This document shows positions 1 through 64,000 of a DNA stretch of 64,000 bases, piece by piece. Location: positions 33,987 to 97,986 of the forward strand of contig JAQCEO010000002.1 of NCBI GenBank assembly GCA_027729805.1, given 5' to 3'. The notes under the pieces are model-generated. The model saw only the letters and a list, made by a program, of their open reading frames with translations. It was not told where the DNA came from and searched no databases. Within the stretch, counting starts at the first letter, position 1, and the number at the start of each line of letters is the position of its first letter. The translations under genes were made by a program, and so were the position numbers. The DNA comes from Actinomycetota bacterium (GTDB lineage Bacteria > Actinomycetota > Actinomycetes > S36-B12).

Positions 1-486
1 TGGATCTAGGAACAGATCCCACGAGGCGAATAGCCAACCGCCCACTAGTGCCGTGGCAAGCCCGCTGCCCACCAGGCGCTGTGCTGCCAGTAAGCATGGA
101 TATGCCATCATCGACCACGCCAGTGGAATGAGTATCGGAACACCAAGGAGCGCAGGGCCAAGGAGACTCGTGTAGGTGTAGTCACCGAAAGGGAATCGGG
201 TTGCGGTACCGATGGCTTCGATCGCCAGGCCAAAGCCGAGCGAGATCGCCAGGTAGCCCGCAGCCCAACTAAGTCCGCGGGATAAGTACGCGTGTGTTGC
301 GCTCGCCAAGAAGAAGGTGACGACAGTAAGAATGGTGAGCACGATTCGCGATTGATCGCCCACCAAGACCCAGATGATCTGCCCGGTGATGGTGAGTCCG
401 GCTAAGACCCATGGCACATACGGCAGCCAGCCCGATGGGACACCTCCACGATCAGAGTGTCGCCCGGTGTATACCCGTACGCTCAT
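1..486 (-). CDS. Polytopic membrane protein, first 162 codons (runs off the left edge); resembles DUF422/CruF-type carotenoid-biosynthesis membrane proteins
   Basis: Absent from the ORF track because it is open at position 1. My minus-strand translation from ATG (complement of 484-486): MSVRVYTGRHSDRGGVPSGWLPYVPWVLAGLTITGQIIWVLVGDQSRIVLTILTVVTFFLASATHAYLSRGLSWAAGYLAISLGFGLAIEAIGTATRFPFGDYTYTSLLGPALLGVPILIPLAWSMMAYP...WDLFLDP. It has several hydrophobic helices and the TG.PFG.Y.Y and W.L.LDP patterns I associate with this family. Confidence 0.45.
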   Translation of the reverse strand, partial: MSVRVYTGRHSDRGGVPSGWLPYVPWVLAGLTITGQIIWVLVGDQSRIVLTILTVVTFFLASATHAYLSRGLSWAAGYLAISLGFGLAIEAIGTATRFPFGDYTYTSLLGPALLGVPILIPLAWSMMAYPCLLAAQRLVGSGLATALVGGWLFASWDLFLDP

Positions 487-800
487 GCCCAGAGTGTAGG
501 CCGCTTATCGGCCGGGTATATGTGACCACACCTGCGGGTTGTGCAGCCCATCTGCTCGGCGATGTTCGCCTTATGAATTGCGATACGTGGTGATTGCGGT
601 AACAGGCTACCAGCGTGAAATAGCCAACTGCGGTGGCGGCATGGGCCCCGTTGGTCACGCTTTGGATTGTTTGGGACTCGACCTACCTTGGAGTCTTCGA
701 GGTGGTTAAGTCGAGGCCGCCTCTGATAGCGACGGGGCCGCGTTATTTTGTGGCGGCGGTGTCGTATTAGTTGTCAAGGGCGAGCGTGGTTAGCGACGGG

Positions 801-1385
801 TTAGCCCCCCACTTCGGCGGCCTCACCCGCTGTGATGCGAAGTAGTTCGTCGTAGCTGGTTGGGAACACGTAGTGGGGATGTCCACCGGCTGCCCAAACT
901 TCGTCGTAGCGAGATAGTGCAATGTCAACGATGGTGCGCAGCGGGTGCGGGTGGCCAACGGGTGCAACGCCTCCAATTGCGAAGCCCGTCGCCTTGCGAA
1001 CATCGTCAGCATTGGCCTTTGTTATTTCACTGACTTCGAGAATTGCCGCAAGGGTCATGGTGTCGACGCGGTGACCGCCGGAGGCGATAACAAGAACCGG
1101 TTGGCCATCGGCGAGAAAGATCAGTGAACTCGCGATCTGACCGACTTCGATTCCTAGGGCGTCGGCGGCCTCCTTCGCGGTGCGGGCACTGTCAGCAAGG
1201 GCTCGGACCTCGCCCCGGGCACCTAGTAGGGCTAGGGCGTTGCGGACATTGATCACGGATTGCTGCTCGGTTATTTCACCCACGGTGTGAGGGTAGCCCG
1301 GGTTTGTGGCTGCCGCGTCGGATTTGGCACCCCGGACGAACCGGCGATACCCTATGGGGTATAAACGGGACCGCGGTTGGGGCAC
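801..1385 (-). CDS. YbaK/EbsC-type aminoacyl-tRNA editing (deacylase) domain protein
   Basis: ORF-track protein of 194 aa. SSLIFLADGQPVLVIASGGHRVD...KATGFAIGGVAPVGHPHPL...VWAAGGHP fits the YbaK/ProX-type fold. The first ~34 codons look like over-extension; GTG at 1283 (complement of 1281-1283) gives ~160 aa, typical for the family. Confidence 0.7.
   Translation of the reverse strand: MPQPRSRLYPIGYRRFVRGAKSDAAATNPGYPHTVGEITEQQSVINVRNALALLGARGEVRALADSARTAKEAADALGIEVGQIASSLIFLADGQPVLVIASGGHRVDTMTLAAILEVSEITKANADDVRKATGFAIGGVAPVGHPHPLRTIVDIALSRYDEVWAAGGHPHYVFPTSYDELLRITAGEAAEVGG
1347..1362. promoter_or_regulatory. Inverted repeat ATACCC-TATG-GGGTAT overlapping a TATAAA -10-like hexamer (1360-1365) upstream of the rhodanese gene
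   Basis: Read directly from the sequence: 6-bp perfect arms with a 4-nt spacer. It lies in the divergent ybaK-like/rhodanese intergenic region, ~27 nt before the GTG at 1389. Confidence 0.35.
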
Positions 1386-1388
1386 TAG

Positions 1389-1811
1389 GTGATGAACGGA
1401 AACGCCAAAATGAATTTTAAGAAGGTCCTGGTGGTTAATTTTGTAACCGTCGCCCTGCTCGTTGCGGGTTGCGGCTCAACCTCCAGTGCGATCACCAGCA
1501 CAGATCCAACCGCATTCATGTCAGCGGCTGCTGAGCCGGGCGTTGTCGTAGTTGATGTCAGAACTCCCGAGGAGTTCGCCAGCGGCCATTTGCTAGGCGC
1601 TATTAACATAAACCTTGAAGATCCGGCTTTTGCTGCCAATATCGCCGGCCTCGATAAGGACGTCACCTATGCGGTCTACTGCCGCAGCGGGCGCCGATCG
1701 ACCCTGGCAAGTGATGCGATGGCAGCCGCAGGGTTCACCAGCGTGGTTAACCTGGCAGGTGCGGGGGTGGCCGACTTGGCGAAAAACGGTGTGACATTGG
1801 TCGCACCCTAG
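1389..1811 (+). CDS. Rhodanese-domain sulfurtransferase, probable lipoprotein
   Basis: Lipobox LLVAGCGS after a hydrophobic signal. Rhodanese active-site loop CRSGRRS and the VVVDVRTPEEFASGHL motif are present. Confidence 0.8.
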   Translation: MMNGNAKMNFKKVLVVNFVTVALLVAGCGSTSSAITSTDPTAFMSAAAEPGVVVVDVRTPEEFASGHLLGAININLEDPAFAANIAGLDKDVTYAVYCRSGRRSTLASDAMAAAGFTSVVNLAGAGVADLAKNGVTLVAP

Positions 1812-1908
1812 TTCGGTACGTGCAAGGTCTGCCGAGCCCACGGTGGCGTAATCGGCCGGCGCTGCTAAATTGGAAGTTATTAGTTGACCGTTTGGATGAG
1901 GGGTTGGC

Positions 1909-2688
1909 GTGAAGATCGCGGTTTGTGTGAAGCAGGTACCCGATACGTGGGCCGAGAAAAAACTCCGAAGTGATGACTCAACTCTAGATCGCGAAGCAGC
2001 TGATGGCGTAATGAATGAACTTGACGAGTATGCCGTCGAAGAAGCCCTCAAACTACAAGAAGCACATGGCGGTGAGGTAACCATCGTCACAATGGGTCCA
2101 GAGCGCGCTGGCGAGACGGTCCGCAAAGCCCTCAGCATGGGCGCGGATGCGGCCATTCACCTCGTAGACGACGCACTGCACGGATCTGACGCGCTAGCGA
2201 CCTCCTACGCCATAGCGACCATACTCGCCGGCCGGGATTTTGATCTTATTTTCTTTGGGTCGGAATCAACAGATGCGCGAATGAGTGTCGTGCCGGCGAT
2301 GGTCGCTGAGCGGCTAGGAGTTGCCCAATTGACATTCGCGCAAAAGGTTGATGTCGACGGCACCTCGGTCAAAATCCAACGGACCACCGATTACGGCTTC
2401 GAAACAGTTGAGGCGAGTATGCCGGCGGTCATAAGCGTGGTGGAGAAAATCAACGAGCCACGTTACCCATCCTTCAAGGGCATCATGGCCGCGAAGAAGA
2501 AGCCGGTTGAGACTTTATCGACGAGTGATGCAGGTCTTGAGGGGTCGCAACTCGGTTTGTCCGCCGCGTGGACGGTCGTCGAAGATTTCGCGGCTAGGCC
2601 GCCGAAAGCCGCAGGCACAATTGTCACCGATGATGGTGATGGCGGCGTCAAGCTAGCCGAATTCCTTGCCACCCAAAAGTTTATCTAG
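1909..2688 (+). CDS. etfB: Electron transfer flavoprotein beta subunit
   Basis: MKIAVCVKQVPD... N-terminus and overall 259-aa EtfB pattern; followed directly by etfA. Confidence 0.9.
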   Translation: MKIAVCVKQVPDTWAEKKLRSDDSTLDREAADGVMNELDEYAVEEALKLQEAHGGEVTIVTMGPERAGETVRKALSMGADAAIHLVDDALHGSDALATSYAIATILAGRDFDLIFFGSESTDARMSVVPAMVAERLGVAQLTFAQKVDVDGTSVKIQRTTDYGFETVEASMPAVISVVEKINEPRYPSFKGIMAAKKKPVETLSTSDAGLEGSQLGLSAAWTVVEDFAARPPKAAGTIVTDDGDGGVKLAEFLATQKFI

Positions 2689-2706
2689 GCTCGCTTTCCA
2701 GAGAGG

Positions 2707-3666
2707 ATGCACATGTCTGAGGTCTTGGTAGTTGTCGAACATGCCGATGGCACGGTGAAAAAGGTCACCAGCGAGTTGTTGACCCTTGCGCGCACCTTGG
2801 GGGAGCCGTCTGCGGTCTGGATCGGCCCGGGTTATTCCGACGCAGCCGCTGCGGTGCTCGGTGAATTCGGTGCAGCCAAGGTTTATGTGGCTGAGGGTGC
2901 GCAGTACATCGACCATCCGGTTGCACCGCGTGCAGAGGTGTTGGCCAGTTTAGTTTCGGAGCACTCACCGAGTTCGGTGCTGATCGCATCGAGTGCTGAT
3001 GGCAAGGAGACCGCAGGTCGGCTGGCTATCAAGATCAACTCGGGGGTAATCACTGATGCAATCGGCATCTCGGCCGACGGCATAGCTACTCAAAGCGTGT
3101 TCGGTGGAAGCACCGTCGTGCATTCCAAGGTCATCAAGGGCACACCGATCTTTACGGTACGCCCGAACTCAACCCCGCCGGTGCCAGCCGTGACCTCCAC
3201 GACCCGCGTTGATGTCACCGTTCCTGTCAGCGAGGTTGCGATGAAGGCCAAGGTCACCGGCCGCACGGTCGCCCAAAAGGACGGCCGACCCGATCTTTCG
3301 GAGGCCGCGATCGTTGTCTCCGGTGGCCGTGGAGTTGGGGCCGCCGAAGGGTTTTCTGTTATCGAGGCACTTGCCGACAGCTTGGGCGCCGCGGTGGGTG
3401 CCTCGCGTGCTGCAACCGATGCCGGGTGGTACCCGCATCAATACCAGGTCGGACAAACCGGCAAGACCGTATCGCCGCAACTTTATGTGGCCAACGGAAT
3501 TTCCGGAGCCATCCAGCACCGAGCCGGAATGCAGACTTCAAAGACAATTGTGGTCGTTAATAAGGATCCCGAAGCACCGCTGTTTGAACTCGCCGACTTC
3601 GGGGTGGTCGGTGATCTCTTTAAGGTGGTACCGCAGGTGACCGAGGAGATCAAGAAGCGCGCATGA
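2707..3666 (+). CDS. etfA: Electron transfer flavoprotein alpha subunit
   Basis: C-terminal FAD-binding signature PQLYVANGISGAIQHRAGM; 319 aa; paired with etfB. Confidence 0.9.
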   Translation: MHMSEVLVVVEHADGTVKKVTSELLTLARTLGEPSAVWIGPGYSDAAAAVLGEFGAAKVYVAEGAQYIDHPVAPRAEVLASLVSEHSPSSVLIASSADGKETAGRLAIKINSGVITDAIGISADGIATQSVFGGSTVVHSKVIKGTPIFTVRPNSTPPVPAVTSTTRVDVTVPVSEVAMKAKVTGRTVAQKDGRPDLSEAAIVVSGGRGVGAAEGFSVIEALADSLGAAVGASRAATDAGWYPHQYQVGQTGKTVSPQLYVANGISGAIQHRAGMQTSKTIVVVNKDPEAPLFELADFGVVGDLFKVVPQVTEEIKKRA

Positions 3667-3700
3667 GCCCTGGCAGCTCGCTGCTCTACAATGATGTTTT

Positions 3701-4897
3701 GTGAGTGACCGGTCCTATCTCGACCATGCTGCAACCACAGCCATGTTGCCTGGGGCTCGTGCGGCTTGGTTGGCTGCCTCAGAGCATCTAGGCAACCCGT
3801 CCTCACTGCATGCGTCCGGCCGCTTCGCCCGCAAAGTGGTCGAGGAATCCCGGGAGAGTATCGCCGCTGACCTGATGACGCGGCCTAGTGCCGTCATCTT
3901 CACCGCCGGTGGCACCGAGGCGAACAACTTGGCGGTCAAGGGCCTTTATTGGCAGCGCCAGCAGGTTTTAGGTAACAACGAGCCACTGCGGGTGCTCGCT
4001 TCGGCGATTGAACATCATGCGGTCATGGACCCGGTGGCTTGGCTGGGGGAGCATGAAGGAGCCAGCATCGAATGGCTCCGGGTCGACCACGATGCTCGGG
4101 TAAGTACGACAGCTATCGCTGAGTCTTTAGCGGCGGCTTCAAATGTCGCACTTTGTACGGTGATGTGGGCGAATAACGAAGTCGGAACCATCGAACCGGT
4201 TGACCGCATTGCCGAACTGTGTAGAGAGTTCGGGGTGCCATTTCATACCGACGCGGTGCAAACACTAGGCCAGGTGCCGATGAATCTGGGTGCACTTGGC
4301 GCTGACGCGGTGACGATAAGCAGCCACAAGATAGGCGGCCCCTTCGGGGTTGGCGCGTTGATAGTGAATCCGGTCACCGGCTTCACCCCGGTCATGCATG
4401 GTGGCGGCCAGGAGCGCGATATTCGATCCGGAACTTTGGATGCCCCGGCCATCGCTGCCTTTGCGGTCGCCGTACGAAATGCGGTTGAGCACCAGGTTGA
4501 GCATGCACGGCACTTGCGTCAGTTGCGCAATGCCTTGGTCAAGGGGGTGTTGGCAACCGTTCCGGGCGCGGTCCTAAACGGTGATCCGGATTTGTTGGAT
4601 GGGGGTCGGTTGCCTGCCAATGCACATTTCTCCTTCCCTGGTTGCGAGGGCGACTCATTGCTGATGTTGCTTGACGCCGCCGGGGTGGACTGCTCAACCG
4701 GGTCTGCGTGCACCGCTGGGATTCCGGAAGCAAGCCACGTGCTGCTAGCGATGGGTGTTGATGAGCACACTTCGCGAGCGTCACTGAGATTTAGTTTTGG
4801 GTACCTGTCAACCGCGGCGGACGTTGATCGAGTTATTGCAGCGCTACCGGGTGCTGTCGATAGGGCTAAGCGCTCGGCTTCGTCGAGATCGTCATGA
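3701..4897 (+). CDS. iscS: Cysteine desulfurase (class V aminotransferase, NifS/IscS type)
   Basis: PLP-lysine motif SSHKIGGP and catalytic-cysteine loop STGSACTAG; located immediately upstream of mnmA, as in other actinobacteria. Confidence 0.85.
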
Positions 4898-4913
4898 AAA
4901 ATTGGCCGATCGC

Positions 4914-5999
4914 ATGAAGGTTTTAGTCGCGATGTCTGGCGGGGTCGACTCTTCGGTCGCGGCTGCCCGCATGGTTGATGCCGGCCATGACGTCGTCGGG
5001 GTGCACCTCGCACTTTCGCGCAATAAGACATACGGTGATGGTCGGCAGCGGGGCTGCTGCACCCTCGATGATGCCCGTGATGCTCGTCGAGTCGCCGACA
5101 AACTCGGTATCCCGTTTTATGTATGGGATATGGCAGAGGAGTTCGCAGAGGCGGTAATTGCGGATTTCATCGCGGAGTATCGACTCGGGCATACGCCCAA
5201 CCCGTGCCTGCGCTGCAATGAATCCATAAAGTTCACGGCGGTCCTTGACCGGGCACTAGCGATGGACTTTGAGGCGGTAGCGACGGGGCACTACGCGCAG
5301 ATCGTGCGCGGACCGGCGGGCCCGGAATTGCACCGGGCGGTGGACCCGGAAAAAGATCAGTCTTATGTGCTCGGAGTTCTGCAACCGCTACAACTGGCTC
5401 ATTCAATATTCCCGCTCGGCGCAGATACTAAAGATGTGATTCGCGCTGAGGCCGAATCGAGGGGCTTGTTGGTCGCACAAAAACCTGACAGTCACGATAT
5501 CTGCTTCATTCCTGATGGCGACACGGCTGGTTATTTGCAGCGTCAACTTGGGTCTTTACCCGGGGATATTGTTGACGCCGAATCCGGTGAGGTGCTGGCG
5601 CAGCATGATGGCACCTATGCCTTCACAATCGGGCAACGTCGTGGGTTGCAATTATCCAGACCCGCGGCTGATGGGGCACCGCGTTATGTGGTCGACGTTG
5701 AAATCGGCAGCCGGCGGGTAACTGTCGGACCCCCAGAGCTACTTGATGTTTATGCACTCGAGGGCATCAAGCCCATCTGGACCACTTCACCCCTTGGCGA
5801 GGTCCCGGTGGATCTGCTGGCGCAAGTGCGGGCGCACGGGGTGCCGGTGCCGGCTCGAGCCCATCAGCTCGATGACCGGGTAATGGTTGAACTGTTGGTG
5901 CCAATTCGCGGTATCGCACTTGGGCAAGCCGTCGTGCTCTACGACGGCACCCGGGTCGTTGGCTCGGCAACCATTGCGGCAACAACTCGTGCTGCATGA
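4914..5999 (+). CDS. mnmA: tRNA 2-thiouridine(34) synthase
   Basis: PP-loop [17 protein letters not shown]. The ORF-track start at 4797 overlaps iscS and is non-homologous, so ATG 4914 is preferred. Confidence 0.9.
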
Positions 6000-6009
6000 G
6001 GGCAGTTAC

Positions 6010-9255
<3,246 letters not shown>

Positions 9256-9256
<1 letters not shown>

Positions 9257-9558
9257 TGACCGCAATTACCCGTGACGAAGTCGCGCACTTAGCCAAATTG
9301 GCTCGCCTTGACCTCAGCGGCACCGAACTGGATCATTACGCGGAGCAATTGGATGTGATTTTGCAGTCGGTGGCCCGAATTTCTGAGGTGGCTGCCGATG
9401 AGATTCCACCGACCTCACACCCGGTGCCTGTTGAGAATGTATTCCGCGCGGACATCGCCTTACCCGGGCTGGATCGGGCGGAGGTTTTCGCTGCCGCACC
9501 GGCTACCGAAGATGATCGCTTTCGGGTGCCGAGGATCCTTGACGAGGAGGAGGCATGA
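9256..9558 (+). CDS. gatC: Asp/Glu-tRNA amidotransferase subunit C
   Basis: 100 aa; [18 protein letters not shown] pattern; first gene of a gatCAB operon with overlapping stops and starts. Confidence 0.9.
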
Positions 9559-11060
9559 CTAGTGCGGCCGCGGACCTCATTCGCCAATCCGCAAGTGTGC
9601 TGGCCGCCGCCATTAGCGAAGGCGAGGTGTCGTCAGTCGAAGTAACCAAGGCGCATCTGGCACGAATCGCTGCAGTCGATGAGCGAGTGCACGCATTTTT
9701 ACAGGTCACCTCGAAGGCGGCACTTGAAAGTGCGCAGGCAATAGATGAAAAACGTAAATCCGGTGCCACTCTTGGAGTACTAGCGGGAGTGCCGATCGCG
9801 GTGAAAGATGTGCTGACGATGCGTGGGGTGCCGACTACCTGCGGGTCCAAAATCCTTGAAGGCTGGCGACCACCCTATGACGCTACCGTCGTCTCCCGGC
9901 TGCGAGCGGCGGACTTGGTTATCCTGGGCAAGACCAATATGGACGAATTCGCCATGGGTTCGTCAACGGAGCACTCAGCATATGGTCCGACTCACAATCC
10001 ATGGGATCTAGAACGTATTCCTGGTGGCTCCGGTGGTGGGTCGGCGGCCGCGTTGGCAGCTTTTGAAACTCCGCTGTCGATCGGTACTGACACCGGCGGA
10101 TCCATCCGTCAACCGGCGGCCGTAACCGGAACCGTTGGGGTCAAGCCAACCTATGGTGGGGTCTCGCGCTACGGGCTGGTGGCACTCGCCTCATCACTTG
10201 ATCAGGCCGGTCCGTGCGCCCGCTCGGTAATGGACGCGGCATTGCTGCACTCGGTGATAGCCGGACACGATCCCCGCGACTCAACTTCAATTAATGCACC
10301 GGTACCTGATGTGGTGGCTGCGGCGAACCGGGGGGATATTCGTGGGTTGCGCATTGGGCTGGTCAAGGAGTTGAGTGGTGAGGGCTATCAGGCGGGAGTG
10401 TTGCAGCGGTTCAACGAGTCCGTTGAGTTGCTGCAAGGGTTGGGAGCTGAGGTAGTTGAAGTTTCGTGCCCACATTTTGACTACGCACTGGGTGCCTACT
10501 ACCTGATTCTTCCCTCTGAAGCATCGAGTAACCTCGCGCGCTTTGACGGTATGCGCTACGGGCTTCGAGTTGGTGATAATGGGTCAAATTCGGTCGAGCA
10601 AGTTATGTCGCTTAGTCGCGAAGCCGGCTTTGGCGCTGAAGTTAAACGCCGAATAATGTTGGGCACTTATGCGCTTTCCAGTGGCTATTACGACGCTTAC
10701 TATGGCCAAGCCCAAAAAGTTAGGACGCTCATTACCCGCGACTTCAATGCTGCCTTCGAAAAAGCCGACGTACTAATTTCCCCGACGGCACCTACTACGG
10801 CCTTCAAAATCGGCGAGAAGGTCGATGACCCATTGGCGATGTACCTGAACGACATCGCCACCATCCCGGTTAATCTGGCCGGCAACTGTGCGATGTCATT
10901 ACCGGTCGGGCTTTCGCCGGCCGATGGCCTGCCGGTGGGTTTGCAAATAATGGCACCGCCAATGGCCGATGACCGGCTTTATCTGGTGGGCTCGGCGCTG
11001 GAGTCCGCGCTCACCGACCGCTGGGGTCACCTGCTGATCCAGGAGGTCCCGAACCTGTGA
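9555..11060 (+). CDS. gatA: Asp/Glu-tRNA amidotransferase subunit A
   Basis: Amidase signature [10 protein letters not shown]...[12 protein letters not shown]; 501 aa. Confidence 0.95.
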
Positions 11061-12574
11061 GCAACACCCAACTAACAGTGCCATTTGCTGAGGCCATGAC
11101 CCGGTATGAACCCATCATCGGCCTTGAAGTCCATGTTGAGCTCGGCACTAATTCGAAGATGTTCTGCTCCTGTGCCACGACTTTTGGCGCTTCGCCGAAT
11201 ACCCAAGTGTGCCCGGTGTGCCTTGGGCTACCGGGTTCGATGCCGGTGTTGAACAAGGTGGCGGTGGAGTCAACCATTCGCATCGGCTTAGCCCTGAATT
11301 GTGAGATCGCCACTTGGTGCCGTTTTGCTAGAAAGAACTATTTCTACCCGGATATGCCAAAGGACTATCAAGTCAGTCAGTACGACGAGCCCCTTTGCAC
11401 CAATGGCTGGCTTGACGTGACTGTTGCAACCGATGACGGTCCGCAGGTGGTGCGAGTCGAAATTGAGCGGGTGCACATGGAGGAGGACACCGGCAAACTC
11501 ACGCACGCCGGTGGCGCAACAGGTCGCATTCACGGAGCTGACTACTCATTGGTTGACTACAACCGGGCGGGTATCCCGTTGATTGAGATAGTAACCAAGA
11601 CCGTGATCGGCACCGGGCCGTTGGCGCCCGCTGTTGCACGTGCCTATGTCACCGAGTTACGCGATGTCATGCGCGCCCTCGGAGTTTCGGATGTGCGCAT
11701 GGAGGAGGGATCATTACGCTGCGATGTGAACCTGTCGCTAAATAGACCAGGGGCGGGTTGGGGTACCCGCAGCGAGACGAAGAACGTGAACTCACTGCGC
11801 TCGGTCGAACGCGCGGTGCATTCCGAAATCGAAAGACAGGCCGCAGTTTTGGACGGCGGCGGGCGAGTGATTCAGGAGACGCGGCACTTTCACGAGGACA
11901 CCGGCCGATCCACTTCGGGCCGGTCAAAGGAGCAGGCCGAGGACTACCGCTATTTCCCCGAGCCGGATTTGGTGCCGATCGCGCCAACGCGCACCTGGGT
12001 TGAGGAGTTGCGGGCAACGCTGCCTGAAGTTCCCTCCGTTAAGCGGGCCCGGCTGCAGAGTACCTGGGGGATCAACGAGTTTGAGTTGGCAACTTTGGTA
12101 AATGCCGGGGCGGTTGAACTAGTTGAGTCCAGCATCGCCGCCGGTGTTGACGCGGCAGCGGCCCGCAAGTGGTGGACCGGTGAGTTATTGCGCGTGGCCA
12201 ATGAGCGAGGTGTCGAGTTGGCGGATTTACCGGTGACTGTTAGCCAGATTGCCCGAGTGGAGTCCTTGATAGCCGATGGCAGGCTTAACGACCAACTTGC
12301 CCGTCAAGTTTTCGAGGGAGTATTGGCCGGGGAAGGCGATGTCGATGTGGTGATCGCGCAACGTGGTCTTGCGGTGGTTAGTGATGATGGCGCCCTACTT
12401 TCAGCAATTGATGAGGCCCTCGCCGCGCAGCCAGATGTAGCGGAGAAGATTAAGAGCGGCAAGATTCAAGCAGCCGGGGCGATTGTCGGCGCGGTTATGA
12501 AAACGACAAAGGGGCAGGCCGATGCGGCGAAAGTGCGCGCCTTACTGCTCGACCGCCTCGGGGTAAGCGAGTAA
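11057..12574 (+). CDS. gatB: Asp/Glu-tRNA amidotransferase subunit B
   Basis: [13 protein letters not shown]...KMFCSC N-terminus; 505 aa; operon context. Confidence 0.95.
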
Positions 12575-12580
12575 TCCCCG

Positions 12581-13477
12581 TTGGCTGGTATCGCACTGCT
12601 CCCGGCTTTCCTGCAAGGGGTCAAGTACCCCGATGAACTTGTTTACTATCACGATGCACCCGCGCCAGCAGACTTATTGCGAGCTGGGTTCTTCGTCCCC
12701 GAATACATGGGTTCGGTTTCGACGGTAGAAGTCCTAGCCGAAATGCCGGCACTTGAGGTAGTTCAACTTCTAACCGCCGGATTCGAATATGTGCTGCCGT
12801 ACCTACCGGTGGGTACGCAACTTTGTAATGCGGCTGGTGTGCATGATGCCAGCACTGCCGAACTTGCCGTCGGCCTGATCTTGGCCTCCCTTCGCGGCTT
12901 GGATGTTGCTGCGCGCAATATGGAGTCCGGTAATTGGCAGCATGACACCCGTCCGAGTCTGGCTGATCGACAGGTGGTAGTTCTCGGCGCGGGGGGAGTA
13001 GGGCAGGCGATTAGGCGGCGCCTTGAACCATTTGAGGTCACCGTAACCATGATTGGGCGCACCGCGCGCCCCGGCGTTACGGCGGTAACTGATCTTGAGT
13101 TGATCCTGCCAACAGCCGATGTGGTGGTACTAGCGGTGCCCCTTGATACCACCACCCGCGGACTAGTTGATGCGAAATTCCTCAAACTGATGAAAACTGA
13201 TGCGTTATTGGTGAATGTTTCACGCGGCCCGGTTGTTGAAACCGAGGCACTTATCGGGGCATTGCAATCTGGACGCGTCAGTGCGGCGTTAGATGTGACC
13301 GACCCGGAGCCGCTTCCGCCAGAGCACCGCCTCTGGGCCTGCCCCAATTTATTGATCTCGGCCCATGTCGGTGGTGATACCTCAGCATTTGTCCCTAGGG
13401 CCAGGGCCTTGGTTTCCGATCAGTTGACGAGCTGGTCCACCGGCCGGCAACTGCGAAATATCATCCCCACGACGTAA
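12581..13477 (+). CDS. D-isomer-specific 2-hydroxyacid dehydrogenase family protein (core-genome copy)
   Basis: NAD-binding VLGAGGVGQAIRRRL; RG..V and H.GG catalytic regions (VNVSRGPVV, SAHVGG); TTG start. Confidence 0.8.
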   Translation: MAGIALLPAFLQGVKYPDELVYYHDAPAPADLLRAGFFVPEYMGSVSTVEVLAEMPALEVVQLLTAGFEYVLPYLPVGTQLCNAAGVHDASTAELAVGLILASLRGLDVAARNMESGNWQHDTRPSLADRQVVVLGAGGVGQAIRRRLEPFEVTVTMIGRTARPGVTAVTDLELILPTADVVVLAVPLDTTTRGLVDAKFLKLMKTDALLVNVSRGPVVETEALIGALQSGRVSAALDVTDPEPLPPEHRLWACPNLLISAHVGGDTSAFVPRARALVSDQLTSWSTGRQLRNIIPTT

Positions 13478-13519
13478 TCCCGCGAACTCCCCGATTCCGG
13501 GCAACATTAAGGTGTCGCT

Positions 13520-15208
13520 ATGACAAATATGAAGCCACGTAGCTCCGAGGTCACTGATGGTCTAGAGCGCGCGGCCGCCCGCGGAATGCTCCGAGCAGTT
13601 GGGATGTCTGATGAGGATTTCTCAAAGCCCCAGATCGGGGTGGCCTCGTCTTGGAATGAGATCACGCCTTGCAATCTTTCCCTTGAACGCCTGGCGCGCT
13701 CGGCGAAGGAGGGGGTGCACCAAGCCGGTGGCTTCCCAATGCAATTTGGCACCATCTCGGTCTCGGATGGGATCTCGATGGGCCACGAGGGGATGCACTT
13801 TTCCCTTGTCTCGCGGGAGATCATCGCCGACTCGGTCGAGGCAGTGATGCAGGCGGAGCGCCTTGACGGCATGGTTACCTTTGCGGGCTGCGATAAGTCA
13901 TTGCCGGGCATGTTGATGGCATCGGCGCGCATCGATGTCGCTGCAGTTTTCGTCTATGCCGGTTCCATTCTCCCCGGACACGTGAAATTATCCGATGGCA
14001 CCGAAAAAGATGTCACGATCATCGATGCCTTCGAGGCGGTGGGCGCTTGTGCCCGCGGCTTGATGTCACGCGAAGACGTTGACACCATCGAAAGGGCAAT
14101 TTGCCCGGGTGAAGGTGCCTGTGGTGGCATGTATACCGCGAACACGATGGCAAGTGCGGCTGAAGCCATGGGGATGTCATTGCCGGGTTCGACAGCGCCG
14201 CCGGCAGTCGATCGCCGTCGCGATGGTTTTGCCCGTCGTTCCGGTGAAGCCGTGGTCGAACTCATCCGTCAAGGCATCACCACCCGCGACATCATCACCA
14301 GGCAATCACTTGAGAATGCAATTGCCGTGGTAATGGCATTTGGCGGCTCCACGAATGCGGTTCTGCATCTGCTCGCTATCGCCCATGAGGCAAATGTTGA
14401 ACTCGATATGGAGGATTTCCACCGCATCGGCTCCAAGGTGCCACTGTTGGCCGACGTGAAGCCGTTTGGCCGATTCGTCATGAGTGATGTTGATCGGGTC
14501 GGCGGGGTGCCAGTCATAATGCGGGCCTTGCTCGATGCTGGGCTAATGCACGGTGATTGCCTGACGGTAACGGGTAAGACCATGGCCGAAAACCTCGCGA
14601 ACATCAATCCACCGGATCCGGACGGTGATATTTTGTACGCGTCGAAGAATGCAATTGCCACTACCGGCGGCATCACGATTTTGTCCGGCTCGATGGCCCC
14701 AGAAGGTGCGGTCGTGAAGAACGCCGGGGTGCCGGTTGAGGTATTTGAGGGTGCGGCGCGGGTATTCGAACGGGAGCAGTCGGCGATGGCGGCCCTCGAA
14801 GACGGCACCATTCAAAAGGGCGATGTCATCATCATTCGCTACGAGGGCCCAAAGGGTGGCCCGGGTATGCGCGAAATGTTGATGATCACCGGGGCGATCA
14901 AGGGTGCTGGGCTGGGCAAGGAGGTCATGCTCATCACCGATGGCCGGTTCTCCGGTGGTACGACCGGATTATGTGTTGGTCACGTGGCCCCCGAGGCGGT
15001 CGATGGCGGGCCGATTGGGTTAGTGGCCCAGGGGGATCGGGTGCGGATCGATATCGGTGCCCGGACTTTGGATCTATTGGTTGATGAGGCCGAACTTGCC
15101 AGGCGGCGGGCGGCATTTGTGCCCCTGCCGCCCCGCTACACCCGGGGCGTGCTGGCCAAGTACACCAAGTTGGTGGGCTCGGCATCTAAGGGTGCGGTCT
15201 GCGACTAA
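13520..15208 (+). CDS. ilvD: Dihydroxy-acid dehydratase
   Basis: Fe-S ligand region [11 protein letters not shown] and overall IlvD/Edd pattern; 562 aa. Confidence 0.95.
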
Positions 15209-16187
15209 TCGAGGCTGCTGCCCGAAGGTCGACGGTGCTCAAGGCGCCCGTAACTAGGGTCACCGCGGTAACCGCCCATGCGAATATGAGAACCTCGACC
15301 GCGATTAGCGCGGCCAACCCCTCAACCTTTGGATGTGACACCGAAAGCACCAAGGTGACGGTCGCTAAGGCAGCGATAAGGGCCCCCGCACAAGGGAGAG
15401 CGCGCACGGACACCGGCCCGGTAACGGGCACGCCGCGGCGACGTAATACCCAGGCCGCCGCAAGACTTTGACAGGTGAGGGCGAGAGCGATGCCGCCTAC
15501 GGCGTCGCTCGGTCGGTGCCACCCCGCCAGGACGACGCTGCCGGTAACAAGGATCACCATGGTCAGGCCGCCGATCGCCACGCCGACGCGGGCCCGCACG
15601 GGAACGAGGAAAATCAGTCCGAGTACGAGTGCGGTGATAAAGGTAGCGTGCCCGCTGGGGAATGTATTTAACCCATCTTTACTGCCCATCAGGTTTTCGT
15701 AGTCGGCGGCGAGAATTGGTCGAGGCAGGATGAACTTCAGCGCCTCCGCGGTCAAGATGCTCGCCGCGTACGCGATTGCGATCGCGACTGCCGCGAGCCA
15801 CTGACGTCGAAATGCCGCCACGATGACGAGGATCAAGGCCGCACACAGGAAGACCTTTAGGTCAATAGCCGAAAGGAATCCCTTGTCGAAGACGAGAAGC
15901 GCCTTGCTCTCGGCAAGGCGTCCTAGGTAGGCGGCGTCGCCGATGGCTTGGCCGACCGCGGTCAGTACAAAGACTAGGTAGGTGGTGACAAGCACACCGG
16001 TACCGACGAGGGCCAAAATGCGCAGCCGTCGCACGCTGGTACCCACGACAAGATCTGGCATCCGTCCTCCTGCGTCAGGCCAAAAGAGGTCGTCTCCTCC
16101 AACACCCAACCATAGGGTCACCGAGGCCGAGCGATCGCGACGAAACCCACCTTTGCGCCGGTGATAACTCTGCCACTTTCTTGACAC
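15186..16187 (-). CDS. PAP2-family (type 2 phosphatidic acid phosphatase-like) integral membrane protein
   Basis: PAP2 motifs [25 protein letters not shown]; multiple TM helices. The true start may be ATG 16061 (MPDLVVG...). Its 3' end overlaps the ilvD 3' end by 23 nt. Confidence 0.7.
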
Positions 16188-16269
16188 TGCACACCGTAAA
16201 GGACATGTCGAAGTTAGTGCTGAGGCACTAGTCCGGACGCAGATGAAAATACGAGAAAAGACCCGTAAA

Positions 16270-17703
16270 TCAGTTGGGCATCCTTATTGTCGGTGTCAGC
16301 GGTGCGATTCTCCGCGCGCGAAGGCAGGCGATCAGCACGCCGGTGCCGTACGCGGCGTCGTCGACGAGGCGCAGCGCGAGGTATCGGGCTGGGTCGAGCG
16401 GGGGCCGATGCGTGGCGTACGCCCAGGCGATCGGCGCGAGCATGCATGCGGTGGCTGTCCTCGCGATACGCGAGCGTGGGGACATAGCGAATGCTGCCGC
16501 ACCGATTGGCCACCACTCCCGACGCAGCAGGTGGCCGATTCCGGCGGCATCCGCGACGAGGTTTTGGCCGACGATGCGCGCCGCGAGGAGTTCGGGATTG
16601 TCAAGCACTCGCAACTGACGCGACAGCGCGCCTGCAGCGCTCGCCGTAGCCAGTCCGCCAAGGAGCGGACGTCCAACGGCAAGTAAGCCAAGTGCCGCGA
16701 CATTCCAAAATGACAGCCGCGCCGGTGTCAACTTGTCAGGATGACGACGTGACAGTGCAGCCGCCGACGTTCCATACTCGAAGCGACGGGTCAACCATGC
16801 GCGTGGTCGAGCACGCGTCGAATGGGTGACGATCACCGATGGGTCATAGAGCACATGCCAACCCGCGTCGGTCAGCCGCCAGATCAGGTCGACGTCTTCG
16901 CCCAGCCGCAGGTTCTCATCGAACCCCGCACCGAGCGCGCTGCGTCGCAAGATCAACGCCGCGGTCGGCAGGAATCCGAGCCGCGAGCCAGGTCGCACTA
17001 GCTCGGGGAATACGCCCATATCGAGTGAGGATCGGGTCGTCTCGTAGCGGTCGATGACGCTGTGGCCCGCAGGATTGGCTCGCACTCGGGGTGCAACTGC
17101 CGCGACCGAGGGATCGACGAAGTGGTGCAGCATCGAGTCTGGCCAGCCCGGCGGCGCAATACAATCTGAGTCTAGGAACGCGATAAATTCGCCCTGGGAG
17201 GCGGCAATACCCGTGTTGCGAGCCGCTGCCGGACCACGGTTCACCGCGTGCACGACCAAGGTCGCGCCATGGCGCGCAGCTGCAGCGACCACAGAAGCCG
17301 GATCGAGGGACCCGTCATCAACCACGGTCACGGATCCCGCCCCAAAAACAGAGGTAAGAGTGCGGTCCAGACTGTCGGCTCGGTCCATCGCCGGTATGAC
17401 AACGCTCGCGGCTCCCAAGGACTCTTCTGGGGTCCTGGCCACGATCGCGAGCCCTCGATCCACGAGTATCCGGAAGATCGCAAGCGTCTGCCGGTCCGAA
17501 GCCTCCACTCCGGTGCGGCCATTGGCCAGCAGGTTCACGACCACCGTGCGCGCCCGCCCCGATACCCGGCTGACCCGCCAGGGCGAGCCACCAATCAGCG
17601 CCGACGCATTCGCCCACCCGCGTACCCCAGGCGCGAGCCGCACTACGGTGCCGCGCGGCAGCGAACGATCAAGGAGCAAAGATGCCACCGCAGGTGCAGC
17701 CAC
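16270..17703 (-). CDS. mftF: Mycofactocin glycosyltransferase (family-2 GT with C-terminal membrane domain)
   Basis: GT2 core VVIPAMDRADSLDRTL...VTVVDDGS...FLDSDC; 477 aa, as expected for MftF; adjacent to mftR and mftABCDE. Confidence 0.8.
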   Translation of the reverse strand: MAAPAVASLLLDRSLPRGTVVRLAPGVRGWANASALIGGSPWRVSRVSGRARTVVVNLLANGRTGVEASDRQTLAIFRILVDRGLAIVARTPEESLGAASVVIPAMDRADSLDRTLTSVFGAGSVTVVDDGSLDPASVVAAAARHGATLVVHAVNRGPAAARNTGIAASQGEFIAFLDSDCIAPPGWPDSMLHHFVDPSVAAVAPRVRANPAGHSVIDRYETTRSSLDMGVFPELVRPGSRLGFLPTAALILRRSALGAGFDENLRLGEDVDLIWRLTDAGWHVLYDPSVIVTHSTRARPRAWLTRRFEYGTSAAALSRRHPDKLTPARLSFWNVAALGLLAVGRPLLGGLATASAAGALSRQLRVLDNPELLAARIVGQNLVADAAGIGHLLRREWWPIGAAAFAMSPRSRIARTATACMLAPIAWAYATHRPPLDPARYLALRLVDDAAYGTGVLIACLRARRIAPLTPTIRMPN

Positions 17704-17704
17704 C

Positions 17705-18298
17705 TCAGTTGTCCAGGATCGAGTGCAGCGCCGACCCGGTGCCTAGCAGCAACTCCTCGAGGGTGTGCGCGTCGCTCTCAAGCCACTGCTCGTATGCCGA
17801 TAATGCCAGCGCCAAGGCCACGTGCCCCGCTAGCCGCGGCACCAGGCTATCCACCGGAGTGGCAAGCCGCGTAGCGACGTAGTTGGCGATCACCGCGCGC
17901 CACTGCTCGTACCGCAGGGCCGAGTGGGCCTGCAGCGCCGGCGTGCGCAAGATGAGGGTCATCCGCTGCCGGTGCTGGGGGAGGGCGAGCGGATCGAAGT
18001 GGTTGAAGTCAACGACCGCGCGGTTGATGGCTTCGAAAAGCGGCACATCAGCATGTGTTGACTCAAGGTTCACCCGCAGGACTTCGAGGCTAGCGTCGAA
18101 CCGCCCCCACGGAATGTCGTTCTTCGATGGGAAGTAGCGGAACAGTGTCCGTCGCCCAACCCCCAGTGCCGTCGCGATGTCGTCGAGGGTCGTATTGTCG
18201 AACCCTTGGGTCGCGAACAACTCGAACGAGACGGCTTCGATTTCGGCGTGGCTCGTCACGGGTGGACGTCCGGCTACTAGCCGCTGTGCGGTGCTCAT
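17705..18298 (-). CDS. mftR: TetR-family regulator of the mycofactocin system
   Basis: TetR HTH TTLDDIATALGVGRRTLFRYFPSKNDI; divergent from mftA; stop lies 1 nt before the mftF start. Confidence 0.8.
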   Translation of the reverse strand: MSTAQRLVAGRPPVTSHAEIEAVSFELFATQGFDNTTLDDIATALGVGRRTLFRYFPSKNDIPWGRFDASLEVLRVNLESTHADVPLFEAINRAVVDFNHFDPLALPQHRQRMTLILRTPALQAHSALRYEQWRAVIANYVATRLATPVDSLVPRLAGHVALALALSAYEQWLESDAHTLEELLLGTGSALHSILDN

Positions 18299-18424
18299 AA
18301 CGGCATGAACCTAGCAGGGATTTGCAGAGTTTTAGCCCGAAATACTTGCTTTTTGGCGCTCAGTGCCATTACTGTCCGGAGGGGGCCATTCGGCACCCCG
18401 GATACCTCAACGAAGGGAGCCACC

Positions 18425-18538
18425 ATGTTCCTCGGTTCACCACAGGAAGACGCAGCCCTGCAGTCCCCACCAGCAGACAGCCAAGTTGAGACATTAATTG
18501 AGGATATCTCGATCGATGGCATGTGCGGCGTCTACTAG
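18425..18538 (+). CDS. mftA: Mycofactocin precursor peptide
   Basis: C-terminus ...VETLIEDISIDGMCGVY* carries the canonical IDGMCGVY. ATG 18425 is preceded by GAAGGGAG. The 77-aa ORF-track call (18305) is an over-extension. Confidence 0.9.
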   Translation: MFLGSPQEDAALQSPPADSQVETLIEDISIDGMCGVY

Positions 18539-18557
18539 ATAGGAAGCCAGAAACCTC

Positions 18558-18857
18558 ATGGTGATGCTGGATGAGCCGTGGCAGTTGTCTCCAGACGTTG
18601 CGCTTCGCACTGAGCCCTTCGGTGCCCTCGCCTACAACTTCCGGACTAGGCGGCTTACCTTTCTCAAGCGACCTGAACTCGTCGCGGTGATCGCGGGCCT
18701 GAGCGCCGGCGCCGATGTGCGCGAGGCGCTGCAGGCAGCGAGTGTTCCTCCCGTCCAATGGTGCGCTTACCTAAAGGCCCTGGAGTCACTGGCGGCGGCG
18801 GGCACGATCCAACCGCGAGGCTGTATACAACCACAACAACAGGAGGCTGCATCGTGA
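18558..18857 (+). CDS. mftB: Mycofactocin precursor-binding chaperone (RRE protein)
   Basis: PWQLSPDVALRTEPFGALAYNFRTRRLTFLK pattern; 99 aa; its stop overlaps the mftC GTG. Confidence 0.85.
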   Translation: MVMLDEPWQLSPDVALRTEPFGALAYNFRTRRLTFLKRPELVAVIAGLSAGADVREALQAASVPPVQWCAYLKALESLAAAGTIQPRGCIQPQQQEAAS

Positions 18858-20104
18858 CGATTCTTGATGAGCGAATCAGCACCGCTCCGGCAGTCCGTCC
18901 TACCGGAGGATCGCTGCTCGACCAGTTCGAGTTGGGCCTCAACGCGCCGATCTGCCTGACCTGGGAACTGACCTACGCGTGCAACCTCGCTTGCGTCCAC
19001 TGCCTGTCATCATCGGGAAAGCGCGACCCCCGCGAGCTCAGCACCGAACAGTGCGAGGCGGTGATTGACGAATTGCAGCGCATGCAGGTTTTCTACGTGA
19101 ACATCGGCGGGGGCGAGCCCACGATCCGACCGGACTTTTGGCACCTGATCCAGTACGCCGTTTCGCATCAGGTCGGCGTGAAGTTCTCAACCAACGGTGT
19201 GCGCGTCACACCTGAGCGGGCGGCCTTCCTTGCCTCGACCGACTACGTAGACGTGCAGATCTCACTCGACGGCGCCACCGCCGAGGTTAATGACCGCGTG
19301 CGCGGTACCGGCTCTTATGACATGGCGATCCGCGCGCTGGATAACCTGTCCGTGTCCGGTTTCAAGGACGCGAAGATCTCGGTCGTAGTTACCCGCGAGA
19401 ACGTTAGCCAACTCGACGAGTTCAAGGCGCTGGCCGACCGCCACGGTGCCACGCTGCGACTAACCCGGCTGCGTCCCTCGGGCCGCGGCGCGGACGTGTG
19501 GGATGACCTGCATCCGACGGCCGCGCAGCAGCGTGATCTCTACAACTGGCTGATACAGGCTGGCCCGAACGTCCTCACTGGCGACTCGTTCTTCCACCTC
19601 GCCGGATTCGGCGAACCGCTGCCCGGCCTCAACCTCTGCGGCGCCGGCCGCGTGGTGTGCCTCATCGATCCCATCGGCGATGTGTACGCGTGCCCCTTCG
19701 CCATCCACGACAACTTCCTCGCCGGCAACATCACCGCGCTCGGCGGCTTCCAGAACGTCTGGCAGAACTCCGAGTTGTTCGCCGACCTGCGCTCCCCGCA
19801 AACTTCCGGCGCATGCACCAAGTGCCAGCATTTCGATTCGTGCCGTGGTGGTTGCATGGCCGCGAAGTTTTTCACCGGCCTGCCGCTCGACGGCCCGGAC
19901 CCCGAATGCGTCCAAGGATTCAGCGAGGACGCCCTACTGCAGGTTGGCCGCACGATCCCCGCCGCGAGCCAGGACCACTCGAAGCCCAGCAAGCGGGGGC
20001 AGGAGCCGGTGTTTCTGCAATTGGGAATGCTCAGTCCAGCGACACCCCCGGTGCACGGGTGCGCCCAGAGTCCTATCGCTGGCCGCGACCCAGGCGCGAG
20101 CTAA
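18854..20104 (+). CDS. mftC: Mycofactocin radical SAM/SPASM maturase
   Basis: Radical SAM CNLACVHC; C-terminal SPASM cysteines CTKCQHFDSCRGGC. GTG 18854 overlaps the mftB stop as GTGA. The ORF-track start at 18758 overlaps mftB. Confidence 0.9.
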   Translation: MTILDERISTAPAVRPTGGSLLDQFELGLNAPICLTWELTYACNLACVHCLSSSGKRDPRELSTEQCEAVIDELQRMQVFYVNIGGGEPTIRPDFWHLIQYAVSHQVGVKFSTNGVRVTPERAAFLASTDYVDVQISLDGATAEVNDRVRGTGSYDMAIRALDNLSVSGFKDAKISVVVTRENVSQLDEFKALADRHGATLRLTRLRPSGRGADVWDDLHPTAAQQRDLYNWLIQAGPNVLTGDSFFHLAGFGEPLPGLNLCGAGRVVCLIDPIGDVYACPFAIHDNFLAGNITALGGFQNVWQNSELFADLRSPQTSGACTKCQHFDSCRGGCMAAKFFTGLPLDGPDPECVQGFSEDALLQVGRTIPAASQDHSKPSKRGQEPVFLQLGMLSPATPPVHGCAQSPIAGRDPGAS

Positions 20105-20124
20105 CTCAGTGCGAAAGGTTTACC

Positions 20125-21312
20125 GTGGCAAATCCGTGGTTTGAGTCCGTCGCCGAGGCGCAGCGCCGCGCCAAGAAGCGGCTGCCCTCCTCGGTCTATA
20201 GCGCGCTGCTCGCTGGCAATGAGAAGGGCACCTCCTACGACGACAACATCACCGCATTCTCCAAGATCGAACTGGCTCCCCACGTCGCCGGCCTACACTC
20301 CGAGCGCGAGTTGTCCACGACTTTCATGGGCCATGCCATCTCGTTCCCCGTCGTCACCTCGCCGACGGGAGTCCAGTGCGTCCACCCCGACGGCGAGATC
20401 GCGATCGCCCGCGCAACCGCCGCCCGTGGCACGGCAATGGTGCTTGGCTCATTCGGCAGCAAGCCCCTCGCTGACGTCATCGCCGCGAACCCGCTCACCT
20501 TCTTCCAGATTTATTGGATGGGGACCCGCGATCAGATGCTCGAGCGCCTCGCCTATGCCAGGGATCTCGGAGCCAAGGGCATTATGTTGACCCTCGACTG
20601 GTCCTTCGCTACTGGACGCGACTGGGGCAGCCCCGTTATCCCCGAGCGGATCGGCTTCAAGACCATGGTGCAGTTCGCCCCGCAGGTCATCGTCAAGCCC
20701 AAGTGGCTCGTGTCATTCGCTCGGGGTGGGGGCATTCCAGACCTCCGCACCCCGAACCTGAAGAATGAGGCGGGGGCGACCCCCACCTTCTTCGGTGCCT
20801 ACTACGAGTGGATGCAGACACCACCGTGCACGTGGGAGGACCTCGCGTGGCTGCGCTCGCAGTGGGAAGGTCCGTTCATGCTTAAGGGCATTTGCCGCGT
20901 CGACGACGCGAAGCGGACGGTAGACGCGGGCTTCTCGAGCCTGTCGGTCTCTAACCACGGCGGCAACAACATCGACTCCACGCCCGCACCCATTCGCGTC
21001 CTCCCGTCGATCGTCCGGGCCGTAGGCGACCAAGTCGAGATCGTCATGGATGGCGGGATTCGCAGAGGAAGCGACGTCGTCAAGGCAGTCGCGCTCGGCG
21101 CCAAGGCCGTCATGATCGGACGCCCGTACCTCTGGGCACTAGCAGCGAACGGGCAGGCCGGAGTCGAGAACGTCCTAGACATCCTCCGCAGCGGCATCGA
21201 CTCCACCGTCTACGCGCTCGGGCACAAATCGATCCGCGACCTGAGCCCCGCGGACGTCTTCGTCCCTGCGGGATTCACGCGAACGCTCGGTGCCGACGGG
21301 AGCAAACAATGA
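20125..21312 (+). CDS. mftD: FMN-dependent alpha-hydroxyacid-oxidase-like pre-mycofactocin synthase
   Basis: LldD-type motifs (VSNHGGNNID, DGGIRRGSDV). In-frame GTG 20125 follows GAAAGG. The 468-nt 5' extension in the ORF track overlaps mftC. Confidence 0.9.
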   Translation: MANPWFESVAEAQRRAKKRLPSSVYSALLAGNEKGTSYDDNITAFSKIELAPHVAGLHSERELSTTFMGHAISFPVVTSPTGVQCVHPDGEIAIARATAARGTAMVLGSFGSKPLADVIAANPLTFFQIYWMGTRDQMLERLAYARDLGAKGIMLTLDWSFATGRDWGSPVIPERIGFKTMVQFAPQVIVKPKWLVSFARGGGIPDLRTPNLKNEAGATPTFFGAYYEWMQTPPCTWEDLAWLRSQWEGPFMLKGICRVDDAKRTVDAGFSSLSVSNHGGNNIDSTPAPIRVLPSIVRAVGDQVEIVMDGGIRRGSDVVKAVALGAKAVMIGRPYLWALAANGQAGVENVLDILRSGIDSTVYALGHKSIRDLSPADVFVPAGFTRTLGADGSKQ

Positions 21313-22043
21313 CCAAGGTGCATCGGCTGGCCACCATGACGTGGGACGATGTCCCACCGAAGTCACTCGTACTCGTTCCCATGGGCTCGACCGAGCAGCA
21401 CGGCCCGCACTTGCCGTTCGAGACAGACACGCTCATTGCCACCGCAGTCGCGGAGAGCATAGCTAAGGCCATGAACGGTGAAGGAGTGGATGTCATCCTC
21501 GCGCCCGCCATCGCTTACGGCGCGAGTGGCGAGCACCAAGAGTTTCCCGGCACCATCTCCATCGGCCATGACGCACTGCGGATGCAGATCGTCGAGCTCG
21601 TGCGCTCGCTCTCCACCTGGGCGGGGCGCATCGTGTTCGTCAACGGCCACGGTGGCAACGTCAAGTCTCTCGCCTCGGCGATCGAGGAGATGCGCCAAGA
21701 GCAGCATGACGTTGCGTGGCTGGCATGCATCTTGGAGTCGGCCGGCGATGCCCACGCCGGATCGATCGAAACCTCAGTCATGCTCCACCTCGCACCGGAG
21801 CGGGTCCGCATGGACAAGGCTGAGCCCGGGCAACTCGCCTCTCTCAAGGAGATTCTCCCGTTGCTGATGTCGTCTGGAGTCAAAGCGGCATCGCCGTCCG
21901 GAGTATTGGGAGACCCCACCACCGCGGCCGCTGACATTGGCCAACAGCTGGTGGACCAACTCGTCGCCAGCGGCGCAGCACTCATCACCTACGCAGCCGT
22001 CGACGACCAAGGACGACTCGTCTCAAGCGAACTTGCCTCGTGA
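21309..22043 (+). CDS. mftE: Creatininase-family mycofactocin peptidase
   Basis: GSTEQHGPHLP metal-binding motif; 244 aa; ATGA overlap with mftD. Confidence 0.85.
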   Translation: MTKVHRLATMTWDDVPPKSLVLVPMGSTEQHGPHLPFETDTLIATAVAESIAKAMNGEGVDVILAPAIAYGASGEHQEFPGTISIGHDALRMQIVELVRSLSTWAGRIVFVNGHGGNVKSLASAIEEMRQEQHDVAWLACILESAGDAHAGSIETSVMLHLAPERVRMDKAEPGQLASLKEILPLLMSSGVKAASPSGVLGDPTTAAADIGQQLVDQLVASGAALITYAAVDDQGRLVSSELAS

Positions 22044-22858
22044 TGACAACCGAAACCGATCCTCCACGAGTCGCCCTAGTTACCGGCGCAGCCAACGGCA
22101 TCGGTCGCGCCACCGTCGACATCCTCGTTCAGCAGGGGTTCCGTGTCGTGGCCGTGGACTCCTGCGCCGGGTCGGGAACCGAACGTGGCGAGGGGGTCGA
22201 CTACGCTCTCGCCACGCCGGATCAACTGCTCAGCCTTGAGTCCGAGTACCCCGGCCTCGTACATGCGCGGATTGTCGATGTCCGTGATGCCAGAGCACTT
22301 GCCGCCGCAGGTAAATTCGCCGTCGACGAGTTCGGCAGGCTCGACGCCGCGGTCGCCGCCGCCGCAGTCATCGTTGGTGGTTATCCGGTCTGGGAGACAC
22401 CCGAGTCGCACTTGCGCACGCTACTTGACGTCGACGTCGTCGGAGTCTGGAACACCGCATCAGCGGCAGTACCGCTTATGCTCACCGGCCCGGACCCACA
22501 GGGCTGCCGTTTCGTCGCCGTGGCATCTGCCGCCGGAACTCGCGGCCTCTTCCATCTAGCCGGATATACCGTTGCCAAGCACGCTGTGGTCGGCCTAGTG
22601 CGGGGCCTTGCCGCCGACCTCATCGGCACCGGTGTCACTGCGGTCGCGGTCTCTCCCGGCTCAACCGACACCGACATGTTGCGAGCCACAGCAGGCCTAT
22701 ACGGCCTCGACCAAATTAACGAGTTCAGCTCCTCGCAACTGTTACGACGTCTCCTGCGGCCCGAGGAAATCGCTGCGACGATCGCCTTTTGCTGTTCAAA
22801 GGAAGGAGCTGTACTGAACGGATCGATAGTAGACGCCTCCGGTGGTTTCACAGCGTGA
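22040..22858 (+). CDS. Mycofactocin-coupled short-chain dehydrogenase/reductase (subfamily with a long insert after the Rossmann motif)
   Basis: ALVTGAANGIGRAT, catalytic YTVAKHA; ATGA-coupled to mftE. Confidence 0.8.
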   Translation: MMTTETDPPRVALVTGAANGIGRATVDILVQQGFRVVAVDSCAGSGTERGEGVDYALATPDQLLSLESEYPGLVHARIVDVRDARALAAAGKFAVDEFGRLDAAVAAAAVIVGGYPVWETPESHLRTLLDVDVVGVWNTASAAVPLMLTGPDPQGCRFVAVASAAGTRGLFHLAGYTVAKHAVVGLVRGLAADLIGTGVTAVAVSPGSTDTDMLRATAGLYGLDQINEFSSSQLLRRLLRPEEIAATIAFCCSKEGAVLNGSIVDASGGFTA

Positions 22859-23267
22859 AAAGAGGAGGTGCGTCCTTTGGTGATGCAGCCCTCCGCCCCG
22901 AGCATTGCCGGGGCTGACCGGACGGCTTAGCGGCCGAATCCCGACTCGAGCGCAAGTGTGAGATGAAGGGGAAGGAGTACTCCAGTTGCGAGTTCTCCGC
23001 TTTGGATTTGGGCCCGCAGGAAGGGGTCAGGTCCTAGCTGTCTCTTCGCCAGGTGATTGACAATTGGTGCATTGGATGGCACATTGTCCCACGGCTCAGC
23101 TCGGGGGAATGACTCTCCCTGATCGCCGTCCAGCAGATCGAAACGGAGGCTCGCGTGAGCGCACCAGCCAACGCTGCATACACCGAGCGGCTGGCCTATG
23201 CACCCAAAGACCCACTCGTCCTGTTCGCGTGTACCAGAGGGCAGGGTCTAGAAGCGGTGCTGTACCC

Positions 23268-24095
23268 GTGAGCCTCGAAGGCAAGGTGGCCGTCGTCACC
23301 GGGGCCGCTCGCGGGCAGGGTCGCAGCCACGCGGTGCGTCTGGCCGAGGAGGGCGCGGATGTCATCGCGATCGACATCTGCCGGCCCATATCCACCGTCC
23401 CCTATCCACTGGCTACGGCGGGCGACCTGCAGGAAACAGCGGAGCGGGTGCGCGCTTTGGGTCGCCGAATTCTTGCCGTGGAGGTAGATGTTCGCGACTC
23501 CCTAGCGCTAAACGCGGCGATTGCTGAGGGGCTTGCATTGCTCGGCCGCATTGACATCGTTGTGGCGAACGCTGGCATCATCAGTTTTGCTCCGGTGGAG
23601 GACATCACGGGGGAGATGTGGGACGAGGTCATCGACGTCAATCTCAAGGGTGTTTGGCATACCTGTAAGGCAGCAATTCCGGCGATGAAGGCGGGCGGGG
23701 AGGGTGGTTCTATAGTCATCATCTCCTCGGTCGCCGGAGTGAAAGCCTGGGAGAATCAGGCCCACTATGTGGCGAGCAAGCACGGCGTCATCGGGCTCAT
23801 GCGCACGATGGCACGTGAACTTGCCCCCCACCGCATTCGTGTCAACACCGTGCATCCCACCAGTGTGCTGACCGACATGATCGACAATGACGGCCTGTAT
23901 CGCCTCTTTCGTCCCGACCACCCAAATCCCACAATGGCAGATGTCGAGCCGCTGTTTTGGCAGCAGAACAGCCTGCCGCTGCCTTGGGTGGAGCCGGTTG
24001 ACATTAGCAATGCAGTTGTCTTCTTGGCATCTGATCAGGCAAGGTATATAACGGGCATTATGTTGCCGGTGGATGCCGGTACCTTGCTTAAGTAG
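23268..24095 (+). CDS. Mycofactocin-coupled SDR, carveol-dehydrogenase-like subfamily
   Basis: AVVTGAARGQGRSHAVRLAEEGADVIAIDIC...YPLAT..DL matches the SDR subfamily reported to co-occur with mft loci; YVASKHG. In-frame GTG 23268 is preferred over the ORF start at 23064. Confidence 0.85.
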   Translation: MSLEGKVAVVTGAARGQGRSHAVRLAEEGADVIAIDICRPISTVPYPLATAGDLQETAERVRALGRRILAVEVDVRDSLALNAAIAEGLALLGRIDIVVANAGIISFAPVEDITGEMWDEVIDVNLKGVWHTCKAAIPAMKAGGEGGSIVIISSVAGVKAWENQAHYVASKHGVIGLMRTMARELAPHRIRVNTVHPTSVLTDMIDNDGLYRLFRPDHPNPTMADVEPLFWQQNSLPLPWVEPVDISNAVVFLASDQARYITGIMLPVDAGTLLK

Positions 24096-24181
24096 TGATG
24101 TGACCCCCGTCTTGGTCCGGGCTCACGTTAGTTGTTGCTGGGTTGTGTTGATGGTTTCGCACTTGAATTCGGGTTGCCCCG

Positions 24182-24460
24182 CTCGGAACGACGCTGGGGA
24201 AGTCCTTGCATGTCAATCTCAGACATGATGGCGACAACGAGTCGATGGTTGGCAATTAGAACCCAGTTTCAATCAGCACAGCGGCCTGCACCCGCAGGTA
24301 ACCGGACCAATTTGCCTACTGGCGAACTTCAGAGTTGAAAGCTGGGATAGAAGGGTTCATGAACAGATACAACAACCACCGACACTATCCCAAGATTGGG
24401 CAGACCAGCCCAATCAATTTTGAGATATCGTTAACCACCAAAGCGGCGAAAGCCAAATAA
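24182..24460 (+). mobile_element. Decayed 3' remnant of an IS3-type (rve integrase) transposase gene
   Basis: My translation of one frame: ...[68 protein letters not shown]...*. The YN..R.H..(I/L)G..(S/T)P..FE tail is typical of IS3 OrfB C-termini. In-frame stops occur at 24257 and 24299, and no N-terminal part is present. Confidence 0.5.
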
Positions 24461-24580
24461 CCCCGTGTCTACTTTTACCAGGGAACCTCAGAGGACGACA
24501 ACCGTGATCGCCGCTGCGATGCGCCAGGCTATGCGAGGAGTCGGCATGTGATTGTGGGGGAGTGTGACCAGTGGGTGGTT

Positions 24581-25156
24581 CTACTTCTGCATTCGCGAGT
24601 AGATGACGTCGGCCATGGCGCTGATGAAGAGGAGGAGTCCGACTGTGAAGATTTGGAGGAAGGGCGAGACGCCCATGAGGTTGAGTCCGTTGCGGAGTAG
24701 GGCGAGGAATATGACGCCTAGAGCCGTGCCGATGATGGTTCCGCGTCCTCCGAAGAGGCTGGTGCCGCCGATGATGACGGCGGCGATGACGTCGAGTTCT
24801 GAGCCGTAGCCCGCGTTGGTGGTTGCGGCGTTGAGTTTAGCGGCGAGGATGACACCGCTGAGGGCTGCGACTGCGCCGGAGGCGGAGTAGAGGATGAGTT
24901 TGACGCGTCGGACGTTGATTCCGGCGCGGCGTGCGACATCTTCGTTGGTGCCGATGGCGATGACGTATCGGCCGAACCGGGTTTGCCGTAAGACGAGCCC
25001 GCAGGCGAGGAAGATGAGGATGGAGAGGAGTACGGGGACGGGGATGCCGAGGAAGTCGCCTGTCCCGAAGTAGCGGTAGAGGTCGGGGAAATCGCTGGCG
25101 ATAAACAATTTTCGATGGCCTTTAACACGAGGCGGGTGCCGAGGCCCTTGAGTCAA
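24581..25156 (-). pseudogene. 5'-truncated ABC sugar (ribose/xylose-type) permease gene
   Basis: Only the C-terminal ~175 aa of an RbsC-like permease is present (TRFGRYVIAIGTNEDVARRAGINV...GSELDVIAAVIIGGTSLFGGRGTI...). The first ~17 residues of the ORF are non-homologous, and the ~150-aa N-terminal half, ATPase and binding protein are all absent. Confidence 0.7.
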
Positions 25157-25204
25157 AGTGCCGGCAACAGCTAGCCGGTAACATTACTGAATCTCCTCGC
25201 GTGC

Positions 25205-25233
25205 TTGACAAATGCCAGAAGGGCGCCTAAATT
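25205..25233 (+). promoter_or_regulatory. Sigma-70-like promoter TTGACA-17 nt-TAAATT upstream of the first transketolase operon
   Basis: TTGACA at 25205-25210, 17-nt spacer, TAAATT at 25228-25233. It is followed by TTGTCAACAA (25249-25258), a copy of the recurring island motif. Confidence 0.4.
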
Positions 25234-25294
25234 CCAGATGACCGTATTTTGTCAACAATATAGAGAATGTCGGGAATTGGGCGGTGTTGACTTT

Positions 25295-26122
25295 GTGAGT
25301 TTTTCTGAGTTTGAGGCCGTGAGTCGAAGGGTCCGGCGACTTGTCGTGGATACTGTGTATGGCGCTGGTGCTGGGCATATTGGGGGCCCACTATCGGCCG
25401 TCGACATCCTCACCGTGCTCTATCACCACGAAATGCGAATCTCGGTGAGCGATCCCGAGTGGCCAGATCGCGATCGCTTCATCTTGTCCAAGGGGCACTC
25501 CAGCCCTGCCCTCTACTCGGTTCTTGCCTCGTGCGGGTTCATCCCGGAGGAGGAGTTGTGGACTTTCGACGAGGTCGGTAGCCGACTCCAGGCGCATCCG
25601 GACATGCACAAGACGCCAGGTGTGGATATGTCCACGGGCTCGCTGGGTCAAGGCTTATCGGCGGGCGCGGGAATGGCGCTAGCCGCCAAGTTGGCGTCCC
25701 AGCCCTTTCGCGTGTACGTCCTGCTTGGTGACGGTGAGTGCCAGGAGGGTCAGGTGTGGGAAGCCGCGATGTTCGCCCAGCGGTTCGCACTCGACAACCT
25801 GGTTGCCGTCGTGGACTGGAACGGTCTCCAGCAGGTCGGGTGGGATCTCAGCGATCAGCCTTCCCGGGAGGACACACTCCCCACGGCGGTTGAGAAGTGG
25901 CGTGCCTTCGGATGGCATACCGCCGTCGTTGATGGTCACGACATCGGGGCGCTAGTCAATGCCTTCGACGCTGCGCGGAAGGTCACGGGTCAGCCGTGTG
26001 TGATTCTGGCCACGACGACGAAGGGAAAGGGAATCTCATTCATGGAGAACGACAACGCCTGGCATTCCCGGATCATCACCGAAGATGACTATGCGGCGAT
26101 CTGCGCGGAGCTGGCGCCGTGA
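25295..26122 (+). CDS. Split transketolase, N-terminal (TPP/PP-domain) subunit, copy 1
   Basis: GAGHIGGPLS and GDGECQEGQVWEA TPP-binding motifs. In-frame GTG 25295 gives ~275 aa; the ORF-track start at 25205 coincides with the promoter-like hexamer. Confidence 0.85.
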   Translation: MSFSEFEAVSRRVRRLVVDTVYGAGAGHIGGPLSAVDILTVLYHHEMRISVSDPEWPDRDRFILSKGHSSPALYSVLASCGFIPEEELWTFDEVGSRLQAHPDMHKTPGVDMSTGSLGQGLSAGAGMALAAKLASQPFRVYVLLGDGECQEGQVWEAAMFAQRFALDNLVAVVDWNGLQQVGWDLSDQPSREDTLPTAVEKWRAFGWHTAVVDGHDIGALVNAFDAARKVTGQPCVILATTTKGKGISFMENDNAWHSRIITEDDYAAICAELAP

Positions 26123-27066
26123 ACGGCACCGTGCAGGCTGAAGCAACACGTGATGCCTTCGGGGCGGAATTGCTTGACTGCGCGAAGGCCGACCCTTCGA
26201 TCGTCGTGGTCGACGCTGACCTCGGCAATGCAATCGGCCTGGTCCAGTTCCGGTCGACATTTCCGGCTCGGTACATTCAAGTCGGTATCGCCGAGCAGAA
26301 CGCCGTAGGTGTTGCAGCTGGGCTGGCCGCCTGCGGCTTCCGCCCTGTGCTGACCTCCTTCGCTGCCTTCGTGGCATGCCGCTGCCTGGACCAGATCAGG
26401 GTTTCCGTCGCCCAAACTGGTCTGCCGGTTGTGCTGCTCGGCGGCCACTCGGGCCTCCTGGCGGGGCGACTCGGCAAGACCCACGTGACCATGGAGGATC
26501 TATCGATCCTGCGCTCCCTCCCTGGCCTCGCCTGTGTCGCACCAGCGGATGGCGTCGAGATGCGCAAGGCGTTGCGAGCCTGCCTCGCCTACCCCGGTCC
26601 TACCTACCTCCGGGCTACCCGGGATGCGACTCCAACCATTTTCACGTCTGACCACGAGTTCGCGATCGGCAGGGCGTACATGCTCCGGGAAGGGGCCGAC
26701 ATCTGCTTGCTGTCGAGCGGGACGATGACACCGCGAGCTGCGCAGGTCGCTACCCTCCTGTCTGATCTCGGGTATTCAACAGCCTTGGTACATGTGCCCA
26801 CCCTGAAGCCGCTGGATATCCAGACGGTTGCCACTGCCACTCGTGGCAAGCGGCTCGTAGTCACGTACGAGGACCATTCGATTCTGGGTGGCCTCGGGTC
26901 CGCAGTCGCTGAAGTCCTCTTCGAGGGGGATCGACCCCCTCTCCTTCGGATCGGTACGGAGGACACCTACATCGACTCGGGGAAGAATGATGACCTCTTG
27001 GAGTTCTATAGGTTGGAACCAGAAGTTGTGACCGGCAGGATAGTGAACGCACTGGAGACGCAATGA
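26119..27066 (+). CDS. Split transketolase, C-terminal (Pyr + C-domain) subunit, copy 1
   Basis: ATRDAFGAELL...VVVDADLGN...IQVGIAEQNAVGVAAGLA; GTGA overlap with the N subunit. Confidence 0.85.
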   Translation: MNGTVQAEATRDAFGAELLDCAKADPSIVVVDADLGNAIGLVQFRSTFPARYIQVGIAEQNAVGVAAGLAACGFRPVLTSFAAFVACRCLDQIRVSVAQTGLPVVLLGGHSGLLAGRLGKTHVTMEDLSILRSLPGLACVAPADGVEMRKALRACLAYPGPTYLRATRDATPTIFTSDHEFAIGRAYMLREGADICLLSSGTMTPRAAQVATLLSDLGYSTALVHVPTLKPLDIQTVATATRGKRLVVTYEDHSILGGLGSAVAEVLFEGDRPPLLRIGTEDTYIDSGKNDDLLEFYRLEPEVVTGRIVNALETQ

Positions 27067-28262
27067 ACGCACCAACTTCGCGTGCCATGACAGCGGACCG
27101 GGCCTACGACCCGCTTTCCGAGCAGTCACACCTCGACCCGTATCCCACGTATTCGTGGTTGCGTGAGCATGCGCCCGTCTACTACTGCGCGGCCCGCGAC
27201 GTGTGGGTGTTGTCCCGGTACGAGGACGTCCGCGCCGCACTGCGGGACTGGAACACGTTCACCAGTACGGGTGGTGTGGAACTCGCCGATTACGTCGGGT
27301 TCTTCGGTGCGGGCAACTGTCTCGAGATGGATCCACCCCGTCACGATGTATTACGCAAGGTGTTCACTACGCGGTTCAGCACCAAGGCGATCAAGACCTA
27401 CGAGTCGATGGTGCGCGCCACCACGGTCGAACTCCTTGATGGCATCGAGGGCGCTTCCGAGGTCGATCTCGCGAGCGTGCTGACCAACCGTTTGCCGGTG
27501 CTCACGATCTGCCGGCTGCTGGGTCTTCCCGAAGCTGATATGCCTTGGGCGGTCGAAGCATCGATCGACATGATGACCCGCCCTCCGGATGAAGTCGGAC
27601 CCTCAGCTGCTGCGCAACGACTCCGTGCGCAATTGGTGGAGTTGTTCCTGCGCGAGGTGGACACGCGGTTGTCGGGTGTCTGGAGCGATGATGTGCTCTC
27701 CGACATGGCCCACGCGATCCAGGACGGCACGATGAATCGAGACGAAGTCCAGGGGGCCACGCTGCTGTTGATTGCGGCGGGTATGGAGACCACGTCGAGC
27801 CTGATGGGCAATATCGTGTCCGCCGTGGCCTCGGGGCAGGTGGATCCGCAGGCGTTGCTCGATGACGCGGGGGACCTGCGCCCGCCGGCGATCGATGAGT
27901 TCCTGCGCTACGACTCACCCGTGCAGTGGCTGTGCCGGGTGGCGACCGCGGATGCCGAGGTGCGCGGTGTTCGCATCCCGGCCGGCGCGCGCGTGCTGAT
28001 GCTCTATGCCTCGGCGAACCGAGACCCCGAGGTCTTCACGCACCCCGATGTCATCAATCTGGATCGGGATGGTTCGCGTAACCTGTCCTTCGGTGAGGGA
28101 ATCCACTTCTGCCTCGGGATGCCGTTGGCGAAGCTCGAGACCCGGATCGGACTCGGTGAGTTATTTGCGCGGTATCCACGCATCATCGCCACCGATGAGC
28201 CGCGGCGTTATCCGTCGCACATCATCCGCGGATTCGATTCGATCCCGGTGCGTGTGGCATGA
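27063..28262 (+). CDS. Cytochrome P450
   Basis: Heme-thiolate motif FGEGIHFCLGMPLA, I-helix AAGMETTS, EFLR (ExxR); ATGA overlap with the transketolase C subunit. Confidence 0.9.
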   Translation: MNAPTSRAMTADRAYDPLSEQSHLDPYPTYSWLREHAPVYYCAARDVWVLSRYEDVRAALRDWNTFTSTGGVELADYVGFFGAGNCLEMDPPRHDVLRKVFTTRFSTKAIKTYESMVRATTVELLDGIEGASEVDLASVLTNRLPVLTICRLLGLPEADMPWAVEASIDMMTRPPDEVGPSAAAQRLRAQLVELFLREVDTRLSGVWSDDVLSDMAHAIQDGTMNRDEVQGATLLLIAAGMETTSSLMGNIVSAVASGQVDPQALLDDAGDLRPPAIDEFLRYDSPVQWLCRVATADAEVRGVRIPAGARVLMLYASANRDPEVFTHPDVINLDRDGSRNLSFGEGIHFCLGMPLAKLETRIGLGELFARYPRIIATDEPRRYPSHIIRGFDSIPVRVA

Positions 28263-28323
28263 GCAATCCACGATTCCGGGGAATCCACTTGCGGAGCAAT
28301 TAACAACAACCAAGGAGGAAGTT

Positions 28324-28863
28324 ATGGCGGGAGCCAAAGTAATTACCCTAGACCACGTCGCGGTCATGGTGTCGGATCTGGAGCGCTCTTTGCGCTTCTA
28401 CCACGATCTGCTCGGTTTGGACTTCGTCGCGTCGGAGGAACACGACGACCGTCCGAACGGCGGCCCGGTCTCGACCATGACGGCATTTCCTGTTGTGCAA
28501 ATACGCGAGTACCGACTCCGGCCTGCTGGTGGCGTCAATGGCCATGCCCGCATCGAGGGCCAAGGGCTCACCGTCGATCTCATCGAGTGGATCACACCAG
28601 AGAGCCCGGTGGGTAGATACCCAATCAACCAGGTGCCAAGCTCGCACATCTGCTTCGGCGTGGAGAGCGTGCCGGCCACGTACGAGATGCTGGTCGAGGC
28701 CGGCGTGGAAGTGGTTTCACCACCCGTGCGGTTCGACGGTGAGGGCGAGTGGCATGTGCTGTTCTTCTACGACCCGGACGGCAACCTGATCGAACTCAAC
28801 GAGATCGGCACCGGCACGCAGCATGAGCACAAGTCGCAGATTCACGAGTGGAGCCGATACTAG
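28324..28863 (+). CDS. VOC (glyoxalase/bleomycin-resistance/extradiol dioxygenase) family protein
   Basis: LDHVAVMVSDLERSLRFYHDLLGL...FFYDPDGNLIEL; ATG 28324 follows AAGGAGGAAG. The 5' part of the ORF-track call overlaps the P450 gene. Confidence 0.8.
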   Translation: MAGAKVITLDHVAVMVSDLERSLRFYHDLLGLDFVASEEHDDRPNGGPVSTMTAFPVVQIREYRLRPAGGVNGHARIEGQGLTVDLIEWITPESPVGRYPINQVPSSHICFGVESVPATYEMLVEAGVEVVSPPVRFDGEGEWHVLFFYDPDGNLIELNEIGTGTQHEHKSQIHEWSRY

Positions 28864-28868
28864 ACCTT

Positions 28869-29909
28869 ATGACGCTTTCATCGATCGGAATCGTGGGGAC
28901 GGGGGAGAACGCCCACGATCACGCCGCTGCGTGCCAAGTGATCCCGGGTGCCGAACTCGTGGCGATTTGCGATATCTCCGCGGATGCGCTGGCGCGATTC
29001 GGTGACGAGTTCGGCTGTCCGCACCGGTATGAGTCCCTTGATGCGATGCTGGGCGCGCACGAACTTGATGTCCTCGTCATCTCTACTTGGGGTCCCCACC
29101 ACGCTCCGCTAGCGCTCCAGGCCATGGACACCGGGCGGGTGCGGGCCCTGTTGGTGGAAAAACCGATGGCCATGGATGCCGCCGAGGCCGCCGCGATGGT
29201 CGCCCGCGCGCAGGCTACGGGAACGCTGCTGGTCGAGGGGTTCAAGTGGCGGTATGACCCCCAGCACCGTGCCGCATTCGATGCGCTGGCTGCGGGGCGG
29301 ATCGGTGCGGTGCGCTCGGTGCACGGGGCCTTCTCCGCCCCGCTCGCCGGCCGCATGGGGGAGGGCAACTGGCGCTTCGACCCCGCTCGGGGTGGGGGGT
29401 CGCTCTATGACACCGCCGGTTACCTGATCCATTTCGCCCGCGCCGCGATGGGTGGTGACCCGGTCGCCGCACTGGCGATCGCACCGGATTCGAGTGCGGA
29501 TGGCGCGGAATTGAGTGCGGCGATAATTTTGGAGTTCACTGAGGGTCGGGTGGCGTTGCTGCAGTCAAGTTACGCCCAAGCTTACCACCAGGCAGTGACG
29601 GTGATTGGGACGCAAGGGTGGATGCGCTACACGAGCCCGTTTGATTCCCGCAGCAGCCGTGATGCGGAGTTCGTCGCCACACCACCGCTGGCTGCTCGGA
29701 TCGATATCCACGGCAACGACTTCGACCACGAGGTCCTCGAGTTCCCGCCGTGCAACCAGTTCGTGGCCCAGTTGGAAGCCGTACTCGCGGCGGCACGGAC
29801 CCGCGGCCAAGTGCCGGCATCCGGTGCCTTCGCCGTGGGTAGCATGGCCACGCTCGATGCCCTGCGGGCATCTATACAAAGTGGTCGGAAGAAGGAGGTA
29901 CGCGTATGA
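28869..29909 (+). CDS. Gfo/Idh/MocA-family oxidoreductase
   Basis: N-terminal Rossmann IGIVGTGENAHDHAAA and the LVEKPMA motif. Confidence 0.8.
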   Translation: MTLSSIGIVGTGENAHDHAAACQVIPGAELVAICDISADALARFGDEFGCPHRYESLDAMLGAHELDVLVISTWGPHHAPLALQAMDTGRVRALLVEKPMAMDAAEAAAMVARAQATGTLLVEGFKWRYDPQHRAAFDALAAGRIGAVRSVHGAFSAPLAGRMGEGNWRFDPARGGGSLYDTAGYLIHFARAAMGGDPVAALAIAPDSSADGAELSAAIILEFTEGRVALLQSSYAQAYHQAVTVIGTQGWMRYTSPFDSRSSRDAEFVATPPLAARIDIHGNDFDHEVLEFPPCNQFVAQLEAVLAAARTRGQVPASGAFAVGSMATLDALRASIQSGRKKEVRV

Positions 29910-30589
29910 GTCCCGATGCCGAGATACGATTGAATAGCAAACAGCGTTCCTTGCGCGATCAACTGACCGATTCCCTGCGCGAGCGCATCATGTCCTCCGA
30001 CCTGTCGCGGGGCGAGCGCCTCGATCTGCCCCGGATGGCGCGCGACTACGAGGTCAGTCTGATCCCATTGCGCGAGGCACTCATCGTGCTTGAGTCCGAG
30101 GGTGTGGTCACCTCGCGTGCGCGGCGTGGGGTGTTTGTCTCCGAGTTGTCCGCAGAGGATCTTATTGAGATTTACCAGGTGCGCGAGGCGATTGAGGTGC
30201 AGGCGGTCGAGTTGCTGATCGCCTCCGGTGATGCCGCGGCGGACACCGCCCTGTCCAATGCGCTGCAGGAGTTGGCTGCGTGCTGGAAGCGCGGCGACCA
30301 CGACGCAGCCGTCCGTGTCGATGTGCAATTGCACTGCCTAATCTCGGTGATATCGGGCAATCTGCGCCTTGCGCAAATGGCTAAGATGATGGCCAACCAG
30401 ACGCTGCTCCACCTCATGCCGGTCGAGGAATCACAGGTCGCGCTGCGCCGGCGACCCGCAGACCACTTCCACACAGACATCGTGCGAGCGATCGTGCAGC
30501 GCGATGTCGAATCGGCGCGTCAGGCTGTTCGCGATCACTACTCATGGTCGCGCGCGCGGCTTTCCGATGCTGGACTCGGGGCTTGGTAG
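29906..30589 (+). CDS. GntR-family (FadR/FCD subfamily) transcriptional regulator
   Basis: wHTH LPRMARDYEVSLIPLREALIVLESEGVVTSRARRGVFV plus an alpha-helical FCD-like C-terminal domain; ATGA overlap with the upstream gene. Confidence 0.85.
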   Translation: MSPDAEIRLNSKQRSLRDQLTDSLRERIMSSDLSRGERLDLPRMARDYEVSLIPLREALIVLESEGVVTSRARRGVFVSELSAEDLIEIYQVREAIEVQAVELLIASGDAAADTALSNALQELAACWKRGDHDAAVRVDVQLHCLISVISGNLRLAQMAKMMANQTLLHLMPVEESQVALRRRPADHFHTDIVRAIVQRDVESARQAVRDHYSWSRARLSDAGLGAW

Positions 30590-30732
30590 CAAGCAGTAGT
30601 CTCCTATCTGGCGTTGGTCGAGTTACTCGGGGATCCCTTGTCTGGACCCGTGCGGCGTTGGCAGCGGTCATCTCGGCTCCACGGGTCATGGTGGCGCGGG
30701 GCGGCCGCGACGCAGACTGGTCTGGATCTCTG

Positions 30733-30761
30733 TTGACAATCTATTATTAAAGTATTACGGT
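30733..30761 (+). promoter_or_regulatory. Promoter-like TTGACA-17 nt-TACGGT in an AT-rich patch upstream of the fused E1 gene
   Basis: TGTTGACAAT at 30731-30740 followed by the unusually AT-rich CTATTATTAAAGTAT, then TACGGT at 30756-30761 (TANNNT-type -10). Confidence 0.4.
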
Positions 30762-30813
30762 GCAGGATCAGTCCATCACTGAAAGCGCTGCCCCTTGACC
30801 AATGGGAATGTGA

Positions 30814-30975
30814 ATGTTAAATCCTCGAGGAGGTACCGCCGTCACAACGGGCGGTGCCCGCGGGCTCGACGAGGGCTATGACAACTGGCGCCGGGGGCAG
30901 GAGATCAACGTCAACGGTCCGTTCCTTTGGATCAACACGGTCGCACCAGCCATGGTTCCCGAAGCGGTCACATGA
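30814..30975 (+). CDS. Candidate 53-codon small ORF translationally coupled (ATGA) to the E1 gene
   Basis: My translation: MLNPRGGTAVTTGGARGLDEGYDNWRRGQEINVNGPFLWINTVAPAMVPEAVT*. Its stop TGA (30973-30975) overlaps ATG 30972. By my count ~37 of 53 third positions are G/C. It is below the ORF-track size cut-off, I recognise no homolog, and the SD (GGGAA) is weak. Confidence 0.3.
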   Translation: MLNPRGGTAVTTGGARGLDEGYDNWRRGQEINVNGPFLWINTVAPAMVPEAVT

Positions 30976-33152
30976 GCATCGAAGCGGCATCATTATTTGC
31001 CTACCAAAACCTGCCGTGGCGGTCCTATCCGAACCTGAGTGCGGCCACTGCCTCACTTGACGGCCTGACTCCCAACGCTGCGGCCTTGATGCTGTACCAG
31101 TTGTTGTTGATTCGGGCTTTTGAGCAGTGGCTGGTGGACAACGAGACCTTGGTGCATGGCCCGTTGCATTCGAGTATCGGTCAGGAGGCGGTGGCGGTGG
31201 GGGCGATCGCCGCGCTGCAGCGCCAGGATCAGATTGCCTCCACGCACCGGGCCCACCATCATGTGTTGGCGCGTGTGGTTGCTAGTGCCGCGCATGATGC
31301 CGGGGGTTTCGCCCCCGCGAGTTCAGTTCCCACGCCGTCGCTGGTGTGTGAAGCGATCCTTAAGACGCTGGCTGAGATTCTCGGACTCCGGCAGGGGTTT
31401 GCCGGCGGTCGTGGTGGTTCTATGCACCTCGGGTGTATCGACGCCGGGGTACTGGGCACGAGTGCGATCGTCGGCGGCGGCATCCCGATGGCCACGGGGG
31501 CGGCTTTCGCGTTCGCCCAACGCGGCTCGGGGGGAGTGGCCCTCGCTTTCTTTGGGGATGGTGCCGCATCAATCGGTGCGTTGCATGAGGCCATGGCGAT
31601 GTCGCGGGTGATGTCTTTGCCGATGATCTTCCTGGTGGAGAATAACCTTTACTCGGTGGCCACCACGGTGGCCGAGACCGTCGGGTTCCCGGATATCGCA
31701 ATCCGAGCCGCGGGCCACGACATGCCGGGCATCATCGTGGACGGCATGGACCCGCTCGCGGTGCGCGCGGGGGTGGTGCAGGCGCGGGCGCACGCGGCTG
31801 CCGGTCACGGGCCGGTGCTGATTGAGGCGAAGACGTACCGCTATCTGCACCAATCTGGGCGCCTACCCGGGAGCGACTACCGCTACCGCACCAAGGAGGA
31901 GGAGAGCCAGTGGCTCGGGCGTGATCCGATCGATCATTTCCCGGCGACTCTTATTGCTGCTGGACTCGTTGATGCTGCGGGGTTGGCGACCATCCGTGCC
32001 CGAATCGAGTCTGATCTTGCGGTAGCGATTGAGACCGTCGTCGAAGTTGGTGCTGAGGGGCCCCGCATCCGCGAGGATGCCTGGCCCGATCCCAGCGACG
32101 CTGTCCGCGGGGTGCGGGCAATGGGCAGCGCGCCGGCTCAGGTCTTAGAGCCGGTGGCGGCCGGGGAGAGCGTGACCTATCAGCAGGCCATCTCGATGGT
32201 GCTGGAGCGGGCCATGCAGCGGGACCCGGAGGTGTTCGTGATCGGTGAGGAGGTTGGTCACCTGCGCGGTGGCGCGTATGGGACCACCCGGCATGTGTGC
32301 CGAAACTTCCCCGAGCGCGTGTTTAGTTCCCCGATCTCGGAGAACGGTTTTAGTGGGCTGGCCCTTGGGTCGGCGCTGATGGGGATGCGACCGGTTGTGG
32401 AGTTGATGTTCCCCGATTTCGCCCTTGAGGCCGCCGATCAATTGTTCAACCACGTGCCGAAGGTCCGGCACATGTTCGGTGGCGACGTGGACGTACCTCT
32501 CCTCGTGCGTACCCGCACGGCGCAGGGCCGGGGCTTTGGCCCGCAACATAGCTGCGACCCCGCCGCGTTGTTCGCGCTCTTCCCAGGGTGGCGGATCATC
32601 GCCCCCTCGACCCCGGCGGACTACATAGGACTGTTCAACTCCGCGATCACCGGCACCGACCCGGTCTTGATAATCGAGCACTACCGACTTTGGACCATGG
32701 AAGGGCCGATCCCAGATCTAGATGCCCAGATTCCGCTGGGCAAGGGACGTATCGTGCGCCCGGGACGCGACCTGACTGTACTCACCTGGTCGCACCCGGT
32801 GCACCGAGTCAATGCGATCGCGCAGGACCTTGCACTGGAGGGAATCGAGGCGGAGGTGATCGACCTACGCACCATCGATCCCCTCGGCATCGACTGGGAA
32901 CTGGTCAGCGAGTCGGTGCGGCGCACCGGAGCAGTTGCCATCGTTGAAGACGCAACCGCCTCCCACGCGCTCGGACCCCGCATCTCACAGGTCATCCACG
33001 AACGCCACTTCGCGGACCTCCGCGTCCCCGTGCAGGTGATAACAGGACTCGACGTCCCCACCCCCGTCTCCCGCGTACTCGAGGAGTATGTACTGCTCTC
33101 TGATACAGCAATTGCTGGGGCGCTTCGGAATCTGGGGATTTGTGGTGACTGA
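30972..33152 (+). CDS. Fused 2-oxoacid dehydrogenase E1 component (alpha and beta subunits in one polypeptide), TPP-dependent
   Basis: Alpha part: HSSIGQEAVAVGA, FFGDGAASIGALHEAMAMS...LVENNLYS. Beta part: FVIGEEVG..GGAYGTT...SPISENGFSGLALGSALMGMRPVVELMF. About 726 aa from ATG 30972. Confidence 0.85.
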   Translation: MSIEAASLFAYQNLPWRSYPNLSAATASLDGLTPNAAALMLYQLLLIRAFEQWLVDNETLVHGPLHSSIGQEAVAVGAIAALQRQDQIASTHRAHHHVLARVVASAAHDAGGFAPASSVPTPSLVCEAILKTLAEILGLRQGFAGGRGGSMHLGCIDAGVLGTSAIVGGGIPMATGAAFAFAQRGSGGVALAFFGDGAASIGALHEAMAMSRVMSLPMIFLVENNLYSVATTVAETVGFPDIAIRAAGHDMPGIIVDGMDPLAVRAGVVQARAHAAAGHGPVLIEAKTYRYLHQSGRLPGSDYRYRTKEEESQWLGRDPIDHFPATLIAAGLVDAAGLATIRARIESDLAVAIETVVEVGAEGPRIREDAWPDPSDAVRGVRAMGSAPAQVLEPVAAGESVTYQQAISMVLERAMQRDPEVFVIGEEVGHLRGGAYGTTRHVCRNFPERVFSSPISENGFSGLALGSALMGMRPVVELMFPDFALEAADQLFNHVPKVRHMFGGDVDVPLLVRTRTAQGRGFGPQHSCDPAALFALFPGWRIIAPSTPADYIGLFNSAITGTDPVLIIEHYRLWTMEGPIPDLDAQIPLGKGRIVRPGRDLTVLTWSHPVHRVNAIAQDLALEGIEAEVIDLRTIDPLGIDWELVSESVRRTGAVAIVEDATASHALGPRISQVIHERHFADLRVPVQVITGLDVPTPVSRVLEEYVLLSDTAIAGALRNLGICGD

Positions 33153-33798
33153 CTCTTTTCTGGAGCACCGATCCCTTCGCGAACTGATTGCCCAGGATCT
33201 ACGGAGCAGGATCCTCGCCAAGGACATCGCGCCGGGGGACAAACTCGATGTCGCCGGCATCGCTAGCCAGTACGGGGTGAGTTCTGGTTCTGTGCGGGAG
33301 GCGGCCTTCCTGCTTGAATCCGAGGGGCTAGTCGTCATCAACCCCCGGCGCGGAATCACCGTTCGAGTCGTCACCCCGACCGATCTTCTCGAGATCTACG
33401 CGGTCCGCGAGGTGATCGATGTCGCCGCAGCGATTCTTGTTGCCGCAGCACATAACGAGGAACAACTCAGCAGGCTCAGAGCGGGACAAGAGCGCGTCGA
33501 GCAGTGTTGGGACGAGGGCGGATTCGCATCGGGTCTAGCGGCGGACCTTAAATTCCATGTCCTGTTGGCTCAGCTGAGTGGGAACTCGCATCTGCTCTCG
33601 ATCTCGATGAACCTAACGGATCAGACACGTCTGCATCTGCAGCCGGTCCAGGCCGCGGATGCGTCGATCCGAAAACGTCCCCCCGAGCACCTGCATGCGT
33701 CAATGATCGACTCGATCGTTAGTGGGGACGAGGACTCGATCCGAGGGGCCTGTGCATCCCACTACGCCTTCTCGCGTACCCGTCTCACGCATGAGTGA
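33145..33798 (+). CDS. GntR-family (FCD) transcriptional regulator
   Basis: wHTH LDVAGIASQYGVSSGSVREAAFLLESEGLVVINPRRGITV. GTG 33145 overlaps the E1 stop (33150-33152). Confidence 0.85.
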   Translation: MTDSFLEHRSLRELIAQDLRSRILAKDIAPGDKLDVAGIASQYGVSSGSVREAAFLLESEGLVVINPRRGITVRVVTPTDLLEIYAVREVIDVAAAILVAAAHNEEQLSRLRAGQERVEQCWDEGGFASGLAADLKFHVLLAQLSGNSHLLSISMNLTDQTRLHLQPVQAADASIRKRPPEHLHASMIDSIVSGDEDSIRGACASHYAFSRTRLTHE

Positions 33799-33810
33799 AT
33801 AATCACCGCC

Positions 33811-34854
33811 ATGGGTGCTGAGGTTCCTAGTGCGGAAACGATTCGGTGCGACCTGCGCGATGCTGGAATCCTGACCTCCGATGCGGTGCTCACGCCGTTG
33901 ACGGGCGGGGTGTCGTGCGAGGTCTGGCGGGTGCATCCGGCGCATGTGACGCCGGCCTTATTGCGCGCCAATCCCCACGGTCTCGTCGTCAAAGCCCCGT
34001 TGGCAACACTGCGGACGCCGGAACTTTGGCAGGCCGATGTCTCGCGTGGGTATGCCGAATCGGCCGCATTGGCCTGGTACGGGACCAAGACGGCGGATGC
34101 GGTCCCGCGGGTGGTCTGGCGTCATCCCACCGCACCCGTCCTGGTAGTTGAGTCGGCCCCCCTCGGTTGGGCGGACTGGCGGCAGCAGCTGCTCAACGCC
34201 GCAGCGGACTCACGGGAGGTGACAGGTGAACGCCTAGTGCGTATCAGTGCGCATCTGGGTTCCACACTTGCCGCGTGGCATCTGGGCAGCCGGGACACGG
34301 GAGTGTTACCCGAGGTGCTGCTCACCGGTGATCGCCTGCGCACGTTACGCACCGATCCGTTCCATCGCGCCACCGCCAACGAGGTGCCTGACATTGGGCC
34401 GCAACTGCGCGCACTGGCCGATGAACTCGAGTCCGCCCGGACCTGTCTGGTGCATGGTGACTTCTCACCGAAGAACGTGCTTGTCAGCGCACCCACTGTT
34501 CCTTTCGGGGCGTGGATGCTCGACGCCGAGGTCGCCCATTTAGGTGATCCCGCCCTCGATGTCGCTTACCTGTCCACCCACCTAGCCTGCAAGGGTGTGG
34601 CGCGGCCTCAGTTGGCTGCGTCCTTGGATGGAGCCAGACGCGCGTTCGAGGACGCGTATCGCCGGGACAGTGACCTAGTCGCCGTCGAGCGTTGGGATCG
34701 GCACACGGGGGCGATCTTGGCCGCGCGCGTGCGGGGTGTCTCGCGGGTTAGCTACCTGGCACCTGAGCAGCAGGTTTTCGTCCTGGGTTTGGCGCGCGGC
34801 CTAGTGCGCGGTGAGCTGAGTCTTAATGAAGTGTGGGAGCAGATCCTCGCGTGA
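33811..34854 (+). CDS. Aminoglycoside-phosphotransferase-fold small-molecule kinase
   Basis: Catalytic loop LVHGDFSPKNVLV and DAEVAHLGDPALDVA (APH/MtnK-like Brenner and metal-binding motifs). Confidence 0.7.
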   Translation: MGAEVPSAETIRCDLRDAGILTSDAVLTPLTGGVSCEVWRVHPAHVTPALLRANPHGLVVKAPLATLRTPELWQADVSRGYAESAALAWYGTKTADAVPRVVWRHPTAPVLVVESAPLGWADWRQQLLNAAADSREVTGERLVRISAHLGSTLAAWHLGSRDTGVLPEVLLTGDRLRTLRTDPFHRATANEVPDIGPQLRALADELESARTCLVHGDFSPKNVLVSAPTVPFGAWMLDAEVAHLGDPALDVAYLSTHLACKGVARPQLAASLDGARRAFEDAYRRDSDLVAVERWDRHTGAILAARVRGVSRVSYLAPEQQVFVLGLARGLVRGELSLNEVWEQILA

Positions 34855-34866
34855 TCACGGGCTGGG

Positions 34867-35754
34867 TCAGCCGATGGGAGAGAAGATGTGCTCGGGTGTT
34901 CCCTGCCGGTTCACGTCGAGCATGAGTACCCGTCCCGCATCGGGTTCGTCGTCGAACACCGGGTAGTTTCCGCCGCCACCGATCGTTGTCAAAAACAGCG
35001 TGCGCAGATCCGGGCCGCCGAAGACCGGGCAGGTGGGTCGACGCACCGGAAGATCAATGCGTTCGACGAGGTGTCCAGCTGCATCGAAGCAGGCCAATGC
35101 ACCGCCGTGCACGCATGCCACCCAGACGTGGTCTTGGGAGTCGATGCAGGCACCATCCGGGCCGCCAACAAGACCCACGGCCGCGAAAGTCACGTGCGGC
35201 TCGCCCGTGCCACTCACAGTGGGAGCGGTCGAGGCCTCGTTAAAGAGCCAGCAGGTGCCATGAAGGGTGTCTGCCCAGTGCATACCGGCGGGCGTTGAGA
35301 CGAGAGCGTTCGCGACACCGACATCGATGATGGCGGGTTCCCAAGTCCAGTCCGGGTGCACGCGATAGATCGTGCCAATGAAGAGGCGGTCCTTGGCGGG
35401 CACGTGCATCGAGCCGACCCAGAAGTCACCGGCGGTACTAACCCGGCCATCGTTGAGTCGTACGGATGTGTGCGGAATTGGCAGGGTGATTTTCCAGTCG
35501 ATGCTGCCATCTAGGTGTAGCAGGCCGATGCGGTGCTCGCTGGCCAGCACCAAGGTGTTGGGGTCGGGGGTGAGCGCGATGCTGCCCGGGCGGTCTTCGA
35601 GGGTCAGCGAGATCACCTGCTCGGTGTCCCAACTCCATCGGTGCACCTGCTTGCCATCAATATCGACCCAGAGCAGGTGATCGGTGCGGTCGTCCCACAG
35701 CGGTGATTCACCGAGGACGCACCGCGGCCCGATGGCACGCTGGATGATGTTCAC
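34867..35754 (-). CDS. SMP-30/gluconolactonase/LRE-family protein (sugar lactonase-type beta-propeller)
   Basis: LGESPLWDD...LLWVDI...NDGRVS..G.FWVGSM...PDG..ID pattern; 295 aa. Confidence 0.8.
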   Translation of the reverse strand: MNIIQRAIGPRCVLGESPLWDDRTDHLLWVDIDGKQVHRWSWDTEQVISLTLEDRPGSIALTPDPNTLVLASEHRIGLLHLDGSIDWKITLPIPHTSVRLNDGRVSTAGDFWVGSMHVPAKDRLFIGTIYRVHPDWTWEPAIIDVGVANALVSTPAGMHWADTLHGTCWLFNEASTAPTVSGTGEPHVTFAAVGLVGGPDGACIDSQDHVWVACVHGGALACFDAAGHLVERIDLPVRRPTCPVFGGPDLRTLFLTTIGGGGNYPVFDDEPDAGRVLMLDVNRQGTPEHIFSPIG

Positions 35755-37364
35755 GCGCTGCCCTTAGTGGTGAATCGCCGAAGTACGTTTCGCGTCACGA
35801 TCGCGCACTCGCGGTCGCCCTCGTGCAGGCTCGCTGGCCACTCGGTGCTGCCCGCGCAAAAGACTTCGCCAGCGCCGACGGGCATTGAGGTGATCATCGC
35901 GGCACCGTAGCGGCACCGGTCGCGGTGTTCGGGGGTGTCCGATCCGTAGCGCAGAATCGCGATTCCGGCGAGATCGTTGTCCAGCGGATCGAATAGGGAG
36001 CCCGGATTGCCGTGGTCCTCCTCCTCCGATGTGGTCGGGGTGAGCGCGAGGATGTCCAAGCTGCTCGGGGTGCCGTCGGATCCGGTTGGGTACGGAAGTC
36101 CGTTTCGTATCGTGTAGTCCACGCCGTCGGCCTCGTAACTGACCAGATTCGTCCCCGCACCGATCACATCACCGAAATAGGTATCGAGTCCGTCGAAGGC
36201 CCAGTGGCGCGGTCGGTAGACGATGAATCCGCCGACACCCCGGATCATGCTGCCGCCCCAGCCGGCATACAGGCCACGCGTGGCGTTGCCACCGAACTCG
36301 GTGACTGGAGGACGATCGATCGCGAGCCCCTCGAAGGCGCCGGTGCGTATCTCCACGGGCCCGTGGCGTTGGGGATCATCGTCGGCGCGGAACTTGTAGC
36401 ACTCGGTCACCTGCGCCTGCGCATCGGCACGCACCTGCCACATGATGTTCCCGCCGAAGCGGGCGTGCTTGCCACCTGCGCTCAAGAACCGGGCCAGTAC
36501 GTCTCGGCCGGTGGCCGACCAGTACTCGTCGTGACCGCAGGTGATGACGCAGTCGTAACCGTCGAGGATCGTCGGGTCGCGATCGAGATCCCATTGGCTC
36601 AGCAGATCGCAGGCGATGCCCTCGCGTTCCAGCCATCCCGCCATCAAACCGTCATAGCGCGCCCATCCAGAAGAAGCGGACCAGTGCGCATACCCGTTCG
36701 CATACGCCCACTCGGTCCACTCGTGGCGCACCGCCCACCCGATAGGTGGTCGGCGGATCGAACCGAACCTCGGTGCACCGACCGGGCAGCGGATCTGACC
36801 GCGTGACCAGGGGCGCTGCAGGCTCAGGCGCGGTTCGAAGGTGCTGGGGAAGACCCCGCGGAGTGCTGTATAGGAGTTCGCCCCACCCCAGTCGTTGTAG
36901 GCGTTCCAGGTGTACGTCGATGCGATCAAGGCCAGCGGAGCGCGGCGCTGCGGGTGCGCTCGAAGGATGAAGAACCCGTCCTGGCTGACTCGCGCATCGC
37001 CACTCCTGCCTTCGGCGACGATGACGTACCCGCCGCTCGGCCAGTCGTCGGGAATATCCAAGGTGAACTCCGCCGGCCATCGGCAACCCGCACGCACCGC
37101 ATCCGGTGGCATGTCGTACCAGACCCCGCGCTGCGGGCCGAGTTCGGCCATGGTGCGCGGCTCTGCCCCTGCACGCACGAGGAACAGAAGGACTTCGTCG
37201 GCGTTGCTGCTGACATGGAAGCTCGCGGTGTCACCCGGCGCGTAGGAGGGCTGTCCTGAGTAGACCCATACCTGCAGGTGTGATGGGTCGGGGAGCTCCG
37301 GCCACTGGGCGTCCTGCCAGGTACGCCACTGGCCCTCGGCCAATGCAGGTGGATCGGACCCCAT
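35751..37364 (-). CDS. Large protein resembling N,N-dimethylformamidase large-subunit-like (DUF6605-type) proteins; function unknown
   Basis: 537 aa. The segment LALIASTYTWNAYNDWGGANSYT and the later GYDCVITCGHDEYWS resemble what I remember of DMFase-beta-like proteins. The family call is from memory and was not verified. Confidence 0.4.
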   Translation of the reverse strand: MGSDPPALAEGQWRTWQDAQWPELPDPSHLQVWVYSGQPSYAPGDTASFHVSSNADEVLLFLVRAGAEPRTMAELGPQRGVWYDMPPDAVRAGCRWPAEFTLDIPDDWPSGGYVIVAEGRSGDARVSQDGFFILRAHPQRRAPLALIASTYTWNAYNDWGGANSYTALRGVFPSTFEPRLSLQRPWSRGQIRCPVGAPRFGSIRRPPIGWAVRHEWTEWAYANGYAHWSASSGWARYDGLMAGWLEREGIACDLLSQWDLDRDPTILDGYDCVITCGHDEYWSATGRDVLARFLSAGGKHARFGGNIMWQVRADAQAQVTECYKFRADDDPQRHGPVEIRTGAFEGLAIDRPPVTEFGGNATRGLYAGWGGSMIRGVGGFIVYRPRHWAFDGLDTYFGDVIGAGTNLVSYEADGVDYTIRNGLPYPTGSDGTPSSLDILALTPTTSEEEDHGNPGSLFDPLDNDLAGIAILRYGSDTPEHRDRCRYGAAMITSMPVGAGEVFCAGSTEWPASLHEGDRECAIVTRNVLRRFTTKGSA

Positions 37365-37376
37365 GCCGTAATTCTC

Positions 37377-38294
37377 CTAGCCGATCGGTGTGAGGTCGTA
37401 GAACTCGATCGCGGTGCCCGCGAATAGCCGCGCCCGCTCCGCTGGGGTGAAGTCGGCGGTGATCTGCGAGAAAGCCTGGAAGATCGTGGGGTAATCGGTG
37501 TAGAGCTTGTCGACGGGAAAATTGCTCGCAAACATGGCCCGCTCGGAACCGAAGATGTCGATCGCCGACAAGACGATCGGGCGGATCGAATCTGCGGTCC
37601 AGTCGTGATCTAGCATGCCCAACCCCGAGATTTTCACCGAGACATTCGGGTTGGCCGCCAGGGCGCGCATCCCCGCCCGCCACATCGTCATCGATTCTTC
37701 GTCGCGGTCGATGGGAAAGCCGGTGTGGTTCAGCGCGACGCGTGCGTCGGGGTACGCGGCGACTAGGGCGGCTGCCTCCTGCATTTGATTGGGCCAGATC
37801 TGCATGTCGAAGCGCAGTCCCATCCGCGCCAGAAGCGCAAAGCCGCGCCGCCAATCGCTGCTGGACATGTAGTCCCCGTGCTCGACAAAGGACCGCCCGG
37901 GGACGGTGTCCCAGTTGAGCATATGGCGGATGCCGCGGAACCGGTCGTACTTCGCGTGGGCCTCGAGCAGGGACTGTACATCGGGGTGGGAGAGGTCAGC
38001 GAAGCCCACGATTCCCATCGGGAATCCGGTCTCGGCGGCCTGCTGGGTGAGCCAGGCGGTTTCGCCCACCGGATTGGCCGGGTCGAACTCGGCCTGGACG
38101 TGGACCGAGGCGACCACCGGCAGCCCAACGGTATCGGCCAGATAATCGGTGGCGAGGTAGTTCTGGCAGATGGACTCGTAGTCCCCGACAAAGTTGATCA
38201 CGCGGGGATTGGCGTGCAGCCAGATGTGGTAGTCGCGCATGTCCCAAAGGTGGTGGTGCGCATCAGCGATGGGCGGGATTTCGACGTCCGTCAT
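37377..38294 (-). CDS. Amidohydrolase-2 (PF04909-type) metal-dependent hydrolase, sugar-lactonase/decarboxylase class
   Basis: N-terminal IADAHHHLWD metal-binding motif and a later HTGFP...D pattern, as in the L-fucono-1,5-lactonase / LigI group. Confidence 0.75.
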   Translation of the reverse strand: MTDVEIPPIADAHHHLWDMRDYHIWLHANPRVINFVGDYESICQNYLATDYLADTVGLPVVASVHVQAEFDPANPVGETAWLTQQAAETGFPMGIVGFADLSHPDVQSLLEAHAKYDRFRGIRHMLNWDTVPGRSFVEHGDYMSSSDWRRGFALLARMGLRFDMQIWPNQMQEAAALVAAYPDARVALNHTGFPIDRDEESMTMWRAGMRALAANPNVSVKISGLGMLDHDWTADSIRPIVLSAIDIFGSERAMFASNFPVDKLYTDYPTIFQAFSQITADFTPAERARLFAGTAIEFYDLTPIG

Positions 38295-38330
38295 CGCGCT
38301 CCTTCCTGGGTACGGGCAGTTTCCTGGAAA

Positions 38331-38347
38331 TTGTTGATCGTCAACAA
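38331..38347. promoter_or_regulatory. Inverted repeat TTGTTGA-TCG-TCAACAA in the divergent amidohydrolase/VOC intergenic region (candidate GntR-type operator)
   Basis: 7-bp perfect arms with a 3-nt spacer, read directly. It lies 37 nt upstream of the minus-strand start (38294) and 47 nt upstream of ATG 38394. Confidence 0.45.
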
Positions 38348-38393
38348 TCGCTGGACTAGCCTAGGGGCTCCCCAAGTTGAAAGGAGACTGTTT

Positions 38394-38840
38394 ATGCAGG
38401 TTCGAGTACTCAATCACATTGCCGTCACGGTCACCGACACCCAGCGGTCCTTGGACTTCTATGTCGGGAAGTTGGGCCTGGTGCAGGTAGAGCAGCATCA
38501 ACTCCCGAAGTCTTCCATCGATACGGTGTTCGGACTCACGGGTGCCTCTGGTACATCGACCCGCCTCCAGGTGCCCGGCCAACCCGACATCCTCATCGAC
38601 ATCATGGAGATCTTGGGGGCGGAAGCAGGGACCGTGGTGCAGCCGTTGGGATCGATCGGTTCCACCCACATGGCATTCACCGTGGACAACCTCGACGAGG
38701 CGGTAGCCGAACTGAAGGCCAAGGGGGTTTCCTTCATCTCCGAGCCGGTGACCTTCCACCTGACCGAAGGGTCGGTGACCGTGTGCTTCATGCACGATCC
38801 GGATGGCAACTACGTCGAACTCGAAGAGGTACACGCATAG
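38394..38840 (+). CDS. VOC (glyoxalase/dioxygenase) family protein, copy 2
   Basis: LNHIAVTVTDTQRSLDFYVGKLGL...CFMHDPDGNYVELEE; ATG 38394 is preceded by AAGGAG (38381-38386). The 609-nt 5' extension in the ORF track is antisense to the amidohydrolase gene. Confidence 0.8.
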   Translation: MQVRVLNHIAVTVTDTQRSLDFYVGKLGLVQVEQHQLPKSSIDTVFGLTGASGTSTRLQVPGQPDILIDIMEILGAEAGTVVQPLGSIGSTHMAFTVDNLDEAVAELKAKGVSFISEPVTFHLTEGSVTVCFMHDPDGNYVELEEVHA

Positions 38841-38883
38841 GAATCCCTGCTGGTTAAAGGGATGTTGTCAGGGATGGTGAGTT

Positions 38884-39918
38884 ATGTTGCGCTGGGGCTT
38901 GTTGAGCACCGCCCGGATCAATGATCGCATCATCGACGCGGTGGGCCGCTCCGATCGGTCGACGCTGGTGGCGGTGGGCTCGCGTGCTGCCGAGCGTGCG
39001 AAGTCCTATGCGGCTGCACGTGGGATTCCAATGGCCTTCGGAAGTTACGAGGAACTCATCGGCTCCGCCGAAATCGATGCGATCTACCTTTCCTTGCCCA
39101 ACCACCTGCACGCGCAGTGGTCGATCGCTGCACTCGAGGCGGGCAAGCACGTGCTCTGTGAGAAGCCGCTGGCGTTGACCGTGGCCGAGGTCGACCGTAT
39201 GACCGAGGCTGCACAGCGCGCCGGCCGGGTGCTGCAGGAGGCTTCCGCGCCGCGGTTCCACCCGCAGACCGCGGATATCGCATCGATCATTGCCTCCGGC
39301 AAACTTGGTCGCATCCTGCTGTGTCAAAGCGCCTTCGAGTTCACCTTGCCGGCAACGAAGGACATCCGCCTCGATCCGGCAATCGGCGGAGGAGCGCTGT
39401 GGGATTTGGGCTGTTACCCGGTCACGTTCTTTCAGGCGGTGCTGGGCGAGAACCCCGAGGTGGTCTACGGACAAGCATTTATTGGCCCGTCAGGAGTTGA
39501 TCTCGCCTTCGCCGGGACGATGGGCTACCGCTCCGGGGCGAGCGTGCAGTTCACCGCGAGCATGACCACGCCCATTGCTCGCAGTGCGCGCATCGTAGGA
39601 GAGCGCGGTTCGCTCGAGCTCGATCAGCCGTGGTTAACCAATATCGGTGGTCAGACATCGGTTCGACAGTGGTCGATGCGCGCGTCGTCGGGGTCGGGCA
39701 CATTCGGCGATGATCCTGACCAACTCGAACTCACTAAGTGGGACTACGGTCCCAGCGACGTCTACCTCGATGAAGTGCGTGGCTTCGAGGAGATAGTCCT
39801 GATGGGTGCGCCGTCGCCCTATCCGCCCGCGGATAGCAGAATCAACACCGAGGTCATGACTAGGCTGCACGAGTCGATCCGGACGGGTGGTCCGGTGCGG
39901 ATAGGGATGGGTTCATGA
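38884..39918 (+). CDS. Gfo/Idh/MocA-family oxidoreductase
   Basis: LRWGLLSTARINDRII Rossmann N-terminus; VLCEKPLA motif. Confidence 0.8.
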   Translation: MLRWGLLSTARINDRIIDAVGRSDRSTLVAVGSRAAERAKSYAAARGIPMAFGSYEELIGSAEIDAIYLSLPNHLHAQWSIAALEAGKHVLCEKPLALTVAEVDRMTEAAQRAGRVLQEASAPRFHPQTADIASIIASGKLGRILLCQSAFEFTLPATKDIRLDPAIGGGALWDLGCYPVTFFQAVLGENPEVVYGQAFIGPSGVDLAFAGTMGYRSGASVQFTASMTTPIARSARIVGERGSLELDQPWLTNIGGQTSVRQWSMRASSGSGTFGDDPDQLELTKWDYGPSDVYLDEVRGFEEIVLMGAPSPYPPADSRINTEVMTRLHESIRTGGPVRIGMGS

Positions 39919-41087
39919 GTGAAAAGCGCACCCTCGGCCACGGGATCATCGGTGCCGGGTGGATGGGACACGTACATGCCCGTGCCACCGCACGGTTGGC
40001 CCACCACTACCCGGATCTCCCAGCGCGCACCACGCTCGTGGCGGTTGCGGACACCCTGCCGAGCCACCTTGAGACCTTCGTTGATCAGCACGGACCGATC
40101 GAGACCACTTTGGACTGGCGCGCGGTGATCGAGGATCCGCGGGTCAGCGTGGTGAGCGTGACCGCGCCCAATGCCGTGCACGCTGAAATCGGTGAAGCGG
40201 TGGCACGCGCCGGTAAGCACCTGTGGATCGAGAAGCCGGTCGGACTGAATGCGGCCGATTGCGCTCGGGTGGCCACGGCGGTTCGCGAGGCCGGGGTGCA
40301 GGCGGCTGTGGGTTTTAACTACCGCAACTTCCCGCCCGTCGAGCACGCCCAGCACCTGATCAGATCCGGTGCCATCGGGACTCCAACACATGCCACGGTG
40401 CGCACGCTCGCGGACTACGCGGCCGATCCGGTCGGCACTTTATCTTGGCGATACACCATCGCGCAGGGGGGTCATGGCATCCTCGCCGACCTCGGTTCGC
40501 ACGGTTTCGACCTGATCCGCATGCTGCTCGGTGACATCGACGAGTTGGTCGCGGACACCGCAACCTTTATCAGCAAGCGGCCCATCGCCAAGCCCGGTGC
40601 GAGCCACTTCGCCACGGCGGACCTCAACGATCCAGACCTCGAGTTCGGCGCGGTGGAGAACGAGGACTACATCTGTGCGCTGCTGCGCATGGCTAATGGT
40701 GCTCGCGTGACCTACGAGGCCGGGCGCTCGTCCATCGGGGATCAGTGCAACTACGGATTCCACATCCATGGCACCGAGGGTGCGTTGAGTTGGGACTTCC
40801 GTCGCTCGGATGAACTGCTGCTCAGCGTCGGCGGCCCCTACCAGGGGCGCCCCACCCAGGTGGTGTTCGGCGAACCGGGAATTGGTGAGTACCAGCGGTT
40901 CCAGCCCGGTGCGGGTGTGGCGATCGGTTATGACGACTCCAAGGTGATCGAACTGGCCCGCCTACTCGAATCGATTGACGCGGGCGCGCCGGTGGGGGCG
41001 ACGATCGAGGACGCGCTGCGGGCTGCGCTCGCGAACGAGGCTGTGCTCGCATCGTTGGCGTCCGGTCACTGGGAGCCGGTGGCATGA
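39915..41087 (+). CDS. Gfo/Idh/MocA-family oxidoreductase
   Basis: HGIIGAGWMGHVHARA; LWIEKPVG motif; ATGA overlap with the previous gene. Confidence 0.8.
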   Translation: MSEKRTLGHGIIGAGWMGHVHARATARLAHHYPDLPARTTLVAVADTLPSHLETFVDQHGPIETTLDWRAVIEDPRVSVVSVTAPNAVHAEIGEAVARAGKHLWIEKPVGLNAADCARVATAVREAGVQAAVGFNYRNFPPVEHAQHLIRSGAIGTPTHATVRTLADYAADPVGTLSWRYTIAQGGHGILADLGSHGFDLIRMLLGDIDELVADTATFISKRPIAKPGASHFATADLNDPDLEFGAVENEDYICALLRMANGARVTYEAGRSSIGDQCNYGFHIHGTEGALSWDFRRSDELLLSVGGPYQGRPTQVVFGEPGIGEYQRFQPGAGVAIGYDDSKVIELARLLESIDAGAPVGATIEDALRAALANEAVLASLASGHWEPVA

Positions 41088-41980
41088 GTGATCTGGCGCT
41101 ACTACCTGCCGGACTCGGTGCGGTAAACACACCTGTGCCGGTGTCGGTGTATTCCGAGGACGGCGAGGTCGATGCTGGAGCACTTGCTGAGGCGACCTTC
41201 TTCGTGCCGATCTATATGGGGCCGCCGACGAACCTCGCACTGATGGAATGCATGCCACAACTTCGCGTCTGCCAAATGTTGACCGCCGGATTCGACAACG
41301 CGTTATCGCATCTACCCGCAGGGGTAATTTTATGTAATGCGGCGGGTGTGCACGATGCGAGCACCGCGGAACTGGCCCTCGGCTTGATCATCGCCAACCT
41401 GCGCGGACTCGACGACGCGGCTCGCGATATGCCGCAAGGAGTCTGGCGACATCGCCGACTGCCCGCATTGGCGGACAAGGTGGTTCTGGTCATCGGTGCT
41501 GGTGGCGTGGGCCAGGCGATCCGTCAGCGGCTCGAGCCTTTCGAGGTCGAGGTGATCATGATGGGCCGGACCGCACGTGCTGGGGTGCGGGGGATGGCGG
41601 AACTAGACGCGATCTTGCCCACGGTGGATGTGGTGATCCTCGCGGTCCCATTGGCCGCCACCACCACGGGTATGGTCGATGCGCACTTCCTGGCCGGCAT
41701 GAAAGATGGGGCTCTGCTGGTTAACGTCGCGCGCGGGCAGGTGGTGCAGACAGATGCACTGCTGGCAGAGCTCACCCGGGGGCGCCTGCGGGCATCCCTT
41801 GATGTGACCGACCCCGAGCCGCTGCCTTCAGACCACCGGCTGTGGTCGGCGCCCGGGTTGCTGATCAGCCCGCATGTCGGGGGCAATTCATCTGCGTTCC
41901 TGCCGCGGGCTCGCCGCCTAGTCCGTGAGCAACTCGAGCGGCTGGCCGTGGGTCATGAACTCGTCAATCGGGTTGCCTGA
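41084..41980 (+). CDS. D-isomer-specific 2-hydroxyacid dehydrogenase family protein (island copy, paralog of 12581-13477)
   Basis: VIGAGGVGQAIRQRL; long identical runs with the core copy (LCNAAGVHDASTAEL, LDVTDPEPLP); the same 298-aa length. Confidence 0.8.
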   Translation: MSDLALLPAGLGAVNTPVPVSVYSEDGEVDAGALAEATFFVPIYMGPPTNLALMECMPQLRVCQMLTAGFDNALSHLPAGVILCNAAGVHDASTAELALGLIIANLRGLDDAARDMPQGVWRHRRLPALADKVVLVIGAGGVGQAIRQRLEPFEVEVIMMGRTARAGVRGMAELDAILPTVDVVILAVPLAATTTGMVDAHFLAGMKDGALLVNVARGQVVQTDALLAELTRGRLRASLDVTDPEPLPSDHRLWSAPGLLISPHVGGNSSAFLPRARRLVREQLERLAVGHELVNRVA

Positions 41981-42022
41981 GGTGGACCCCAGTGCACCTT
42001 TTGCCAACTGCCAACAACTGGC

Positions 42023-42997
42023 ATGCTGATGAGTAAAATGGACATCGTGACCACCGGCAAAGAGGCGAGGGTTGTCACCATGCCATTCGCTGATGCGCTC
42101 GTCTCTTTGGGTCAATCGCGATCAGACGTTGTAGTGCTGAGCGCCGACCTGAGCAACTACACCGACCTAATTCCGTTCCGCGACGCCTTCCCAGATCGAT
42201 TCTTCCAGGTGGGCATGGCGGAACAGAATATGATGGGGATCGCAGGTGGCCTCGCCCGCTCGGGCCTCTTGCCGATCGCTGTCACTTACGGGGTGTTCGC
42301 CACCCGACGAGCCTACGATCAGGTAGCCATGGCTTTGGGCACTGGCACGGTCAAGGCCATCATCGTCGCCTTTCTACCAGGCATCACCACGCCGTTTCGC
42401 GCCACGCACCAAGCAACTGACGATCTTGCGCTGATGCGGGCAATCCCTGGCATGACGGTTATCGACCCAGCCGACTCGACGGAGCTGCGAGCAGCCCTTC
42501 ATGCCGCAGCGGCGAATCCAGGAACGGTCTACCTGCGGGGACTAAGGGGTCTGGTCGAGGAGCGTTTTGATCCCGAGGGCTTCATCTTCGCAATCGGCGC
42601 TGCGCGTCTGGTACGCGACGGACCTGACGCCGCGATCGTAGGGACGGGTCTTGGCACGGCTTGGGCCCTAGATGCCAGTGAAATTCTTGCCGCCCGCGGC
42701 ATCTCGGCGAGCCTGCTGCACGTGCCAACCCTGAAGCCCCTTGATCGCGAAGCCATCGCGGCGCTGGCGGCGCGATTCGCGGTCGTTCATGTTGTCGAAA
42801 ACCACTCGGTGGTAGGCGGCCTAGCTAGTGCTGTTGCCGAGGTGATAGCGGGAATCGGCGCACCAACTCGCGTGAACCCGATAGGTGTGCCAGACCAGTG
42901 GGCGCCGGCCGGTTCACTTGACTACATCAGATCTGAGATCAATTTGTCAGCGGTTGGGATCGCGGACCGCGTGTTGGCGACTTGGACTGGTCCGTGA
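42023..42997 (+). CDS. Split transketolase, C-terminal (Pyr + C-domain) subunit, copy 2
   Basis: FADALVSLG...VVLSADLSN...FQVGMAEQNMMGIAGGLA; the start could also be 42029 or 42038. Confidence 0.85.
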   Translation: MLMSKMDIVTTGKEARVVTMPFADALVSLGQSRSDVVVLSADLSNYTDLIPFRDAFPDRFFQVGMAEQNMMGIAGGLARSGLLPIAVTYGVFATRRAYDQVAMALGTGTVKAIIVAFLPGITTPFRATHQATDDLALMRAIPGMTVIDPADSTELRAALHAAAANPGTVYLRGLRGLVEERFDPEGFIFAIGAARLVRDGPDAAIVGTGLGTAWALDASEILAARGISASLLHVPTLKPLDREAIAALAARFAVVHVVENHSVVGGLASAVAEVIAGIGAPTRVNPIGVPDQWAPAGSLDYIRSEINLSAVGIADRVLATWTGP

Positions 42998-43794
42998 TCT
43001 CTGACAAGGAGCTCGCTGACCGCGCGCAGTCCATCCGTCGTCGATGCATAGCCATGTGCCGCGGACGCGGGCAAGGCTATGTGGGCCAAGGATTGGCGCT
43101 CGCAGACCTAATGGCGGCGTTGTACTTCGATGAGATGCGGCGGACGTCGGCCGGTGACCTGCATGACCGACTCATCTTGTCGACCGGACACAGTGCTATC
43201 GCGCTATACGCGGCACTTGGTGAGCTCGGTGAATTCAGTGCTGACGAGTTGGCCACCTACGGGATGGATGGTTCGCGTATCGAGGAGAGCCCGTTGGCCG
43301 GACTCCCGGGATTCCTAGTTACCGGCGGTTCACTCGGTCAGGGGCTATCGCAAGCTGTTGGCTTTGCGTTAGCCGACCGTTTAAAGGGTTCGGATGCCCG
43401 GACTTTCTGCCTGATCAGCGACGGAGAACTTCAGGAGGGACAGGTTTGGGAGGCGGCGATGTCAGCCGGTCACTACAGGCTCGGATCCCTAGTAGTGCTT
43501 ATTGACGACAACGGGATGCAGGCGGACGGGGATACTGCGCAGGTGATGACAGTACAACCGATCGCGGGGAAGTTCACCGCCTTCGGCTTCAGCGCGAAAA
43601 ATGTGGACGCGAACGATCTGAGTGCGCTTCGGGCTGCATTAGTTAGCACGCGCGAGCCCAGCGACCGCCCGCATGCCCTAGTTTGTCGGACGATCCCGGG
43701 TAAGGGAGCACCGACGCTGGAGGCCTACACAAAAGTGCATTATGTGCGCGCCGCGGACGAGGTCTGGCAGCGCGCGATGAGTGAGATCCGATGA
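42982..43794 (+). CDS. Split transketolase, N-terminal (TPP/PP-domain) subunit, copy 2
   Basis: GQGYVGQGLALADL and SDGELQEGQVWEA TPP motifs. GTG 42994, overlapping the upstream TGA as GTGA, is an equally good start. Confidence 0.85.
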   Translation: MDWSVISDKELADRAQSIRRRCIAMCRGRGQGYVGQGLALADLMAALYFDEMRRTSAGDLHDRLILSTGHSAIALYAALGELGEFSADELATYGMDGSRIEESPLAGLPGFLVTGGSLGQGLSQAVGFALADRLKGSDARTFCLISDGELQEGQVWEAAMSAGHYRLGSLVVLIDDNGMQADGDTAQVMTVQPIAGKFTAFGFSAKNVDANDLSALRAALVSTREPSDRPHALVCRTIPGKGAPTLEAYTKVHYVRAADEVWQRAMSEIR

Positions 43795-44996
43795 TTGACG
43801 TTATCACCGCGATCTCAACAATTCGTTGGAGCGAGCAGCCCAACTGTCTGTGGGTTGAAGTGGAGACCGAGGCGGGACTGGTTGGGCTCGGCGAGACTTA
43901 CTACAACGCGGGCGCAACGGAGTCCGTTGTTCACGACATGGCTGCTCCACTCCTGCTCGGCGCCGATCCCGAGGCCAGGACCTTGCACTGGCGAAATCTT
44001 TTTGCCTGCGCCAACTTCTACGGGTACGCGGGCGCCGAGATGCGCGCGTTCAGCGCCCTAGACATTGCCTTATGGGATATCGCCGGGCGGATACTAGATC
44101 GCCCGATCCATGCGCTGCTTGGGGGCGCGGTGCACGCGGGTGTGCCGATCTACGCCACGTGCGCGGATGCTGGCGGGTACCTAGATCAACAGCGGTCAAT
44201 GACGGATCCAGGTGGCCTCGCGATGGAGTTGCTCGCATCGGGGATCACCGCGATGAAGGTGTGGCCATTTGATCAGTTCGCACCTCAAATCGCTTTCGAA
44301 ACTACGACCGGTCCCGCAGGTTGGTCCGCTATGGGCCCGCCGGGCAGTTACTTATCGAGCACCGATCTCGGTAAGGGCCTTTCCGTGGTGCAACAGATAC
44401 GAGATGCCGTCGGAGACAGCGTCGAGATCATCATTGAGGGCCATTCGCGCTGGGACCTAAACTGTGCGCTGCGAATCCTGCGCGCTCTAGAGCCATACGA
44501 CATCTTGTGGGTCGAAGACATCATGCAACCCGATAGCGTGGGCGATCTGAGGCGACTGGCCCAAGAGACGCGAGTCCCACAGGCGGTCAGCGAGCGACTC
44601 TTCACTCGATATCGCTACCGTGATGTGCTTGAGGCGCAGGCGGCCAACGTCATCATGCTCGACGTGGCGTGGACGGGTGGGATTTCAGAGGCATCGCGAA
44701 TCAGCGACCTTGCCGACACTTTCCATCTTCCCGTCGCTCCACACGACTGCACCGGTCCGGTCACCGCCCTCGCGAATCTCCACTTGTGCGCCGCCAAGAC
44801 CAACATCATGACCACCGAGGTGGTCCGCGGGTTCGTCGACGGCTACTACCTTGATGTTCTTGATACGCGACTGCCGATCAATGGTGGTACGGCCAGCGTT
44901 CCTGCGGGTCCAGGCCTAGGCGCGGCCCTTCGGGATGACTTCCGCGGTCGCCCCGGGGTGTCGATTCGCAGAAGTGATATTGGGCGGCGTACGTGA
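43791..44996 (+). CDS. Enolase-superfamily acid-sugar dehydratase (mandelate racemase/galactonate dehydratase-like)
   Basis: VEVETEAGLVGLGET...ALDIALWDIAGRILDRPIHALLGG...; metal-ligand region IIEGHSRWD...LWVEDI; 401 aa. Confidence 0.8.
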   Translation: MIDVITAISTIRWSEQPNCLWVEVETEAGLVGLGETYYNAGATESVVHDMAAPLLLGADPEARTLHWRNLFACANFYGYAGAEMRAFSALDIALWDIAGRILDRPIHALLGGAVHAGVPIYATCADAGGYLDQQRSMTDPGGLAMELLASGITAMKVWPFDQFAPQIAFETTTGPAGWSAMGPPGSYLSSTDLGKGLSVVQQIRDAVGDSVEIIIEGHSRWDLNCALRILRALEPYDILWVEDIMQPDSVGDLRRLAQETRVPQAVSERLFTRYRYRDVLEAQAANVIMLDVAWTGGISEASRISDLADTFHLPVAPHDCTGPVTALANLHLCAAKTNIMTTEVVRGFVDGYYLDVLDTRLPINGGTASVPAGPGLGAALRDDFRGRPGVSIRRSDIGRRT

Positions 44997-45742
44997 CGCG
45001 GCTGCATGGACTATCGGTGGTAGTGACCGGAGCCGCGGGTGCCATCGGTCAAGAGACCGCGCGTCACCTACTTAAGGCGGGTGCTTCTCGCCTCCTTCTC
45101 ACCGACCTGCCCAGGTCTGGCGTCGACGCGGTTGCTGAGTCGCTGCGCGAGGGACACTTTGAGATTGCGTCCGTGGAAATCGATGTCGCGGACTCGGCCG
45201 CGTTCGTGGATGTCCTAGCGGCACATCAGACCTTCCTCGGCTCGATCGATGTCCTAGTCAATGTTGCGGGCTTCTGGCAGATCATCGACTTCGTCGACAG
45301 TGATGCTGACCAATGGGAGCTGATGATCCGCGCTAATCTCCTAACTGCAATAAGTACCTGTCACAGTGTGCTTCCCCAAATGCTGGCTCAGGGTCGCGGC
45401 TCGATCGTGAACTTCGCCTCCACCGCCGGCGAGTACGGATCGATCCGACCGTCCGCCGCCTACGCGGCTGCCAAAGGTGGTGTCATCGCGTTTACGAAGT
45501 CGCTTGCCCGGGAGGTTTCGCCCCGCGGTGTTCGCGTGAACGCGATCAGTCCAGGACCCATAGACACCCCGGCACTGCAAGCAGCCTCCGATGAGGCGCG
45601 CGCGGGTGCGGCTGCGCGGACGCTCGTGGGTCGCCTCGGCCTGCCCGCGGATATCGCGAGCGGGGTGGTGTTCCTCGCGAGCGATGAGTCGTCTTTCATG
45701 ACGGGAGCGGTGCTTGCCGTCAACGGGGGCAGCCTGCTGTGA
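44993..45742 (+). CDS. Short-chain dehydrogenase/reductase (classical SDR)
   Basis: VVVTGAAGAIGQETA, NFASTAG, catalytic YAAAKGG; GTGA overlap with the dehydratase gene. Confidence 0.85.
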   Translation: MTRLHGLSVVVTGAAGAIGQETARHLLKAGASRLLLTDLPRSGVDAVAESLREGHFEIASVEIDVADSAAFVDVLAAHQTFLGSIDVLVNVAGFWQIIDFVDSDADQWELMIRANLLTAISTCHSVLPQMLAQGRGSIVNFASTAGEYGSIRPSAAYAAAKGGVIAFTKSLAREVSPRGVRVNAISPGPIDTPALQAASDEARAGAAARTLVGRLGLPADIASGVVFLASDESSFMTGAVLAVNGGSLL

Positions 45743-45762
45743 CGCAACAGAGCGCAGGCGGA

Positions 45763-45792
45763 AAAGGGGTTTGGCCTTGGGCTGGCCCCTTT
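45763..45792. terminator. Bidirectional hairpin between the convergent SDR gene and tRNA-Gly
   Basis: AAAGGGG...CCCCTTT stem. On the minus strand it reads AAAGGGG-N16-CCCCTTTTCC, i.e. it is followed by a T-run downstream of the tRNA. Confidence 0.45.
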
Positions 45793-45849
45793 CGTGCCGG
45801 GTCCGTCGGCCCTGCGGGCCTCCTCCCGATCCGCGCGGCCCGCTCTTCG

Positions 45850-45920
45850 AGCGGGTGACCGGGATCGAACCGGCATGGCCAGCTTGGAAGGCTGGGGCTC
45901 TACCATTGAGCTACACCCGC
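45850..45920 (-). tRNA. tRNA-Gly (anticodon UCC), 71 nt, no encoded CCA
   Basis: Reverse complement folds by hand: GCGGGTG-TA-GCTC-AATGGTA-GAGC-C-CCAGC-CTTCCAA-GCTGG-CCAT-GCCGG-TTCGATC-CCGGT-CACCCGC-T. Confidence 0.9.
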
Positions 45921-46003
45921 GAATAACTCGTGCAGTCTAGCCAGACGCCGAAGCTGCGGTGTCGCGAGAATGTGGGCGCAACTCGGTTGCCGTTGGGCGC
46001 GCG

Positions 46004-46052
46004 CGTTTTCGTCGTGAAATCGACTGAGTTTGCCCGTTTCACGACGAAAACG
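46004..46052. repeat. Perfect 16-bp inverted repeat CGTTTTCGTCGTGAAA / TTTCACGACGAAAACG with a 17-nt loop (extendable to ~20 bp with one mismatch, 45999-46057)
   Basis: Read directly from the sequence; lies in the divergent tRNA-Gly/efeU intergenic region. Confidence 0.6.
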
Positions 46053-46117
46053 GGCGCACCCACGAATTGGGTAATAATTTGCCCCCCGAGTGGACATAGC
46101 GGTGAGGTATGGTGATC

Positions 46118-46136
46118 CTTACTAAGGTCAACCTAA
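46118..46136. promoter_or_regulatory. Weak candidate DtxR/IdeR-type iron box upstream of efeU
   Basis: CTTACTAAGGTCAACCTAA matches 12 of 19 positions of the remembered consensus TTAGGTTAGGCTAACCTAA, with a perfect right half (AACCTAA). It ends 23 nt before ATG 46159. Confidence 0.3.
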
Positions 46137-46158
46137 TCACTTCTGACCTAGGAGCTCG

Positions 46159-46989
46159 ATGTTTGCCAATTTCCTCATCGGTCTGCGCGAGGGCCTTGAG
46201 GCCGCGCTGATTGTCGCCATCCTGGTCGCCTATTTGGTCAAGCTTGATCAACGGTCCCAACTCTCGCGGATCTGGGCCGGCGTCGGGGCCGCTATTGGCC
46301 TTTCGGTCCTCGTCACGGTGCTCCTTGTTATCACCGGCAGCGCCTTGGAGCCGCGGGCGGAGCAACTATTCGCGGGCACCATGAGCCTGGTCGCCGTTGG
46401 CCTCATAACGTGGATGATCTTTTGGATGGCGGTGCACGCCAGATCACTGAAATCACACCTGCACGGTGAAGTCGACAAGGCTTTGGTGAGCAGCTCTTGG
46501 GCCTTGGGCGTAGTCGCGTTCGTGGCGGTGGCCCGGGAGGGCCTAGAGACCGCGCTTTTCGTCTGGGCGGCGGCCCAATCAAGTGCGACCGCGACCGCCC
46601 CCTTTATCGGGGCGCTCTTGGGCTTGGCGGTGGCGGTGGCCTTGGGCTTCCTGCTCTATCGCGGCGTCCTGAAGGTTGACCTGGGCCGACTATTCCTTTG
46701 GACGGGGATCGCGCTGATCATCGTGGCCGCGGGCGTACTGATGTATGCGGTGCACGAACTCCAAGAGGCTGGGGTGCTGCCGGGTGAGGAATCGGTGGCA
46801 TTTGATGTCAGTGCCACGGTGCCGAAAGAGAGTTGGTACGGGTCGCTGCTTGCGGCCATCTTTAACTTCCGGGCGGTCACCAGTTGGCTGATGGTGGTGG
46901 CTTGGTTCGCCTACGTGATCCCAACAATGGCCTATTTCTTGGGGCTCGTTAATCGCAAGTCTCCGGCACCGGTCAAATCTGCGGCCTGA
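46159..46989 (+). CDS. efeU: FTR1/EfeU-family high-affinity iron permease
   Basis: Two REGLE motifs (LREGLEAALIV, AREGLETALFV); seven predicted TM helices; 276 aa. Confidence 0.85.
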   Translation: MFANFLIGLREGLEAALIVAILVAYLVKLDQRSQLSRIWAGVGAAIGLSVLVTVLLVITGSALEPRAEQLFAGTMSLVAVGLITWMIFWMAVHARSLKSHLHGEVDKALVSSSWALGVVAFVAVAREGLETALFVWAAAQSSATATAPFIGALLGLAVAVALGFLLYRGVLKVDLGRLFLWTGIALIIVAAGVLMYAVHELQEAGVLPGEESVAFDVSATVPKESWYGSLLAAIFNFRAVTSWLMVVAWFAYVIPTMAYFLGLVNRKSPAPVKSAA

Positions 46990-47032
46990 TTTCGGGTGCA
47001 AGTCGGTACCACCTAGAATCGGCGGGCCAGCG

Positions 47033-47105
47033 CGGGGCGTAGCGTAGTGGCTAGCGCGCCTGCTTTGGGAGCAGGAGACCGGGAGTTCGAATCTCCCCGC
47101 CCCGA
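47033..47105 (+). tRNA. tRNA-Pro (anticodon UGG), 73 nt, no encoded CCA
   Basis: Hand fold: CGGGGCG-TA-GCGT-AGTGGCTA-GCGC-G-CCTGC-TTTGGGA-GCAGG-AGACC-GGGAG-TTCGAAT-CTCCC-CGCCCCG-A. Confidence 0.9.
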
Positions 47106-47140
47106 CAACCCTTAGCCCAACCACGATGGAATGAGCAGCT

Positions 47141-48460
47141 GTGAAGAGTGATATTGAGACCTTGTCGCCGACCCGGGTCAAGTTGACCATTGAAGTCCCA
47201 TTCGAGGAACTCAAGCCGAGTATGGACCTTGCCTACTCGCGCATCGCCAAGCAGGTCAACGTGCCCGGCTTTCGCAAGGGCAAGGTGCCGGCGCGCGTTA
47301 TTGAGCAGCGGGTAGGACGCGGCGCGGTACTCGAGGAGGCCGTCAACGACGCGGTCCCGAAGGCTTATGAAGAAGCCCTCCGCGCGAATAACGTCAAACC
47401 GATTGGCCGCCCAGAAGTTGATGTCACCTCGATGGAGGATGGCCAGAATCTGGCCTTCACCGCAGAGGTCGACGTCCGCCCGGAGTTTGAGCTGCCGGAT
47501 TTCTCCACCCTGCGCATAGAGGTTTTTGACGCCGAACCAAGTGACGAAGATGTGACGACCCAGGTCGATGCGCTCCGCACTCGCTTTGCGACGCTGAAGG
47601 ATGTGGATCGGGTTTGCGTAGACGGCGATGTGCTGCTCGTCGATATTTCCGGCGCCACCGATCAAGGTGATGCGGTGGAGGATCTCTCGGGCACGGCCTT
47701 GTCATATGAACTCGGCACCGATGGCATGCTGCCGGGCTTTGATGATGCGGTCCGCGGCGCGGCCAAGGACGAAACCCGCACCTTTGAGTTCACCCCGGAA
47801 AATGGCGACTGGACAGGTGTTCCACTCACCGTGACCGCGGTGGTGACCTCGGTCCGTGAGCGCGAGTTACCGGCACTTGATGATGAGTTCGCGCAGTTGG
47901 CCTCGGAATTCGACACCGTTGCCGATCTGCGCAGTGACGTCCGAAACCGCCTGGTACGCCTGAAGAAATTTGAGCAAGGTGCGCAGGCGCGCGACAATGT
48001 GCACGAAGCGTTGATGGAACAAATTGACATTCCATTGCCCGAGGGTGTTATCGCGGCGGAGATCGCTGATCATTTCGGTGACGGCCATGAAGCAAGTGCC
48101 GAGCACCGGGCCGAGATCGAGTCACAGGCGCGGGCGGGGTTAAAGAGTCAGTTGATTCTCGACAAGATCGCAGAAGTCGAGGAGGTATCGGTTGGCGAGA
48201 GTGAGTTGTCAGCCTGGCTGGTGCAACAGGCCCCCCGCCACGGGTTGGCACCGGATGCTTTTGCCCAGGCACTTGTTGAAGCCGGGCAGGTGCCGATGGC
48301 GATCATAGATATTCGCCGCGCCAAGGCACTGGCTGTGGTGATGGAGCAGGTAACCGTGGTCGATGCTTCGGGCAACCCGGTGGATCTAAAGGCCCTTGAT
48401 GCTGAGTTAAACGGCCCGCAGATTACCGAGATCCCGGCCCCGGTCGATACAGAAGAATAA
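47141..48460 (+). CDS. tig: Trigger factor
   Basis: VKSDIETLSPTRVKLTIEVPFEEL N-terminus, PPIase middle domain; 439 aa; conserved tig-clpP-clpX context. Confidence 0.95.
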   Translation: MKSDIETLSPTRVKLTIEVPFEELKPSMDLAYSRIAKQVNVPGFRKGKVPARVIEQRVGRGAVLEEAVNDAVPKAYEEALRANNVKPIGRPEVDVTSMEDGQNLAFTAEVDVRPEFELPDFSTLRIEVFDAEPSDEDVTTQVDALRTRFATLKDVDRVCVDGDVLLVDISGATDQGDAVEDLSGTALSYELGTDGMLPGFDDAVRGAAKDETRTFEFTPENGDWTGVPLTVTAVVTSVRERELPALDDEFAQLASEFDTVADLRSDVRNRLVRLKKFEQGAQARDNVHEALMEQIDIPLPEGVIAAEIADHFGDGHEASAEHRAEIESQARAGLKSQLILDKIAEVEEVSVGESELSAWLVQQAPRHGLAPDAFAQALVEAGQVPMAIIDIRRAKALAVVMEQVTVVDASGNPVDLKALDAELNGPQITEIPAPVDTEE

Positions 48461-48574
48461 TTTCAACGGTCGAAATATGGGTCAGGGTTCGGCTGGTGGC
48501 GAACTCACGCCAGTTGGGGAAGAACTGGTCGGCCCGCAAGGTTAAGGTCTGATGAGTGCGATAAAGGAGAGGCT

Positions 48575-49237
48575 TTGAGTCAGATTCAGATGAACGCCCA
48601 GGGCGGCCGGGTGCTACCCGAGCTGCGTGGTACCGGCGGCAGCATGACCGGTTTTGGTGACATGCTCGATGAGCGCTTGCTGCGTGAGCGCATCATCTGG
48701 CTTGAGGGCGAGGTGCGTGATGAGAACTCCAATCGCATCGCCAAGCAACTTCAGGTACTCGCGGCCGAGGATCCCGACAAAGACATCACCTTGTACATAA
48801 ACTCTCCCGGCGGCTCGATTACCGCGGGCATGGTCATCTACGACACTATGCAATTGATCCCAAATGACATCACCACGATTGCCATGGGGTTGGCGGCCTC
48901 GATGGGTCAGTTCCTGCTGTGCGCGGGTGCAGCGGGCAAGCGTTACGCGACCCCGAACACGCGCATCATGATGCACCAGCCCCTCGGCGGTATCGGTGGG
49001 ACGGCGAGTGATATCAAGATTCAAGCCGAGCAAATGCTGTTCATTAAGAAGCGTATGGCCCAACTCATCGCCGACCACAGTGGGCAAACCCTCGAGCAGA
49101 TCGAAGCCGACTCTGATCGTGACCGCTGGTTCAACCCCGAAGATGCCAAGGCCTACGGCCTAATTGATCACGTCTACAGCTCGGCGGAGGATGCACCACC
49201 AGTCAAGAGCCGCAAAACCAAGGGAGATGTCCGGTGA
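48575..49237 (+). CDS. clpP1: ATP-dependent Clp protease proteolytic subunit 1
   Basis: ClpP core with Ser (GLAASMG), His (MMHQP) and Asp regions. The N-terminal propeptide length is uncertain; an alternative ATG is at 48644. Confidence 0.9.
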
Positions 49238-49848
49238 GCCACCTGTTCCAGCCGAAGAGCCGCTACATCCTTCCTGAGTTTCGGGAGCGGCACGCAAATG
49301 GTGAGCGCATCCATAACCCGTACACGAAGTTGTTCGAGGAGCGCATCATCTTCTTAGGTGTGCAGATTGACGATGCTTCCGCTGACGACGTCATGGCCCA
49401 GCTGCTTTGCCTTGAGTCGATGGATCCAGATCGAGATATTCAGATCTACATCAACTCACCCGGCGGCTCCTATACCGCGATGACCGCGATCTACGACACG
49501 ATGCAATTCGTCAAGCCGCAAATTCAAACGGTGTGTCTAGGCCAAGCAGCTTCGGCCGCCGCGGTGGTATTGGCTGCCGGCACCCCGGGCAAGCGCTTTG
49601 CGCTCCCGCATGCGCGCATTTTGATCCACCAGCCCTATACCGAAGGTGGTGGCCAGGGCTCAGATATCGAGATCCAGGCCAATGAGATTTTACGCATGCG
49701 CGTTGAAATGGAAGGCATGCTCGCCAAGCACAGTGGCCGGACCCCGGAGGACGTCGCGAAAGATATTGAGCGCGACAAGATTCTGACGGCCGCCGATGCC
49801 AAGGAGTACGGCATTATTGACGCGGTAATCGCCTCCCGCAAGGTCTAA
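49234..49848 (+). CDS. clpP2: ATP-dependent Clp protease proteolytic subunit 2
   Basis: ClpP core ([14 protein letters not shown]); GTGA overlap with clpP1. Confidence 0.9.
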
Positions 49849-49997
49849 TAAGCCTCAAGGCCCACTTGAGAGTTAAGTGCGCGCCGATACCGTGCGGGTA
49901 CTGCCTCAACAGGGTACGGTCGTCCTAGCCCAGATCCCCGCTGGGTTCTTTGGCGAGCGCTTGCCACCGGATCAGCCAGTTGGAAGGGAGCCCCGCC

Positions 49998-51290
49998 GTG
50001 GCACGTATTGGCGAGAGCGGCGATCTACTCAAGTGCTCTTTTTGCGGTAAAAGCCAAAAGCAGGTCAAGAAACTCATTGCCGGCCCCGGGGTTTATATCT
50101 GCGATGAGTGCATCGATCTGTGCAATGAGATCATCGAGGAAGAACTCAACGAGGCCAGTGATCTGCAATTCGGGGAGCTACCAAAGCCGCGGGAGATCTA
50201 CGCTTTCTTGGATCAGTACGTAATCGGCCAGGATATTGCCAAAAAGTCGCTGTCGGTGGCGGTCTACAACCACTACAAGCGTGTTCAAGCCGAAGCCGGC
50301 GAAAAGCCCAAGGACGAACAAGTTGAACTTGCCAAGTCAAATATTTTACTGCTTGGCCCAACCGGCTCCGGCAAGACGCTGCTGGCCCAGACGCTGGCCC
50401 GCATGCTCAATGTCCCCTTCGCAATCGCCGATGCCACCGCATTGACCGAAGCGGGCTACGTCGGTGAGGACGTCGAGAACATTTTGCTGAAACTGATTCA
50501 AGCCGCCGACTACGACGTCAAGAAGGCCGAGACCGGCATCATCTACATCGACGAAATTGACAAGGTGGCCCGCAAGAGTGAAAACCCGTCAATCACCCGC
50601 GATGTATCGGGTGAAGGGGTGCAGCAAGCACTACTAAAGATTTTGGAAGGCACGACAGCTTCGGTTCCACCCCAAGGCGGGCGCAAGCACCCGCACCAAG
50701 AGTTTATTCAGGTCGACACCACAAATGTGCTGTTCATCGTAGGCGGCGCATTCTCGGGGCTAGACCACATCATTGAACAGCGGCTGGGGAAAAAGCGGGT
50801 TGGCTTCACTTTCGACATCGTCGAAGGTGAGCGCGTCGAAGCCGAGGAGACCAACCCGGACGACATCTTCTCTCATGTGATGCCCGAGGATCTCCTGAAG
50901 TTCGGCATGATCCCAGAGTTCATTGGCCGATTGCCGGTGTTCACCTCGGTCTCCAAGCTTGATCGGCCGGCCTTGGTTGCCGTGCTCACCGAGCCGAAGA
51001 ACGCTTTGGTCAAGCAGTACCAGCGACTCTTCAGTCTTGACGGTGTCGAGCTGGAGTTCGAGCCCGAGGCCTTGGGCGAGATCGCCGACCAGGCTTTGTT
51101 GCGGGGCACCGGTGCCCGTGGCCTGCGCGCCATCCTCGAGGAAGTCCTGCTGCATGTTATGTATGACGTACCCAGCCGTTCGGACATCGCCAAGGTGGTT
51201 ATCACCGGTGAAGTTGTGCGCGAAAAGGTGAATCCGACTCTGGTGCCGCGTTCGGCGCCGCGTCGAGTGCGCGGTGAGAAGTCCGCGTAA
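49998..51290 (+). CDS. clpX: ATP-dependent Clp protease ATP-binding subunit ClpX
   Basis: Zn-binding CSFCGKSQ...CDECIDLC, Walker [12 protein letters not shown] 49998 follows GGAAGGGAG. Confidence 0.95.
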
Positions 51291-51551
51291 GTGTCCCCAA
51301 GGGATCTAAGCCCGACTTCTGGGCACCTAAAGGTGCTTCGGTAATTCACACGAGAACATCTTGGTGTTATTGAGCCACCACCCTAACTGGGGAGCAAGAT
51401 TTCCCACAGTTGCGATTGGTGCGGCCATTGGCACCACAGCAACTGCCCGGTGCCTTGCTTGGGTAGCTTGATTCGGCCAAACTGCGAACGAGATCGCCAA
51501 AATCTTTACTTTTGTGAATATATTCTTTACTATGTGGAAGTGGCCGGATCC

Positions 51552-51788
51552 GTGTCCAGTAAAGGGCAGATCACTATTCCTAAGCACGTGCGTGCTGCTC
51601 TTGGGATTGAGCCGGGGGATGCGTTGGAGTTTGAGGTGCGGGGCAATGAATTCATAGGTCGAAAAAAACCTCAATCCGATTCCGGTATTGACTGGGACCG
51701 CGTCTATGGGGTCGTTGACTTAGGTGGCCGCACAACCGATGACATCATGCGAGAGTTACGGCCCGTTCGTGCTTGGGATGATCAATGA
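51552..51788 (+). CDS. vapB: AbrB/SpoVT-domain antitoxin (VapB-like)
   Basis: SKGQITIPKHVRAALGIEPGDALEF looped-hinge-helix motif. The start is GTG 51552 (or 51534). Its stop overlaps the vapC ATG. Confidence 0.7.
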   Translation: MSSKGQITIPKHVRAALGIEPGDALEFEVRGNEFIGRKKPQSDSGIDWDRVYGVVDLGGRTTDDIMRELRPVRAWDDQ

Positions 51789-52192
51789 CAACGACGGCGG
51801 TTGATTCCAACATCCTGATTGACATTGTGAGCGCGGATCGCACTCACGGCCCTAGTTCGCGTGCCGCCGTTGAGCGTTGCGCGCGGGAAGGTTCGTTGAT
51901 TATTTCGCCAGAAGTAGTCGCCGAATTCACCGCAGGCTGCAGATCGGCCGCACAAGCCCTAGCCATTTTGCAGAAACTCACGATCAAATATGTAGATATT
52001 GGGCAATCGAACGCAGCCGCGGCGGGTGAAGTCCGAGGAAGAAAGAGCAGGAGTGGTCGGATCATTGCTGACTACTTGATTGCGGGACATGCGGCTACGC
52101 ACGCTGATCGCCTCTTGACCCGCGACATTGGCTTCACTCGCATGAACGTTCCGGGGCTAGTGGTTGTCAGACCTGACAACCTGCTGGCCTAG
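51785..52192 (+). CDS. vapC: PIN-domain ribonuclease toxin (VapC)
   Basis: N-terminal acidic motif AVDSNILIDI and C-terminal LLTRD; 135 aa; ATGA coupling to the antitoxin gene. Confidence 0.8.
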   Translation: MTTTAVDSNILIDIVSADRTHGPSSRAAVERCAREGSLIISPEVVAEFTAGCRSAAQALAILQKLTIKYVDIGQSNAAAAGEVRGRKSRSGRIIADYLIAGHAATHADRLLTRDIGFTRMNVPGLVVVRPDNLLA

Positions 52193-52287
52193 TTTTTACA
52201 TCGAATGTTGGATGCCCTGATGGAGCAGCGCCCAGAAAAGGCTGCGAATCTCGACCGCGTTGATTGGTTGTGATCAGCGGCGTGCGG

Positions 52288-54864
52288 CTAGTCCGGTGCG
52301 AGCACCGCAGTTATGCTGACTTGCTCGCCACTTTGCAGCACCAACTCGGTTACGCACCCGGCGGCTTGGATGTCGTCGGCGGCAAGTTGCAGGCGGTCAA
52401 GCATCTCGCTAGGTGCGGTGATGGTGGCCTGACTGAGCTTGGCCCGCATTGAAGCATTGGCATCGCTCTTAGCTTTGCGGATACCGGAGATGGCAATGGC
52501 CAGGTCGTCGAGCAACTTTGGGTCTTGGCCTTGGGCGAGTGCATTTAGGTTGGCACCGGCAGGCCAGGTCGAGCGGTGCACCGAGCCCACCTGCCACCAG
52601 CTCCAGACTTCCTCGGTGACAAATGGCATGAACGGCGCGAACAAGCCGAGCAAGGTTTTAAGGGTGATGGCCAACGTGGCTTTGGCTGAGTTCGCCTTGG
52701 CCGCACCTTGGGCGCCGTATGCGCGCTCTTTTACCAACTCGACATAGTCATCGGTGAAGTTCCAAAAGAACGCCTCGGTGACTTCCATGGCTTTGGCGTA
52801 GTTGAAGTCATCAAATGCCGTGGTCGCATTTTGCACCGTGGCCGCCAGTTGGGCTAGGAGCGCTTTGTCAACCGGCTCGGTGATTGTATTTTCGTCCTCG
52901 ATACCTTCGAGCATTAGCACGAATTTGCTGGCATTGAGAATCTTGATGGCAAGGCGGCGACCGATCTTCATCTGGCCGATATCAAATGCGGTGTCGGTGC
53001 CGGGGCGCCCTGATGCCGCCCAGTAGCGCACCGCATCGGAGGAGTATTCGTCCAGCAAGTCCATTGGCGTGACCACATTGCCCTTGGACTTGCTCATCTT
53101 CTTGCGGTCCGGATCCAAGATCCAGCCGGAGATGGCGGCGTGCGCCCAGGGCACGCAGTCACTTTCCAGGTCGGCGCGCACCACACTGCTAAAGAGCCAG
53201 GTGCGGATGATTTCGTGGGCTTGGGGGCGCACATCCATCGGGAATACGCGCGCCCAAAGATCGGCATCGCGCTCCCACCCGCCGGCGATCTGCGGGGTGA
53301 GTGAACTGGTGGCCCAGGTGTCCATCACATCGGGGTCACCGATGAAGCCACCGGGTACTCCGCGCTGGGCATTGGTGAAACCGGCGGGTGCATCGCTACT
53401 TGGGTCAATCGGTAGTTGGTCTTCGCGCGGGACGATCGGGGTGTCGTAGCGGGGGTTACCGGCAACATCTAGTGGATACCAAACCGGGAGTGGTACCCCG
53501 AAGAATCGTTGACGTGAGATCAGCCAGTCACCATTTAGGCCTTCGACCCAGTTTTCGTAGCGCACCAACATATGGGCCGGATGCCAAATGATATTTCGCC
53601 CGCGCTGTAGTAGTTCGTCTCGAAGTGCCAGGTTTCGCCCACCATTTGCGATGTACCACTGCCTGGTTGTGACAATCTCAAGTGGCTTATCGCCCTTCTC
53701 GAAGAACTTGACCGCATGGGTTATCGGCTTTGGATCACCAACCATGTCACCACTCGCGGTCAAAAGTTCAACAGTGCGCTCCTTGGCGGTGTGGGTGGTG
53801 GCGCCGACGAGTGCTAAATAATTTTTCTTTCCGATTTCACCGGTGATCCAGTCTGGAACATCGGGCAGGATGCGCCCGTCCCAGCCAATGATTGGTCGGG
53901 TTGGCAATTGCAATTCACGCCACCAGATGACGTCGGTTAGATCACCGAAGGTGCAAATCATCGCGATACCAGAACCTTTTTCGGGATCAGCAAGGTGGTG
54001 CGCGACTATCGGCACCTCGACCCCAAAGAGCGGGGTCGTGACGGTAGTGCCGAAAAGTGGTTGGTACCGCTCATCATTTGGGTTTGCGACGAGGGCGACG
54101 CAGGCGGCTATCAACTCTGGTCGAGTCGTCTCGATAAGGACTTTCTCATCGGGGTTAGAAGTCTTGCCAAACCCGATCCGGTGGTAGGCGCCCGGGCGTT
54201 CGCGGTCTTCAAGTTCGGCTTGGGCAACCGCGGTGCGGAAGGTGACATCCCAAAGGGTTGGCGCCTCTGATTGGTAGGCCTCACCGCGCCCCAGGTTCCG
54301 CAAGAACGCAAGTTGGCTCACCCGCTGGGCATTGGCATCAATTGTTTGATACGTCTGGCTCCAGTCAACTGACAGCCCCATGCGGCGCCAGAGTTCTTCG
54401 AAGACGACCTCATCTTCAACCGTTAACTTTTCGCAGAGCTCGACGAAGTTCTTGCGTGAGATTGGTTCTTGATGTTTCGCGTCAGGTTCGGCCGGTGGCG
54501 TGAAACTTGGATCGTAGGCAAGGCTTGGGTCACAGCGCACCCCGAAGTAGTTCTGCACCCGGCGCTCGGTCGGTAGTCCGTTGTCGTCCCAGCCCATCGG
54601 GTAGAAGACCTCAAGGCCGCGCATGCGCTGGTAGCGAGCGATGCAGTCGGTATGGGTATAGGAGAAGACGTGGCCAACATGTAGTGACCCGCTAACGGTC
54701 GGTGGCGGGGTGTCGATGGAGAAGACCTCTTCGCGGGTCTTGGTGCGGTCGAAGCGATAGGTGCCCTGCGTCTCCCAGGCCCGGGCCCACTTGGCCTCGA
54801 TGCCCTCAATACCGGGCTGCTCGGGCAACTTGGGCTTTGATGCTGGGGCGGTCATGGTTGGCAA
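52288..54864 (-). CDS. valS: Valine--tRNA ligase
   Basis: HIGH-type SLHVGHVFSY, KMSKSKGN and a C-terminal coiled-coil region; 858 aa. Confidence 0.95.
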   Translation of the reverse strand: MPTMTAPASKPKLPEQPGIEGIEAKWARAWETQGTYRFDRTKTREEVFSIDTPPPTVSGSLHVGHVFSYTHTDCIARYQRMRGLEVFYPMGWDDNGLPTERRVQNYFGVRCDPSLAYDPSFTPPAEPDAKHQEPISRKNFVELCEKLTVEDEVVFEELWRRMGLSVDWSQTYQTIDANAQRVSQLAFLRNLGRGEAYQSEAPTLWDVTFRTAVAQAELEDRERPGAYHRIGFGKTSNPDEKVLIETTRPELIAACVALVANPNDERYQPLFGTTVTTPLFGVEVPIVAHHLADPEKGSGIAMICTFGDLTDVIWWRELQLPTRPIIGWDGRILPDVPDWITGEIGKKNYLALVGATTHTAKERTVELLTASGDMVGDPKPITHAVKFFEKGDKPLEIVTTRQWYIANGGRNLALRDELLQRGRNIIWHPAHMLVRYENWVEGLNGDWLISRQRFFGVPLPVWYPLDVAGNPRYDTPIVPREDQLPIDPSSDAPAGFTNAQRGVPGGFIGDPDVMDTWATSSLTPQIAGGWERDADLWARVFPMDVRPQAHEIIRTWLFSSVVRADLESDCVPWAHAAISGWILDPDRKKMSKSKGNVVTPMDLLDEYSSDAVRYWAASGRPGTDTAFDIGQMKIGRRLAIKILNASKFVLMLEGIEDENTITEPVDKALLAQLAATVQNATTAFDDFNYAKAMEVTEAFFWNFTDDYVELVKERAYGAQGAAKANSAKATLAITLKTLLGLFAPFMPFVTEEVWSWWQVGSVHRSTWPAGANLNALAQGQDPKLLDDLAIAISGIRKAKSDANASMRAKLSQATITAPSEMLDRLQLAADDIQAAGCVTELVLQSGEQVSITAVLAPD

Positions 54865-54952
54865 TGGTATGCATCCGGGGCGGCCGCCTACTTAATCGGT
54901 CTCAGTCCGGACAGTTATCCACAGGAGACGGTGCGCACCTAGACTCATCGCT

Positions 54953-56308
54953 GTGCCGAGTGACCAAGATGCAGCCTCGCGGCTACCAACTTTATTGGCG
55001 CAGTTAGCGGCCCGGTGGCCGGAAAACCGCATCGAACCCTCACTGGCTCGTAGCGTAGCGGTGGTTGACCTGCTCGGTGATCCCCAGCGCACCTACCCGG
55101 TGATCCACGTAACGGGTACCAACGGCAAGACCTCGACCGCCCGGATGATCGAAGCCTTGCTTCGAGCCTTGGGTCTTCGTACCGGGTTATTTACCTCACC
55201 GCATTTACTCGACCCACGCGAACGCATCTGCTTCGACGGGCAGCCAATCTCAGCTGGACGTTTCCTGCGCACTTGGGATGACATCGCCCCATTCGTTGAG
55301 TTGGTCGATAAGCGCTCGGTGGCAGATGGTGGTGTTCCACTTTCCTTTTTTGAGGTGATGATGGCATTGGGGTTCGCGGCATTTGCTGATGCGCCGGTCG
55401 ATGTGGCGATCGTCGAAGTTGGCATGGGCGGCACGTGGGATGCAACCAATGTCGCCGATGGCATGGTCGCGGTGGTCACACCTATTGACATCGACCATGT
55501 TGAGTACCTTGGCGAAACAGTGGCGATGATTGCGCGCGAGAAGGCCGGCATCATCAAGGCCGATGCCTTCGTCGTGTTAGCCCAACAAGAACTTGCGGCG
55601 GCTGAGGTGTTGTTGGCGCGCAGCGCGGAGATGAATGCCACGGTAGCGCGGGAGGGCATGGAGTTCGGGGTGATGAGTCGCGAGATAGCCGTTGGCGGCC
55701 AGATGCTCACCTTGAAGGGGCTGCGCGCGGAGTACGAAGGTATTTTTCTACCGCTATTTGGCGAGCATCAGGGGGCCAATGCTGCCGTCGCCGTCGCTGC
55801 GGTCGAGGCGTTCATCGGTGGCGGCAATGAAGAGTTGGATATTGACGTCGTGCGTGAAGGCTTTGCATTGGTTTCATCACCGGGCCGGCTTGAAGTCGTG
55901 GCCCGTAACCCAACTGTCATCTTGGATGCGGCGCATAATCCACACGGTGCCCGAGCCTTGGCAACTGCCATGGCGGATTCATTTGATTTCACCCAATTGT
56001 TCGCGGTAGTCGGTGTGATGAATGACAAGGACGCGGCCGGCGTCTTAATGGCACTGGAGCCCGTTGTTGATCGCATCATCGTCACCGAGTCAACTTCTGG
56101 ACGGGCGATGCCAGGTGGCGCCTTGGCCGAAATTGCGAGTTCGATATATGGCGCCGACCGAGTGTGGGCCGAACCGGAACTGCTGGCTGCGGTGGATAGG
56201 GCCTTCGCCCTTGCCGAGGAGTCCGGTGAGTTTGGTGGCGTTGGCGTGCTGGTAACCGGCTCAGTCGCTCTTATTGGTGATGCCAAGCGCATGTACTCGG
56301 CCCGGTGA
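54953..56308 (+). CDS. folC: Bifunctional folylpolyglutamate synthase/dihydrofolate synthase
   Basis: Mur-ligase P-loop VTGTNGKTST; position after valS as in other actinobacteria. Confidence 0.9.
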   Translation: MPSDQDAASRLPTLLAQLAARWPENRIEPSLARSVAVVDLLGDPQRTYPVIHVTGTNGKTSTARMIEALLRALGLRTGLFTSPHLLDPRERICFDGQPISAGRFLRTWDDIAPFVELVDKRSVADGGVPLSFFEVMMALGFAAFADAPVDVAIVEVGMGGTWDATNVADGMVAVVTPIDIDHVEYLGETVAMIAREKAGIIKADAFVVLAQQELAAAEVLLARSAEMNATVAREGMEFGVMSREIAVGGQMLTLKGLRAEYEGIFLPLFGEHQGANAAVAVAAVEAFIGGGNEELDIDVVREGFALVSSPGRLEVVARNPTVILDAAHNPHGARALATAMADSFDFTQLFAVVGVMNDKDAAGVLMALEPVVDRIIVTESTSGRAMPGGALAEIASSIYGADRVWAEPELLAAVDRAFALAEESGEFGGVGVLVTGSVALIGDAKRMYSAR

Positions 56309-56679
56309 TTGAATGGACAAGTGATCAGATGAAGGTGCTGGGTTCAGTGATACTTGCGATCGAGGCGATCATCGTGCTGCTGGCCATCCCGGTGGCTGCC
56401 ACCAATGGTTCGGTCGCCAATCCTGGGCTCGCCATCGGTATGGGGGTGGGGCTCGCGTTGGTGTTAGTGCTTGCGATTGGCACGCTGCGCCGACCCTGGG
56501 GGGTAGGCGTTGGCTGGGTTTTGCAGGTTGCCGTTTTGGCACTTGGTCTCCTTGTTCCGCTCATGTTCATCGTGGGCGCCATCTTTGCGATCCTTTGGTT
56601 CTTCGCGATTCGAAATGGCCGCCGAGTGGATGCACTGCGGGCGGAACGTGCTTCCGGGTCAGGCGAGGGCACTGACTAG
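56305..56679 (+). CDS. Small integral membrane protein (DUF4233-like) conserved between folC and ndk
   Basis: 124 aa with 3-4 TM helices; GTGA overlap with folC. The family assignment rests on position and topology. Confidence 0.55.
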   Translation: MIEWTSDQMKVLGSVILAIEAIIVLLAIPVAATNGSVANPGLAIGMGVGLALVLVLAIGTLRRPWGVGVGWVLQVAVLALGLLVPLMFIVGAIFAILWFFAIRNGRRVDALRAERASGSGEGTD

Positions 56680-56730
56680 AGTTCGGGCAAGTCAGTACCT
56701 ACTCGATTAGTTAGTTAGGGAGTTAAGCCA

Positions 56731-57138
56731 GTGTCGGAGCGCACCCTTGTCCTGATCAAGCCAGATGGCGTGGCCCGCGGCTTGGTCGGAGAAGTCCTCG
56801 GACGCATTGAGCGTAAGGGCTTCAAAATCATTGCTTTAGAAATGCGCACCTTGTCGGCGGCTGTCGCTCAGGAGCACTACGGCGAACATGCCGATAAGCC
56901 ATTCTTTAGCGACCTCGTCAAATTCATTACCAGCGCGCCTTTGGTTGCCGCGGTGATCGAAGGCCCGGACGCGATCATGTCGTGGCGAGCCATGATGGGT
57001 GCCACCAATCCGGCTAACTCGGCACCGGGCACTATCCGCGGTGATCTCGCCACCGAGACCCAACTAAATGTTACGCACGGTTCGGATTCACCGGAGTCAG
57101 CAGCGCGGGAGATCGAGCTCTTCTTCCCGGGGCTGTAG
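56731..57138 (+). CDS. ndk: Nucleoside-diphosphate kinase
   Basis: [12 protein letters not shown]...NVTHGSDS (active-site His); 135 aa. Confidence 0.95.
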
Positions 57139-57142
57139 TCCC

Positions 57143-58531
57143 ATGCTGCCGGCGGTACTTGGTACGGCGGCTGGTGTCGGCACCGGTGTTGTTGTCGCCG
57201 CTGGATCGCGCGGACCGACGTTGGTGCCGTGGCCGGCGAAAGTCCGCACCGCGTTCCCATTCGTGGTCGGTGGCCTGTCCGGCGCTGCGGTGGCACTGCC
57301 GGTGGGTCTGGGTGCCGCCGTTGCCTTGGCGGTCATTGGCCGTGGCCGTTGGCCGGTTAAGCCGGTGGCCGTTGGGCTGGGCGTGGTGGGCGCGGTGGTG
57401 GCGGCCGGGGTGCTCGGCCGGGGACAGGTTGCCAAGAAACTCACCCCGCAGGGCCGCGAACTGGACCCGGCCTATGCCAAACCACCACTTAGTCCACTGG
57501 TATCGGGTAGCGCGCAGTCGGCGGTAACGATGGCCGAACTCGGTCGTCAGGGTGCCCGGTTCGTCGGGTCAGTGACAGCTGCCGACACCATCTTGGCGGT
57601 AACCGGTCTGGCGCCGGTCGCCGAACCGGTTCGGGTCTTCATCGGCGTCGATGCCGCCGCCACGGTGGAGCAGCGCGTGGGCTTGGCAATGTCTGAACTT
57701 CTACGCACCGGTGCCTTCGATCGCAGCAACTTACTTATTCAGGCGCCAGCGGGCACCGGATACGCGAACTCAACCCCAATCGACGTCTTGGAGATTTTGA
57801 CTAGAGGTGATGCCGCATCGGTGGCAATTGGCTACGGGTTGCTCCCGTCCTTCCTCTCCCTTGACAAAGTGCCGATCGCCGCGCAGACCCAAAAACTTCT
57901 GCTCGACTCCATCACGGCGCAGTTGGCAACCCGCGCCAAGCGCCCACGGCTATTGCTATATGGCGAAAGCCTGGGCGCCAAGGTTCAAGAAGCGGCGGTA
58001 CCCGCCGGGCCGATTGATTTAGACCGCTACAACATTGCCGCAGCCCTTTGGGTCGGCACCCCCGGTGGCCAGGTGGCAGATGGGTTCCACGCCTTATGTC
58101 AGCGGGAGTCGATTACCGTTGATCGTCCCGAAGAAATCCCCGGACCGCTGCCGGGACCGCGGCCCCGGGTTTGGTTTTTGGAACACGATGGTGACCCGGT
58201 GGTGCGCTTTCGACCCGAGTTGCTCGCCAACCGGCCCCCCTGGCTGCCACTGGACGGGCGCCGTGGGCGCAATATCCCCGGCTCGATGACTTGGCGCCCG
58301 GGTATCACCTATTTTCAGGCTTTGGTCGACACCTTGTTCGCGACGAATGTAAAACCCGGTGATTTCCAGAGCCTGGGCCACGATTACCGGGCCGACCTAG
58401 GCGCAGTAACCACCGCGGCCTACGACTTACCGGCCGATGCGGCCACCGCGGCTCGCTTAGAAGCACGGCTGCGGGCCTTGGAGACGACTAAGGCCGAGTT
58501 GATCGCCCAAACCGATCTAGCCACCGGGTAA
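57143..58531 (+). CDS. Membrane-anchored alpha/beta-hydrolase family protein (serine hydrolase)
   Basis: N-terminal Ala/Gly/Val-rich TM segments followed by the nucleophile elbow LLLYGESLGA (G-E-S-L-G). ATG 57143 avoids the overlap with ndk present in the ORF-track call (57068). Confidence 0.6.
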   Translation: MLPAVLGTAAGVGTGVVVAAGSRGPTLVPWPAKVRTAFPFVVGGLSGAAVALPVGLGAAVALAVIGRGRWPVKPVAVGLGVVGAVVAAGVLGRGQVAKKLTPQGRELDPAYAKPPLSPLVSGSAQSAVTMAELGRQGARFVGSVTAADTILAVTGLAPVAEPVRVFIGVDAAATVEQRVGLAMSELLRTGAFDRSNLLIQAPAGTGYANSTPIDVLEILTRGDAASVAIGYGLLPSFLSLDKVPIAAQTQKLLLDSITAQLATRAKRPRLLLYGESLGAKVQEAAVPAGPIDLDRYNIAAALWVGTPGGQVADGFHALCQRESITVDRPEEIPGPLPGPRPRVWFLEHDGDPVVRFRPELLANRPPWLPLDGRRGRNIPGSMTWRPGITYFQALVDTLFATNVKPGDFQSLGHDYRADLGAVTTAAYDLPADAATAARLEARLRALETTKAELIAQTDLATG

Positions 58532-58626
58532 ACCGGACATTTCGGGCGGAGACCGGGTCCGTCGTAAGATAGTTTCGGTACTTCCCCAGCCATTCATGAA
58601 CTCGACAGGAAGGCGGACACTTCCCG

Positions 58627-59658
58627 GTGGCCTCGTCATCATCCTTCGTCGGGCGCGATATGGCCGTCGACCTCGGAACCGCTAACACCTTAGTTTATGT
58701 GCGTGGGCGGGGTATCGTCCTAAATGAACCATCGGTGGTCGCGATCAACAGCAACACCGGGGGTATTTTGGCGGTGGGCTCCGAAGCCAAGCGCATGATC
58801 GGGCGCACGCCGGGCAACATCATCGCTATTCGTCCACTGAAGGACGGTGTTATCGCCGACTTTGATACCACCGAGCGCATGCTGCGGTACTTCATCCAAA
58901 AAGTGCATCGGCGCCGGTACCTAGCGAAGCCGCGCTTGATCATTTGCGTGCCATCAGGTATCACCGGGGTTGAGCAGCGCGCCGTGAAGGACGCAGGCTA
59001 CGCCGCCGGAGCGCGAAAAGTTTTCATTATCGAAGAACCAATGGCCGCAGCGATCGGCGCGAATCTTCCGGTGCACGAACCAACCGGCAACATGGTGGTC
59101 GATATCGGCGGCGGCACCTCAGAGGTTGCGGTCATCTCACTCGGCGGCATCGTCACGAGTCTGTCGATTCGGGTCGGTGGCGATGAACTCGATAACTCGA
59201 TCATCCAGTTCGTCAAAAAGGAGTATTCATTGATGCTCGGCGAACGTACCGCCGAGGAGATCAAGATGGCGATCGGGTCGGCTTTCCCGCTGCCCGATGA
59301 GCCACAGGCCGAGATTCGCGGCCGAGATTTGGTTAGTGGTCTGCCCCGGACCATCGTGGTTACCGCCGAAGAGATACGCCGAGCAATGGATGAGCCAGTC
59401 AATGCAATCATCGCCTCGGTCAAGGCCACCTTGGATCGCACCCCACCCGAACTTTCCGGTGACATCATGGATCGAGGGATTGTCCTAACCGGTGGTGGTG
59501 CCTTACTGCGCGGTCTTGATGAGCGGCTGCGCCATGAAACTGGGATGCCGATAATTATCGCCGACCGCACGCTCGAATGCGTTGCGCTGGGTTCAGGCAA
59601 ATGCGTCGAGGAATTTGATGCACTGCAACAGGTGCTGATCGCCGAGCCGCGGCGGTAA
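58627..59658 (+). CDS. mreB: Rod shape-determining actin homolog MreB
   Basis: [29 protein letters not shown]; 343 aa. Confidence 0.95.
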
Positions 59659-59678
59659 GTCGGTGACGCACCTCACCG

Positions 59679-60728
59679 GTGCCAAACCGTGAAAGCCCAC
59701 ACATGCTGAATCACCGCACCCGCATCATTCTCGCGGTCCTTGTCATCATCGCGCTGACTTTCACCATCTTGGATTTACGTGGCGGCAAAGGCCCATTCGC
59801 AAGTGTGCGTTCGGTAGTTAGTAGCGCATTGGGTGGAGTGCAAGTTGCAGCGTCGGTAATCGTTTCGCCAATAATGGGGGTTGGCAGCTGGTGGGGCACC
59901 TGGGGCGACCAGCGGACTCGGATTGCCGAGCTGGAATCGCAAAATGCGAGCCTGCAAGACACCTTGATCCGCTCTGCTGAAGATCGGGCGCGGGCAGATG
60001 CCCTTGATCAACTACTGCGGGTGGCCGGGGTTGGTCGATACCGAATCGTGCCGGCTGAAGTTATCGCTGTTGAACCAGCCCAGGATTTCACCTGGACGGT
60101 GACAATAGATGCGGGCCGAGATGACGGGTTATTGGCAGATATGACCGTGATAAACGGTCAGGGTCTGATTGGTCGAATCCTGAGCACCACGAAGACGACC
60201 GCCACCGTCGTGCTAATTGTGGATGCCTCTTCGGCGGTCGGTGCCCGTGTTGCGGGCACCGAGGAGATCGGAATTTTGTCGGGCACGGGGCGTCAAGATT
60301 CATTGGAGTTTCAGACCCTAGATCCACTCGCTGCACTTAAATCTGGGCAGGCACTTTTGACTTTCGGCTCGCGCAGCGGCCGGCCCTACGCACCAGGTAT
60401 TCCGATCGGTGAAGTGGTCGACGTGAGTGGCACCGCGGGTCAGTTAACACGTATCGCAACCATAAGACCATTCGCCGATGTGTCTACGTTGACGGTAGTG
60501 GGCGTGGTTATTAGGCCACCTCGTGAGGATCCGCGTGATTCGGTATTGCCGACTCCACCGGAGAAGGCGGATTCCGCAAACGTCGATGCACCGGCGCCCA
60601 CCGGGGTCGAGGATGGTGCCAGCCCGGCGCCAACTGCGAGCGCTAAGCCGAAGAAGGAAACGGCGGCGAAGCCGGTGCCAGCGCCTACGCCTTCGGCGGG
60701 GGTAGCAACAGATGCTGGAGGCAACTAA
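59679..60728 (+). CDS. mreC: Rod shape-determining protein MreC
   Basis: N-terminal TM segment, coiled-coil (ELESQNASLQD) and beta-barrel domains, with a Pro/Ala-rich tail; position after mreB. Confidence 0.85.
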   Translation: MPNRESPHMLNHRTRIILAVLVIIALTFTILDLRGGKGPFASVRSVVSSALGGVQVAASVIVSPIMGVGSWWGTWGDQRTRIAELESQNASLQDTLIRSAEDRARADALDQLLRVAGVGRYRIVPAEVIAVEPAQDFTWTVTIDAGRDDGLLADMTVINGQGLIGRILSTTKTTATVVLIVDASSAVGARVAGTEEIGILSGTGRQDSLEFQTLDPLAALKSGQALLTFGSRSGRPYAPGIPIGEVVDVSGTAGQLTRIATIRPFADVSTLTVVGVVIRPPREDPRDSVLPTPPEKADSANVDAPAPTGVEDGASPAPTASAKPKKETAAKPVPAPTPSAGVATDAGGN

Positions 60729-60730
60729 GT

Positions 60731-61240
60731 ATGTGGATTCGACAGACGGTTGTCTGCGCGAGCATCATCGTCCTTGCGGTGATGTTGCAACTGACTTTGC
60801 TGTCGCGCTTGGGATTGCCAGGTGCCACCCCGGACTTGGTGGTGGTCTGCGTGGTTGCACTTGCTCTGGCTTATGGGCCGGTCACCGGCGCGGTGGTTGG
60901 TTTTGCCGCGGGGCTGGTCTTGGGTTTTACGCCACCGGCCGGTGGTGTCATTGGTATCCAAGCTTTGATTTTTCTGGTGATCGGGTTCTTGACCGGGGCC
61001 GTGATCGATCCAAGGGATCGCACGGTACCGATTTTGGCAGGCATGGTCGGCCTCAGCACCGGTGCGGCGGCCTTGGCCTATGTGCTGACCCTCGCTGCTT
61101 TCGGTGGTAACCGGGTGATCTGGGAGGAGGTGCCGGCACTGGTGCTGACAAGCAGCCTGTACGGCCTGATTTTGGCACCTATCGTGGTGCCAACCGTTGC
61201 TTGGTTGGTCCGAAGACTCACTCCCGAAGTAGCGGTCTAG
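60731..61240 (+). CDS. mreD: Rod shape-determining protein MreD
   Basis: 169-aa polytopic membrane protein immediately after mreC. Confidence 0.75.
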   Translation: MWIRQTVVCASIIVLAVMLQLTLLSRLGLPGATPDLVVVCVVALALAYGPVTGAVVGFAAGLVLGFTPPAGGVIGIQALIFLVIGFLTGAVIDPRDRTVPILAGMVGLSTGAAALAYVLTLAAFGGNRVIWEEVPALVLTSSLYGLILAPIVVPTVAWLVRRLTPEVAV

Positions 61241-61272
61241 GAGTTACTTGGGAACCGGAATTAGGCGGCAAG

Positions 61273-61307
61273 CGTCATAGCGTCAGACCAGAGCCATGAC
61301 GGTTTTT
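61273..61307 (+). terminator. Weak hairpin plus T-run between mreD and the PBP2 gene (possible attenuator)
   Basis: CGTCAT-N17-ATGACG followed by GTTTTT; short stem and large loop, so low confidence. Confidence 0.25.
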
Positions 61308-61324
61308 AAGGGAGGAAGGTACGT

Positions 61325-63469
61325 ATGGGTGAACGCTCGAACTTGCGGTTAGTCATCCTCAGCGTGCTCATCATCTCGTTGATGGCCACCTTGCTGGTGC
61401 GGTTGTTCTATCTGCAAGTAATGACCGGTGCGGGTTATCGGGTGGCCGCCCAGAGCAATACCGTGCGCGAGGTGGCGACGCCGGCGGTACGGGGGCTGAT
61501 TTTGGATCAAGCAGGTCGCCCACTTGTTGCCAATCGCACTTCATTGGTGGTCACCGTTGATCGCGTTACTTTGCAGCGTGAACCCGATGACGGTGCCGCG
61601 GTAATTGAACGACTTGCCCAAATTCTTGATGCATCGGCGGCCAGCATTCGTGATCGACTGACGACCTGCGGCGCAGAAGGTGCCAAGCCCCCACCCGTCT
61701 GCTGGAACGGCTCGCCGTACCAGCCGATCCCAATTGCCCGCGATGTCGATGCGCAAACCGCGTTGTCCATTATGGAAAGTCGGGTTACCTTCCCCGGTGT
61801 CACTGCGGGCCTTGAAGCCATCCGCACCTACCCGGCGCCATTTGATGTTAATGCCGCGCATCTTTTGGGTTATCTGGGGCCGGTAACCGAGGAGGCGCTA
61901 ACCGAACAAGGTGATTCGACGGCGTATGACAGGTTACGGCGCACCGATTTCGCTGGGCGCTCTGGCCTAGAATCAATCTATGACGCGGAGATACGTGGTA
62001 AGCCGGCGGTAATAACCCTAGAAGTCGATACCGCTGGGCGTGTTACGAAGACTTTGGAGGGAAAGCCTGCGATCGCGGGCGACTATCTAGTCTCGACAAT
62101 CGACGCCCACCTGCAACATCTTGTTGAGCAGCAATTGGTTGCTGCGGTGCAGCGAGCACAAGCTCAGGGCTATCCCGGTGATTCTGGCGCGGCCGTTGTC
62201 GTCGATGTGCGAAATGGGCACATCTTGGCGATGGCCAGTTACCCAACTTATGACCCAGCTATTTGGGTGGGGGGCGTGACGGCTAAGCAGTATCAAGATC
62301 TTATAGATAGTGAGGCGCTGTCATCCAACGCTATTCAGGGACTTTTTGCTCCGGGTTCAACCTATAAGGTGATCAGCACCGCAGCCGCTGCGCGCGCGGG
62401 GTTCAGTTTATACAGGAAGTACCAATGCCCTAATCAGGTAAAACTTGGTACCCAGACATTTCGTAATTTCGAATCCGCCGGATATGGACCGATCACTTTG
62501 AAGCGAGCAATTGAGGTCTCGTGTAACACGGTCTTCTACGGCATTGCTGACAAAATGTGGGCCGATGCAGGTGGTAACGACGCCAATCGAAATTCACCGG
62601 ATCCAATTGCGGAAACGGCAAAGATATTTGGCCTTGATGCAAAAACTGGTATTGACCTGCCGAATGAAGCATCCGGGAGAGTTGCCGGCCGCAACTTCAA
62701 AGTTACTAACTGGGAGGACAAGCGCGACACTTGGTGCGCGAATGCGATTTCTGGCTATCCCGAAACCCGAAAAACCAACCCAGAGCAGGCGGATTATTTC
62801 ACCGCACTCGATCGCGAAAACTGTGCAGACGGTTTCAGGTGGCGCGAGGGCGACGCTTTGAACGCGGCGATCGGCCAAGGTGATACGGCGGTCACCCCAT
62901 TGCAGATGGCGATGGCTTACTCGGTGATTGCGAATGGTGGCACTTTGTATCAACCGCAACTGGTCAAGGCGATCATTGGGGCTGACGGCAAGGTGGTCAA
63001 GGAAATCGCTCCGGTAGTGACCGACCGTGTTGATCTTTCGCGAACCGCCATCAATTTCATCAATTCCGCGCTACAGGGTGTGACGACTAATGGATCAGGT
63101 AAAAGACCATTTGCCGGGTTCCCGTTGGGTCAAATCCCAGTTGCCTCCAAAACTGGTTCGGCCCAGGTCACCGGCAATAAGGCGGCGACCTCTTGGTTTG
63201 CCTCTTTTGCTCCAGCAAATAAACCAAGGTATGCGGTGGTCATGATGGTGACCCAAGGTGGCACTGGATCAAAGACTTCGGGCCCGAGTGTGCGCAAGAT
63301 CTACGAGGGTATTTTCGGAGTTTCCGGTAGCACGGTAAATCCCACCGACAGTGTCCTTATCGGTGGCGCCCCGCTGAAGAAATTGCCAACCGTGCGTCCA
63401 GACGGCACTCCGGTGGCGCCAAAGGGCAAGATGTCAGGGCAGGCTTCGGCGCCGGGAGGGGGCCAGTGA
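61325..63469 (+). CDS. mrdA: Penicillin-binding protein 2 (elongasome class B transpeptidase)
   Basis: SxxK (GSTYK), SxN (SCN) and KTG (SKTGSA) motifs; N-terminal TM anchor; 714 aa. Confidence 0.9.
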   Translation: MGERSNLRLVILSVLIISLMATLLVRLFYLQVMTGAGYRVAAQSNTVREVATPAVRGLILDQAGRPLVANRTSLVVTVDRVTLQREPDDGAAVIERLAQILDASAASIRDRLTTCGAEGAKPPPVCWNGSPYQPIPIARDVDAQTALSIMESRVTFPGVTAGLEAIRTYPAPFDVNAAHLLGYLGPVTEEALTEQGDSTAYDRLRRTDFAGRSGLESIYDAEIRGKPAVITLEVDTAGRVTKTLEGKPAIAGDYLVSTIDAHLQHLVEQQLVAAVQRAQAQGYPGDSGAAVVVDVRNGHILAMASYPTYDPAIWVGGVTAKQYQDLIDSEALSSNAIQGLFAPGSTYKVISTAAAARAGFSLYRKYQCPNQVKLGTQTFRNFESAGYGPITLKRAIEVSCNTVFYGIADKMWADAGGNDANRNSPDPIAETAKIFGLDAKTGIDLPNEASGRVAGRNFKVTNWEDKRDTWCANAISGYPETRKTNPEQADYFTALDRENCADGFRWREGDALNAAIGQGDTAVTPLQMAMAYSVIANGGTLYQPQLVKAIIGADGKVVKEIAPVVTDRVDLSRTAINFINSALQGVTTNGSGKRPFAGFPLGQIPVASKTGSAQVTGNKAATSWFASFAPANKPRYAVVMMVTQGGTGSKTSGPSVRKIYEGIFGVSGSTVNPTDSVLIGGAPLKKLPTVRPDGTPVAPKGKMSGQASAPGGGQ

Positions 63470-64000
63470 TGAGTGCATTTTCGGCAACCGACGCCAGCTC
63501 TAGGCCGCCATCGGCCCAGCGGTCACGGGGCCGCACCTATTGGCGTGAAATGGACTGGGTGCTAATTGTCGCGGCTGTTGGTGTCACAATTTTTGGGGCG
63601 GTGTTGGTCTGGTCCGCTAGCCGGGCCGATATGGCATCGGCGAATGACCCACAGTCATACCTGAAGCGACACCTTATAAACGTGGTAATTGCCATAGCCT
63701 TAGGATTCGTCGCATCGCGGCTTGACTACCGCTGGCTGCGTGCGTACACGCCGATCATCTACATCGTTTCGCTGTTGCTATTGCTGGTTGTCTTCGTCCC
63801 GGGGTTAGGTACCTCAATCGCTGGAGCGCGGGCTTGGATTGATCTACCGGGCGGATTCACCTTCCAGCCTTCAGAGTTCGCCAAGATTGCGGTCATCATC
63901 ATGATGGCTGCGATCCTTGCGGAGAAAAGGGACTTCGAAATCGAGCCACATGATCGTGATGTGTTCATGTCGGTCGGTGTCGCGGTGTTGCCAATTCTCA
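63469..64000 (+). CDS. rodA: SEDS-family peptidoglycan polymerase RodA (5' part, runs off the right edge)
   Basis: Absent from the ORF track (open-ended). My translation from ATG 63469 (overlapping the PBP2 TGA): MSAFSATDASS...WREMDWVLIVAAVGVTIFGAVLVWSAS...WIDLPGGFTFQPSEFAKIAVIIMMAAIL contains the FtsW/RodA QPSEFAK motif. Confidence 0.85.
   Translation, partial: MSAFSATDASSRPPSAQRSRGRTYWREMDWVLIVAAVGVTIFGAVLVWSASRADMASANDPQSYLKRHLINVVIAIALGFVASRLDYRWLRAYTPIIYIVSLLLLLVVFVPGLGTSIAGARAWIDLPGGFTFQPSEFAKIAVIIMMAAILAEKRDFEIEPHDRDVFMSVGVAVLPIL

Follow-up and report, generated by a model that had tools for sequence, protein, structure and literature searches.

A probable variable island with a mycofactocin gene cluster at the 3' end of tRNA-Gly(UCC) in an uncultured Nanopelagicales-related actinobacterium

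The region under study, of about 30.6 kb, extends from ilvD to tRNA-Gly (15.2-45.85 kb) within a 64,000-nucleotide stretch of an uncultured actinobacterial genome, hereafter the window (Table 1). The closest genome by ilvD (89% identical) is labelled Ca. Nanopelagicales. Similarity to relatives ends at the ilvD stop codon, with blastn alignments to L002-L005 terminating at window 15198-15207, and the junction sequence shows the last 23 nt of the PAP2 gene overlapping the 3' end of ilvD convergently. In the independent scaffold L001, the PAP2 gene was called as window 15186-16061. On the opposite side, a gap separates the end of the last island gene (45742) from the 3' end of tRNA-Gly (45849), which points toward the region. 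These landmarks and their coordinates had been correctly located in an earlier sequence-only reading of the window. The conserved right flank begins with an FTR1 permease gene and tRNA-Pro(tgg) (47033-47106, ARAGORN), followed by tig, clpP1, clpP2, clpX, valS (minus strand), folC, an Abhydrolase_9 gene, mreB, mreC, an ORF of 169 aa, without a Pfam match, in the place of mreD, and pbp2. The ndk gene was not located in the window; in aligned relatives it lies between folC and the Abhydrolase_9 gene. The Streptomyces-like order pointed out in the sequence-only reading shows a conserved actinobacterial block, and nothing beyond that.

Table 1 Features of the region and its borders, in window coordinates.
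Feature	Position	Strand	Evidence
ilvD, last left-side core gene	13520..15208	+	Pfam ILVD_EDD_N + ILV_EDD_C; C-terminus intact, conserved
PAP2-family membrane phosphatase	15186..16187	-	Pfam PAP2, 48.1 bits
mftF, mycofactocin glycosyltransferase	16270..17703	-	NCBIfam TIGR03965, 393.8 bits (cut-off 280)
mftR, mycofactocin-system regulator, TetR family	17705..18298	-	TIGR03968, 258.1 bits (cut-off 224.9)
mftA precursor peptide, C-terminus ...IDGMCGVY	18425..18538	+	TIGR03969, 44.9 bits (cut-off 25); sequence reading
mftB chaperone	18558..18857	+	TIGR03967, 96.3 bits (cut-off 33)
mftC, radical SAM maturase	18854..20104	+	TIGR03962, 647.6 bits (cut-off 265)
mftD, pre-mycofactocin synthase	20125..21312	+	TIGR03966, 654.7 bits (cut-off 470.85)
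mftE peptidase	21309..22043	+	TIGR03964, 305.3 bits (cut-off 172)
Mycofactocin-coupled SDR oxidoreductase, subfamily 4/2	22040..22858	+	NF040491 (NF040491/TIGR04504), 366.4 bits (cut-off 265)
Mycofactocin-coupled SDR oxidoreductase, subfamily 1	23268..24095	+	TIGR03971, 411.7 bits (cut-off 300)
Possible C-terminal remnant of IS3-type (rve) transposase, weak match	24302..24460	+	~50-aa frame; Pfam rve_2, E = 1.1e-3
5'-truncated ABC permease gene, C-terminal half only	24581..25156	-	Pfam BPD_transp_2, profile positions 121-267 of 269
Catabolic module C: split transketolase (N, C halves), cytochrome P450, VOC/glyoxalase protein, GFO/IDH/MocA oxidoreductase, GntR/FCD regulator	25205..30589	+	Pfam
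Catabolic module B, first part: fused E1 alpha-beta thiamine-dependent dehydrogenase, GntR/FCD regulator, APH-like kinase	30972..34854	+	Pfam
Module B trio: SMP-30/gluconolactonase-like, DMFA2_C-family and Amidohydro_2 (lactonase-like) proteins	34867..38294	-	Pfam
Module B, last part: VOC protein, two GFO/IDH/MocA oxidoreductases, 2-hydroxyacid dehydrogenase, split transketolase (C half then N half), enolase-superfamily dehydratase, SDR	38394..45742	+	Pfam, NCBIfam
tRNA-Gly(UCC), anticodon tcc; its 3' terminal base bounds the variable region on the right	45849..45920	-	ARAGORN, Rfam
FTR1 iron permease gene + tRNA-Pro(UGG), start of conserved right flank	46159..47106	+	Pfam FTR1, ARAGORN; kept in L082, L105, L123

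All seven mft genes (mftF/R/A/B/C/D/E) exceed the NCBIfam equivalog cut-offs. Based on these matches, the cargo is predicted to make the redox cofactor mycofactocin (mftA-F, under MftR) together with two coupled SDR dehydrogenases. The subfamily 4/2 SDR gene also follows mftE in L111-L113 (82-84%) and accompanies the mft operon in relatives, while the subfamily 1 SDR has a 73% homolog in L118 that adjoins a DMFA2-like cluster. The neighbours of the mftF-to-SDR block are different in L111-L113: the PAP2 gene was not found beside the mft genes in L111 or L112, and a full-length 353-aa BPD_transp_2 gene lies downstream of the cluster in L112. Homologs of mftC in other contigs share 97-87% identity. 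Since mftC is 90% identical to its GC-rich relatives and the conserved core protein ClpX 87-89%, mftC identity alone is no proof of transfer. Large actinobacterial plasmids carry mft clusters, which indicates that such clusters move between genomes.

Downstream of the SDR genes, a truncated ABC permease gene marks a junction between modules. It adjoins the possible transposase remnant, whose rve_2 match (19.5 bits) lies below the cut-off of 22, so that the internal IS scar of the sequence-only reading can be retained only tentatively. The two GntR-controlled blocks that follow look like breakdown pathways for a presumed sugar-, lactone- or polyol-type substrate. Module C, in which no NCBIfam match rose above its cut-off, is contiguous with mft genes in the independent contig L119. 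The first part of module B is syntenic in L115 and L116 (76-86%), its SMP-30/DMFA2_C/Amidohydro_2 trio is kept in L114-L118 (76-91%), and its last part is syntenic up to TktN2 in L115 and L117 (86-97%). The block from E1 to transketolase occurs separately in L115-L117. A composite build, as proposed from the sequence, agrees with the finding of the mft block and module B each on their own in GC-richer actinobacterial contigs. The island 2-hydroxyacid dehydrogenase is 60% identical to a core paralog at 12581-13477.

It is conceivable, though doubtful, that the island is a self-contained, transferable mycofactocin-dependent catabolic unit acting on one uncharacterised sugar-, lactone- or polyol-type substrate. 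Cofactor synthesis, the coupled SDRs, the DMFA2-like protein, the lactonases, the fused E1 and the split transketolases may cooperate in such a unit, and mycofactocin metabolism would then extend to uncultured Nanopelagicales-related actinobacteria. In contig L118, the same DMFA2-like cluster is interspersed with a partial mftF, a GMC oxidoreductase and two mycofactocin-coupled SDRs; this recurring linkage is in line with a catabolic unit of this kind.

The region has its own compositional signature. Its G+C is 0.629 compared with 0.586 for the pooled flanks, and GC3 is 0.738 +/- 0.050 in 29 region genes compared with 0.653 +/- 0.051 in 22 flank genes (Mann-Whitney p = 3.4e-6). Tetranucleotide profiles correlate at r = 0.85-0.89 between flank pieces and at 0.78-0.88 among the region modules, but only at 0.59-0.73 between region and flank pieces. 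As a whole, the region reaches r = 0.755 to the flanks, which correlate at 0.93 with each other and at 0.93-0.94 with core DNA of sister strains; it is nearer to GC-richer actinobacterial DNA (L004, L112, L115-L118 and a Mycobacterium locus; r = 0.83-0.94). The foreign-looking composition of this accessory region and the higher GC3 suggested by the sequence-only reading were therefore confirmed, and the tetranucleotide profile is not flat. The contrast is nevertheless smaller than had been estimated, with true ranges of about 56-62% and 60-66% rather than 52-62% and 65-72% (per-gene G+C: gatA 0.579, ilvD 0.596 and clpX 0.573 versus PAP2 0.620, mftC 0.641 and the 36.3-kb gene 0.660). The shift is abrupt close to 15 kb and spreads gradually across 42.5-46 kb, and the last four region genes (GC3 0.67-0.70) overlap the right flank. 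GC skew is negative in the plus-strand mft operon and positive in plus-strand flank genes, a contrast that fits a recent placement of the segment.

At the right border, similarity to sister-strain DNA breaks exactly at window 45849, the base that forms the 3' terminus of tRNA-Gly(UCC) (blastn against L123, L082, L124 and L105). Contigs encoding an identical trigger factor (P0244) are 99.6-99.8% identical downstream of tRNA-Gly. Upstream of it, they contain at least three gene sets with no relation to one another, from which we infer that this tRNA is an insertion hot spot. An excisionase-family gene adjoins it in L124 and L128 (TIGR01764, 62.5 bits, cut-off 28.8), and an integrase C-terminal fragment and an IS6-type transposase lie upstream of it in L082 and L105, respectively. 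The tRNA 3' end singled out by the sequence-only reading is thus a real hot spot in this lineage. The set shared by L123 and L125 comprises non-housekeeping genes whose composition is like that of the core (GC 0.583; r = 0.885 with the flanks), which indicates that accessory genes of the lineage are not GC-rich by default. A second relative, L105, carries ordinary-looking genes (SelO, a trehalose synthase fusion) of region-like composition upstream of the tRNA, which speaks against the island reading. In L082, L087, L105 and L123-L125, the 8.7 kb upstream of tRNA-Gly contain none of the region genes; this is the readable extent in the sister strains, and the window's genes could sit further out. 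The absence of every region gene from these 8.7 kb in relatives with a 95% identical trigger factor points to strain-level content turnover and makes the description of the island as old and domesticated doubtful.

At the left border, the comparison covered more distant genomes, with ilvD identities of at most 89%. In the closest of these, ilvD is followed by ilvB-ilvN-ilvC-serA-leuA-leuB-ilvE, and many other Actinomycetota have a serA-like gene at the same distance downstream. In L002-L005, the DNA downstream of ilvD contains no region gene. The 13 closest loci were scanned for tRNA genes, and none turned up within 10 kb of ilvD. The ilvBNC neighbours and the lack of a nearby tRNA in relatives imply that the left junction needs rearrangement or replacement as well. 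The earlier view, in which a block was wedged in where ilvD and tRNA-Gly had ancestrally adjoined, is accordingly unsupported.

Among region ORFs of at least 150 aa, Pfam searches detected neither integrase or excisionase genes nor genes for replication, FtsK/Tra-type transfer or phage structural proteins, and tblastn of the sister strains' integrase and transposase gave no match in the window. The best candidates for direct repeats of the tRNA 3' end (att) are 12 nt long (E ~0.5), scattered and partly inverted, which is chance level, and no relevant repeat family was found. The sequence-only reading had likewise noticed neither an integrase nor such a repeat. Site-specific integration of this cargo is therefore proposed by analogy with the sister strains. 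The position at a tRNA 3' end, where those strains have remnants of an excisionase and an integrase, would also suit an intact integrative conjugative element, AICE or prophage still able to excise, but the missing mobility genes and att repeat and the blank tblastn search make this highly improbable. Assignment as an ICE or AICE was rejected, since the region lacks the defining integrase, excisionase, replication and FtsK/Tra-type genes.

The region is probably the form that a variable ('flexible') island at the tRNA-Gly(UCC) 3' end takes in one strain of an uncultured Nanopelagicales-related actinobacterium. The region could instead be native and vertically inherited, its higher G+C reflecting local effects such as GC-biased repair or gene-specific codon use, with sister strains having lost or replaced it. 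Close homologs in related uncultured actinobacteria (mft 87-97%, module B 76-97%), the comparable mftC and ClpX identities, and the DNA upstream of the tRNA in L105, which is also GC-richer than the L105 core, are consistent with such inheritance. However, the 30 kb, compared in four pieces with 32 kb of flanks, bear a common signature at the low correlations given above, and the non-housekeeping genes of L123 and L125 at the same site are core-like. Moreover, every contig found with mft or module B homologs has 62-68% G+C throughout, none of them also holds a core gene of the lineage, and the similarity break falls exactly on the tRNA 3' base. Native origin is therefore unlikely.

Still less probable is a misjoined contig, with the error within the E1 gene at about 31.0-31.8 kb. 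This would make the 30.6-kb unit partly an assembly artefact and separate ilvD-PAP2-mft-module C from module B-tRNA-Gly as accessory segments of two loci. Independent contigs cover window 8753-31063 and ~31.8 kb to 49885 at >=99.5% identity (for the second stretch, 33791-49885 was read and aligned), and none spans 31064 to ~31800, inside the E1 gene. Three contigs from different assemblies all end at 31038-31063, a full-length E1 protein is absent from the records, and the E1 gene of relatives is preceded by amidohydrolase, oxidoreductase, lipoyl carrier and SDR genes, not by the module C GntR gene. Against this, the window contig itself crosses the gap, composition is equal on both sides of it, and strain-variable sites are also expected to break contigs.

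For the variable island, we infer the following order of events and donor lineage. Integrative elements with a tyrosine recombinase and an excisionase would target the tRNA-Gly 3' end, where cargo modules of GC-richer Actinomycetota would pile up and be reshuffled. Recombination genes and att repeats would subsequently be lost, and a rearrangement or replacement in this strain would have linked the island's far end directly to the ilvD stop codon.

The locus provides a base-exact tRNA-Gly(UCC) hot spot for the exchange of metabolic cargo between strains within one uncultured actinobacterial population, and indicates that a full mycofactocin system can belong to the swappable pool outside Mycobacteriales. 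Neither alters current ideas; their value lies in pangenome and annotation work on this lineage, and in a lead on the role of the DMFA2-like/E1-fusion cluster alongside mycofactocin-coupled enzymes.

The island is of an already known kind, an ordinary genomic island, and no new element type. Classical tRNA-integrated genomic or metabolic islands carry a tyrosine integrase. Like them, the region lies at a tRNA 3' end, is atypical in composition and carries accessory metabolic genes in a mosaic that includes a tentative IS remnant, whereas this copy has no integrase or flanking repeats and only sister strains retain an excisionase gene and an integrase fragment. Compared with the mycofactocin cluster of Mycobacterium/Mycolicibacterium (PMC9679996), mftA-F and MftR are likewise complete, MftA ends in GVY and two mycofactocin-coupled SDR genes follow. 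Unlike there, the GMC-type MftG gene is absent from this region, the host is a Nanopelagicales-related MAG outside Mycobacteriales, and the cluster sits inside a variable island. The nearest parallel in site behaviour is offered by the additive flexible islands of aquatic bacteria described by Rodriguez-Valera and co-workers, where, in Ca. Actinomarinales, tRNAs act as cassette-insertion targets and recent insertions show tell-tale direct repeats (PMC7771536). Such repeats, detectable there, were not found here, and the island studied here is bounded at its far side by a housekeeping gene without its usual neighbours ilvBNC, which suggests that rearrangement was involved too. Shared with those islands are differing cassettes at one tRNA-side site among strains of a population and a near-identical core beyond the tRNA, at which assemblies tend to break.

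We propose that the stretch between ilvD and tRNA-Gly(UCC) is probably an island that varies between strains and occupies a tRNA hot spot. Its G+C content is 62.9% versus 58.6% for the pooled flanks (single genes, 60-66% inside and 56-62% outside), and GC3 averages 0.738 over 29 region genes versus 0.653 over 22 flank genes (Mann-Whitney p = 3.4e-6). The shift claimed by the sequence-only reading is thus real but smaller than its hand counts indicated. Tetranucleotide usage, corrected for base composition and compared between four flank and four region pieces, is not flat and forms a clean block pattern (correlations of 0.85-0.89 between flank pieces, 0.78-0.88 between region pieces and 0.59-0.73 across the two). 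Composition switches abruptly at ~15 kb and gradually across 42.5-46 kb, and GC3 of the region's last four genes overlaps the right flank. GC skew is negative over the plus-strand operon of the mycofactocin genes mftA-E (17000-23000) and positive for plus-strand flank genes, and it looks as if the operon is now placed opposite to the orientation in which it evolved. Among the relatives closest by ilvD, G+C ranges from 0.45 (L005) and 0.53 (L002) to 0.67 (L004) and 0.69 (L003); since genomic G+C changes so quickly within this group, inferring a donor from composition is complicated.

Features of the window, listed from left to right
Feature	Position	Strand	Remarks
etfB, etfA, cysteine desulfurase gene, mnmA, ligA, gatA, gatB			Left flank, in this order
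2-hydroxyacid dehydrogenase gene	12581-13477		Left flank (core copy), beside ilvD; 298 aa
ilvD	13520-15208		Last gene of left flank
PAP2 phosphatase gene			Region's ilvD-side end; convergent overlap of its last 23 nt with the ilvD 3' end
mftF, mftR, mftA, mftB, mftC, mftD, mftE			In this order; MftA ends IDGMCGVY
Two mycofactocin-coupled SDR genes			After mftE
Short reading frame			After SDR genes; weak rve_2 transposase match
ABC permease gene			After rve_2 frame; C-terminal half only
Module C (catabolic)	25205-30589		Split transketolase, P450, VOC protein, GFO-type oxidoreductase, GntR regulator
53-aa ORF	30814-30975		Just upstream of E1 gene; non-significant SDR-like match (E = 0.14)
Module B (catabolic)	30972-45742		First: fused E1 alpha-beta enzyme, GntR regulator, APH-like kinase; middle: gluconolactonase-like protein, DMFA2_C-family protein, Amidohydro_2 protein; next: VOC protein, two GFO-type oxidoreductases, 2-hydroxyacid dehydrogenase; end: second split transketolase, enolase-superfamily dehydratase, SDR
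2-hydroxyacid dehydrogenase gene	41084-41980		Island copy, in module B; 298 aa
tRNA-Gly(tcc)	45849-45920	minus	First gene of right flank
Inverted repeat	45994-46062		Between tRNA-Gly and FTR1; 26 nt, 92% complementary, 17-nt loop; no Rfam match
FTR1 iron permease gene, tRNA-Pro(tgg), tig, clpP1, clpP2, clpX			Right flank, in this order
Two ORFs	51450-52192		Between clpX and valS; 112 and 135 aa
valS		minus	Right flank
folC, Abhydrolase_9 gene, mreB, mreC, 169-aa ORF, pbp2			Right flank, in this order; 169-aa ORF at mreD position, no Pfam match

The PAP2/ilvD overlap described by the sequence-only reading is confirmed, and the right-hand gene order it gave holds for the most part from tig to pbp2; ndk was not located in the window, and in aligned relatives it lies between folC and the Abhydrolase_9 gene. 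In the window, Rfam identified nothing beyond the two tRNAs. The inverted repeat could be a terminator, or an operator of the iron permease gene. Sister strains carry a MazE-antitoxin/PIN-toxin pair between clpX and valS (L123:14336-14976), and the window's two ORFs at this place match it in size. The two 2-hydroxyacid dehydrogenases are 60% identical, and homologues upstream of ilvD in three other loci (L004, L013, L027) show 54-56% identity to the island copy versus 50-52% to the core copy.

All seven mycofactocin genes and both SDRs score above NCBIfam curated cut-offs, and MftB, MftC, MftD, MftE and MftF have been assigned to steps that convert MftA to a glycosylated redox cofactor (PMC9679996). 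A gene for the GMC-type MftG is absent from the region. The catabolic genes all fall short of the NCBIfam cut-offs, so that a substrate cannot be named; their closest partial matches are to levoglucosan dehydrogenase, inositol dehydrogenase, fuconolactonase and galactonate dehydratase, and the substrate may be of a sugar, lactone or polyol type. There are also hints that the cofactor and the DMFA2-like/E1 pathway could work together: on one contig with module B homologues (L118), the DMFA2-like/E1 cluster is interspersed with a partial mftF, a GMC oxidoreductase and two mycofactocin-coupled SDRs.

The tRNA-Gly(UCC) locus behaves as a tRNA-targeted insertion hot spot. In relatives with an 88-95% identical trigger factor, the order tRNA-Gly, FTR1, tRNA-Pro, tig, clpP1P2, clpX, valS, folC is kept, and the region's genes are absent from the 8.7 kb upstream of tRNA-Gly over which sister-strain DNA was read. 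One trigger factor, P0244, is encoded on 321 contigs, and contigs encoding this identical protein carry at least three types of gene set upstream of tRNA-Gly. Two (L123, L125) have an acetyltransferase gene, DUF6159, a molybdopterin oxidoreductase pair, a Fic/RHH pair and VKOR; two others (L124, L128) have an excisionase-family gene adjoining the tRNA (TIGR01764, 62.5 bits, cut-off 28.8) and, beyond it, a GntR-regulated 2-oxoacid dehydrogenase cluster; and L082 has an integrase C-terminal fragment, an LRV-repeat protein and an SF1 helicase. By blastn, the P0244 contigs are 99.6-99.8% identical rightwards from the 3' terminal base of tRNA-Gly and unrelated leftwards, with the exception of ~800 bp common to L124 and L082, and several end just upstream of the tRNA. 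Similarity of ~90% between the window and these contigs likewise begins at 45849, the tRNA-Gly 3' end. An IS6-type transposase occupies this site in L105, which is more distantly related. The L124/L128 set is foreign-like (G+C 0.617, r to the window's flanks 0.617). The L123/L125 set is core-like (0.583 and 0.885), and on this ground we rejected the idea that a high G+C content is the norm for this lineage's accessory genes.

The stretch shared by L082 (7940-8740) and L124 (7963-8764) adjoins tRNA-Gly and holds the excisionase-family gene, with the L082 integrase fragment just beyond it and the cargo otherwise different, an arrangement that points to related integrative elements or to nested insertions. 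The interval from tRNA-Gly to tRNA-Pro varies as well, as seen by comparing the window with L091, L093, L102 and L103: it measures ~110-200 bp in distant relatives and ~8.9 kb in L091, and contains the FTR1 gene in this lineage (45920-47033).

The sequence-only reading had seen neither an integrase nor a repeat of the tRNA 3' end, and our searches agree. The region has no integrase gene by domain search, and neither the integrase nor the IS6 transposase of sister strains had a tblastn match in the window. Short-word blastn and a repeat finder returned only chance-level matches of at most 12 nt to the 3' ends of tRNA-Gly and tRNA-Pro, and in L082, L087, L105 and L091 the 8.7 kb preceding the tRNA contained no att repeats either.

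At the left border, similarity to relatives stops at the ilvD stop codon, with the ilvD C-terminus intact. The closest species-representative genome by ilvD (89%; Ca. Nanopelagicales bacterium EUL_228) continues with ilvB, ilvN, ilvC, serA, leuA, leuB and ilvE, many other Actinomycetota have a serA-like gene at equal distance downstream, and a scan of the 13 closest loci showed no tRNA gene less than 10 kb from ilvD. Adjacency of ilvD and tRNA-Gly is therefore not an ancestral state seen in any available genome, and the region cannot be taken for a simple insertion between two old neighbours, contrary to the earlier picture of a block wedged into that junction. Its far end must have been brought against ilvD by rearrangement or replacement.

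The proposal that the island is composite gains support, as the mft and E1 blocks each occur separately in other contigs. The mftF-to-SDR block is kept as a unit at 72-91% protein identity in three contigs, including a 3.46 Mb MAG chromosome (L111) carrying mftC at 90%; the block has different neighbours each time, and ilvD, PAP2 and the catabolic genes are missing from all three. The L111 genome is not among the best 120 trigger factor matches (at least 74% identity). Synteny over the E1-to-transketolase block (30.9-43.8 kb) is seen with another three contigs, at 76-97%. All these contigs have 62-68% G+C throughout, and their tetranucleotide profiles correlate with the region at r = 0.83-0.94 versus 0.44-0.61 with the window's flanks. 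Since large plasmids in Tsukamurella, Streptomyces and Mycolicibacterium also carry mft clusters, this cluster is known to move; for the DMFA2-like protein, a search of plasmids yielded distant matches only (at most 42%, Proteobacteria and Streptomyces). The mft/module C junction is marked by the transposase remnant and truncated permease, so an internal IS scar, as previously suspected, is tentatively retained, the rve_2 match being weak.

Independent metagenome scaffolds reproduce 8753-31063 and ~31.8 kb to 49885 at ≥99.5% identity (33791-49885 read and aligned), so that neither junction between island and core is an assembly artefact. Assemblies break repeatedly in the 5' part of the fused E1 gene: three contigs of different assembly origin end at 31038-31063, independent coverage resumes near 31.8 kb with the next scaffold, and none of the independent assemblies has a contig spanning 31064 to ~31800. 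A false join inside this gene is thus possible, in which case the unit would consist of two accessory segments, both of one kind. An exact-protein look-up gave no match for the E1 fusion, which fits the absence of another assembly spanning it, nor for the GFO gene at 28848, where a start-codon mismatch is probable. In relatives, the E1 gene is preceded by four additional genes.

It is less likely that the region is native and vertically inherited with an odd composition. The mftC identity of 90% is comparable to that of ClpX in GC-rich relatives (87-89%), so identity levels alone are compatible with this reading, but a sister strain has core-like non-housekeeping genes at this very site. The absence of every defining gene excludes an intact mobile element. 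For a strain-variable island, we envisage that modules from GC-richer Actinomycetota would have filled it and that its recombination genes would have been stripped afterwards.

Additive flexible genomic islands beside tRNA genes have been described in aquatic bacteria, including marine actinobacteria (PMC7771536). Unlike a classical integrative island, the region has neither an integrase nor direct repeats; it resembles an additive flexible island in position, composition and strain variability, and this is its closest description.

Follow-up and report, generated by a model that had tools for sequence, protein, structure and literature searches.

Positions 16270 to 24095 of the window, the stretch of 64,000 nucleotides of actinobacterial DNA analysed here, very probably carry a complete, canonical gene cluster for the peptide-derived redox cofactor mycofactocin, with an inherited division into two units and repression by MftR. 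The nine proteins encoded, MftR, MftA to MftF and two mycofactocin-coupled SDRs, all score above the curated bit cut-off specific to each of the NCBIfam family models searched (Table 1). A first-pass annotation, made from the sequence alone, had recognised the six biosynthetic genes, the TetR-type regulator and a second, carveol-dehydrogenase-like SDR, and the model searches bear out each of these assignments. The source is a metagenome-assembled genome (MAG) in GenBank labelled 'Actinomycetota bacterium'; the host is an uncultured actinobacterium, probably of a freshwater or lake type. The MftF and IlvD sequences of the window are exactly those of proteins in the GenBank MAG, already named MftF (MDA3021205.1) and dihydroxy-acid dehydratase. 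Much is established about the enzymes and the regulator from mycobacteria, and the present locus has been named automatically in GenBank.

Table 1. Features of the mycofactocin locus, in window positions. Scores are in bits with the curated cut-off in brackets.
Feature	Positions	Strand	Length (aa)	Model and score	Remarks
Terminator-like hairpin with T-run	16250-16267	-			Directly 3′ of the mftF stop; consensus scan
mftF, mycofactocin glycosyltransferase (GT2)	16270-17703	-	477	TIGR03965, 393.8 (280)	GTG start
mftR, TetR-family mycofactocin regulator	17705-18298	-	197	TIGR03968, 258.1 (224.9)	First gene of the predicted mftR-mftF bicistron
Putative promoter/operator block	18345-18377	.			-35-like TTGCTT 18346-18351; palindrome TGGCGCTCAGTGCCA 18354-18368; -10-like TACTGT 18370-18375
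mftA, precursor peptide MFLGSPQEDAALQSPPADSQVETLIEDISIDGMCGVY	18425-18538	+	37	TIGR03969, 44.9 (25)	C-terminal IDGMCGVY
mftB, peptide chaperone	18558-18857	+	99	TIGR03967, 96.3 (33)
mftC, radical SAM/SPASM maturase	18854-20104	+	416	TIGR03962, 647.6 (265)	GTG start
mftD, pre-mycofactocin synthase (FMN-dependent)	20125-21312	+	395	TIGR03966, 653.2 (470.85)	GTG start
mftE, peptidyl-dipeptidase (creatininase family)	21309-22043	+	244	TIGR03964, 305.3 (172)	ATG start
Mycofactocin-coupled SDR (subfamily 2/4)	22040-22858	+		NF040491, 366.4 (265); TIGR04504, 366.3 (250)
Second operator-like palindrome TGGCACATTGTCCCA	23077-23091	.			1 mismatch; directly after a TTGACA hexamer
Second mycofactocin-coupled SDR (subfamily 1, carveol-dehydrogenase-like group)	23268-24095	+	275	TIGR03971, 411.6 (300)	GTG start

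The mftA gene is preceded by an RBS-like GAAGGGAG and its product carries the conserved C-terminal IDGxCGVY signature. The genes that follow are closely packed, with 4-nt overlaps between the mftB stop and the mftC start and between the mftD stop and the mftE start. The CxxxCxxC motif of MftC reads CNLACVHC in the translation. The starts of mftD and of the second SDR were set from the sequence together with the gene calls in a contig of the same strain (L086), which in the latter case places the start at 23268 and not at the long-ORF start at 23064. The SDR behind mftE had been described as ATGA-coupled. It does overlap mftE, the stop of which occupies 22041-22043, but the junction reads GTGATGA and is not a classical ATGA overlap; the start is either GTG at 22040 (4-nt overlap) or ATG at 22043 (1-nt overlap). 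This SDR is predicted to be translationally coupled to mftE and to close the mftA operon, whilst the second SDR is predicted to be transcribed separately.

A pathway can be proposed on the basis of established knowledge of these families. MftB and MftC would act on the C-terminal Val-Tyr of MftA, decarboxylating and cyclising it, after which MftE would release AHDP, MftD would oxidise AHDP to premycofactocin and MftF would add a β-1,4-glucan chain. The cofactor probably serves the two nicotinoprotein SDRs encoded next to these genes.

The glycosyltransferase gene is not part of the mftABCDE-SDR unit. As the first-pass annotation had noted, it lies on the opposite strand, 1 nt behind the stop of the repressor gene; the mftR stop TGA (17705-17707) and the mftF GTG at 17703 form a TGA-G-GTG junction at 17707-17701, and mftR-mftF is divergent from mftABCDE-SDR. 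That annotation took the architecture to be rearranged, and here we differ. A survey of gene order at 86 MftF loci, in which the species representatives were the 80 loci most similar to the query and not an unbiased sample, placed mftE directly before mftF in 19 loci, mftE-SDR-mftF in 18, co-directional mftR and then mftF in 12, mftE and mftF divergent in five and other orders in 32. The 12 loci of the third class share the layout of the window (SDR-E-D-C-B-A divergent from R-F), at MftF identities to the window of approximately 40 to 100%. Half are the loci designated L001, L082, L083, L084/L085 and L086, of which L001 and L082-L086 have a 197-residue MftR orthologue in the equivalent position; the remainder are species representatives (L002, L007, L011, L025, L035 and L037). 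In a neighbour-joining tree of MftF, computed with no bootstrap support, the loci of this layout form a single clade, the window grouping with the first set and, more deeply, with the second. We define the layout by co-directional mftR and mftF with a gap of at most 1 nt or an overlap, an arrangement that the window shares. In nearly every such locus the two genes meet at TGA-N-GTG, at TGAGTG or in an overlap of 4 nt, and L001, L083 and L084 retain TGA-N-GTG itself. The mftR-mftF split thus appears, from these comparisons, to be the inherited, standard layout of one MftF clade and not a local rearrangement.

The annotation also held that an SDR had taken the place of mftF after mftE. An SDR does follow mftE, and its orthologue occupies the same position in all loci of this layout that hold mftE, except L035. 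It does not stand in for mftF, however: the orthologue also follows mftE in about 16 of the mftE-SDR-mftF loci, and that order is itself among the commonest.

Is the gene behind mftR a genuine mftF, and is its position real? That it might encode a generic GT2 enzyme unrelated to mycofactocin, the true mftF being missing from the locus, is suggested solely by the non-canonical position. The product matches the equivalog model TIGR03965 end to end (positions 1-466 of 467) with 393.8 bits against a cut-off of 280, whilst the next GT2 model gives 100.5 bits and falls well short of its own cut-off. Homologues named in the source databases carry the name MftF, the gene is co-localised with mftA-E in 12 other loci and an alignment of 24 homologues shows no variation in the DxD-type and GEDVD motifs. 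The full-length TIGR03965 score effectively refutes the generic enzyme, which we consider highly improbable, and the annotation of this gene as mftF stands. Even less credible is an artefact of assembly or binning, a concern raised by the metagenomic origin of the contig. Equal junctions are found in independent assemblies from different samples, including the same-strain contig from another sample, and in two of the 12 other loci they lie on contigs of about 3.5 Mb, the '_c' suffix in their names possibly denoting circularity.

The conserved coupling of the two genes supports well the proposal, already made in the first-pass annotation, that mftF is co-expressed with the repressor: mftR and mftF are predicted to share a transcript and are probably translationally coupled. 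The hairpin behind mftF (Table 1) may mark the end of this transcript, though as evidence it is weak since the consensus scan finds such sites in this region no more often than expected from shuffled sequence.

The mftR-mftA intergenic gap is 126 nt and the palindrome TGGCGCTCAGTGCCA fills the spacer between the -35-like and -10-like hexamers upstream of mftA. We consider this palindrome a putative MftR operator. Its 15-nt pattern is matched exactly at just one place in the 64 kb. It recurs with zero to two mismatches in ten of 11 intergenic regions of loci with the window's layout, the exception being L011, and the invariant columns of a ten-locus intergenic alignment all fall within 18347-18376 of the window, that is, within the -35/operator/-10 block. 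The mycobacterial MftR operator defined by DNase footprinting is T-N2-GGCA-N5-TGCC-N2-A (PMC8728441). The corresponding 18352-18370 of the window, T-TT-GGCG-CTCAG-TGCC-AT-T, has two differences: in the left half-site G replaces A, and the terminal A is replaced by T. The regulator is assigned by TIGR03968 and encoded divergently from mftA. The core motif is present in 17 of 28 mftR-mftA intergenic regions. Across the whole window the short core GGCR-N5-YGCC shows no enrichment (16 occurrences, 14.4 expected), so the operator call relies on position and cross-species conservation. The proposed mftA promoter was not picked up by a simple sigma-70 scan. The second palindrome (Table 1) lies between the two SDR genes, in a gap of 409 nt where the background rate gives a probability of roughly 0.01 for a chance match; it was not corroborated in other species and its role as a second operator is speculative.

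These features suggest two back-to-back transcription units, mftABCDE-SDR and mftR-mftF, with MftR most likely repressing the mftA promoter by binding the spacer palindrome. An additional layer, compatible with this reading and first put forward in the earlier annotation, would be that mftR-mftF is constitutive or weakly autoregulated whilst mftABCDE-SDR is inducible, such that glycosylation is decoupled from induction of the core pathway and the glycosyltransferase would precede the aglycone. In near relatives a -10-like TANNNT, which reads TAGGTT in the window, is conserved 9 nt ahead of the mftR ATG, and the operator lies approximately 40 nt further upstream, outside the likely core of that promoter yet inside the mftA promoter spacer. 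Coupling of mftR and mftF is kept down to about 40% MftF identity to the window, and such retention across MftF divergence suggests selection. On the other hand the promoters were assigned by eye, a TetR dimer can still repress a divergent promoter when bound some 20 nt upstream of a -35 element, and mft gene order drifts widely with no known functional consequence. We regard such decoupling as unlikely. A bolder version is more doubtful still. In it the bicistron, kept throughout a deep clade of uncultured Actinomycetota that seem to come chiefly from lakes, would be a regulatory innovation: a promoter lying outside the operator would supply repressor and glycosyltransferase at a constant ratio, with the core pathway inducible. 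Were it true, mycofactocin would be handled or recycled unlike in mycobacteria, for example through MftG-independent re-oxidation by the operon-embedded SDR.

Was the locus, with its two-unit layout, acquired from elsewhere? The genes between 15.2 and 47 kb have a GC content of 0.60-0.66, against 0.56-0.60 for the housekeeping genes on either side, which agrees with the higher-GC island described in the first-pass annotation. The suggestion of horizontal acquisition made there is plausible, given the GC offset and the flexibility of the region in relatives, but no integrase, transposase or att repeats were found with it. Transfer of the mft module or of the whole 15-47 kb block from a higher-GC actinobacterium, now ameliorating, would account for a module GC of 0.641, with GC3 up to 0.83, between ligA/gatAB/ilvD and tig/clpPX/valS flanks at 0.56-0.60, and orthologous modules in relatives stand at 0.67-0.68. 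One relative, whose IlvD falls into a 90%-identity cluster with that of the window, retains ligA-gatCAB-ilvD and has other genes, with no mft, after ilvD. The flanks of the nine-gene module differ among L001/L082, L083, L084 and the window; tRNA-Gly and tRNA-Pro border the high-GC block on its right, and behind the second SDR lies a truncated fragment of a permease. Against transfer, the GC offset is merely about five points, neither an integrase or transposase among the annotated genes nor flanking direct or att repeats were found, and the window falls inside the clade of its own layout in the MftF tree, which equally fits vertical inheritance with loss in other lineages. On balance we consider transfer somewhat unlikely.

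The first-pass annotation had also remarked on the lack of mftG. Indeed no annotated ORF of the 64-kb window encodes a GMC oxidoreductase or MftG, every ORF of at least 430 residues and most of at least 200 having been assigned to other families, and in five relatives no GMC-family gene occurs within 10 kb of the locus. Little significance attaches to this absence. It is expected here because about 25% of genomes with mftC lack mftG and the MftG clade is essentially confined to Mycobacteriales (PMC11778925).

By itself the locus matters little. Of more general value is that gene order in mft loci is not fixed outside Mycobacteriales; with such high variability the mycobacterial layout is no general reference and is unfit for calling a locus rearranged. 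The mftR-mftF split is clade-specific and offers a synteny marker by which one group of uncultured actinobacteria can be recognised. The comparisons further suggest that conservation of the MftR operator, and of its placement in the mftA promoter spacer, reaches well outside the mycobacteria that supplied the footprint; if true, this would help in predicting MftR regulons in MAGs.

In the mycobacterial cluster (MSMEG_1420-1428 of M. smegmatis, Rv0691c-Rv0697 of M. tuberculosis) mftR is divergent from mftABCDEF, which is followed by mftG. The seven protein families MftR and MftA to MftF recur in the window, where each passes its equivalog model; also shared are an mftR divergent from mftA, mycofactocin-coupled SDRs nearby and, upstream of mftA, a palindromic candidate operator of the GGCR-N5-YGCC type. 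The window differs in that mftF is the second gene of the mftR unit, on the opposite strand and not downstream of mftE, in that an SDR is joined to the mftA operon after mftE, and in that the 64 kb are devoid of mftG, the host lying outside Mycobacteriales.

A closer parallel is offered by the mftABCDE-SDR-mftF layout of Acidimicrobiia, Solirubrobacterales, Jiangellaceae, Kribbella, Jatrophihabitans and other MAGs and genomes (L033, L034, L043, L045, L061, L067-L070, L072, L075 and L076, amongst others). Here an SDR of the same subfamily directly follows mftE and mftR, where present, is divergent from mftA; mftF, however, closes the operon after the SDR, whereas in the window it is behind mftR on the other side. 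Finally, in a Nanopelagicales MAG (L023) and in L003 mftF is convergent with an mftR that is divergent from mftABCDE-SDR. Being convergent, these two genes cannot share one transcript, unlike the pair in the window, and their MftF sequences fall outside the clade of the window. Common to both arrangements is that mftF adjoins mftR on the side away from mftA, with an SDR following mftE in L023 as it does in the window.

The mycofactocin (mft) locus comprises two divergent gene sets, evident from the ORF map and a reading of the sequence. All nine products pass the curated cut-off of NCBIfam equivalog or subfamily models, and both SDRs fall in mycofactocin-coupled subfamilies. The gene content and arrangement reported in the first-pass annotation are accurate. 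The alternative that the mftF product is a generic GT2 enzyme is ruled out by a score of 393.8 bits against the MftF model TIGR03965 (cut-off 280, end-to-end alignment); the best of the generic GT2 models reaches 100.5 bits.

Features of the mft locus and its surroundings (window positions)
Feature	Position	Strand	Remarks
PAP2-family phosphatase gene	15186-16187	-	between ilvD and mftF; ~20-nt opposite-strand overlap with ilvD 3' end
mftF	16270-17703	-	start 1 nt past mftR stop, junction TGA-G-GTG
mftR	17705-18298	-	ORF map, NCBIfam model
Palindrome TGGCGCTCAGTGCCA	18354-18368		mftR-mftA intergenic region; 57 nt to mftA ATG, 56 nt to mftR ATG
mftA	18425-18538	+	37 aa, C-terminus IDGMCGVY; 126-nt gap from mftR
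mftB	18558-18857	+	NCBIfam model
mftC	18854-20104	+	4-nt overlap with mftB
mftD	20125-21312	+	NCBIfam model
mftE	21309-22043	+	4-nt overlap with mftD
First SDR	22040 or 22043 to 22858	+	overlaps mftE stop; NF040491/TIGR04504
TTGACA	23058-23063		gap before second SDR
Palindrome TGGCACATTGTCCCA	23077-23091		directly after TTGACA
Second SDR	23268-24095	+	409-nt gap from first SDR; TIGR03971
Permease-like ORF	24581-25156	-	191 aa
Split transketolase-like pair	25205-27066		N-then-C
Split transketolase-like pair	42023-43794		C-then-N
tRNA-Gly(TCC)	45849-45920	-	right edge of block
tRNA-Pro(TGG)	47033-47106	+	right edge of block

The locus is already annotated in GenBank by an automatic pipeline. The window MftF is identical to the MAG protein MDA3021205.1, there named 'mycofactocin biosynthesis glycosyltransferase MftF', and the window IlvD to MDA3021203.1, a dihydroxy-acid dehydratase; both come from a 99.7-kb contig labelled 'Actinomycetota bacterium'. 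The IlvD cluster at 90% identity includes freshwater-metagenome and 'Candidatus Nanopelagicales' entries, so the host is probably an uncultured freshwater actinobacterium. In the public gene call for a contig of the same strain (L086), mftA is missing; its place is taken by a 75-aa opposite-strand ORF at 9543-9770 (window 18295-18522), which spans the intergenic region together with the mftA gene. The miscall illustrates how automatic annotation drops the precursor gene.

To place the gene order in context, MftF homologues were gathered and aligned, and 80 species-representative loci, each with 10 kb of sequence on either side, were retrieved with this alignment. Six further loci were taken from the contigs that carry the closest MftF relatives and the same-strain IlvD; the exact window MftF had no match in the contig index, and L086 was reached through IlvD. 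Gene order in each locus was read by tblastn with the window proteins and a search for the C-terminal MftA motif. The order proved highly variable across the 86 loci. The mycobacterial type, with mftE directly before mftF, occurs in 19, a single gene separates the two in 18, 12 share the window order with mftR immediately ahead of mftF, mftE and mftF are divergent in five, and 32 are of other or incomplete order. Of the mftE-x-mftF loci, about 16 have as their intervening gene an SDR of the subfamily found after mftE in the window; this SDR is thus common in the operon and does not stand in for mftF. Four of the divergent loci derive from MAGs (L018, L027, L030 and L050), the first two labelled Mycolicibacterium or Mycobacterium; in the last three, mftDCBA and mftR lie on the far side of mftF, a departure from the textbook arrangement in mycobacteria. 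Loose taxonomic labels would account for this; alternatively, gene order varies even near Mycobacteriales.

The 12 loci of the window type (L001, L082-L086, L002, L007, L011, L025, L035 and L037) form, with the window, a single clade in a neighbour-joining MftF tree, at MftF identities to the window of approximately 40% to 100%. Every one is from a MAG or metagenome contig, and isolate or sample names suggest a lake origin for several. The layout is absent from the cultured genera sampled, namely Actinomadura, Actinocorallia, Streptomyces, Kitasatospora, Prauserella, Amycolatopsis, Arthrobacter, Microbacterium, Leucobacter and Citricoccus. An assembly artefact is ruled out by the same arrangement in L001 and L082, both on contigs of approximately 3.5 Mb, and in the same-strain L086. 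The two large contigs are ENA ERZ25074234 ctg13286_56x_c and ERZ26867466 ctg28236_11.26x_c. The nine-gene module is kept whilst its flanks differ, with PAP2 and ilvD genes in the window, SnoaL and PrpD-like genes in L001 and L082, GntR and acyl-CoA synthetase genes in L083 and genes for unknown proteins in L084. The PAP2 gene is shared with L086; in L001 and L082-L084 the mftF flank lacks it.

The junction reads TGA-N-GTG in the window, L001, L083 and L084, and TGAGTG in L082. Candidate mftF starts give a 4-nt overlap in L011, L025, L035 and L037 and overlap the mftR stop in L007; none could be placed at the junction in L002. Because the junction is tight across these loci, there is strong comparative evidence for a predicted co-transcribed mftR-mftF bicistron inherited within one lineage, and the two genes are probably translationally coupled. 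One member, L035 (CAZQRR010000002.1, 4396-9855), has been placed in an 'uncultured Rubrivirga sp.' bin, and that genus lies outside Actinomycetota; its MftF lies inside the clade, adjoining that of L037, and either mis-binning or inter-phylum transfer would account for it.

The mftR-mftA intergenic palindrome resembles the DNase-I-footprinted MftR operator of M. smegmatis, T-N2-GGCA-N5-TGCC-N2-A, from which long-chain acyl-CoAs release MftR, the repressor of mft (PMC8728441). The 8-nt core GGCR-N5-YGCC is found in 17 of 28 mftR-mftA intergenic regions across the sample. Over the whole window it is at chance level, with 16 matches where 14.4 would be expected, and so is unusable alone. Only the extended 15-nt pattern, with one exact match in 64 kb, and its conservation across species are informative. 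Within the clade, where the block CTTG(C/A)TT-TT-TGGCGC-N3-GTGCCA-T-TA(C/T)TGT is conserved whole, 10 of 11 loci carry the palindrome at 0-2 mismatches, and an alignment of 10 intergenic regions confines the invariant columns to window positions 18347-18376.

This block can be read as an mftA promoter in which the operator fills the 18-nt spacer between a -35-like TTGCTT and a -10-like TACTGT. MftR would then repress the mftA operon by occupying the promoter spacer, a mechanism that we infer from sequence. The hexamers were assigned by eye since a generic sigma-70 scan made no call at the intergenic promoter; terminator-like matches in the same scan were at background level. On the other strand a TANNNT element (TAGGTT), 9 nt upstream of the mftR ATG and conserved in near relatives, is a possible -10 for an mftR-mftF promoter with a short leader. 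With the operator approximately 40 nt further upstream, mftR-mftF may be autoregulated or constitutive. Expression of the glycosylation step with the repressor instead of with the core pathway, as proposed in the first-pass annotation, is possible.

The second palindrome, one mismatch from the mftA-proximal site, has a probability of approximately 1% of arising by chance in the gap before the second SDR, judged from how often such matches occur in 1.5 Mb of locus sequence. It found no corroboration in other species, and the second SDR may belong to the MftR regulon. Immediately after this SDR, the permease-like ORF is a truncated remnant, its match to the BPD_transp_2 ABC-permease profile being confined to positions 121-267 of 269, which suggests a past rearrangement boundary; L086 calls a 175-aa version.

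The earlier observation that mftG is lacking holds for the window. No GMC-family protein is encoded in the 64 kb, where every ORF of 430 aa or more, and almost every one of 200 aa or more, belongs to another family; in five relatives the gene calls up to 10 kb from the locus likewise include no GMC-family member. This is unsurprising, since approximately 25% of mftC-containing genomes are without mftG and members of the MftG clade are restricted to Mycobacteriaceae, Nocardiaceae, Gordonia and Dietzia (Graca et al., PMC11778925).

Was the module acquired horizontally? The high-GC island on which that suggestion was based is real. Genes from PAP2 to approximately 47 kb have GC 0.60-0.66 and GC3 0.67-0.85, against GC 0.56-0.60 in the flanking housekeeping genes (ligA, gatA, gatB and ilvD to the left; tig, clpP1/P2, clpX and valS to the right, with tig-clpP1-clpP2-clpX just past the tRNA edge). 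Accessory catabolic genes in the block encode two split transketolases, three GFO/IDH/MocA oxidoreductases, a P450, two GntR regulators, an SMP-30 lactonase, a DMFA2-like protein and an enolase-superfamily enzyme. The GFO/IDH/MocA, GntR, P450, SMP-30 and DMFA2-like genes around the transketolase pairs resemble an accessory island for the catabolism of sugars or polyols. Recent insertion of a mobile island is unsupported and we reject it, because direct repeats flanking the block are short chance matches, no att-like repeat of either tRNA occurs at its left edge and no integrase or transposase family is among the annotated genes of the window. A relative with IlvD in the same 90%-identity cluster keeps ligA-gatCAB-2-hydroxyacid dehydrogenase-ilvD and has other genes after ilvD, without mft. 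The module thus sits in a region of flexible gene content, and it may be an acquisition; since the orthologous modules of relatives share the layout, vertical inheritance followed by loss in other lineages is just as possible. In four IlvD-cluster relatives (L087-L090, ~10001-17771) the position of the mft module is occupied by an additional ilvD paralogue, which follows the first at a distance of a few genes and has as neighbours an apionate-lactonase-like gene, a GFO oxidoreductase, a rhodanese and a PhdYeFM/PIN toxin-antitoxin pair.

The founding analysis by Haft treats co-occurrence, not gene order (PMC3023750). We found no description of the mftR-mftF layout in a literature search that did not take in the 2019 review by Ayikpoe et al., where gene organisation may be treated, and no account of mycofactocin in Nanopelagicales or freshwater MAGs. 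To call the locus a notable rearrangement is an overstatement, given its recurrence within one MftF clade; it is a canonical mycofactocin locus with a layout typical of its own lineage, in a system of generally fluid gene order. The conserved mftR-mftF coupling and the putative operator-in-spacer promoter are of minor interest for mycofactocin regulation and MAG annotation. Compared with the mycobacterial reference, in which mftR is divergent from mftABCDEF and mftG (PMC9679996), only three differences are apparent, gene order, the operon-embedded SDR and the lack of a linked mftG, and all components of the locus are members of defined mycofactocin families.

Follow-up and report, generated by a model that had tools for sequence, protein, structure and literature searches.

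The stretch of DNA analysed here (64,000 nucleotides, hereafter the window) contains, between positions 25205 and 45742, a dense group of 20 intact enzyme and regulator genes. Do they make up a single undescribed pathway, as proposed in the initial annotation, where three TPP enzymes and a P450 were combined into one system, or were several independent units brought together?

Gene content and limits of the region

All 20 ORFs gave strong Pfam matches, which bore out the families first assigned to them. Three Gfo/Idh/MocA genes were found (28848-29909, 38884-39918 and 39915-41087) where four had been counted, so that the gene total is 20 and not 21. Within units, genes overlap by 4-16 bases or are separated by gaps of at most 73. 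A 337-382 bp gap separates GntR1 from E1, the APH/SMP30 junction is convergent (12 bp), and the AH2/VOC2 junction is divergent (99 bp). This spacing supports the four coupled transcription units described initially. As a scan for consensus promoters and terminators gave no more sites than shuffled sequence, the unit boundaries are drawn from spacing only.

The absences reported earlier were confirmed as well: neither E2 nor E3, and neither ferredoxin nor reductase for the P450, are present anywhere in the 64-kb window, and no PKS, NRPS or glycosyltransferase was found. The window has no transporter for any of the genes, only a truncated permease. This 5′-truncated ABC permease (24581-25156, minus strand; BPD_transp_2, profile positions 121-267 of 269 only) lies at the left edge, next to a plus-strand ORF (24335-24460) whose translation, read by eye, resembles the C-terminal end of a transposase. 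At the right edge, ARAGORN and Rfam both place a tRNA-Gly(TCC) gene (45849..45920, minus strand).

Three modules and their separate inheritance

Neighbourhoods were compared over about 170 related loci, mostly MAGs and metagenome contigs, several of them with obviously wrong taxonomic labels. The region divides into three modules, each occurring independently elsewhere. M1 (25205-30589) comprises a split transketolase, a P450, a VOC protein, a Gfo dehydrogenase and a GntR regulator. M2 (30927-41980) comprises a fused E1, a GntR regulator, an APH kinase, an SMP30 protein, a DMFase/acylase-like hydrolase, a COG3618-type lactonase, a VOC protein, two Gfo dehydrogenases and a 2-hydroxyacid dehydrogenase. 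M3 (42023-45742) encodes a split transketolase-like enzyme with its subunits in C-then-N order, together with a dehydratase of the enolase superfamily and an SDR.

M1 is present in four lineages, in two of which M2 and M3 are missing; in P450-seeded contexts it was recovered as a unit in loci L084, L087 and L174, and alone in the last two. M2 is confined to one freshwater actinobacterial lineage, and adjoins a mycofactocin locus in three lineages. A DMFA-seeded genome scan and a tblastn matrix revealed its three blocks (E1-APH, SMP30-DMFA-AH2 and VOC2-Gfo2-Gfo3-2HADH) in about 9 loci devoid of M1 or M3; in L009 and L012, M2 is present and both other modules are absent. At least 15 loci carry M3 but none of the M2 genes, most often together with a GntR gene belonging to M3; the module is widespread in soil and lake metagenomes, away from M2 genes. 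In the 18 loci of a tktC2-seeded metagenome scan, tktC, tktN and SDR were each present in 14-15, GntR in 15 and MR in 12, and none of the M2 genes was detected. Genes unlinked in other genomes had been named at the outset as the observation that would speak against a single system; this is largely what we found (L087 and L174 for M1, L009 and L012 for M2, at least 15 loci for M3), and a system joining three TPP enzymes to the P450 is not supported.

The joining of M2 to M3 is limited to the species of the window and its close relatives (L004, L090). In the window, M3 follows M2 after a 42-bp gap and has no regulator of its own. M1 lies near M2 in only one other contig, CAZQRR010000002, in a different orientation and about 7.6 kb away. 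Adjacency in two differently arranged genomes could signal a functional link; we treat it here as co-location in an island. In relatives, E1 is preceded by genes for a lipoyl-domain protein, a small amidohydrolase and a Gfo/OxRdtase_C protein; since the window lacks them, M2 may be partly reduced here.

The enzymes compared with known systems

All M1 genes are on the plus strand. The first, tktN1 (25205..26122; Transketolase_N, 2e-51), encodes the TPP-binding N-terminal subunit of a split transketolase; its true start is probably 30-80 bases downstream of 25205. It retains the equivalents of H26, H66, H100 and H261, and is 41% identical to E. coli AptA. The C-terminal subunit, tktC1 (26119..27066; Transket_pyr and Transketolase_C), matches the split transketolase 6YAJ (3e-64) and retains the equivalents of R358, H461 and R520; D469 is lost, GEDG being replaced by GRLG. 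The CYP107-like cytochrome P450 (27063..28262; p450) has EryF, YjiB and Vdh as best PDB matches (about 1e-53), and its orthologues (at least 61% identity) always lie 3′ of tktN-tktC. The start of VOC1 (28324..28863, 179 aa; Glyoxalase/VOC, 2.5e-18) was reset to the ATG at 28324, preceded by a AAGGAGGA ribosome-binding site; the protein is 72-75% identical in L084 and L087. Gfo1 (28848..29909; GFO_IDH_MocA) scores under the IolG and xylose dehydrogenase cut-offs, and GntR1 (29906..30589; GntR and FCD) closes M1 in L084 and L087 as well. A CUT1 sugar ABC transporter adjoins M1 in L174, and a TIM-barrel sugar-isomerase-like gene in L084.

A P450 encoded among genes for carbohydrate breakdown has a precedent in marine Bacteroidetes, where oxidative demethylation of 6-O-methyl-D-galactose is linked to the handling of formaldehyde (PMC6292453, PMC9400963). 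These P450s work with a ferredoxin and a ferredoxin reductase, reported as products of the same cluster (PMC9400963), whereas no redox partner was found near the P450 of M1, and formaldehyde there is routed through the RuMP pathway, not through a transketolase.

M2 starts with a plus-strand gene for a fused E1 alpha/beta TPP enzyme (30972..33152, the ORF opening at 30927; E1_dh, Transket_pyr and Transketolase_C). The start at 30972 is probably the right one, giving 726 aa as in a 94%-identical relative. The protein matches PDB E1 alpha and beta subunits at 1e-36 to 1e-56, and orthologues are found at 65-94% identity. Like 2-oxoacid and acetoin dehydrogenases it has complete E1 alpha and beta domains, here in one chain, but it lacks their E2 and E3; relatives have only a free-standing lipoyl-domain protein of 81 aa. 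In L172, the neighbours of an E1 relative are LacI, Gfo, VOC, SDR, TIM-barrel proteins, an HpcH aldolase and a three-domain TPP enzyme comparable to IolD in size and architecture. On the same strand follow GntR2 (33145..33798, the ORF opening at 33088; GntR and FCD; 217 aa in the L001 gene call) and an APH-fold small-molecule kinase (33811..34854; APH, 5e-9). The kinase has the HGDFSPKN catalytic loop and matches nothing in PDB or NCBIfam; its family is small, some relatives being fused to enolase, 2-hydroxyacid dehydrogenase, FAH or PfkB domains.

The next three genes are on the minus strand: an SMP-30/gluconolactonase-fold protein (34867..35754; SGL/SMP-30, 1.5e-57), a short-form DMFase/acylase-like hydrolase (35751..37364; DMFA2_C, 2e-60) and AH2 (37377..38294; Amidohydro_2, 1.5e-39), of the COG3618 lactonase type. 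The family profile of the hydrolase matches N-acetyl-(R)-beta-phenylalanine acylase (8HUY, 6e-26) and N,N-dimethylformamidase (6LVB, 1e-23), with which it shares the catalytic core and the Y...H-x-E-Y motif. By alignment, its Y156, H278 and E280 correspond to DMFase Y399, H519 and E521, so that two of the three Fe ligands and the essential His are retained; the third ligand, Y440, has no aligned counterpart. It is however 537 aa long instead of about 775, its gene has no recognisable small-subunit gene beside it, and its context is sugar-related, whereas that of DMFase and the acylase is solvent- or amino-acid-related. AH2 scores 118 bits against the L-fucono-1,5-lactonase NCBIfam model (cut-off 400), and its nearest solved relative (3e-23) is PDB 4DLF, which we take to be such a lactonase.

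The last M2 genes, back on the plus strand, encode VOC2 (38394..38840, 148 aa; Glyoxalase/VOC), Gfo2 (38884..39918) and Gfo3 (39915..41087; both GFO_IDH_MocA) and a D-2-hydroxyacid dehydrogenase (41084..41980; 2-Hacid_dh_C). VOC2 shows 83-98% identity among M2 loci and 66% in L172, where it adjoins E1; Gfo2 is kept in L004, L008, L009, L011, L012 and L090. Gfo3 falls in the levoglucosan / L-glucose / scyllo-inositol dehydrogenase subfamily (NF052479, 250 bits over full length, cut-off 650), its nearest relatives being levoglucosan dehydrogenase and L-glucose/scyllo-inositol dehydrogenase (6A3F, 1.5e-58; 5YA8, 1e-53). The D-2-hydroxyacid dehydrogenase is 72% identical in L009 and L012; a paralogue (60% identical) is encoded at 12581-13477.

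M3 is entirely on the plus strand. The C-terminal subunit of its transketolase-like enzyme is encoded first (tktC2, 42023..42997; Transket_pyr/Transketolase_C) and lacks the equivalents of R358, H461 and D469; the family is 56-95% identical across more than 25 metagenome loci. In tktN2 (42982..43794; Transketolase_N), Y replaces H26 and S replaces H100. The acid-sugar dehydratase-like protein (43791..44996; MR_MLE) is about 60% identical across phyla, stays under every cut-off of the NCBIfam dehydratase models, and has nearest PDB entries (2POD, 4DX3, 3DIP) with generic family names only. The SDR (44993..45742; adh_short) accompanies tktC, tktN and MR in other loci. In Cohnella soli, an MR orthologue (60% identity) lies by GH36, GntR, two SDRs, a tkt2-type split transketolase, a CUT1 transporter and a weakly matching GH42-like gene. 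Recurrent neighbours of M3 are a second MR, an FAH hydrolase and a sugar-binding protein.

Two known types of pathway come close. The D-apiose/apulose cluster (AplK, AptA, AptB; E. coli SE15 ECSF_RS02670-02715) is likewise a small catabolic operon with a split transketolase, SDRs and a kinase, and in AptB, as in tktC2, the canonical R358 and H461 are missing. Both split transketolases of the window are nevertheless as distant from AptA/AptB (32-41% identity) as from each other, with substrate-binding residues altered in both. The apiose kinase is of the FGGY type and not APH-fold, and the apiose cluster is devoid of P450, MR, Gfo and lactonase; it encodes an ABC transporter of the ribose type, and its transcriptional regulator is a sugar-binding one of the SorC type, where the regulators of the window are GntR proteins. 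Non-phosphorylative routes of the L-fucose/L-rhamnose type use a sugar dehydrogenase, a COG3618 lactonase, an MR-type dehydratase, an SDR 4-dehydrogenase and an FAH hydrolase. Of these, M2 and M3 together have counterparts of the dehydrogenase, the lactonase (COG3618 type), the dehydratase (MR type) and the SDR, and FAH hydrolases adjoin M3 in some loci; the window, however, has neither FAH hydrolase nor aldolase, with a remodelled TPP enzyme instead, its dehydrogenases are of the Gfo type, and no enzyme reaches an equivalog cut-off. Indeed, none of the genes reached the NCBIfam equivalog cut-off for an enzyme of a named pathway. The sugar ABC transporters, GH36/GH42, GntR/LacI regulators and FAH hydrolases of the contexts elsewhere point to carbohydrate or sugar-acid catabolism as the function of the modules. 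The initial interpretation thus stands as to the lack of a named pathway and the catabolic setting, and falls as to the single combined system.

A probable composite catabolic island and its possible chemistry

We consider it probable, with some reserve, that three independently inherited modules, and not one exotic pathway, make up the region as a composite catabolic island, set between a mycofactocin locus and the tRNA-Gly gene of an uncultured freshwater actinobacterium. One integrated pathway, in which the products of all 20 genes would process a single unusual sugar (branched, deoxy or substituted) with TPP enzymes, P450 and VOC proteins as successive steps, could account for the dense packing in four tightly coupled units, for the transcriptional fusion of M2 and M3 seen in the window as well as in L004 and L090, and for M1 adjoining M2 in two lineages despite an inversion. 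We find it unlikely, since other genomes carry each module singly, accompanied by a GntR regulator of its own, M2 also occurs without M1 and M3, and GntR1 and GntR2 are only 37% identical, which suggests that they respond to separate signals.

Two other readings would change the nature of the substrate or the direction of the chemistry. M1 could perform side-chain cleavage of a ketol on a steroid- or terpenoid-like compound, after preparatory hydroxylation by the P450. DesAB steroid-17,20-desmolase, a split transketolase, cleaves a C-C bond of a specialised, non-sugar ketol in a role separate from the pentose-phosphate pathway (PMC13639069). P450s are a typical feature of the metabolism of steroids and terpenoids, and among the PDB relatives of this one are CYP125, CYP124 and vitamin D hydroxylases. 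M1 probably acts on another class of substrate, however: tkt1 has the phosphate-binding Arg/His/Arg of sugar-phosphate transketolases and all catalytic His, sugar transport and isomerase-like genes adjoin M1 elsewhere, the regulator is of the GntR/FCD type, and no further steroid-catabolic genes are recognisable nearby, all of which makes this reading very improbable. We give still less credit to biosynthesis of a natural product such as a cyclitol or aminocyclitol. Some cyclitol pathways do use a P450, epimerase-like VOC proteins, a kinase, a transketolase and dehydrogenases, as found here; but the Pfam matches of the 20 ORFs include no cyclase, aminotransferase, glycosyltransferase, PKS/NRPS or exporter; the region also has three genes for lactonases or hydrolases, as well as GntR/FCD repressors, and relatives adjoin glycoside hydrolases and uptake transporters.

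For the composite island, we can propose a chemistry read at every step from family membership. M1 would form a unit apart, dealing with another carbohydrate-like compound that is imported and then hydroxylated or O-demethylated by the P450 and oxidised or isomerised by Gfo1 and VOC1. A phosphorylated ketose would be the substrate of its split transketolase, which is nearly canonical. In M2, the two Gfo dehydrogenases probably oxidise a sugar, cyclitol or modified sugar to a lactone, whose ring would be opened by the two enzymes of lactonase fold (COG3618 type and SMP-30). An amide or acyl group might be removed or opened by the DMFase/acylase-like metal hydrolase, a weak assignment given the absent Y440 counterpart and the about 300 DMFase residues that are missing. 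The 2-hydroxyacid dehydrogenase would then turn a 2-hydroxy acid into a 2-oxo acid, to be decarboxylated or cleaved with TPP by the fused E1, and phosphorylation by the APH-fold kinase would prepare a small product, a hydroxy acid or a sugar, for entry into central metabolism. The substrate of M3 is probably a sugar acid, which the MR-type enzyme would dehydrate to a 2-keto-3-deoxy acid and the SDR would oxidise or reduce; the remodelled transketolase-like enzyme may then cleave a C-C bond of the non-phosphorylated intermediate, taking the place of the aldolase or FAH hydrolase of known non-phosphorylative routes. Since M3 has lost its regulator and is fused behind the M2 operon, M2 and M3 probably act in series in this species.

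Gene content and flanks of the region

Open reading frame listing and Pfam scans gave 20 intact genes at 25205-45742. The series begins with tktN1, tktC1, a P450, VOC1, Gfo1 and GntR1, and continues with a fused E1 alpha/beta component, GntR2 and an APH-fold kinase. On the minus strand follow an Amidohydrolase_2 protein of COG3618 type (AH2), a DMFA2_C protein (called DMFA-like below) and an SMP-30 protein (SMP30). The last part holds VOC2, Gfo2, Gfo3, a 2-hydroxyacid dehydrogenase (2HADH), tktC2, tktN2, an MR/enolase-superfamily protein (MR) and an SDR. The families are those named in the initial annotation, except that Gfo/Idh/MocA genes number three and not four. Gene spacing agrees with its four transcription units, and neither E2 or E3 partners for E1, nor a ferredoxin or ferredoxin reductase for the P450, were found in the entire window, as it had noted. 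Scanning the region for promoters and terminators gave a number of sites not above that of shuffled sequence.

Both flanks of the window are housekeeping, with ETF, a class-V aminotransferase (iscS-like), mnmA, ligA, gatAB and ilvD on one side, and tig, clpP1P2, clpX, valS, folC, mreBC and PBP2 on the other. A 2HADH paralogue at 12581-13477, between gatB and ilvD, is 60% identical to the cluster copy (41084-41980). The right edge of the region is closed by a tRNA-Gly; tRNA-Gly (TCC, minus strand) and tRNA-Pro (TGG, plus strand) at 45849-47106 bracket an FTR1 iron permease gene, and the permease and two tRNAs stand between the cluster and tig-clpP-clpX. Directly left of the region lies a complete mycofactocin locus (16270-24095), made of mftF and mftR, both on the minus strand, and mftA, mftB, mftC, mftD and mftE. 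The mftA product, inside ORF 18305-18538, has the C-terminus ...IDGMCGVY, with the GVY end. Two mycofactocin-coupled SDRs by this locus score above the NCBIfam cut-offs, and no mftG is present in it. Between the mycofactocin SDR and tktN1, at 24335-25156, are the C-terminal remnant of a transposase, recognised by eye in the ORF translation, and a 5′-truncated BPD_transp_2 ABC permease, which suggests past rearrangement and transporter loss. Horizontal acquisition of the region as an island was considered and rejected, as its base composition is like that of the flanks (61–65% GC in the region versus 58–65% nearby), yet tRNA and transposase debris are found at its edges.

Exact region proteins were found on lake metagenome contigs only. 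The nearest species-level genomes are freshwater Actinomycetota or “Candidatus Nanopelagicales” MAGs, some with plainly wrong labels (Bifidobacterium breve or Rubrivirga, for instance). Among the related loci used below, L004, L006, L007, L009 and L012 are labelled Bifidobacterium breve, Rubricoccaceae or Rubrivirga. These records are probably mis-binned or mislabelled, because their genes are 73–96% identical to freshwater Actinomycetota contigs.

Three modules with separate distributions

Three modules lie side by side in the region, M1 (25205-30589, tktN1 to GntR1), M2 (30927-41980, E1 to 2HADH) and M3 (42023-45742, tktC2 to SDR); they do not make up one conserved 20-gene system. Three neighbourhood analyses were carried out, seeded with the DMFA-like gene, the P450 and tktC2, and the fetched loci were scored by tblastn of all window proteins.

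The DMFA-like seed gave 109 relatives in 185,579 species genomes, of which only about 9 are orthologues (63–98% identity). Loci of these orthologues have in common E1, in some cases GntR2, APH kinase / SMP30, DMFA-like, AH2 / VOC2, with or without Gfo2, Gfo3 and 2HADH, that is, M2. In L009 and L012, M2 ends at ilvBNC, which the 2HADH copy directly adjoins, and M1 and M3 are absent; upstream of E1 are a small amidohydrolase, a Gfo/OxRdtase_C gene and an SDR, then a TIM-barrel protein and an MFS transporter. The E1 operon of L005 and L007 also holds an ADC-family gene, a further VOC and SDR, and a free-standing 81-aa lipoyl-domain protein. In both loci M2 abuts mftR, mftF, a GMC oxidoreductase and an orthologue of the mycofactocin SDR, the latter divergent from AH2-DMFA-SMP30, so that M2 neighbours a mycofactocin locus in three lineages, the window's included. 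For distant DMFA homologues, 71 loci with less than 45% identity, the neighbours were set aside as uninformative on function: they form a conserved housekeeping synteny, which from the cluster sequences we take to be a UvrD/PcrA-type helicase, GMP synthase (guaA) and succinyl-CoA synthetase alpha (sucD).

With the P450 as seed, tktN, tktC, P450, VOC, Gfo and usually GntR form a unit, M1, in all loci with a P450 of at least 61% identity. P450 homologues that share 55% identity or less have unrelated contexts and were discarded as evidence, the linkage holding only from about 61% up. M1 stands alone amid housekeeping genes in L087, and alone in L174, where it adjoins a CUT1 sugar ABC transporter and no GntR was seen next to it. 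The 252-aa gene predicted ahead of tktN in L087 is spurious, being the VOC gene read antisense. On the L007 contig, M1 and M2 have opposite orientations and are separated by about 7.6 kb, which holds an SDR, an Opp-type ABC transporter and a TIM-barrel gene. Downstream of M1 on the same contig (L084, 13567-21188) is a further, variable gene set of MFS, SDR, a large three-domain TPP enzyme of about 620 aa, an HpcH aldolase, GntR, 2HADH and a second HpcH.

The tktC2 seed, used in metagenomes, gave more than 25 loci (56–95% identity). In these, tktC unusually precedes tktN, and MR and SDR accompany the pair in either of two arrangements. Of the loci, 18 span 6 kb or more; tktC, tktN, SDR and GntR/FCD each occur in 14–15 of them and MR in 12, and none contains M2 genes. 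An Actinomycetales MAG has the tktC, tktN, MR, SDR, GntR set among housekeeping genes. The window's fusion of M2 and M3 is repeated only in L004 and L090, which are of the same or a sister species. In the window, M3 has lost its regulator and starts 42 bp behind the last M2 gene; M2 and M3 are therefore probably co-expressed in this species.

The initial annotation saw in the region one system with three TPP enzymes and a P450, and named unlinked genes elsewhere as the result that would speak against it. This is largely what was found, since the modules occur independently in other genomes, and the combination of three TPP enzymes plus a P450 is a product of adjacent modules rather than a single pathway. 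A search of the window for remnants of the genes that flank E1 or M1 in the relatives (lipoyl protein, small amidohydrolase, Gfo/OxRdtase_C, ADC, GMC, TIM barrel, Opp-type binding protein, TPP enzyme, HpcH) gave none. The window shows only part of the interchangeable sugar-acid modules that the island carries.

Comparison with named pathways and enzymes

None of the 20 genes reaches an NCBIfam equivalog cut-off for a named pathway enzyme, and neither the apiose nor the fucose-type routes matched, in support of the view that no known pathway is encoded here. For the D-apiose pathway, the transketolase subunits AptA and AptB were taken from the E. coli SE15 cluster named in PMC13001218. AptA is 41% identical to tktN1 and 32% to tktN2, AptB 35% to tktC1 and 32% to tktC2. 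The two split transketolases of the window (tkt1 of M1 and tkt2 of M3) are 35–39% identical to each other, the same range, and orthology with AptA/AptB was not found. Moreover, the kinase of the E. coli cluster, AplK, is of the FGGY family, whereas the region has a single kinase, of APH fold. A non-phosphorylative L-fucose-type route is echoed by the COG3618-type lactonase, the MR dehydratase and the SDR. AH2 scores 118.5 bits with the L-fucono-1,5-lactonase model NF052480 (cut-off 400), and has only a family-level relation to its nearest structure, 4DLF, which we take to be the L-fucono-1,5-lactonase of Burkholderia. The best NCBIfam match of MR is galactonate dehydratase (191 bits versus a cut-off of 311), other dehydratase matches being also below their cut-offs. 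An FAH hydrolase (FAA_hydrolase domain), which acts at the 2,4-diketo-3-deoxy acid step of the L-fucose route, is absent from the 20 genes, and is present only in some M3 loci elsewhere.

Residues of the split transketolases were compared in E. coli numbering, transferred onto the Carboxydothermus split transketolase 6YAJ. The positions (H26, H66, H100, H261, R358, H461, D469, H473, R520) were mapped from motifs that we take to be those of the E. coli enzyme. Neither tkt1 nor tkt2 retains the full catalytic and substrate-binding set of a canonical transketolase. All catalytic histidines and the phosphate-binding R358, H461 and R520 are kept in tkt1, where of the canonical set only D469 is lost; Leu stands in place of this acceptor-binding Asp, and Arg in place of the Glu before it, as in the tkt1 orthologues. 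In tkt2, H26 is replaced by Tyr and H100 by Ser, and R358, H461 and D469 are lost. All five residues are lost throughout the tkt2 family, Cohnella enzyme included, which makes it unlikely that tkt2 binds a sugar phosphate in the canonical way, and this fits with M3 having no kinase. Literature searches on apulose and transketolase, on split transketolases in catabolism, and on transketolase with mandelate racemase, GntR and SDR returned nothing.

Among M2 enzymes, Gfo3 groups with levoglucosan dehydrogenase and L-glucose/scyllo-inositol dehydrogenase. The DMFA-like protein alone had no PDB match; a 38-sequence profile of its family matches N-acetyl-(R)-beta-phenylalanine acylase and DMFase. 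Its Y156, H278 and E280, invariant in the 38 homologues, align with Y399, H519 and E521 of DMFase, which are Fe ligands or essential residues (PMC7686228). For Y440, third member of the 2-Tyr-1-Glu iron site (Y399, Y440, E521), there is no aligned partner in a stretch that is poorly aligned. The DMFA-like protein also differs from the DMFase large subunit in length (537 versus about 775 aa, some 300 DMFase residues being absent), and DMFase has a 15-kDa small subunit, whereas the DMFA-like gene is flanked by AH2 and SMP30, without a small-subunit gene. A literature search on dimethylformamidase and acylase gave nothing useful. The APH-fold kinase has an intact HGDxxxxN loop and belongs to a small family, with 1,477 cluster representatives at E ≤ 1e-3 among 1.84 billion, only one of them above 50% identity. 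Longer relatives (P0375, P0414, P0435, P0461, P0493) carry an enolase, D-2-hydroxyacid dehydrogenase, FAH or PfkB domain as a natural fusion, which suggests that the kinase acts at the exit of a pathway, on a small hydroxy acid or sugar. A single-sequence AlphaFold model of this kinase was unusable (pLDDT 37).

Compared with a 2-oxoacid dehydrogenase complex, the fused E1 lacks E2 (lipoyl and acyltransferase domains) and E3 in the 64-kb window; these could be encoded elsewhere in the genome. In a relative, the E1 operon is headed by the free-standing lipoyl-domain protein, with an EADKA motif (L007 20308-21000, corresponding to L084 1-166), which is not found in the window; this hints that the orphan E1 may reductively acylate a carrier. 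In L172, an E1 relative has as neighbours LacI, TIM-barrel proteins, an HpcH aldolase and a large three-domain TPP enzyme; the latter resembles IolD in its size and architecture and is similar to the TPP enzyme of L084.

Proposed chemistry and targets

The catabolic chemistry proposed for the modules is inferred from family membership and context. The context consists of GH36, a CUT1 transporter and a weakly matching GH42-like gene in Cohnella, of an FAH hydrolase, a second MR and a sugar-binding protein near M3 in other loci, and of the neighbours of the E1 relative described above. Precedents exist for a P450 in carbohydrate loci, where oxidative demethylation of 6-O-methyl-galactose is coupled to formaldehyde detoxification (PMC6292453, PMC9400963), and for a split transketolase outside sugar metabolism, the steroid-17,20-desmolase DesAB (PMC13639069). 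A more far-reaching reading, possible but rather unlikely as a whole, is that both split transketolases, in their remodelled form, and the E1 without partners represent novel TPP-dependent C–C lyases of carbohydrate catabolism, with M3 a widespread undescribed sugar-acid branch and M1 a P450 sugar O-demethylase paired with a formaldehyde-accepting transketolase. In M3, a transketolase-like enzyme without phosphate-binding residues would cleave a non-phosphorylated keto-deoxy acid, replacing an aldolase or an FAH hydrolase, and this branch would range from Actinomycetota to Bacillota, Verrucomicrobiota and Planctomycetota. In M1, the P450 would be coupled to a transketolase of the dihydroxyacetone-synthase-like kind, in which the acceptor-binding Asp is changed to Leu with donor and phosphate residues kept.

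Should the chemistry inferred for the modules be right, they would extend the known set of sugar and sugar-acid pathways in bacteria by steps of TPP-dependent C–C cleavage. M2 brings together oxidoreductases of sugar type, a hydrolase resembling DMFase/acylase and a kinase of a rare family in a mycofactocin neighbourhood, and M1 is an unusual pairing of P450 and transketolase in abundant freshwater actinobacteria. The most useful lead is M3, which keeps about 60% identity between phyla and is directly testable because it is carried by cultured Cohnella (Cohnella soli) and Paenibacillus (Paenibacillus cymbidii). Three uncharacterised catabolic modules are thus left, of which M3, widespread, present in cultured hosts and with a remodelled transketolase, and M1 are the most worthwhile targets.

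Follow-up and report, generated by a model that had tools for sequence, protein, structure and literature searches.

A transketolase-like split enzyme adjoining a cytochrome P450 in a conserved operon of uncultured Actinomycetota

The stretch of DNA analyzed here, the window, spans 64 kb of an Actinomycetota genome. It contains a six-gene operon that joins a split transketolase-like enzyme (TK) to a cytochrome P450. The two are adjacent in the same order in six genomic contexts, and their adjacency is not an accident. The module is carried by a small group of uncultured Actinomycetota. It points to a catabolic route not yet described, probably for a modified sugar acid or cyclitol. A literature search found no published description of a split transketolase combined with a P450.

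The operon occupies positions 25295-30589, and all six genes lie on the forward strand. TK-N (25295..26122; Pfam Transketolase_N, 1.5e-51) encodes the ThDP-binding (N) subunit of the split transketolase. TK-C (26119..27066; Pfam Transket_pyr and Transketolase_C) encodes the Pyr and C-terminal (C) subunit. A class-I type cytochrome P450 follows (27063..28262; PF00067, 1.8e-26), and its start ATG overlaps the TK-C stop. The remaining genes encode a VOC protein of the glyoxalase-I/epimerase type (28324..28863; Pfam Glyoxalase, 6e-19), a Gfo/Idh/MocA NAD(P) oxidoreductase (28869..29909; Pfam) and a GntR-family regulator of the FadR subfamily with an FCD domain (29906..30589; PF00392, 3.5e-13; PF07729, 8.8e-19). 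The 4-nt overlaps were read from the sequence as GTGA at 26119, ATGA at 27063 and ATGA at 29906. The gap between the P450 and VOC genes (28263-28323) holds a ribosome-binding site, AAGGAGGA, and a second gap (28864-28868) separates VOC from Gfo. Open reading frames, Pfam matches and junction reading confirmed this gene order, the three overlaps and both gaps, as an earlier sequence-only reading had given them. The open reading frame of TK-N extends back to TTG 25205; ATG 25238 is the start chosen by one gene caller. We favor GTG 25295 because the ribosome-binding site and the operator lie upstream of the start in the orthologues. The GC and GC3 of the P450 gene are the same as those of its neighbors.

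TK-N, TK-C and the P450 were found in the same order in the window/L001, L002, L176, L087-89/L004, L172 and L086. Their flanking genes differ or are rearranged. Across these contexts, identity to the window proteins falls to about 59% for the transketolase and to 45% for the P450. The ATGA overlap of TK-C and the P450 was read directly in the window, L002, L087 and L172, and a 4-nt overlap is implied by the gene coordinates in L176. In L086 a 41-nt gap separates the two genes. A VOC gene is nearby in all six contexts, and a Gfo/Idh/MocA gene in five of the six. No kinase or transporter conserved with the core was found in these contexts. None of 80 other split-transketolase loci contained a P450. 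The pairing had been called unusual, and both this co-occurrence search and the literature bear that out. Uniqueness to this genome had been named in advance as the sign of a random insertion, and the six contexts contradict it. For close relatives of the P450 (51 to 57% identity, mostly labeled Nanopelagicales), no transketolase lies within 10 kb. The L086 P450 is 45% identical to that of the window and is no closer to linked than to unlinked P450s, yet it adjoins the same transketolase clade.

The transketolase contains the ThDP/metal-binding GDG...N motif and the PP, Pyr and TKC domains on two chains, as expected of a split transketolase. Catalytic His and Glu411 positions are given in E. 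coli TktA numbering. TK-N conserves the equivalents of H26, H66, H100 and H261 (GH, SKGH, AHP and AWH). TK-C keeps the equivalents of H461 and H473 and of the cofactor-activating Glu411 (GIAEQN and KTH for Glu411 and H473). The catalytic His motifs, GIAEQN and KTH are invariant in the P450-linked clade. Both phosphate/carboxylate-binding arginines, R358 and R520, have their equivalents. In the substrate phosphate site, R11, R168 and H110 are invariant, but Ser is replaced by Ala or Gly (NAIG versus NST/SKST). Asp469 (Asp477 in yeast) reads the 2-hydroxyl of the acceptor. Its equivalent here is Leu, within the clade-specific loop GRLGKTH of TK-C (26464-26484, forward strand), with which GEDGASH of transketolase and GADGQTH of DXS both align. 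Among the best 120 matches, GRLGKTH is invariant in and exclusive to the 11 nearest relatives (clusters P0121-P0131). Every member of this type with a readable context has a P450 directly downstream. Leu is found at this position in other, unrelated split transketolase-like clades too and is not a unique signature. R520 of the E. coli enzyme can bind a substrate carboxylate, and the engineered substitution D469T gives it a hydrophobic surface for non-polar acceptors (PMC10787763).

The closest solved chains are 6yak for TK-N (E = 3.7e-83) and 6yaj for TK-C (E = 3.4e-64). Both come from the split transketolase of Carboxydothermus hydrogenoformans (6YAK/6YAJ; PMC7661550), which has the same two-chain plan, with PP on one chain and Pyr and TKC on the other. 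It shares the ThDP/metal ligands and the catalytic His residues with the window enzyme, and LLGDGE...DWNG of TK-N aligns with it and with the human enzyme. It differs in its loop (GEDGASHQ versus GRLGKTHV) and in its phosphate-contact Ser, which is Ala here. The window clade also has an insertion of about 7 residues after the DxNG motif, and no P450 accompanies the C. hydrogenoformans enzyme. Judged by its residues, the window enzyme is transketolase-like and not a canonical pentose-phosphate transketolase; it was filed so because Leu replaces Asp469 and is invariant in P0121-P0131. The sequence-only reading had called it a sugar-phosphate C2-transferase. An ordinary enzyme of that type is improbable: the clade is separate, its acceptor pocket is altered (Asp469 to Leu, Ser to Ala), and its closest relatives are found in inositol or uronate-type clusters that have no kinase.

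The P450 contains FGEGIHFCLG at residues 343-352 and AGMETTS at residues 239-245. The motifs had been noted before, and they hold across the family: the Cys-ligand loop (F343-G352), ExxR (E279/R282) and the I-helix segment (A239-T244) are invariant in 31 homologues. The fold model has a pLDDT of 88 and a TM score of about 0.85 to solved P450s. The best solved relatives (CYP125, CYP109, CYP124 and EryF) are 25 to 33% identical and act on lipophilic substrates, not sugars. None reaches the 40% identity of a named CYP family, and no NCBIfam equivalog cut-off was reached. No real gene in the 64 kb contains a 4Fe-4S/3Fe-4S ferredoxin Cys motif, and no ferredoxin reductase was found among the approximately 55 window open reading frames scanned, in agreement with the earlier remark that neither is nearby. 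Both are also absent from all six orthologous loci. This absence is uninformative because actinobacterial P450s commonly have no adjacent ferredoxin, and it does not bear on the protein's standing as a P450.

The VOC protein belongs to the glyoxalase-I/epimerase type of its superfamily, which is defined by paired beta-alpha-beta-beta-beta modules and H/E(Q)/H/E metal ligands. Nine sequences share its ligand set of H11, E97, H116 and E166, with Q for E97 in two orthologues. The best NCBIfam match of the Gfo protein is IolG, far under the cut-off (97 versus 355). This weak IolG-like Gfo is the window's only likeness to a myo-inositol (iol) operon, and no IolB, IolD, IolC or IolJ is present. The sister transketolase clade (GKTGKTHQ) lies inside true iol operons with IolG, IolB and IolD above curated thresholds (loci L090 and L094). 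No IolC or IolJ was found within 8 kb in these operons. Other relatives adjoin IolB and an aldehyde oxidoreductase, or UxaE and AP_endonuc_2. An IolE-like dehydratase gene directly precedes TK-N in L002 and L176. L086 has a corrinoid methyl-carrier protein gene right after the P450 as well as HpcH aldolases and a 2-hydroxyacid dehydrogenase. The likeness to canonical myo-inositol catabolism (IolG, IolE, IolD, IolB, IolC and IolJ) lies in the sister-clade operons, the IolE-like genes of L002 and L176 and the IolG-like Gfo; a literature search found neither a P450 nor a transketolase in the described pathway.

The operon is preceded by a promoter, TTGACA-17-TAAATT (25205..25233, forward strand), located by a consensus scan and by alignment of five orthologous upstream regions. 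It had been described as good. It is the sole consensus match in 24000-31500, but the match by itself is not above chance (mean of 1.9 matches in shuffles). Its case lies in the alignment, where TTGAC of the -35 box and TA of the -10 box are invariant. An operator-like site near the transcription start had also been proposed and is likewise conserved. This putative operator, TTTGTCAACAAT (25248..25259, forward strand), is a half-palindrome of type ATTGTCnACAAT at about +8 to +19 from the expected start. Its core, TTGTCAACAA (25249-25258), lies 15 nt after the -10 box and has a single exact match in the window versus 0.29 expected. TGTCnACAAT is invariant in five orthologous promoters (window, L002, L176, L087 and L172), and in L002 the operator is a perfect 16-bp palindrome, ATATTGTCGACAATAT. 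The -35 box, the -10 box and this operator are the only conserved upstream blocks in the five operons.

The regulator contains both an N-terminal winged helix and a C-terminal FCD domain, and the palindromic site at the operon's own promoter is of the FadR/FCD operator type (t.GT..AC.a). The GntR/FCD gene adjoins the module in the window, L002 and L087, each with the conserved operator. The conserved blocks support repression by the FCD-type GntR, which is probably the repressor of the operon, and with it the autoregulation suggested earlier. FCD regulators typically sense carboxylates. Operator-like sites precede two neighboring operons as well. One, ATTGTCAACAGA (30729..30740, reverse strand), overlaps a TTGACA -35 box upstream of an E1 gene. 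The other, ATTGTTGA-TCG-TCAACAAT (38330..38348, forward strand), precedes a second VOC/Gfo/TK cluster, one without a P450. The island encodes two FCD regulators, and the pairing of regulators with operators is putative.

The E1 gene (30972..33152, forward strand; Pfam E1_dh, Transket_pyr and Transketolase_C) encodes a fused alpha-beta ThDP dehydrogenase component. Its product is 85% identical to a 705-residue protein adjoining the module in L176, and the gene is an accessory member of the same regulon in this sub-clade. Before it lies a 31-residue relic of an SDR gene (30865..30957, forward strand; tblastn, 77% identity to residues 96-125 of the L176 SDR, E = 7e-10). L176 and L002 carry the SDR gene intact next to the module. 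A relic of an ABC permease gene, of which only the C-terminal half is left (24581..25156, reverse strand; BPD_transp_2 profile positions 121-267 of 269), sits immediately 5' of the operon promoter. The rest of that gene was not found in a search across the window. The SDR and permease relics and the missing IolE-like gene show that the window copy has lost accessory genes, and it may be a reduced form of the module.

We favor, at a probability of about 45%, a substrate-inducible, autoregulated and kinase-free catabolic operon in which the P450 makes or unmasks a ketol or aldehyde for the transketolase. At its core, translation of a specialized split transketolase would be coupled to that of a dedicated P450 monooxygenase, with VOC and Gfo assisting. 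From the genes, their order, the transketolase pocket and the promoter and operator, we infer the following steps. The FCD-type GntR would bind just 3' of the -10 box and repress until an organic-acid-like effector arrives. The P450 would hydroxylate a methyl or methylene group or remove an O-methyl group, and the resulting ketol or aldehyde would be cleaved or extended by the transketolase. Since all catalytic residues are kept, the latter would perform normal ThDP ketol chemistry. The retention of both arginines suggests a partner with an anionic tail, and this partner may have no hydroxyl or be hydrophobic at the position read by Asp469. No kinase step would be needed for this substrate. 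Gfo may form a carbonyl, and VOC may isomerize or epimerize next to it. The likeliest substrate class would be a deoxy- or O-methyl-modified cyclitol or sugar acid, and the C2 unit and the remainder would enter central metabolism. The lipophilic substrates of the nearest solved P450s and the missing conserved kinase or transporter count against this catabolic reading. So do the close P450 relatives without a transketolase nearby, the Leu at the Asp469 position in unrelated clades, the reduced state of the window copy and the presence of two FCD regulators in the island.

By analogy, the best precedent for the proposed transketolase chemistry would be SqwGH, the split 6-deoxy-6-sulfofructose transketolase of the sulfo-TK pathway, which also acts in catabolism. 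It takes non-phosphorylated sugars whose anionic tail is a sulfonate, among them the 4-deoxy ketol 4-deoxy-4-sulfoerythrulose (PMC11659671). Its clusters contain sulfoquinovose isomerase, SqwI and sulfoacetaldehyde enzymes and lack P450, VOC and Gfo, and no indications of sulfonate were found in the window. In rhizopine catabolism, a Gfo/Idh/MocA dehydrogenase (MocA), an IolE-like protein (MocC) and a family regulator accompany an oxygenase, ferredoxin and reductase (MocDEF) that demethylate an O-methyl cyclitol. That oxygenase is not a P450, and the route is not known to involve a transketolase. Marine Bacteroidota have a P450 carbohydrate O-demethylase among sugar-catabolic genes; this system lies with its ferredoxin and reductase in polysaccharide utilization loci and is not known to include a transketolase. 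The enzyme acts on 6-O-methyl-D-galactose and removes a modification that blocks downstream enzymes (PMC6292453, PMC10033563). The window P450 differs in that it has about 30% identity to any solved P450 and no redox partner in 64 kb.

Two other functional readings are unlikely, to a similar degree. In one, the P450 is an O- or N-demethylase of a methylated nutrient, and the transketolase, like dihydroxyacetone synthase, traps the formaldehyde set free as a C2+C1 ketol before VOC and Gfo complete detoxification or assimilation. Marine bacteria do combine P450 demethylation of a methyl sugar with dedicated formaldehyde assimilation (PMC6292453, PMC9400963), the corrinoid methyl-carrier gene lies immediately 3' of the L086 P450, and a pocket that no longer reads the acceptor 2-hydroxyl would suit formaldehyde. 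Asp469, however, binds a hydroxyl of the usual donor xylulose-5-P, and its loss would argue against that donor. The demethylated main product would also have no handling enzyme in the core, close P450 relatives occur without a transketolase, and the sister clade points to inositol and uronate catabolism rather than C1 metabolism. In the other reading, a non-hydroxylated aldehyde is converted by the transketolase-like enzyme into an acyloin, ketol or glycolyl unit, which the P450 tailors into a secreted small metabolite or signal. P450s are typical tailoring enzymes, and split transketolase-like enzymes supply the glycolyl units of naphthyridinomycin and quinocarcin. Engineered enzymes with Asp469 replaced favor non-polar aldehyde acceptors (PMC10787763). 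Yet conservation with the core does not extend to any carrier protein, ligase, synthase or exporter. The FCD-type repressor, the operator just past the -10 box and the nearby sugar ABC/Opp/MFS genes are typical of a catabolic operon, and the accessory genes encode IolE-like and lactonase-like proteins, HpcH aldolases and dehydrogenases.

Chance might instead have brought an unrelated P450 into one operon with an ordinary pentose-phosphate transketolase, since bacterial operons sometimes mix unrelated genes and this P450 family also occurs without a transketolase. This is already disfavored and very improbable. The order persists in all six contexts despite rearranged flanks, as does the overlap outside L086, and the transketolase clade is marked by its P450 linkage and altered pocket, with no P450 at the control loci. 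We give equally little credence to a physical pair in place of two separate pathway steps, in which pair the haem enzyme would oxidize the ThDP-bound dihydroxyethyl carbanion/enamine or the latter would donate electrons to the P450. Such a pair would explain the stop/start overlap, the missing ferredoxin and reductase and the two P450 lineages beside one transketolase clade. A P450 driven by a ThDP enzyme in this way would be a redox partnership of a kind that is not yet known to have been described.

If the catabolic reading is right, the module represents a new enzymatic partnership, in which hydroxylation or demethylation by a P450 feeds a carboxylate-type, kinase-free transketolase. The enzyme would form a new functional transketolase subfamily with natural versions of the Asp469 and Ser385 substitutions that engineers made for a wider substrate range. 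Its compact size of six genes, its defined promoter and operator and the regulator of its own make the module directly testable by heterologous expression. Together with the sister clade, whose iol operons have neither IolC nor IolJ, the module suggests that uncultured Actinomycetota and Chloroflexota have a branch of carbohydrate and cyclitol catabolism that has been overlooked, namely ThDP-dependent ketol cleavage of sugar acids without a phosphate group.

The operon lies at 25295-30589 on the + strand. All six of the open reading frames described there by the sequence-only reading are present, and every assignment was confirmed by Pfam. The operon starts with a split transketolase, encoded as a ThDP-binding subunit (TK-N; 25295-26122) and a subunit with the Pyr and C-terminal domains (TK-C; 26119-27066). 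It also contains the genes for a cytochrome P450 (27063-28262), a VOC protein (28324-28863), a Gfo/Idh/MocA protein (28869-29909), and a GntR regulator with an FCD domain (29906-30589). The claimed stop/start overlaps read GTGA at 26119, ATGA at 27063, and ATGA at 29906. The short gaps were also as described, with 61 nt and a strong ribosome-binding site between P450 and VOC and 5 nt between VOC and Gfo. The source record annotates the P450 (MDA3021217.1) and TK-C (MDA3021216.1) no more finely than "cytochrome P450" and "transketolase family protein." The window is chromosomal and comes from an Actinomycetota MAG, with housekeeping genes on both flanks (ETF, LigA, GatAB, IlvD, ClpP/X, ValS, and MreBC).

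The proposed promoter, TTGACA-17-TAAATT at 25205-25233, is the sole consensus promoter within 24.0-31.5 kb. The operator-like site reported downstream of it, TTGTCAACAA, is at 25249-25258 and is the only exact copy in the 64-kb window. The upstream region was aligned with those of four contigs carrying homologous loci (L002, L176, L087, and L172). Only three blocks were invariant: TTGAC of the -35 box, the start of the -10 box, and TGTCnACAAT, which lies ~10-15 nt beyond the -10 box in all five regions. The operator of L002 is a perfect 16-bp palindrome. TK-N starts at ATG 25238 and TTG 25205 were rejected because the conserved operator would fall within the coding sequence. A second operator-type site, at 30729-30740, overlaps the -35 box of a fused-E1 operon. 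A third, a 19-bp inverted repeat at 38330-38348, precedes a second VOC/Gfo/TK cluster. Operator-like sites with at most two mismatches were observed 20 times versus 9.0 ± 3.6 expected. The invariant blocks mean that autoregulation by the FCD-type GntR, as had been suggested, is well supported by footprinting across five promoters, though not proven, with a predicted operator. The island carries two FCD-type regulators (29906-30589 and 33088-33798).

The P450 has FGEGIHFCLG as its Cys-ligand loop and AGMETT in the I-helix, as claimed, together with an ExxR motif, and all three are invariant in 31 homologues. The reported lack of redox partners also held. No real gene in the whole window contains a ferredoxin-type cysteine motif, and no ferredoxin reductase was present among the window open reading frames scanned. 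A small ferredoxin gene in the gap at 30590-30926 was considered and rejected, as the open reading frames there have no Cys motif. In a Foldseek comparison with the PDB, the P450 model has a generic class-I fold, with CYP125, CYP109, and CYP124 as neighbours at ~30% identity. This comparison did not point to any substrate. Recent insertion of the P450 gene was rejected because its GC and GC3 equal those of the neighbouring genes.

Contigs encoding P450 and TK-C homologues were looked up for co-occurrence. The adjacency of TK-N, TK-C, and P450 recurs in six contexts with different flanking genes and is not unique to this genome. L001 contains the six operon genes in the order of the window. L002 and L003 (P450 79% identical) encode an IolE-like AP_endonuc_2 protein followed by the six genes in the same order. 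L176 (P450 78% identical) resembles L002 and also contains a divergent operon of SDR, lipoyl carrier, Gfo, Amidohydro_2, and fused E1. In L004 and L087-L089 (P450 61% identical), TK-N, TK-C, and P450 are divergent from two VOC genes, Gfo, and GntR, with housekeeping flanks. An "unknown 252-aa gene" in L004/L088 (~8295-9053) was rejected as an antisense miscall over the second of the two VOC copies, which share 89% identity. L172 (P450 60% identical) has the same arrangement without an adjacent GntR and adjoins a sugar ABC transporter. The sixth context, L086, has the order SDR, VOC, ADC-family, VOC, HpcH, TK-N, TK-C, P450, corrinoid protein, HpcH, 2-hydroxyacid dehydrogenase, and F420 luciferase-like. 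Its corrinoid (B12) protein is a 180-aa methyl carrier of the MtgC/MtbC type (7995-8537), encoded directly after the P450; no methyltransferase gene was seen in the 11.6-kb contig. The ATGA overlap of TK-C and P450 was seen in the sequence of the window, L002, L087, and L172, and the coordinates in L176 (6830-7777 and 7774-8961) imply a 4-nt overlap as well. In L086, 41 nt that include a ribosome-binding site separate TK-C from P450.

The TK-C search showed a sharp step. The 11 closest clusters (P0121-P0131) were 56-96% identical and all others were ≤53% identical. The P450 is directly downstream of TK-C in every member of this clade with readable context. As a negative control, we used the 80 split-TK loci (34-53% identity) listed by a metagenome-contig scan with the TK-C clade profile, and none had a P450 homologue. 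That scan gave no new linked loci among the matches listed, the best being 53% identical. In a P450-profile scan of genome contigs, none of the 80 loci listed has a transketolase of the P0121-P0131 type; the P450-linked clade is either not among the species representatives scanned or not among the matches listed. The closest P450s at those genome loci were 51-57% identical, came mostly from Nanopelagicales-labelled genomes, and stand alone. Three MAG contigs with P450s typical of aquatic Actinomycetota (L007, L010, and L012) are titled "Bifidobacterium breve" or "Bifidobacteriaceae" in public records, and these taxonomic labels look wrong. The L086 P450 is 45% identical to that of the window and falls outside the group of linked and unlinked P450s in a neighbour-joining tree. 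Its closest long-contig relative has no linked transketolase. This placement argues that the transketolase clade is the constant partner, found with two P450 lineages. The module is rare, with eleven 90%-identity TK-C clusters and ~47 member sequences altogether.

The motif GGH(S/A)G...GRLGKTH was present in 11/11 of these clusters and in no others among the top 120 matches. The Carboxydothermus hydrogenoformans split transketolase provided the closest solved structure for both subunits, one chain for each (PMC7661550). The active site of the clade was aligned with this enzyme, human transketolase, and E. coli DXS. Residues are given by what we take to be their equivalents in E. coli numbering. 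The clade retains the GDG...N metal/ThDP motif, the equivalents of H26, H66, H100, H261, H461, H473, and Glu411, and both distal arginines (R358 and R520). Leu replaces the Asp of GEDG (E. coli Asp469, yeast Asp477), the residue that recognises the 2-hydroxyl of the acceptor, and Arg replaces the Glu before it. In the phosphate-contact stretch, Ser is replaced by Ala or Gly. A search of 1.84 billion representatives, in which the best match to TK-C was 47% identical and the clade had no representative of its own, showed that Leu takes the place of Asp469 in other, unrelated split TK-like clades as well. The engineered substitution D469T gave E. coli transketolase a hydrophobic surface for non-polar acceptors (PMC10787763). 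The ketol-transfer chemistry of the clade is probably intact. One partner substrate would retain an anionic end, and at the position normally bound by Asp469 it would carry either no hydroxyl or a hydrophobic group. A precedent for the activity proposed here is the characterised split transketolase SqwGH of the sulfo-TK pathway, whose substrates are anionic sugars that lack a phosphate group and include a 4-deoxy ketol (PMC11659671).

The next TK-C family made up 95/120 of the top matches. It has GKTGKTHQ, and Tyr replaces His461. In L090 (6170-12825), it is encoded in the order IolE-like, TK-N, TK-C, IolG, IolB, and IolD, with a sugar ABC transporter. IolG (418.9 versus 355), IolB (298.9 versus 205), and IolD (925.5 versus 715) score above the NCBI curated cutoffs. 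No IolC kinase or IolJ aldolase was found within 8 kb. In L094 (5795-13034), the transketolase adjoins IolB and an aldehyde:ferredoxin oxidoreductase. In L097, it adjoins a UxaE-like epimerase, AP_endonuc_2, and an alcohol dehydrogenase. These contexts suggest that the sister family cleaves ketol acids lacking a phosphate group, for example 2-deoxy-5-keto-D-gluconate. In L090 and L094, inositol catabolism may take a kinase-free form, with 2-deoxy-5-keto-gluconate cleaved by the transketolase. We found no published account of a transketolase in inositol catabolism.

The VOC protein has the ligand pattern H/E(Q)/H/E, as in glyoxalase I and epimerases, and not the H/H/E of extradiol dioxygenases. 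The Gfo protein is generic, with IolG as the best family match below threshold. PDB sequence searches with both retrieved only generic family members. Accessory genes in the sister contexts encode an IolE-like dehydratase, a free-standing lipoyl carrier, a fused E1, a lactonase-like amidohydrolase, and an SDR closest to hydroxycyclohexanecarboxylate dehydrogenases. Others encode HpcH aldolases, a 2-hydroxyacid dehydrogenase, and the corrinoid methyl-carrier protein. No kinase, carrier protein, synthase, or exporter is conserved alongside the core. The gene set looks like one that breaks down an oxygen-rich compound, alicyclic or a sugar acid, with a deoxy or methyl modification. Linkage of the module to the fused E1 alpha-beta ThDP enzyme is seen in both the window (30972-33152) and L176 (3-2117). 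In L176 (3819-4064) and L002, a free-standing 81-aa lipoyl carrier is encoded near the module, but no E2 catalytic domain. The E1 and the carrier make up a minimal acetoin-dehydrogenase-like set, which is unusual.

Upstream of the operon, an ABC permease gene is reduced to its C-terminal half (24581-25156, - strand). Between the GntR and E1 genes are 31 aa of an SDR (30865-30957, + strand) that is intact in L176 and L002. The window does not contain the IolE-like gene or the lipoyl carrier, Gfo, and amidohydrolase of the L176-type neighbouring operon. These relics and missing genes indicate that the window holds a reduced version of an L176-type island with the six core genes intact. The two flanking relics point to deletions and an inversion that shrank a larger island.

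The second VOC/Gfo/TK cluster (38394-45742) has no P450. It contains VOC, two Gfo genes, a 2-hydroxyacid dehydrogenase, TK-C, TK-N, an enolase-superfamily dehydratase, and an SDR. The subunit order is reversed, and one Gfo is levoglucosan-dehydrogenase-like at a sub-threshold score. Two catalytic histidines are missing from its TK-N, where GY stands in place of GH and ESP in place of GHP, and the loop of its TK-C reads GITTPFRATHQ. The enzyme may not be a true transketolase. The window also contains a complete mycofactocin locus (16270-24095). It encodes an MftF-like GT2 (16270-17703, - strand), MftR (17705-18298, - strand; TetR with an MftR C-terminal domain), the MftA precursor (18305-18538, ending ...IDGMCGVY), MftB (18558-18857), the radical SAM/SPASM protein MftC (18758-20104), the FMN dehydrogenase MftD (ending at 21312), and the creatininase-family MftE (21309-22043). 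These are followed by two SDR genes (22040-22858 and 23064-24095).

As the best-supported reading, with a probability of about 45%, we tentatively propose that the operon is a repressor-controlled, kinase-free catabolic module in which the P450 prepares a ketol or aldehyde for the specialised transketolase. The Gfo enzyme would form a carbonyl, and the VOC protein would isomerise or epimerise next to it. The P450 would hydroxylate a methyl or methylene group, or strip an O-methyl group, making a HOCH2-CO-CHOH ketol or the matching aldehyde available. The transketolase would then pass a C2 unit to central metabolism.

A P450 demethylase with a transketolase that captures formaldehyde has a loose precedent (PMC9400963) but is a poorer fit to the transketolase pocket and family context than the catabolic module, and we regard it as unlikely. 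Small-molecule biosynthesis is about equally doubtful, since the genes conserved alongside the core include none for biosynthesis. It is highly improbable that the transketolase and P450 are adjacent by chance. Just as improbable is a direct coupling in which the P450 would oxidise the ThDP enamine on the transketolase itself or draw its electrons from it.

No curated family models were found to match the module, and the source records carry no specific names. We found no published description of a P450 paired with a transketolase, and nothing relevant on a Nanopelagicales P450 or the apulose transketolase among the papers searched. All parts of the module come from known families, and the combination, the dedicated transketolase clade, and the regulon appear to be undescribed. 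From its gene context, the catabolic module would act on a deoxy- or O-methyl cyclitol or sugar acid.
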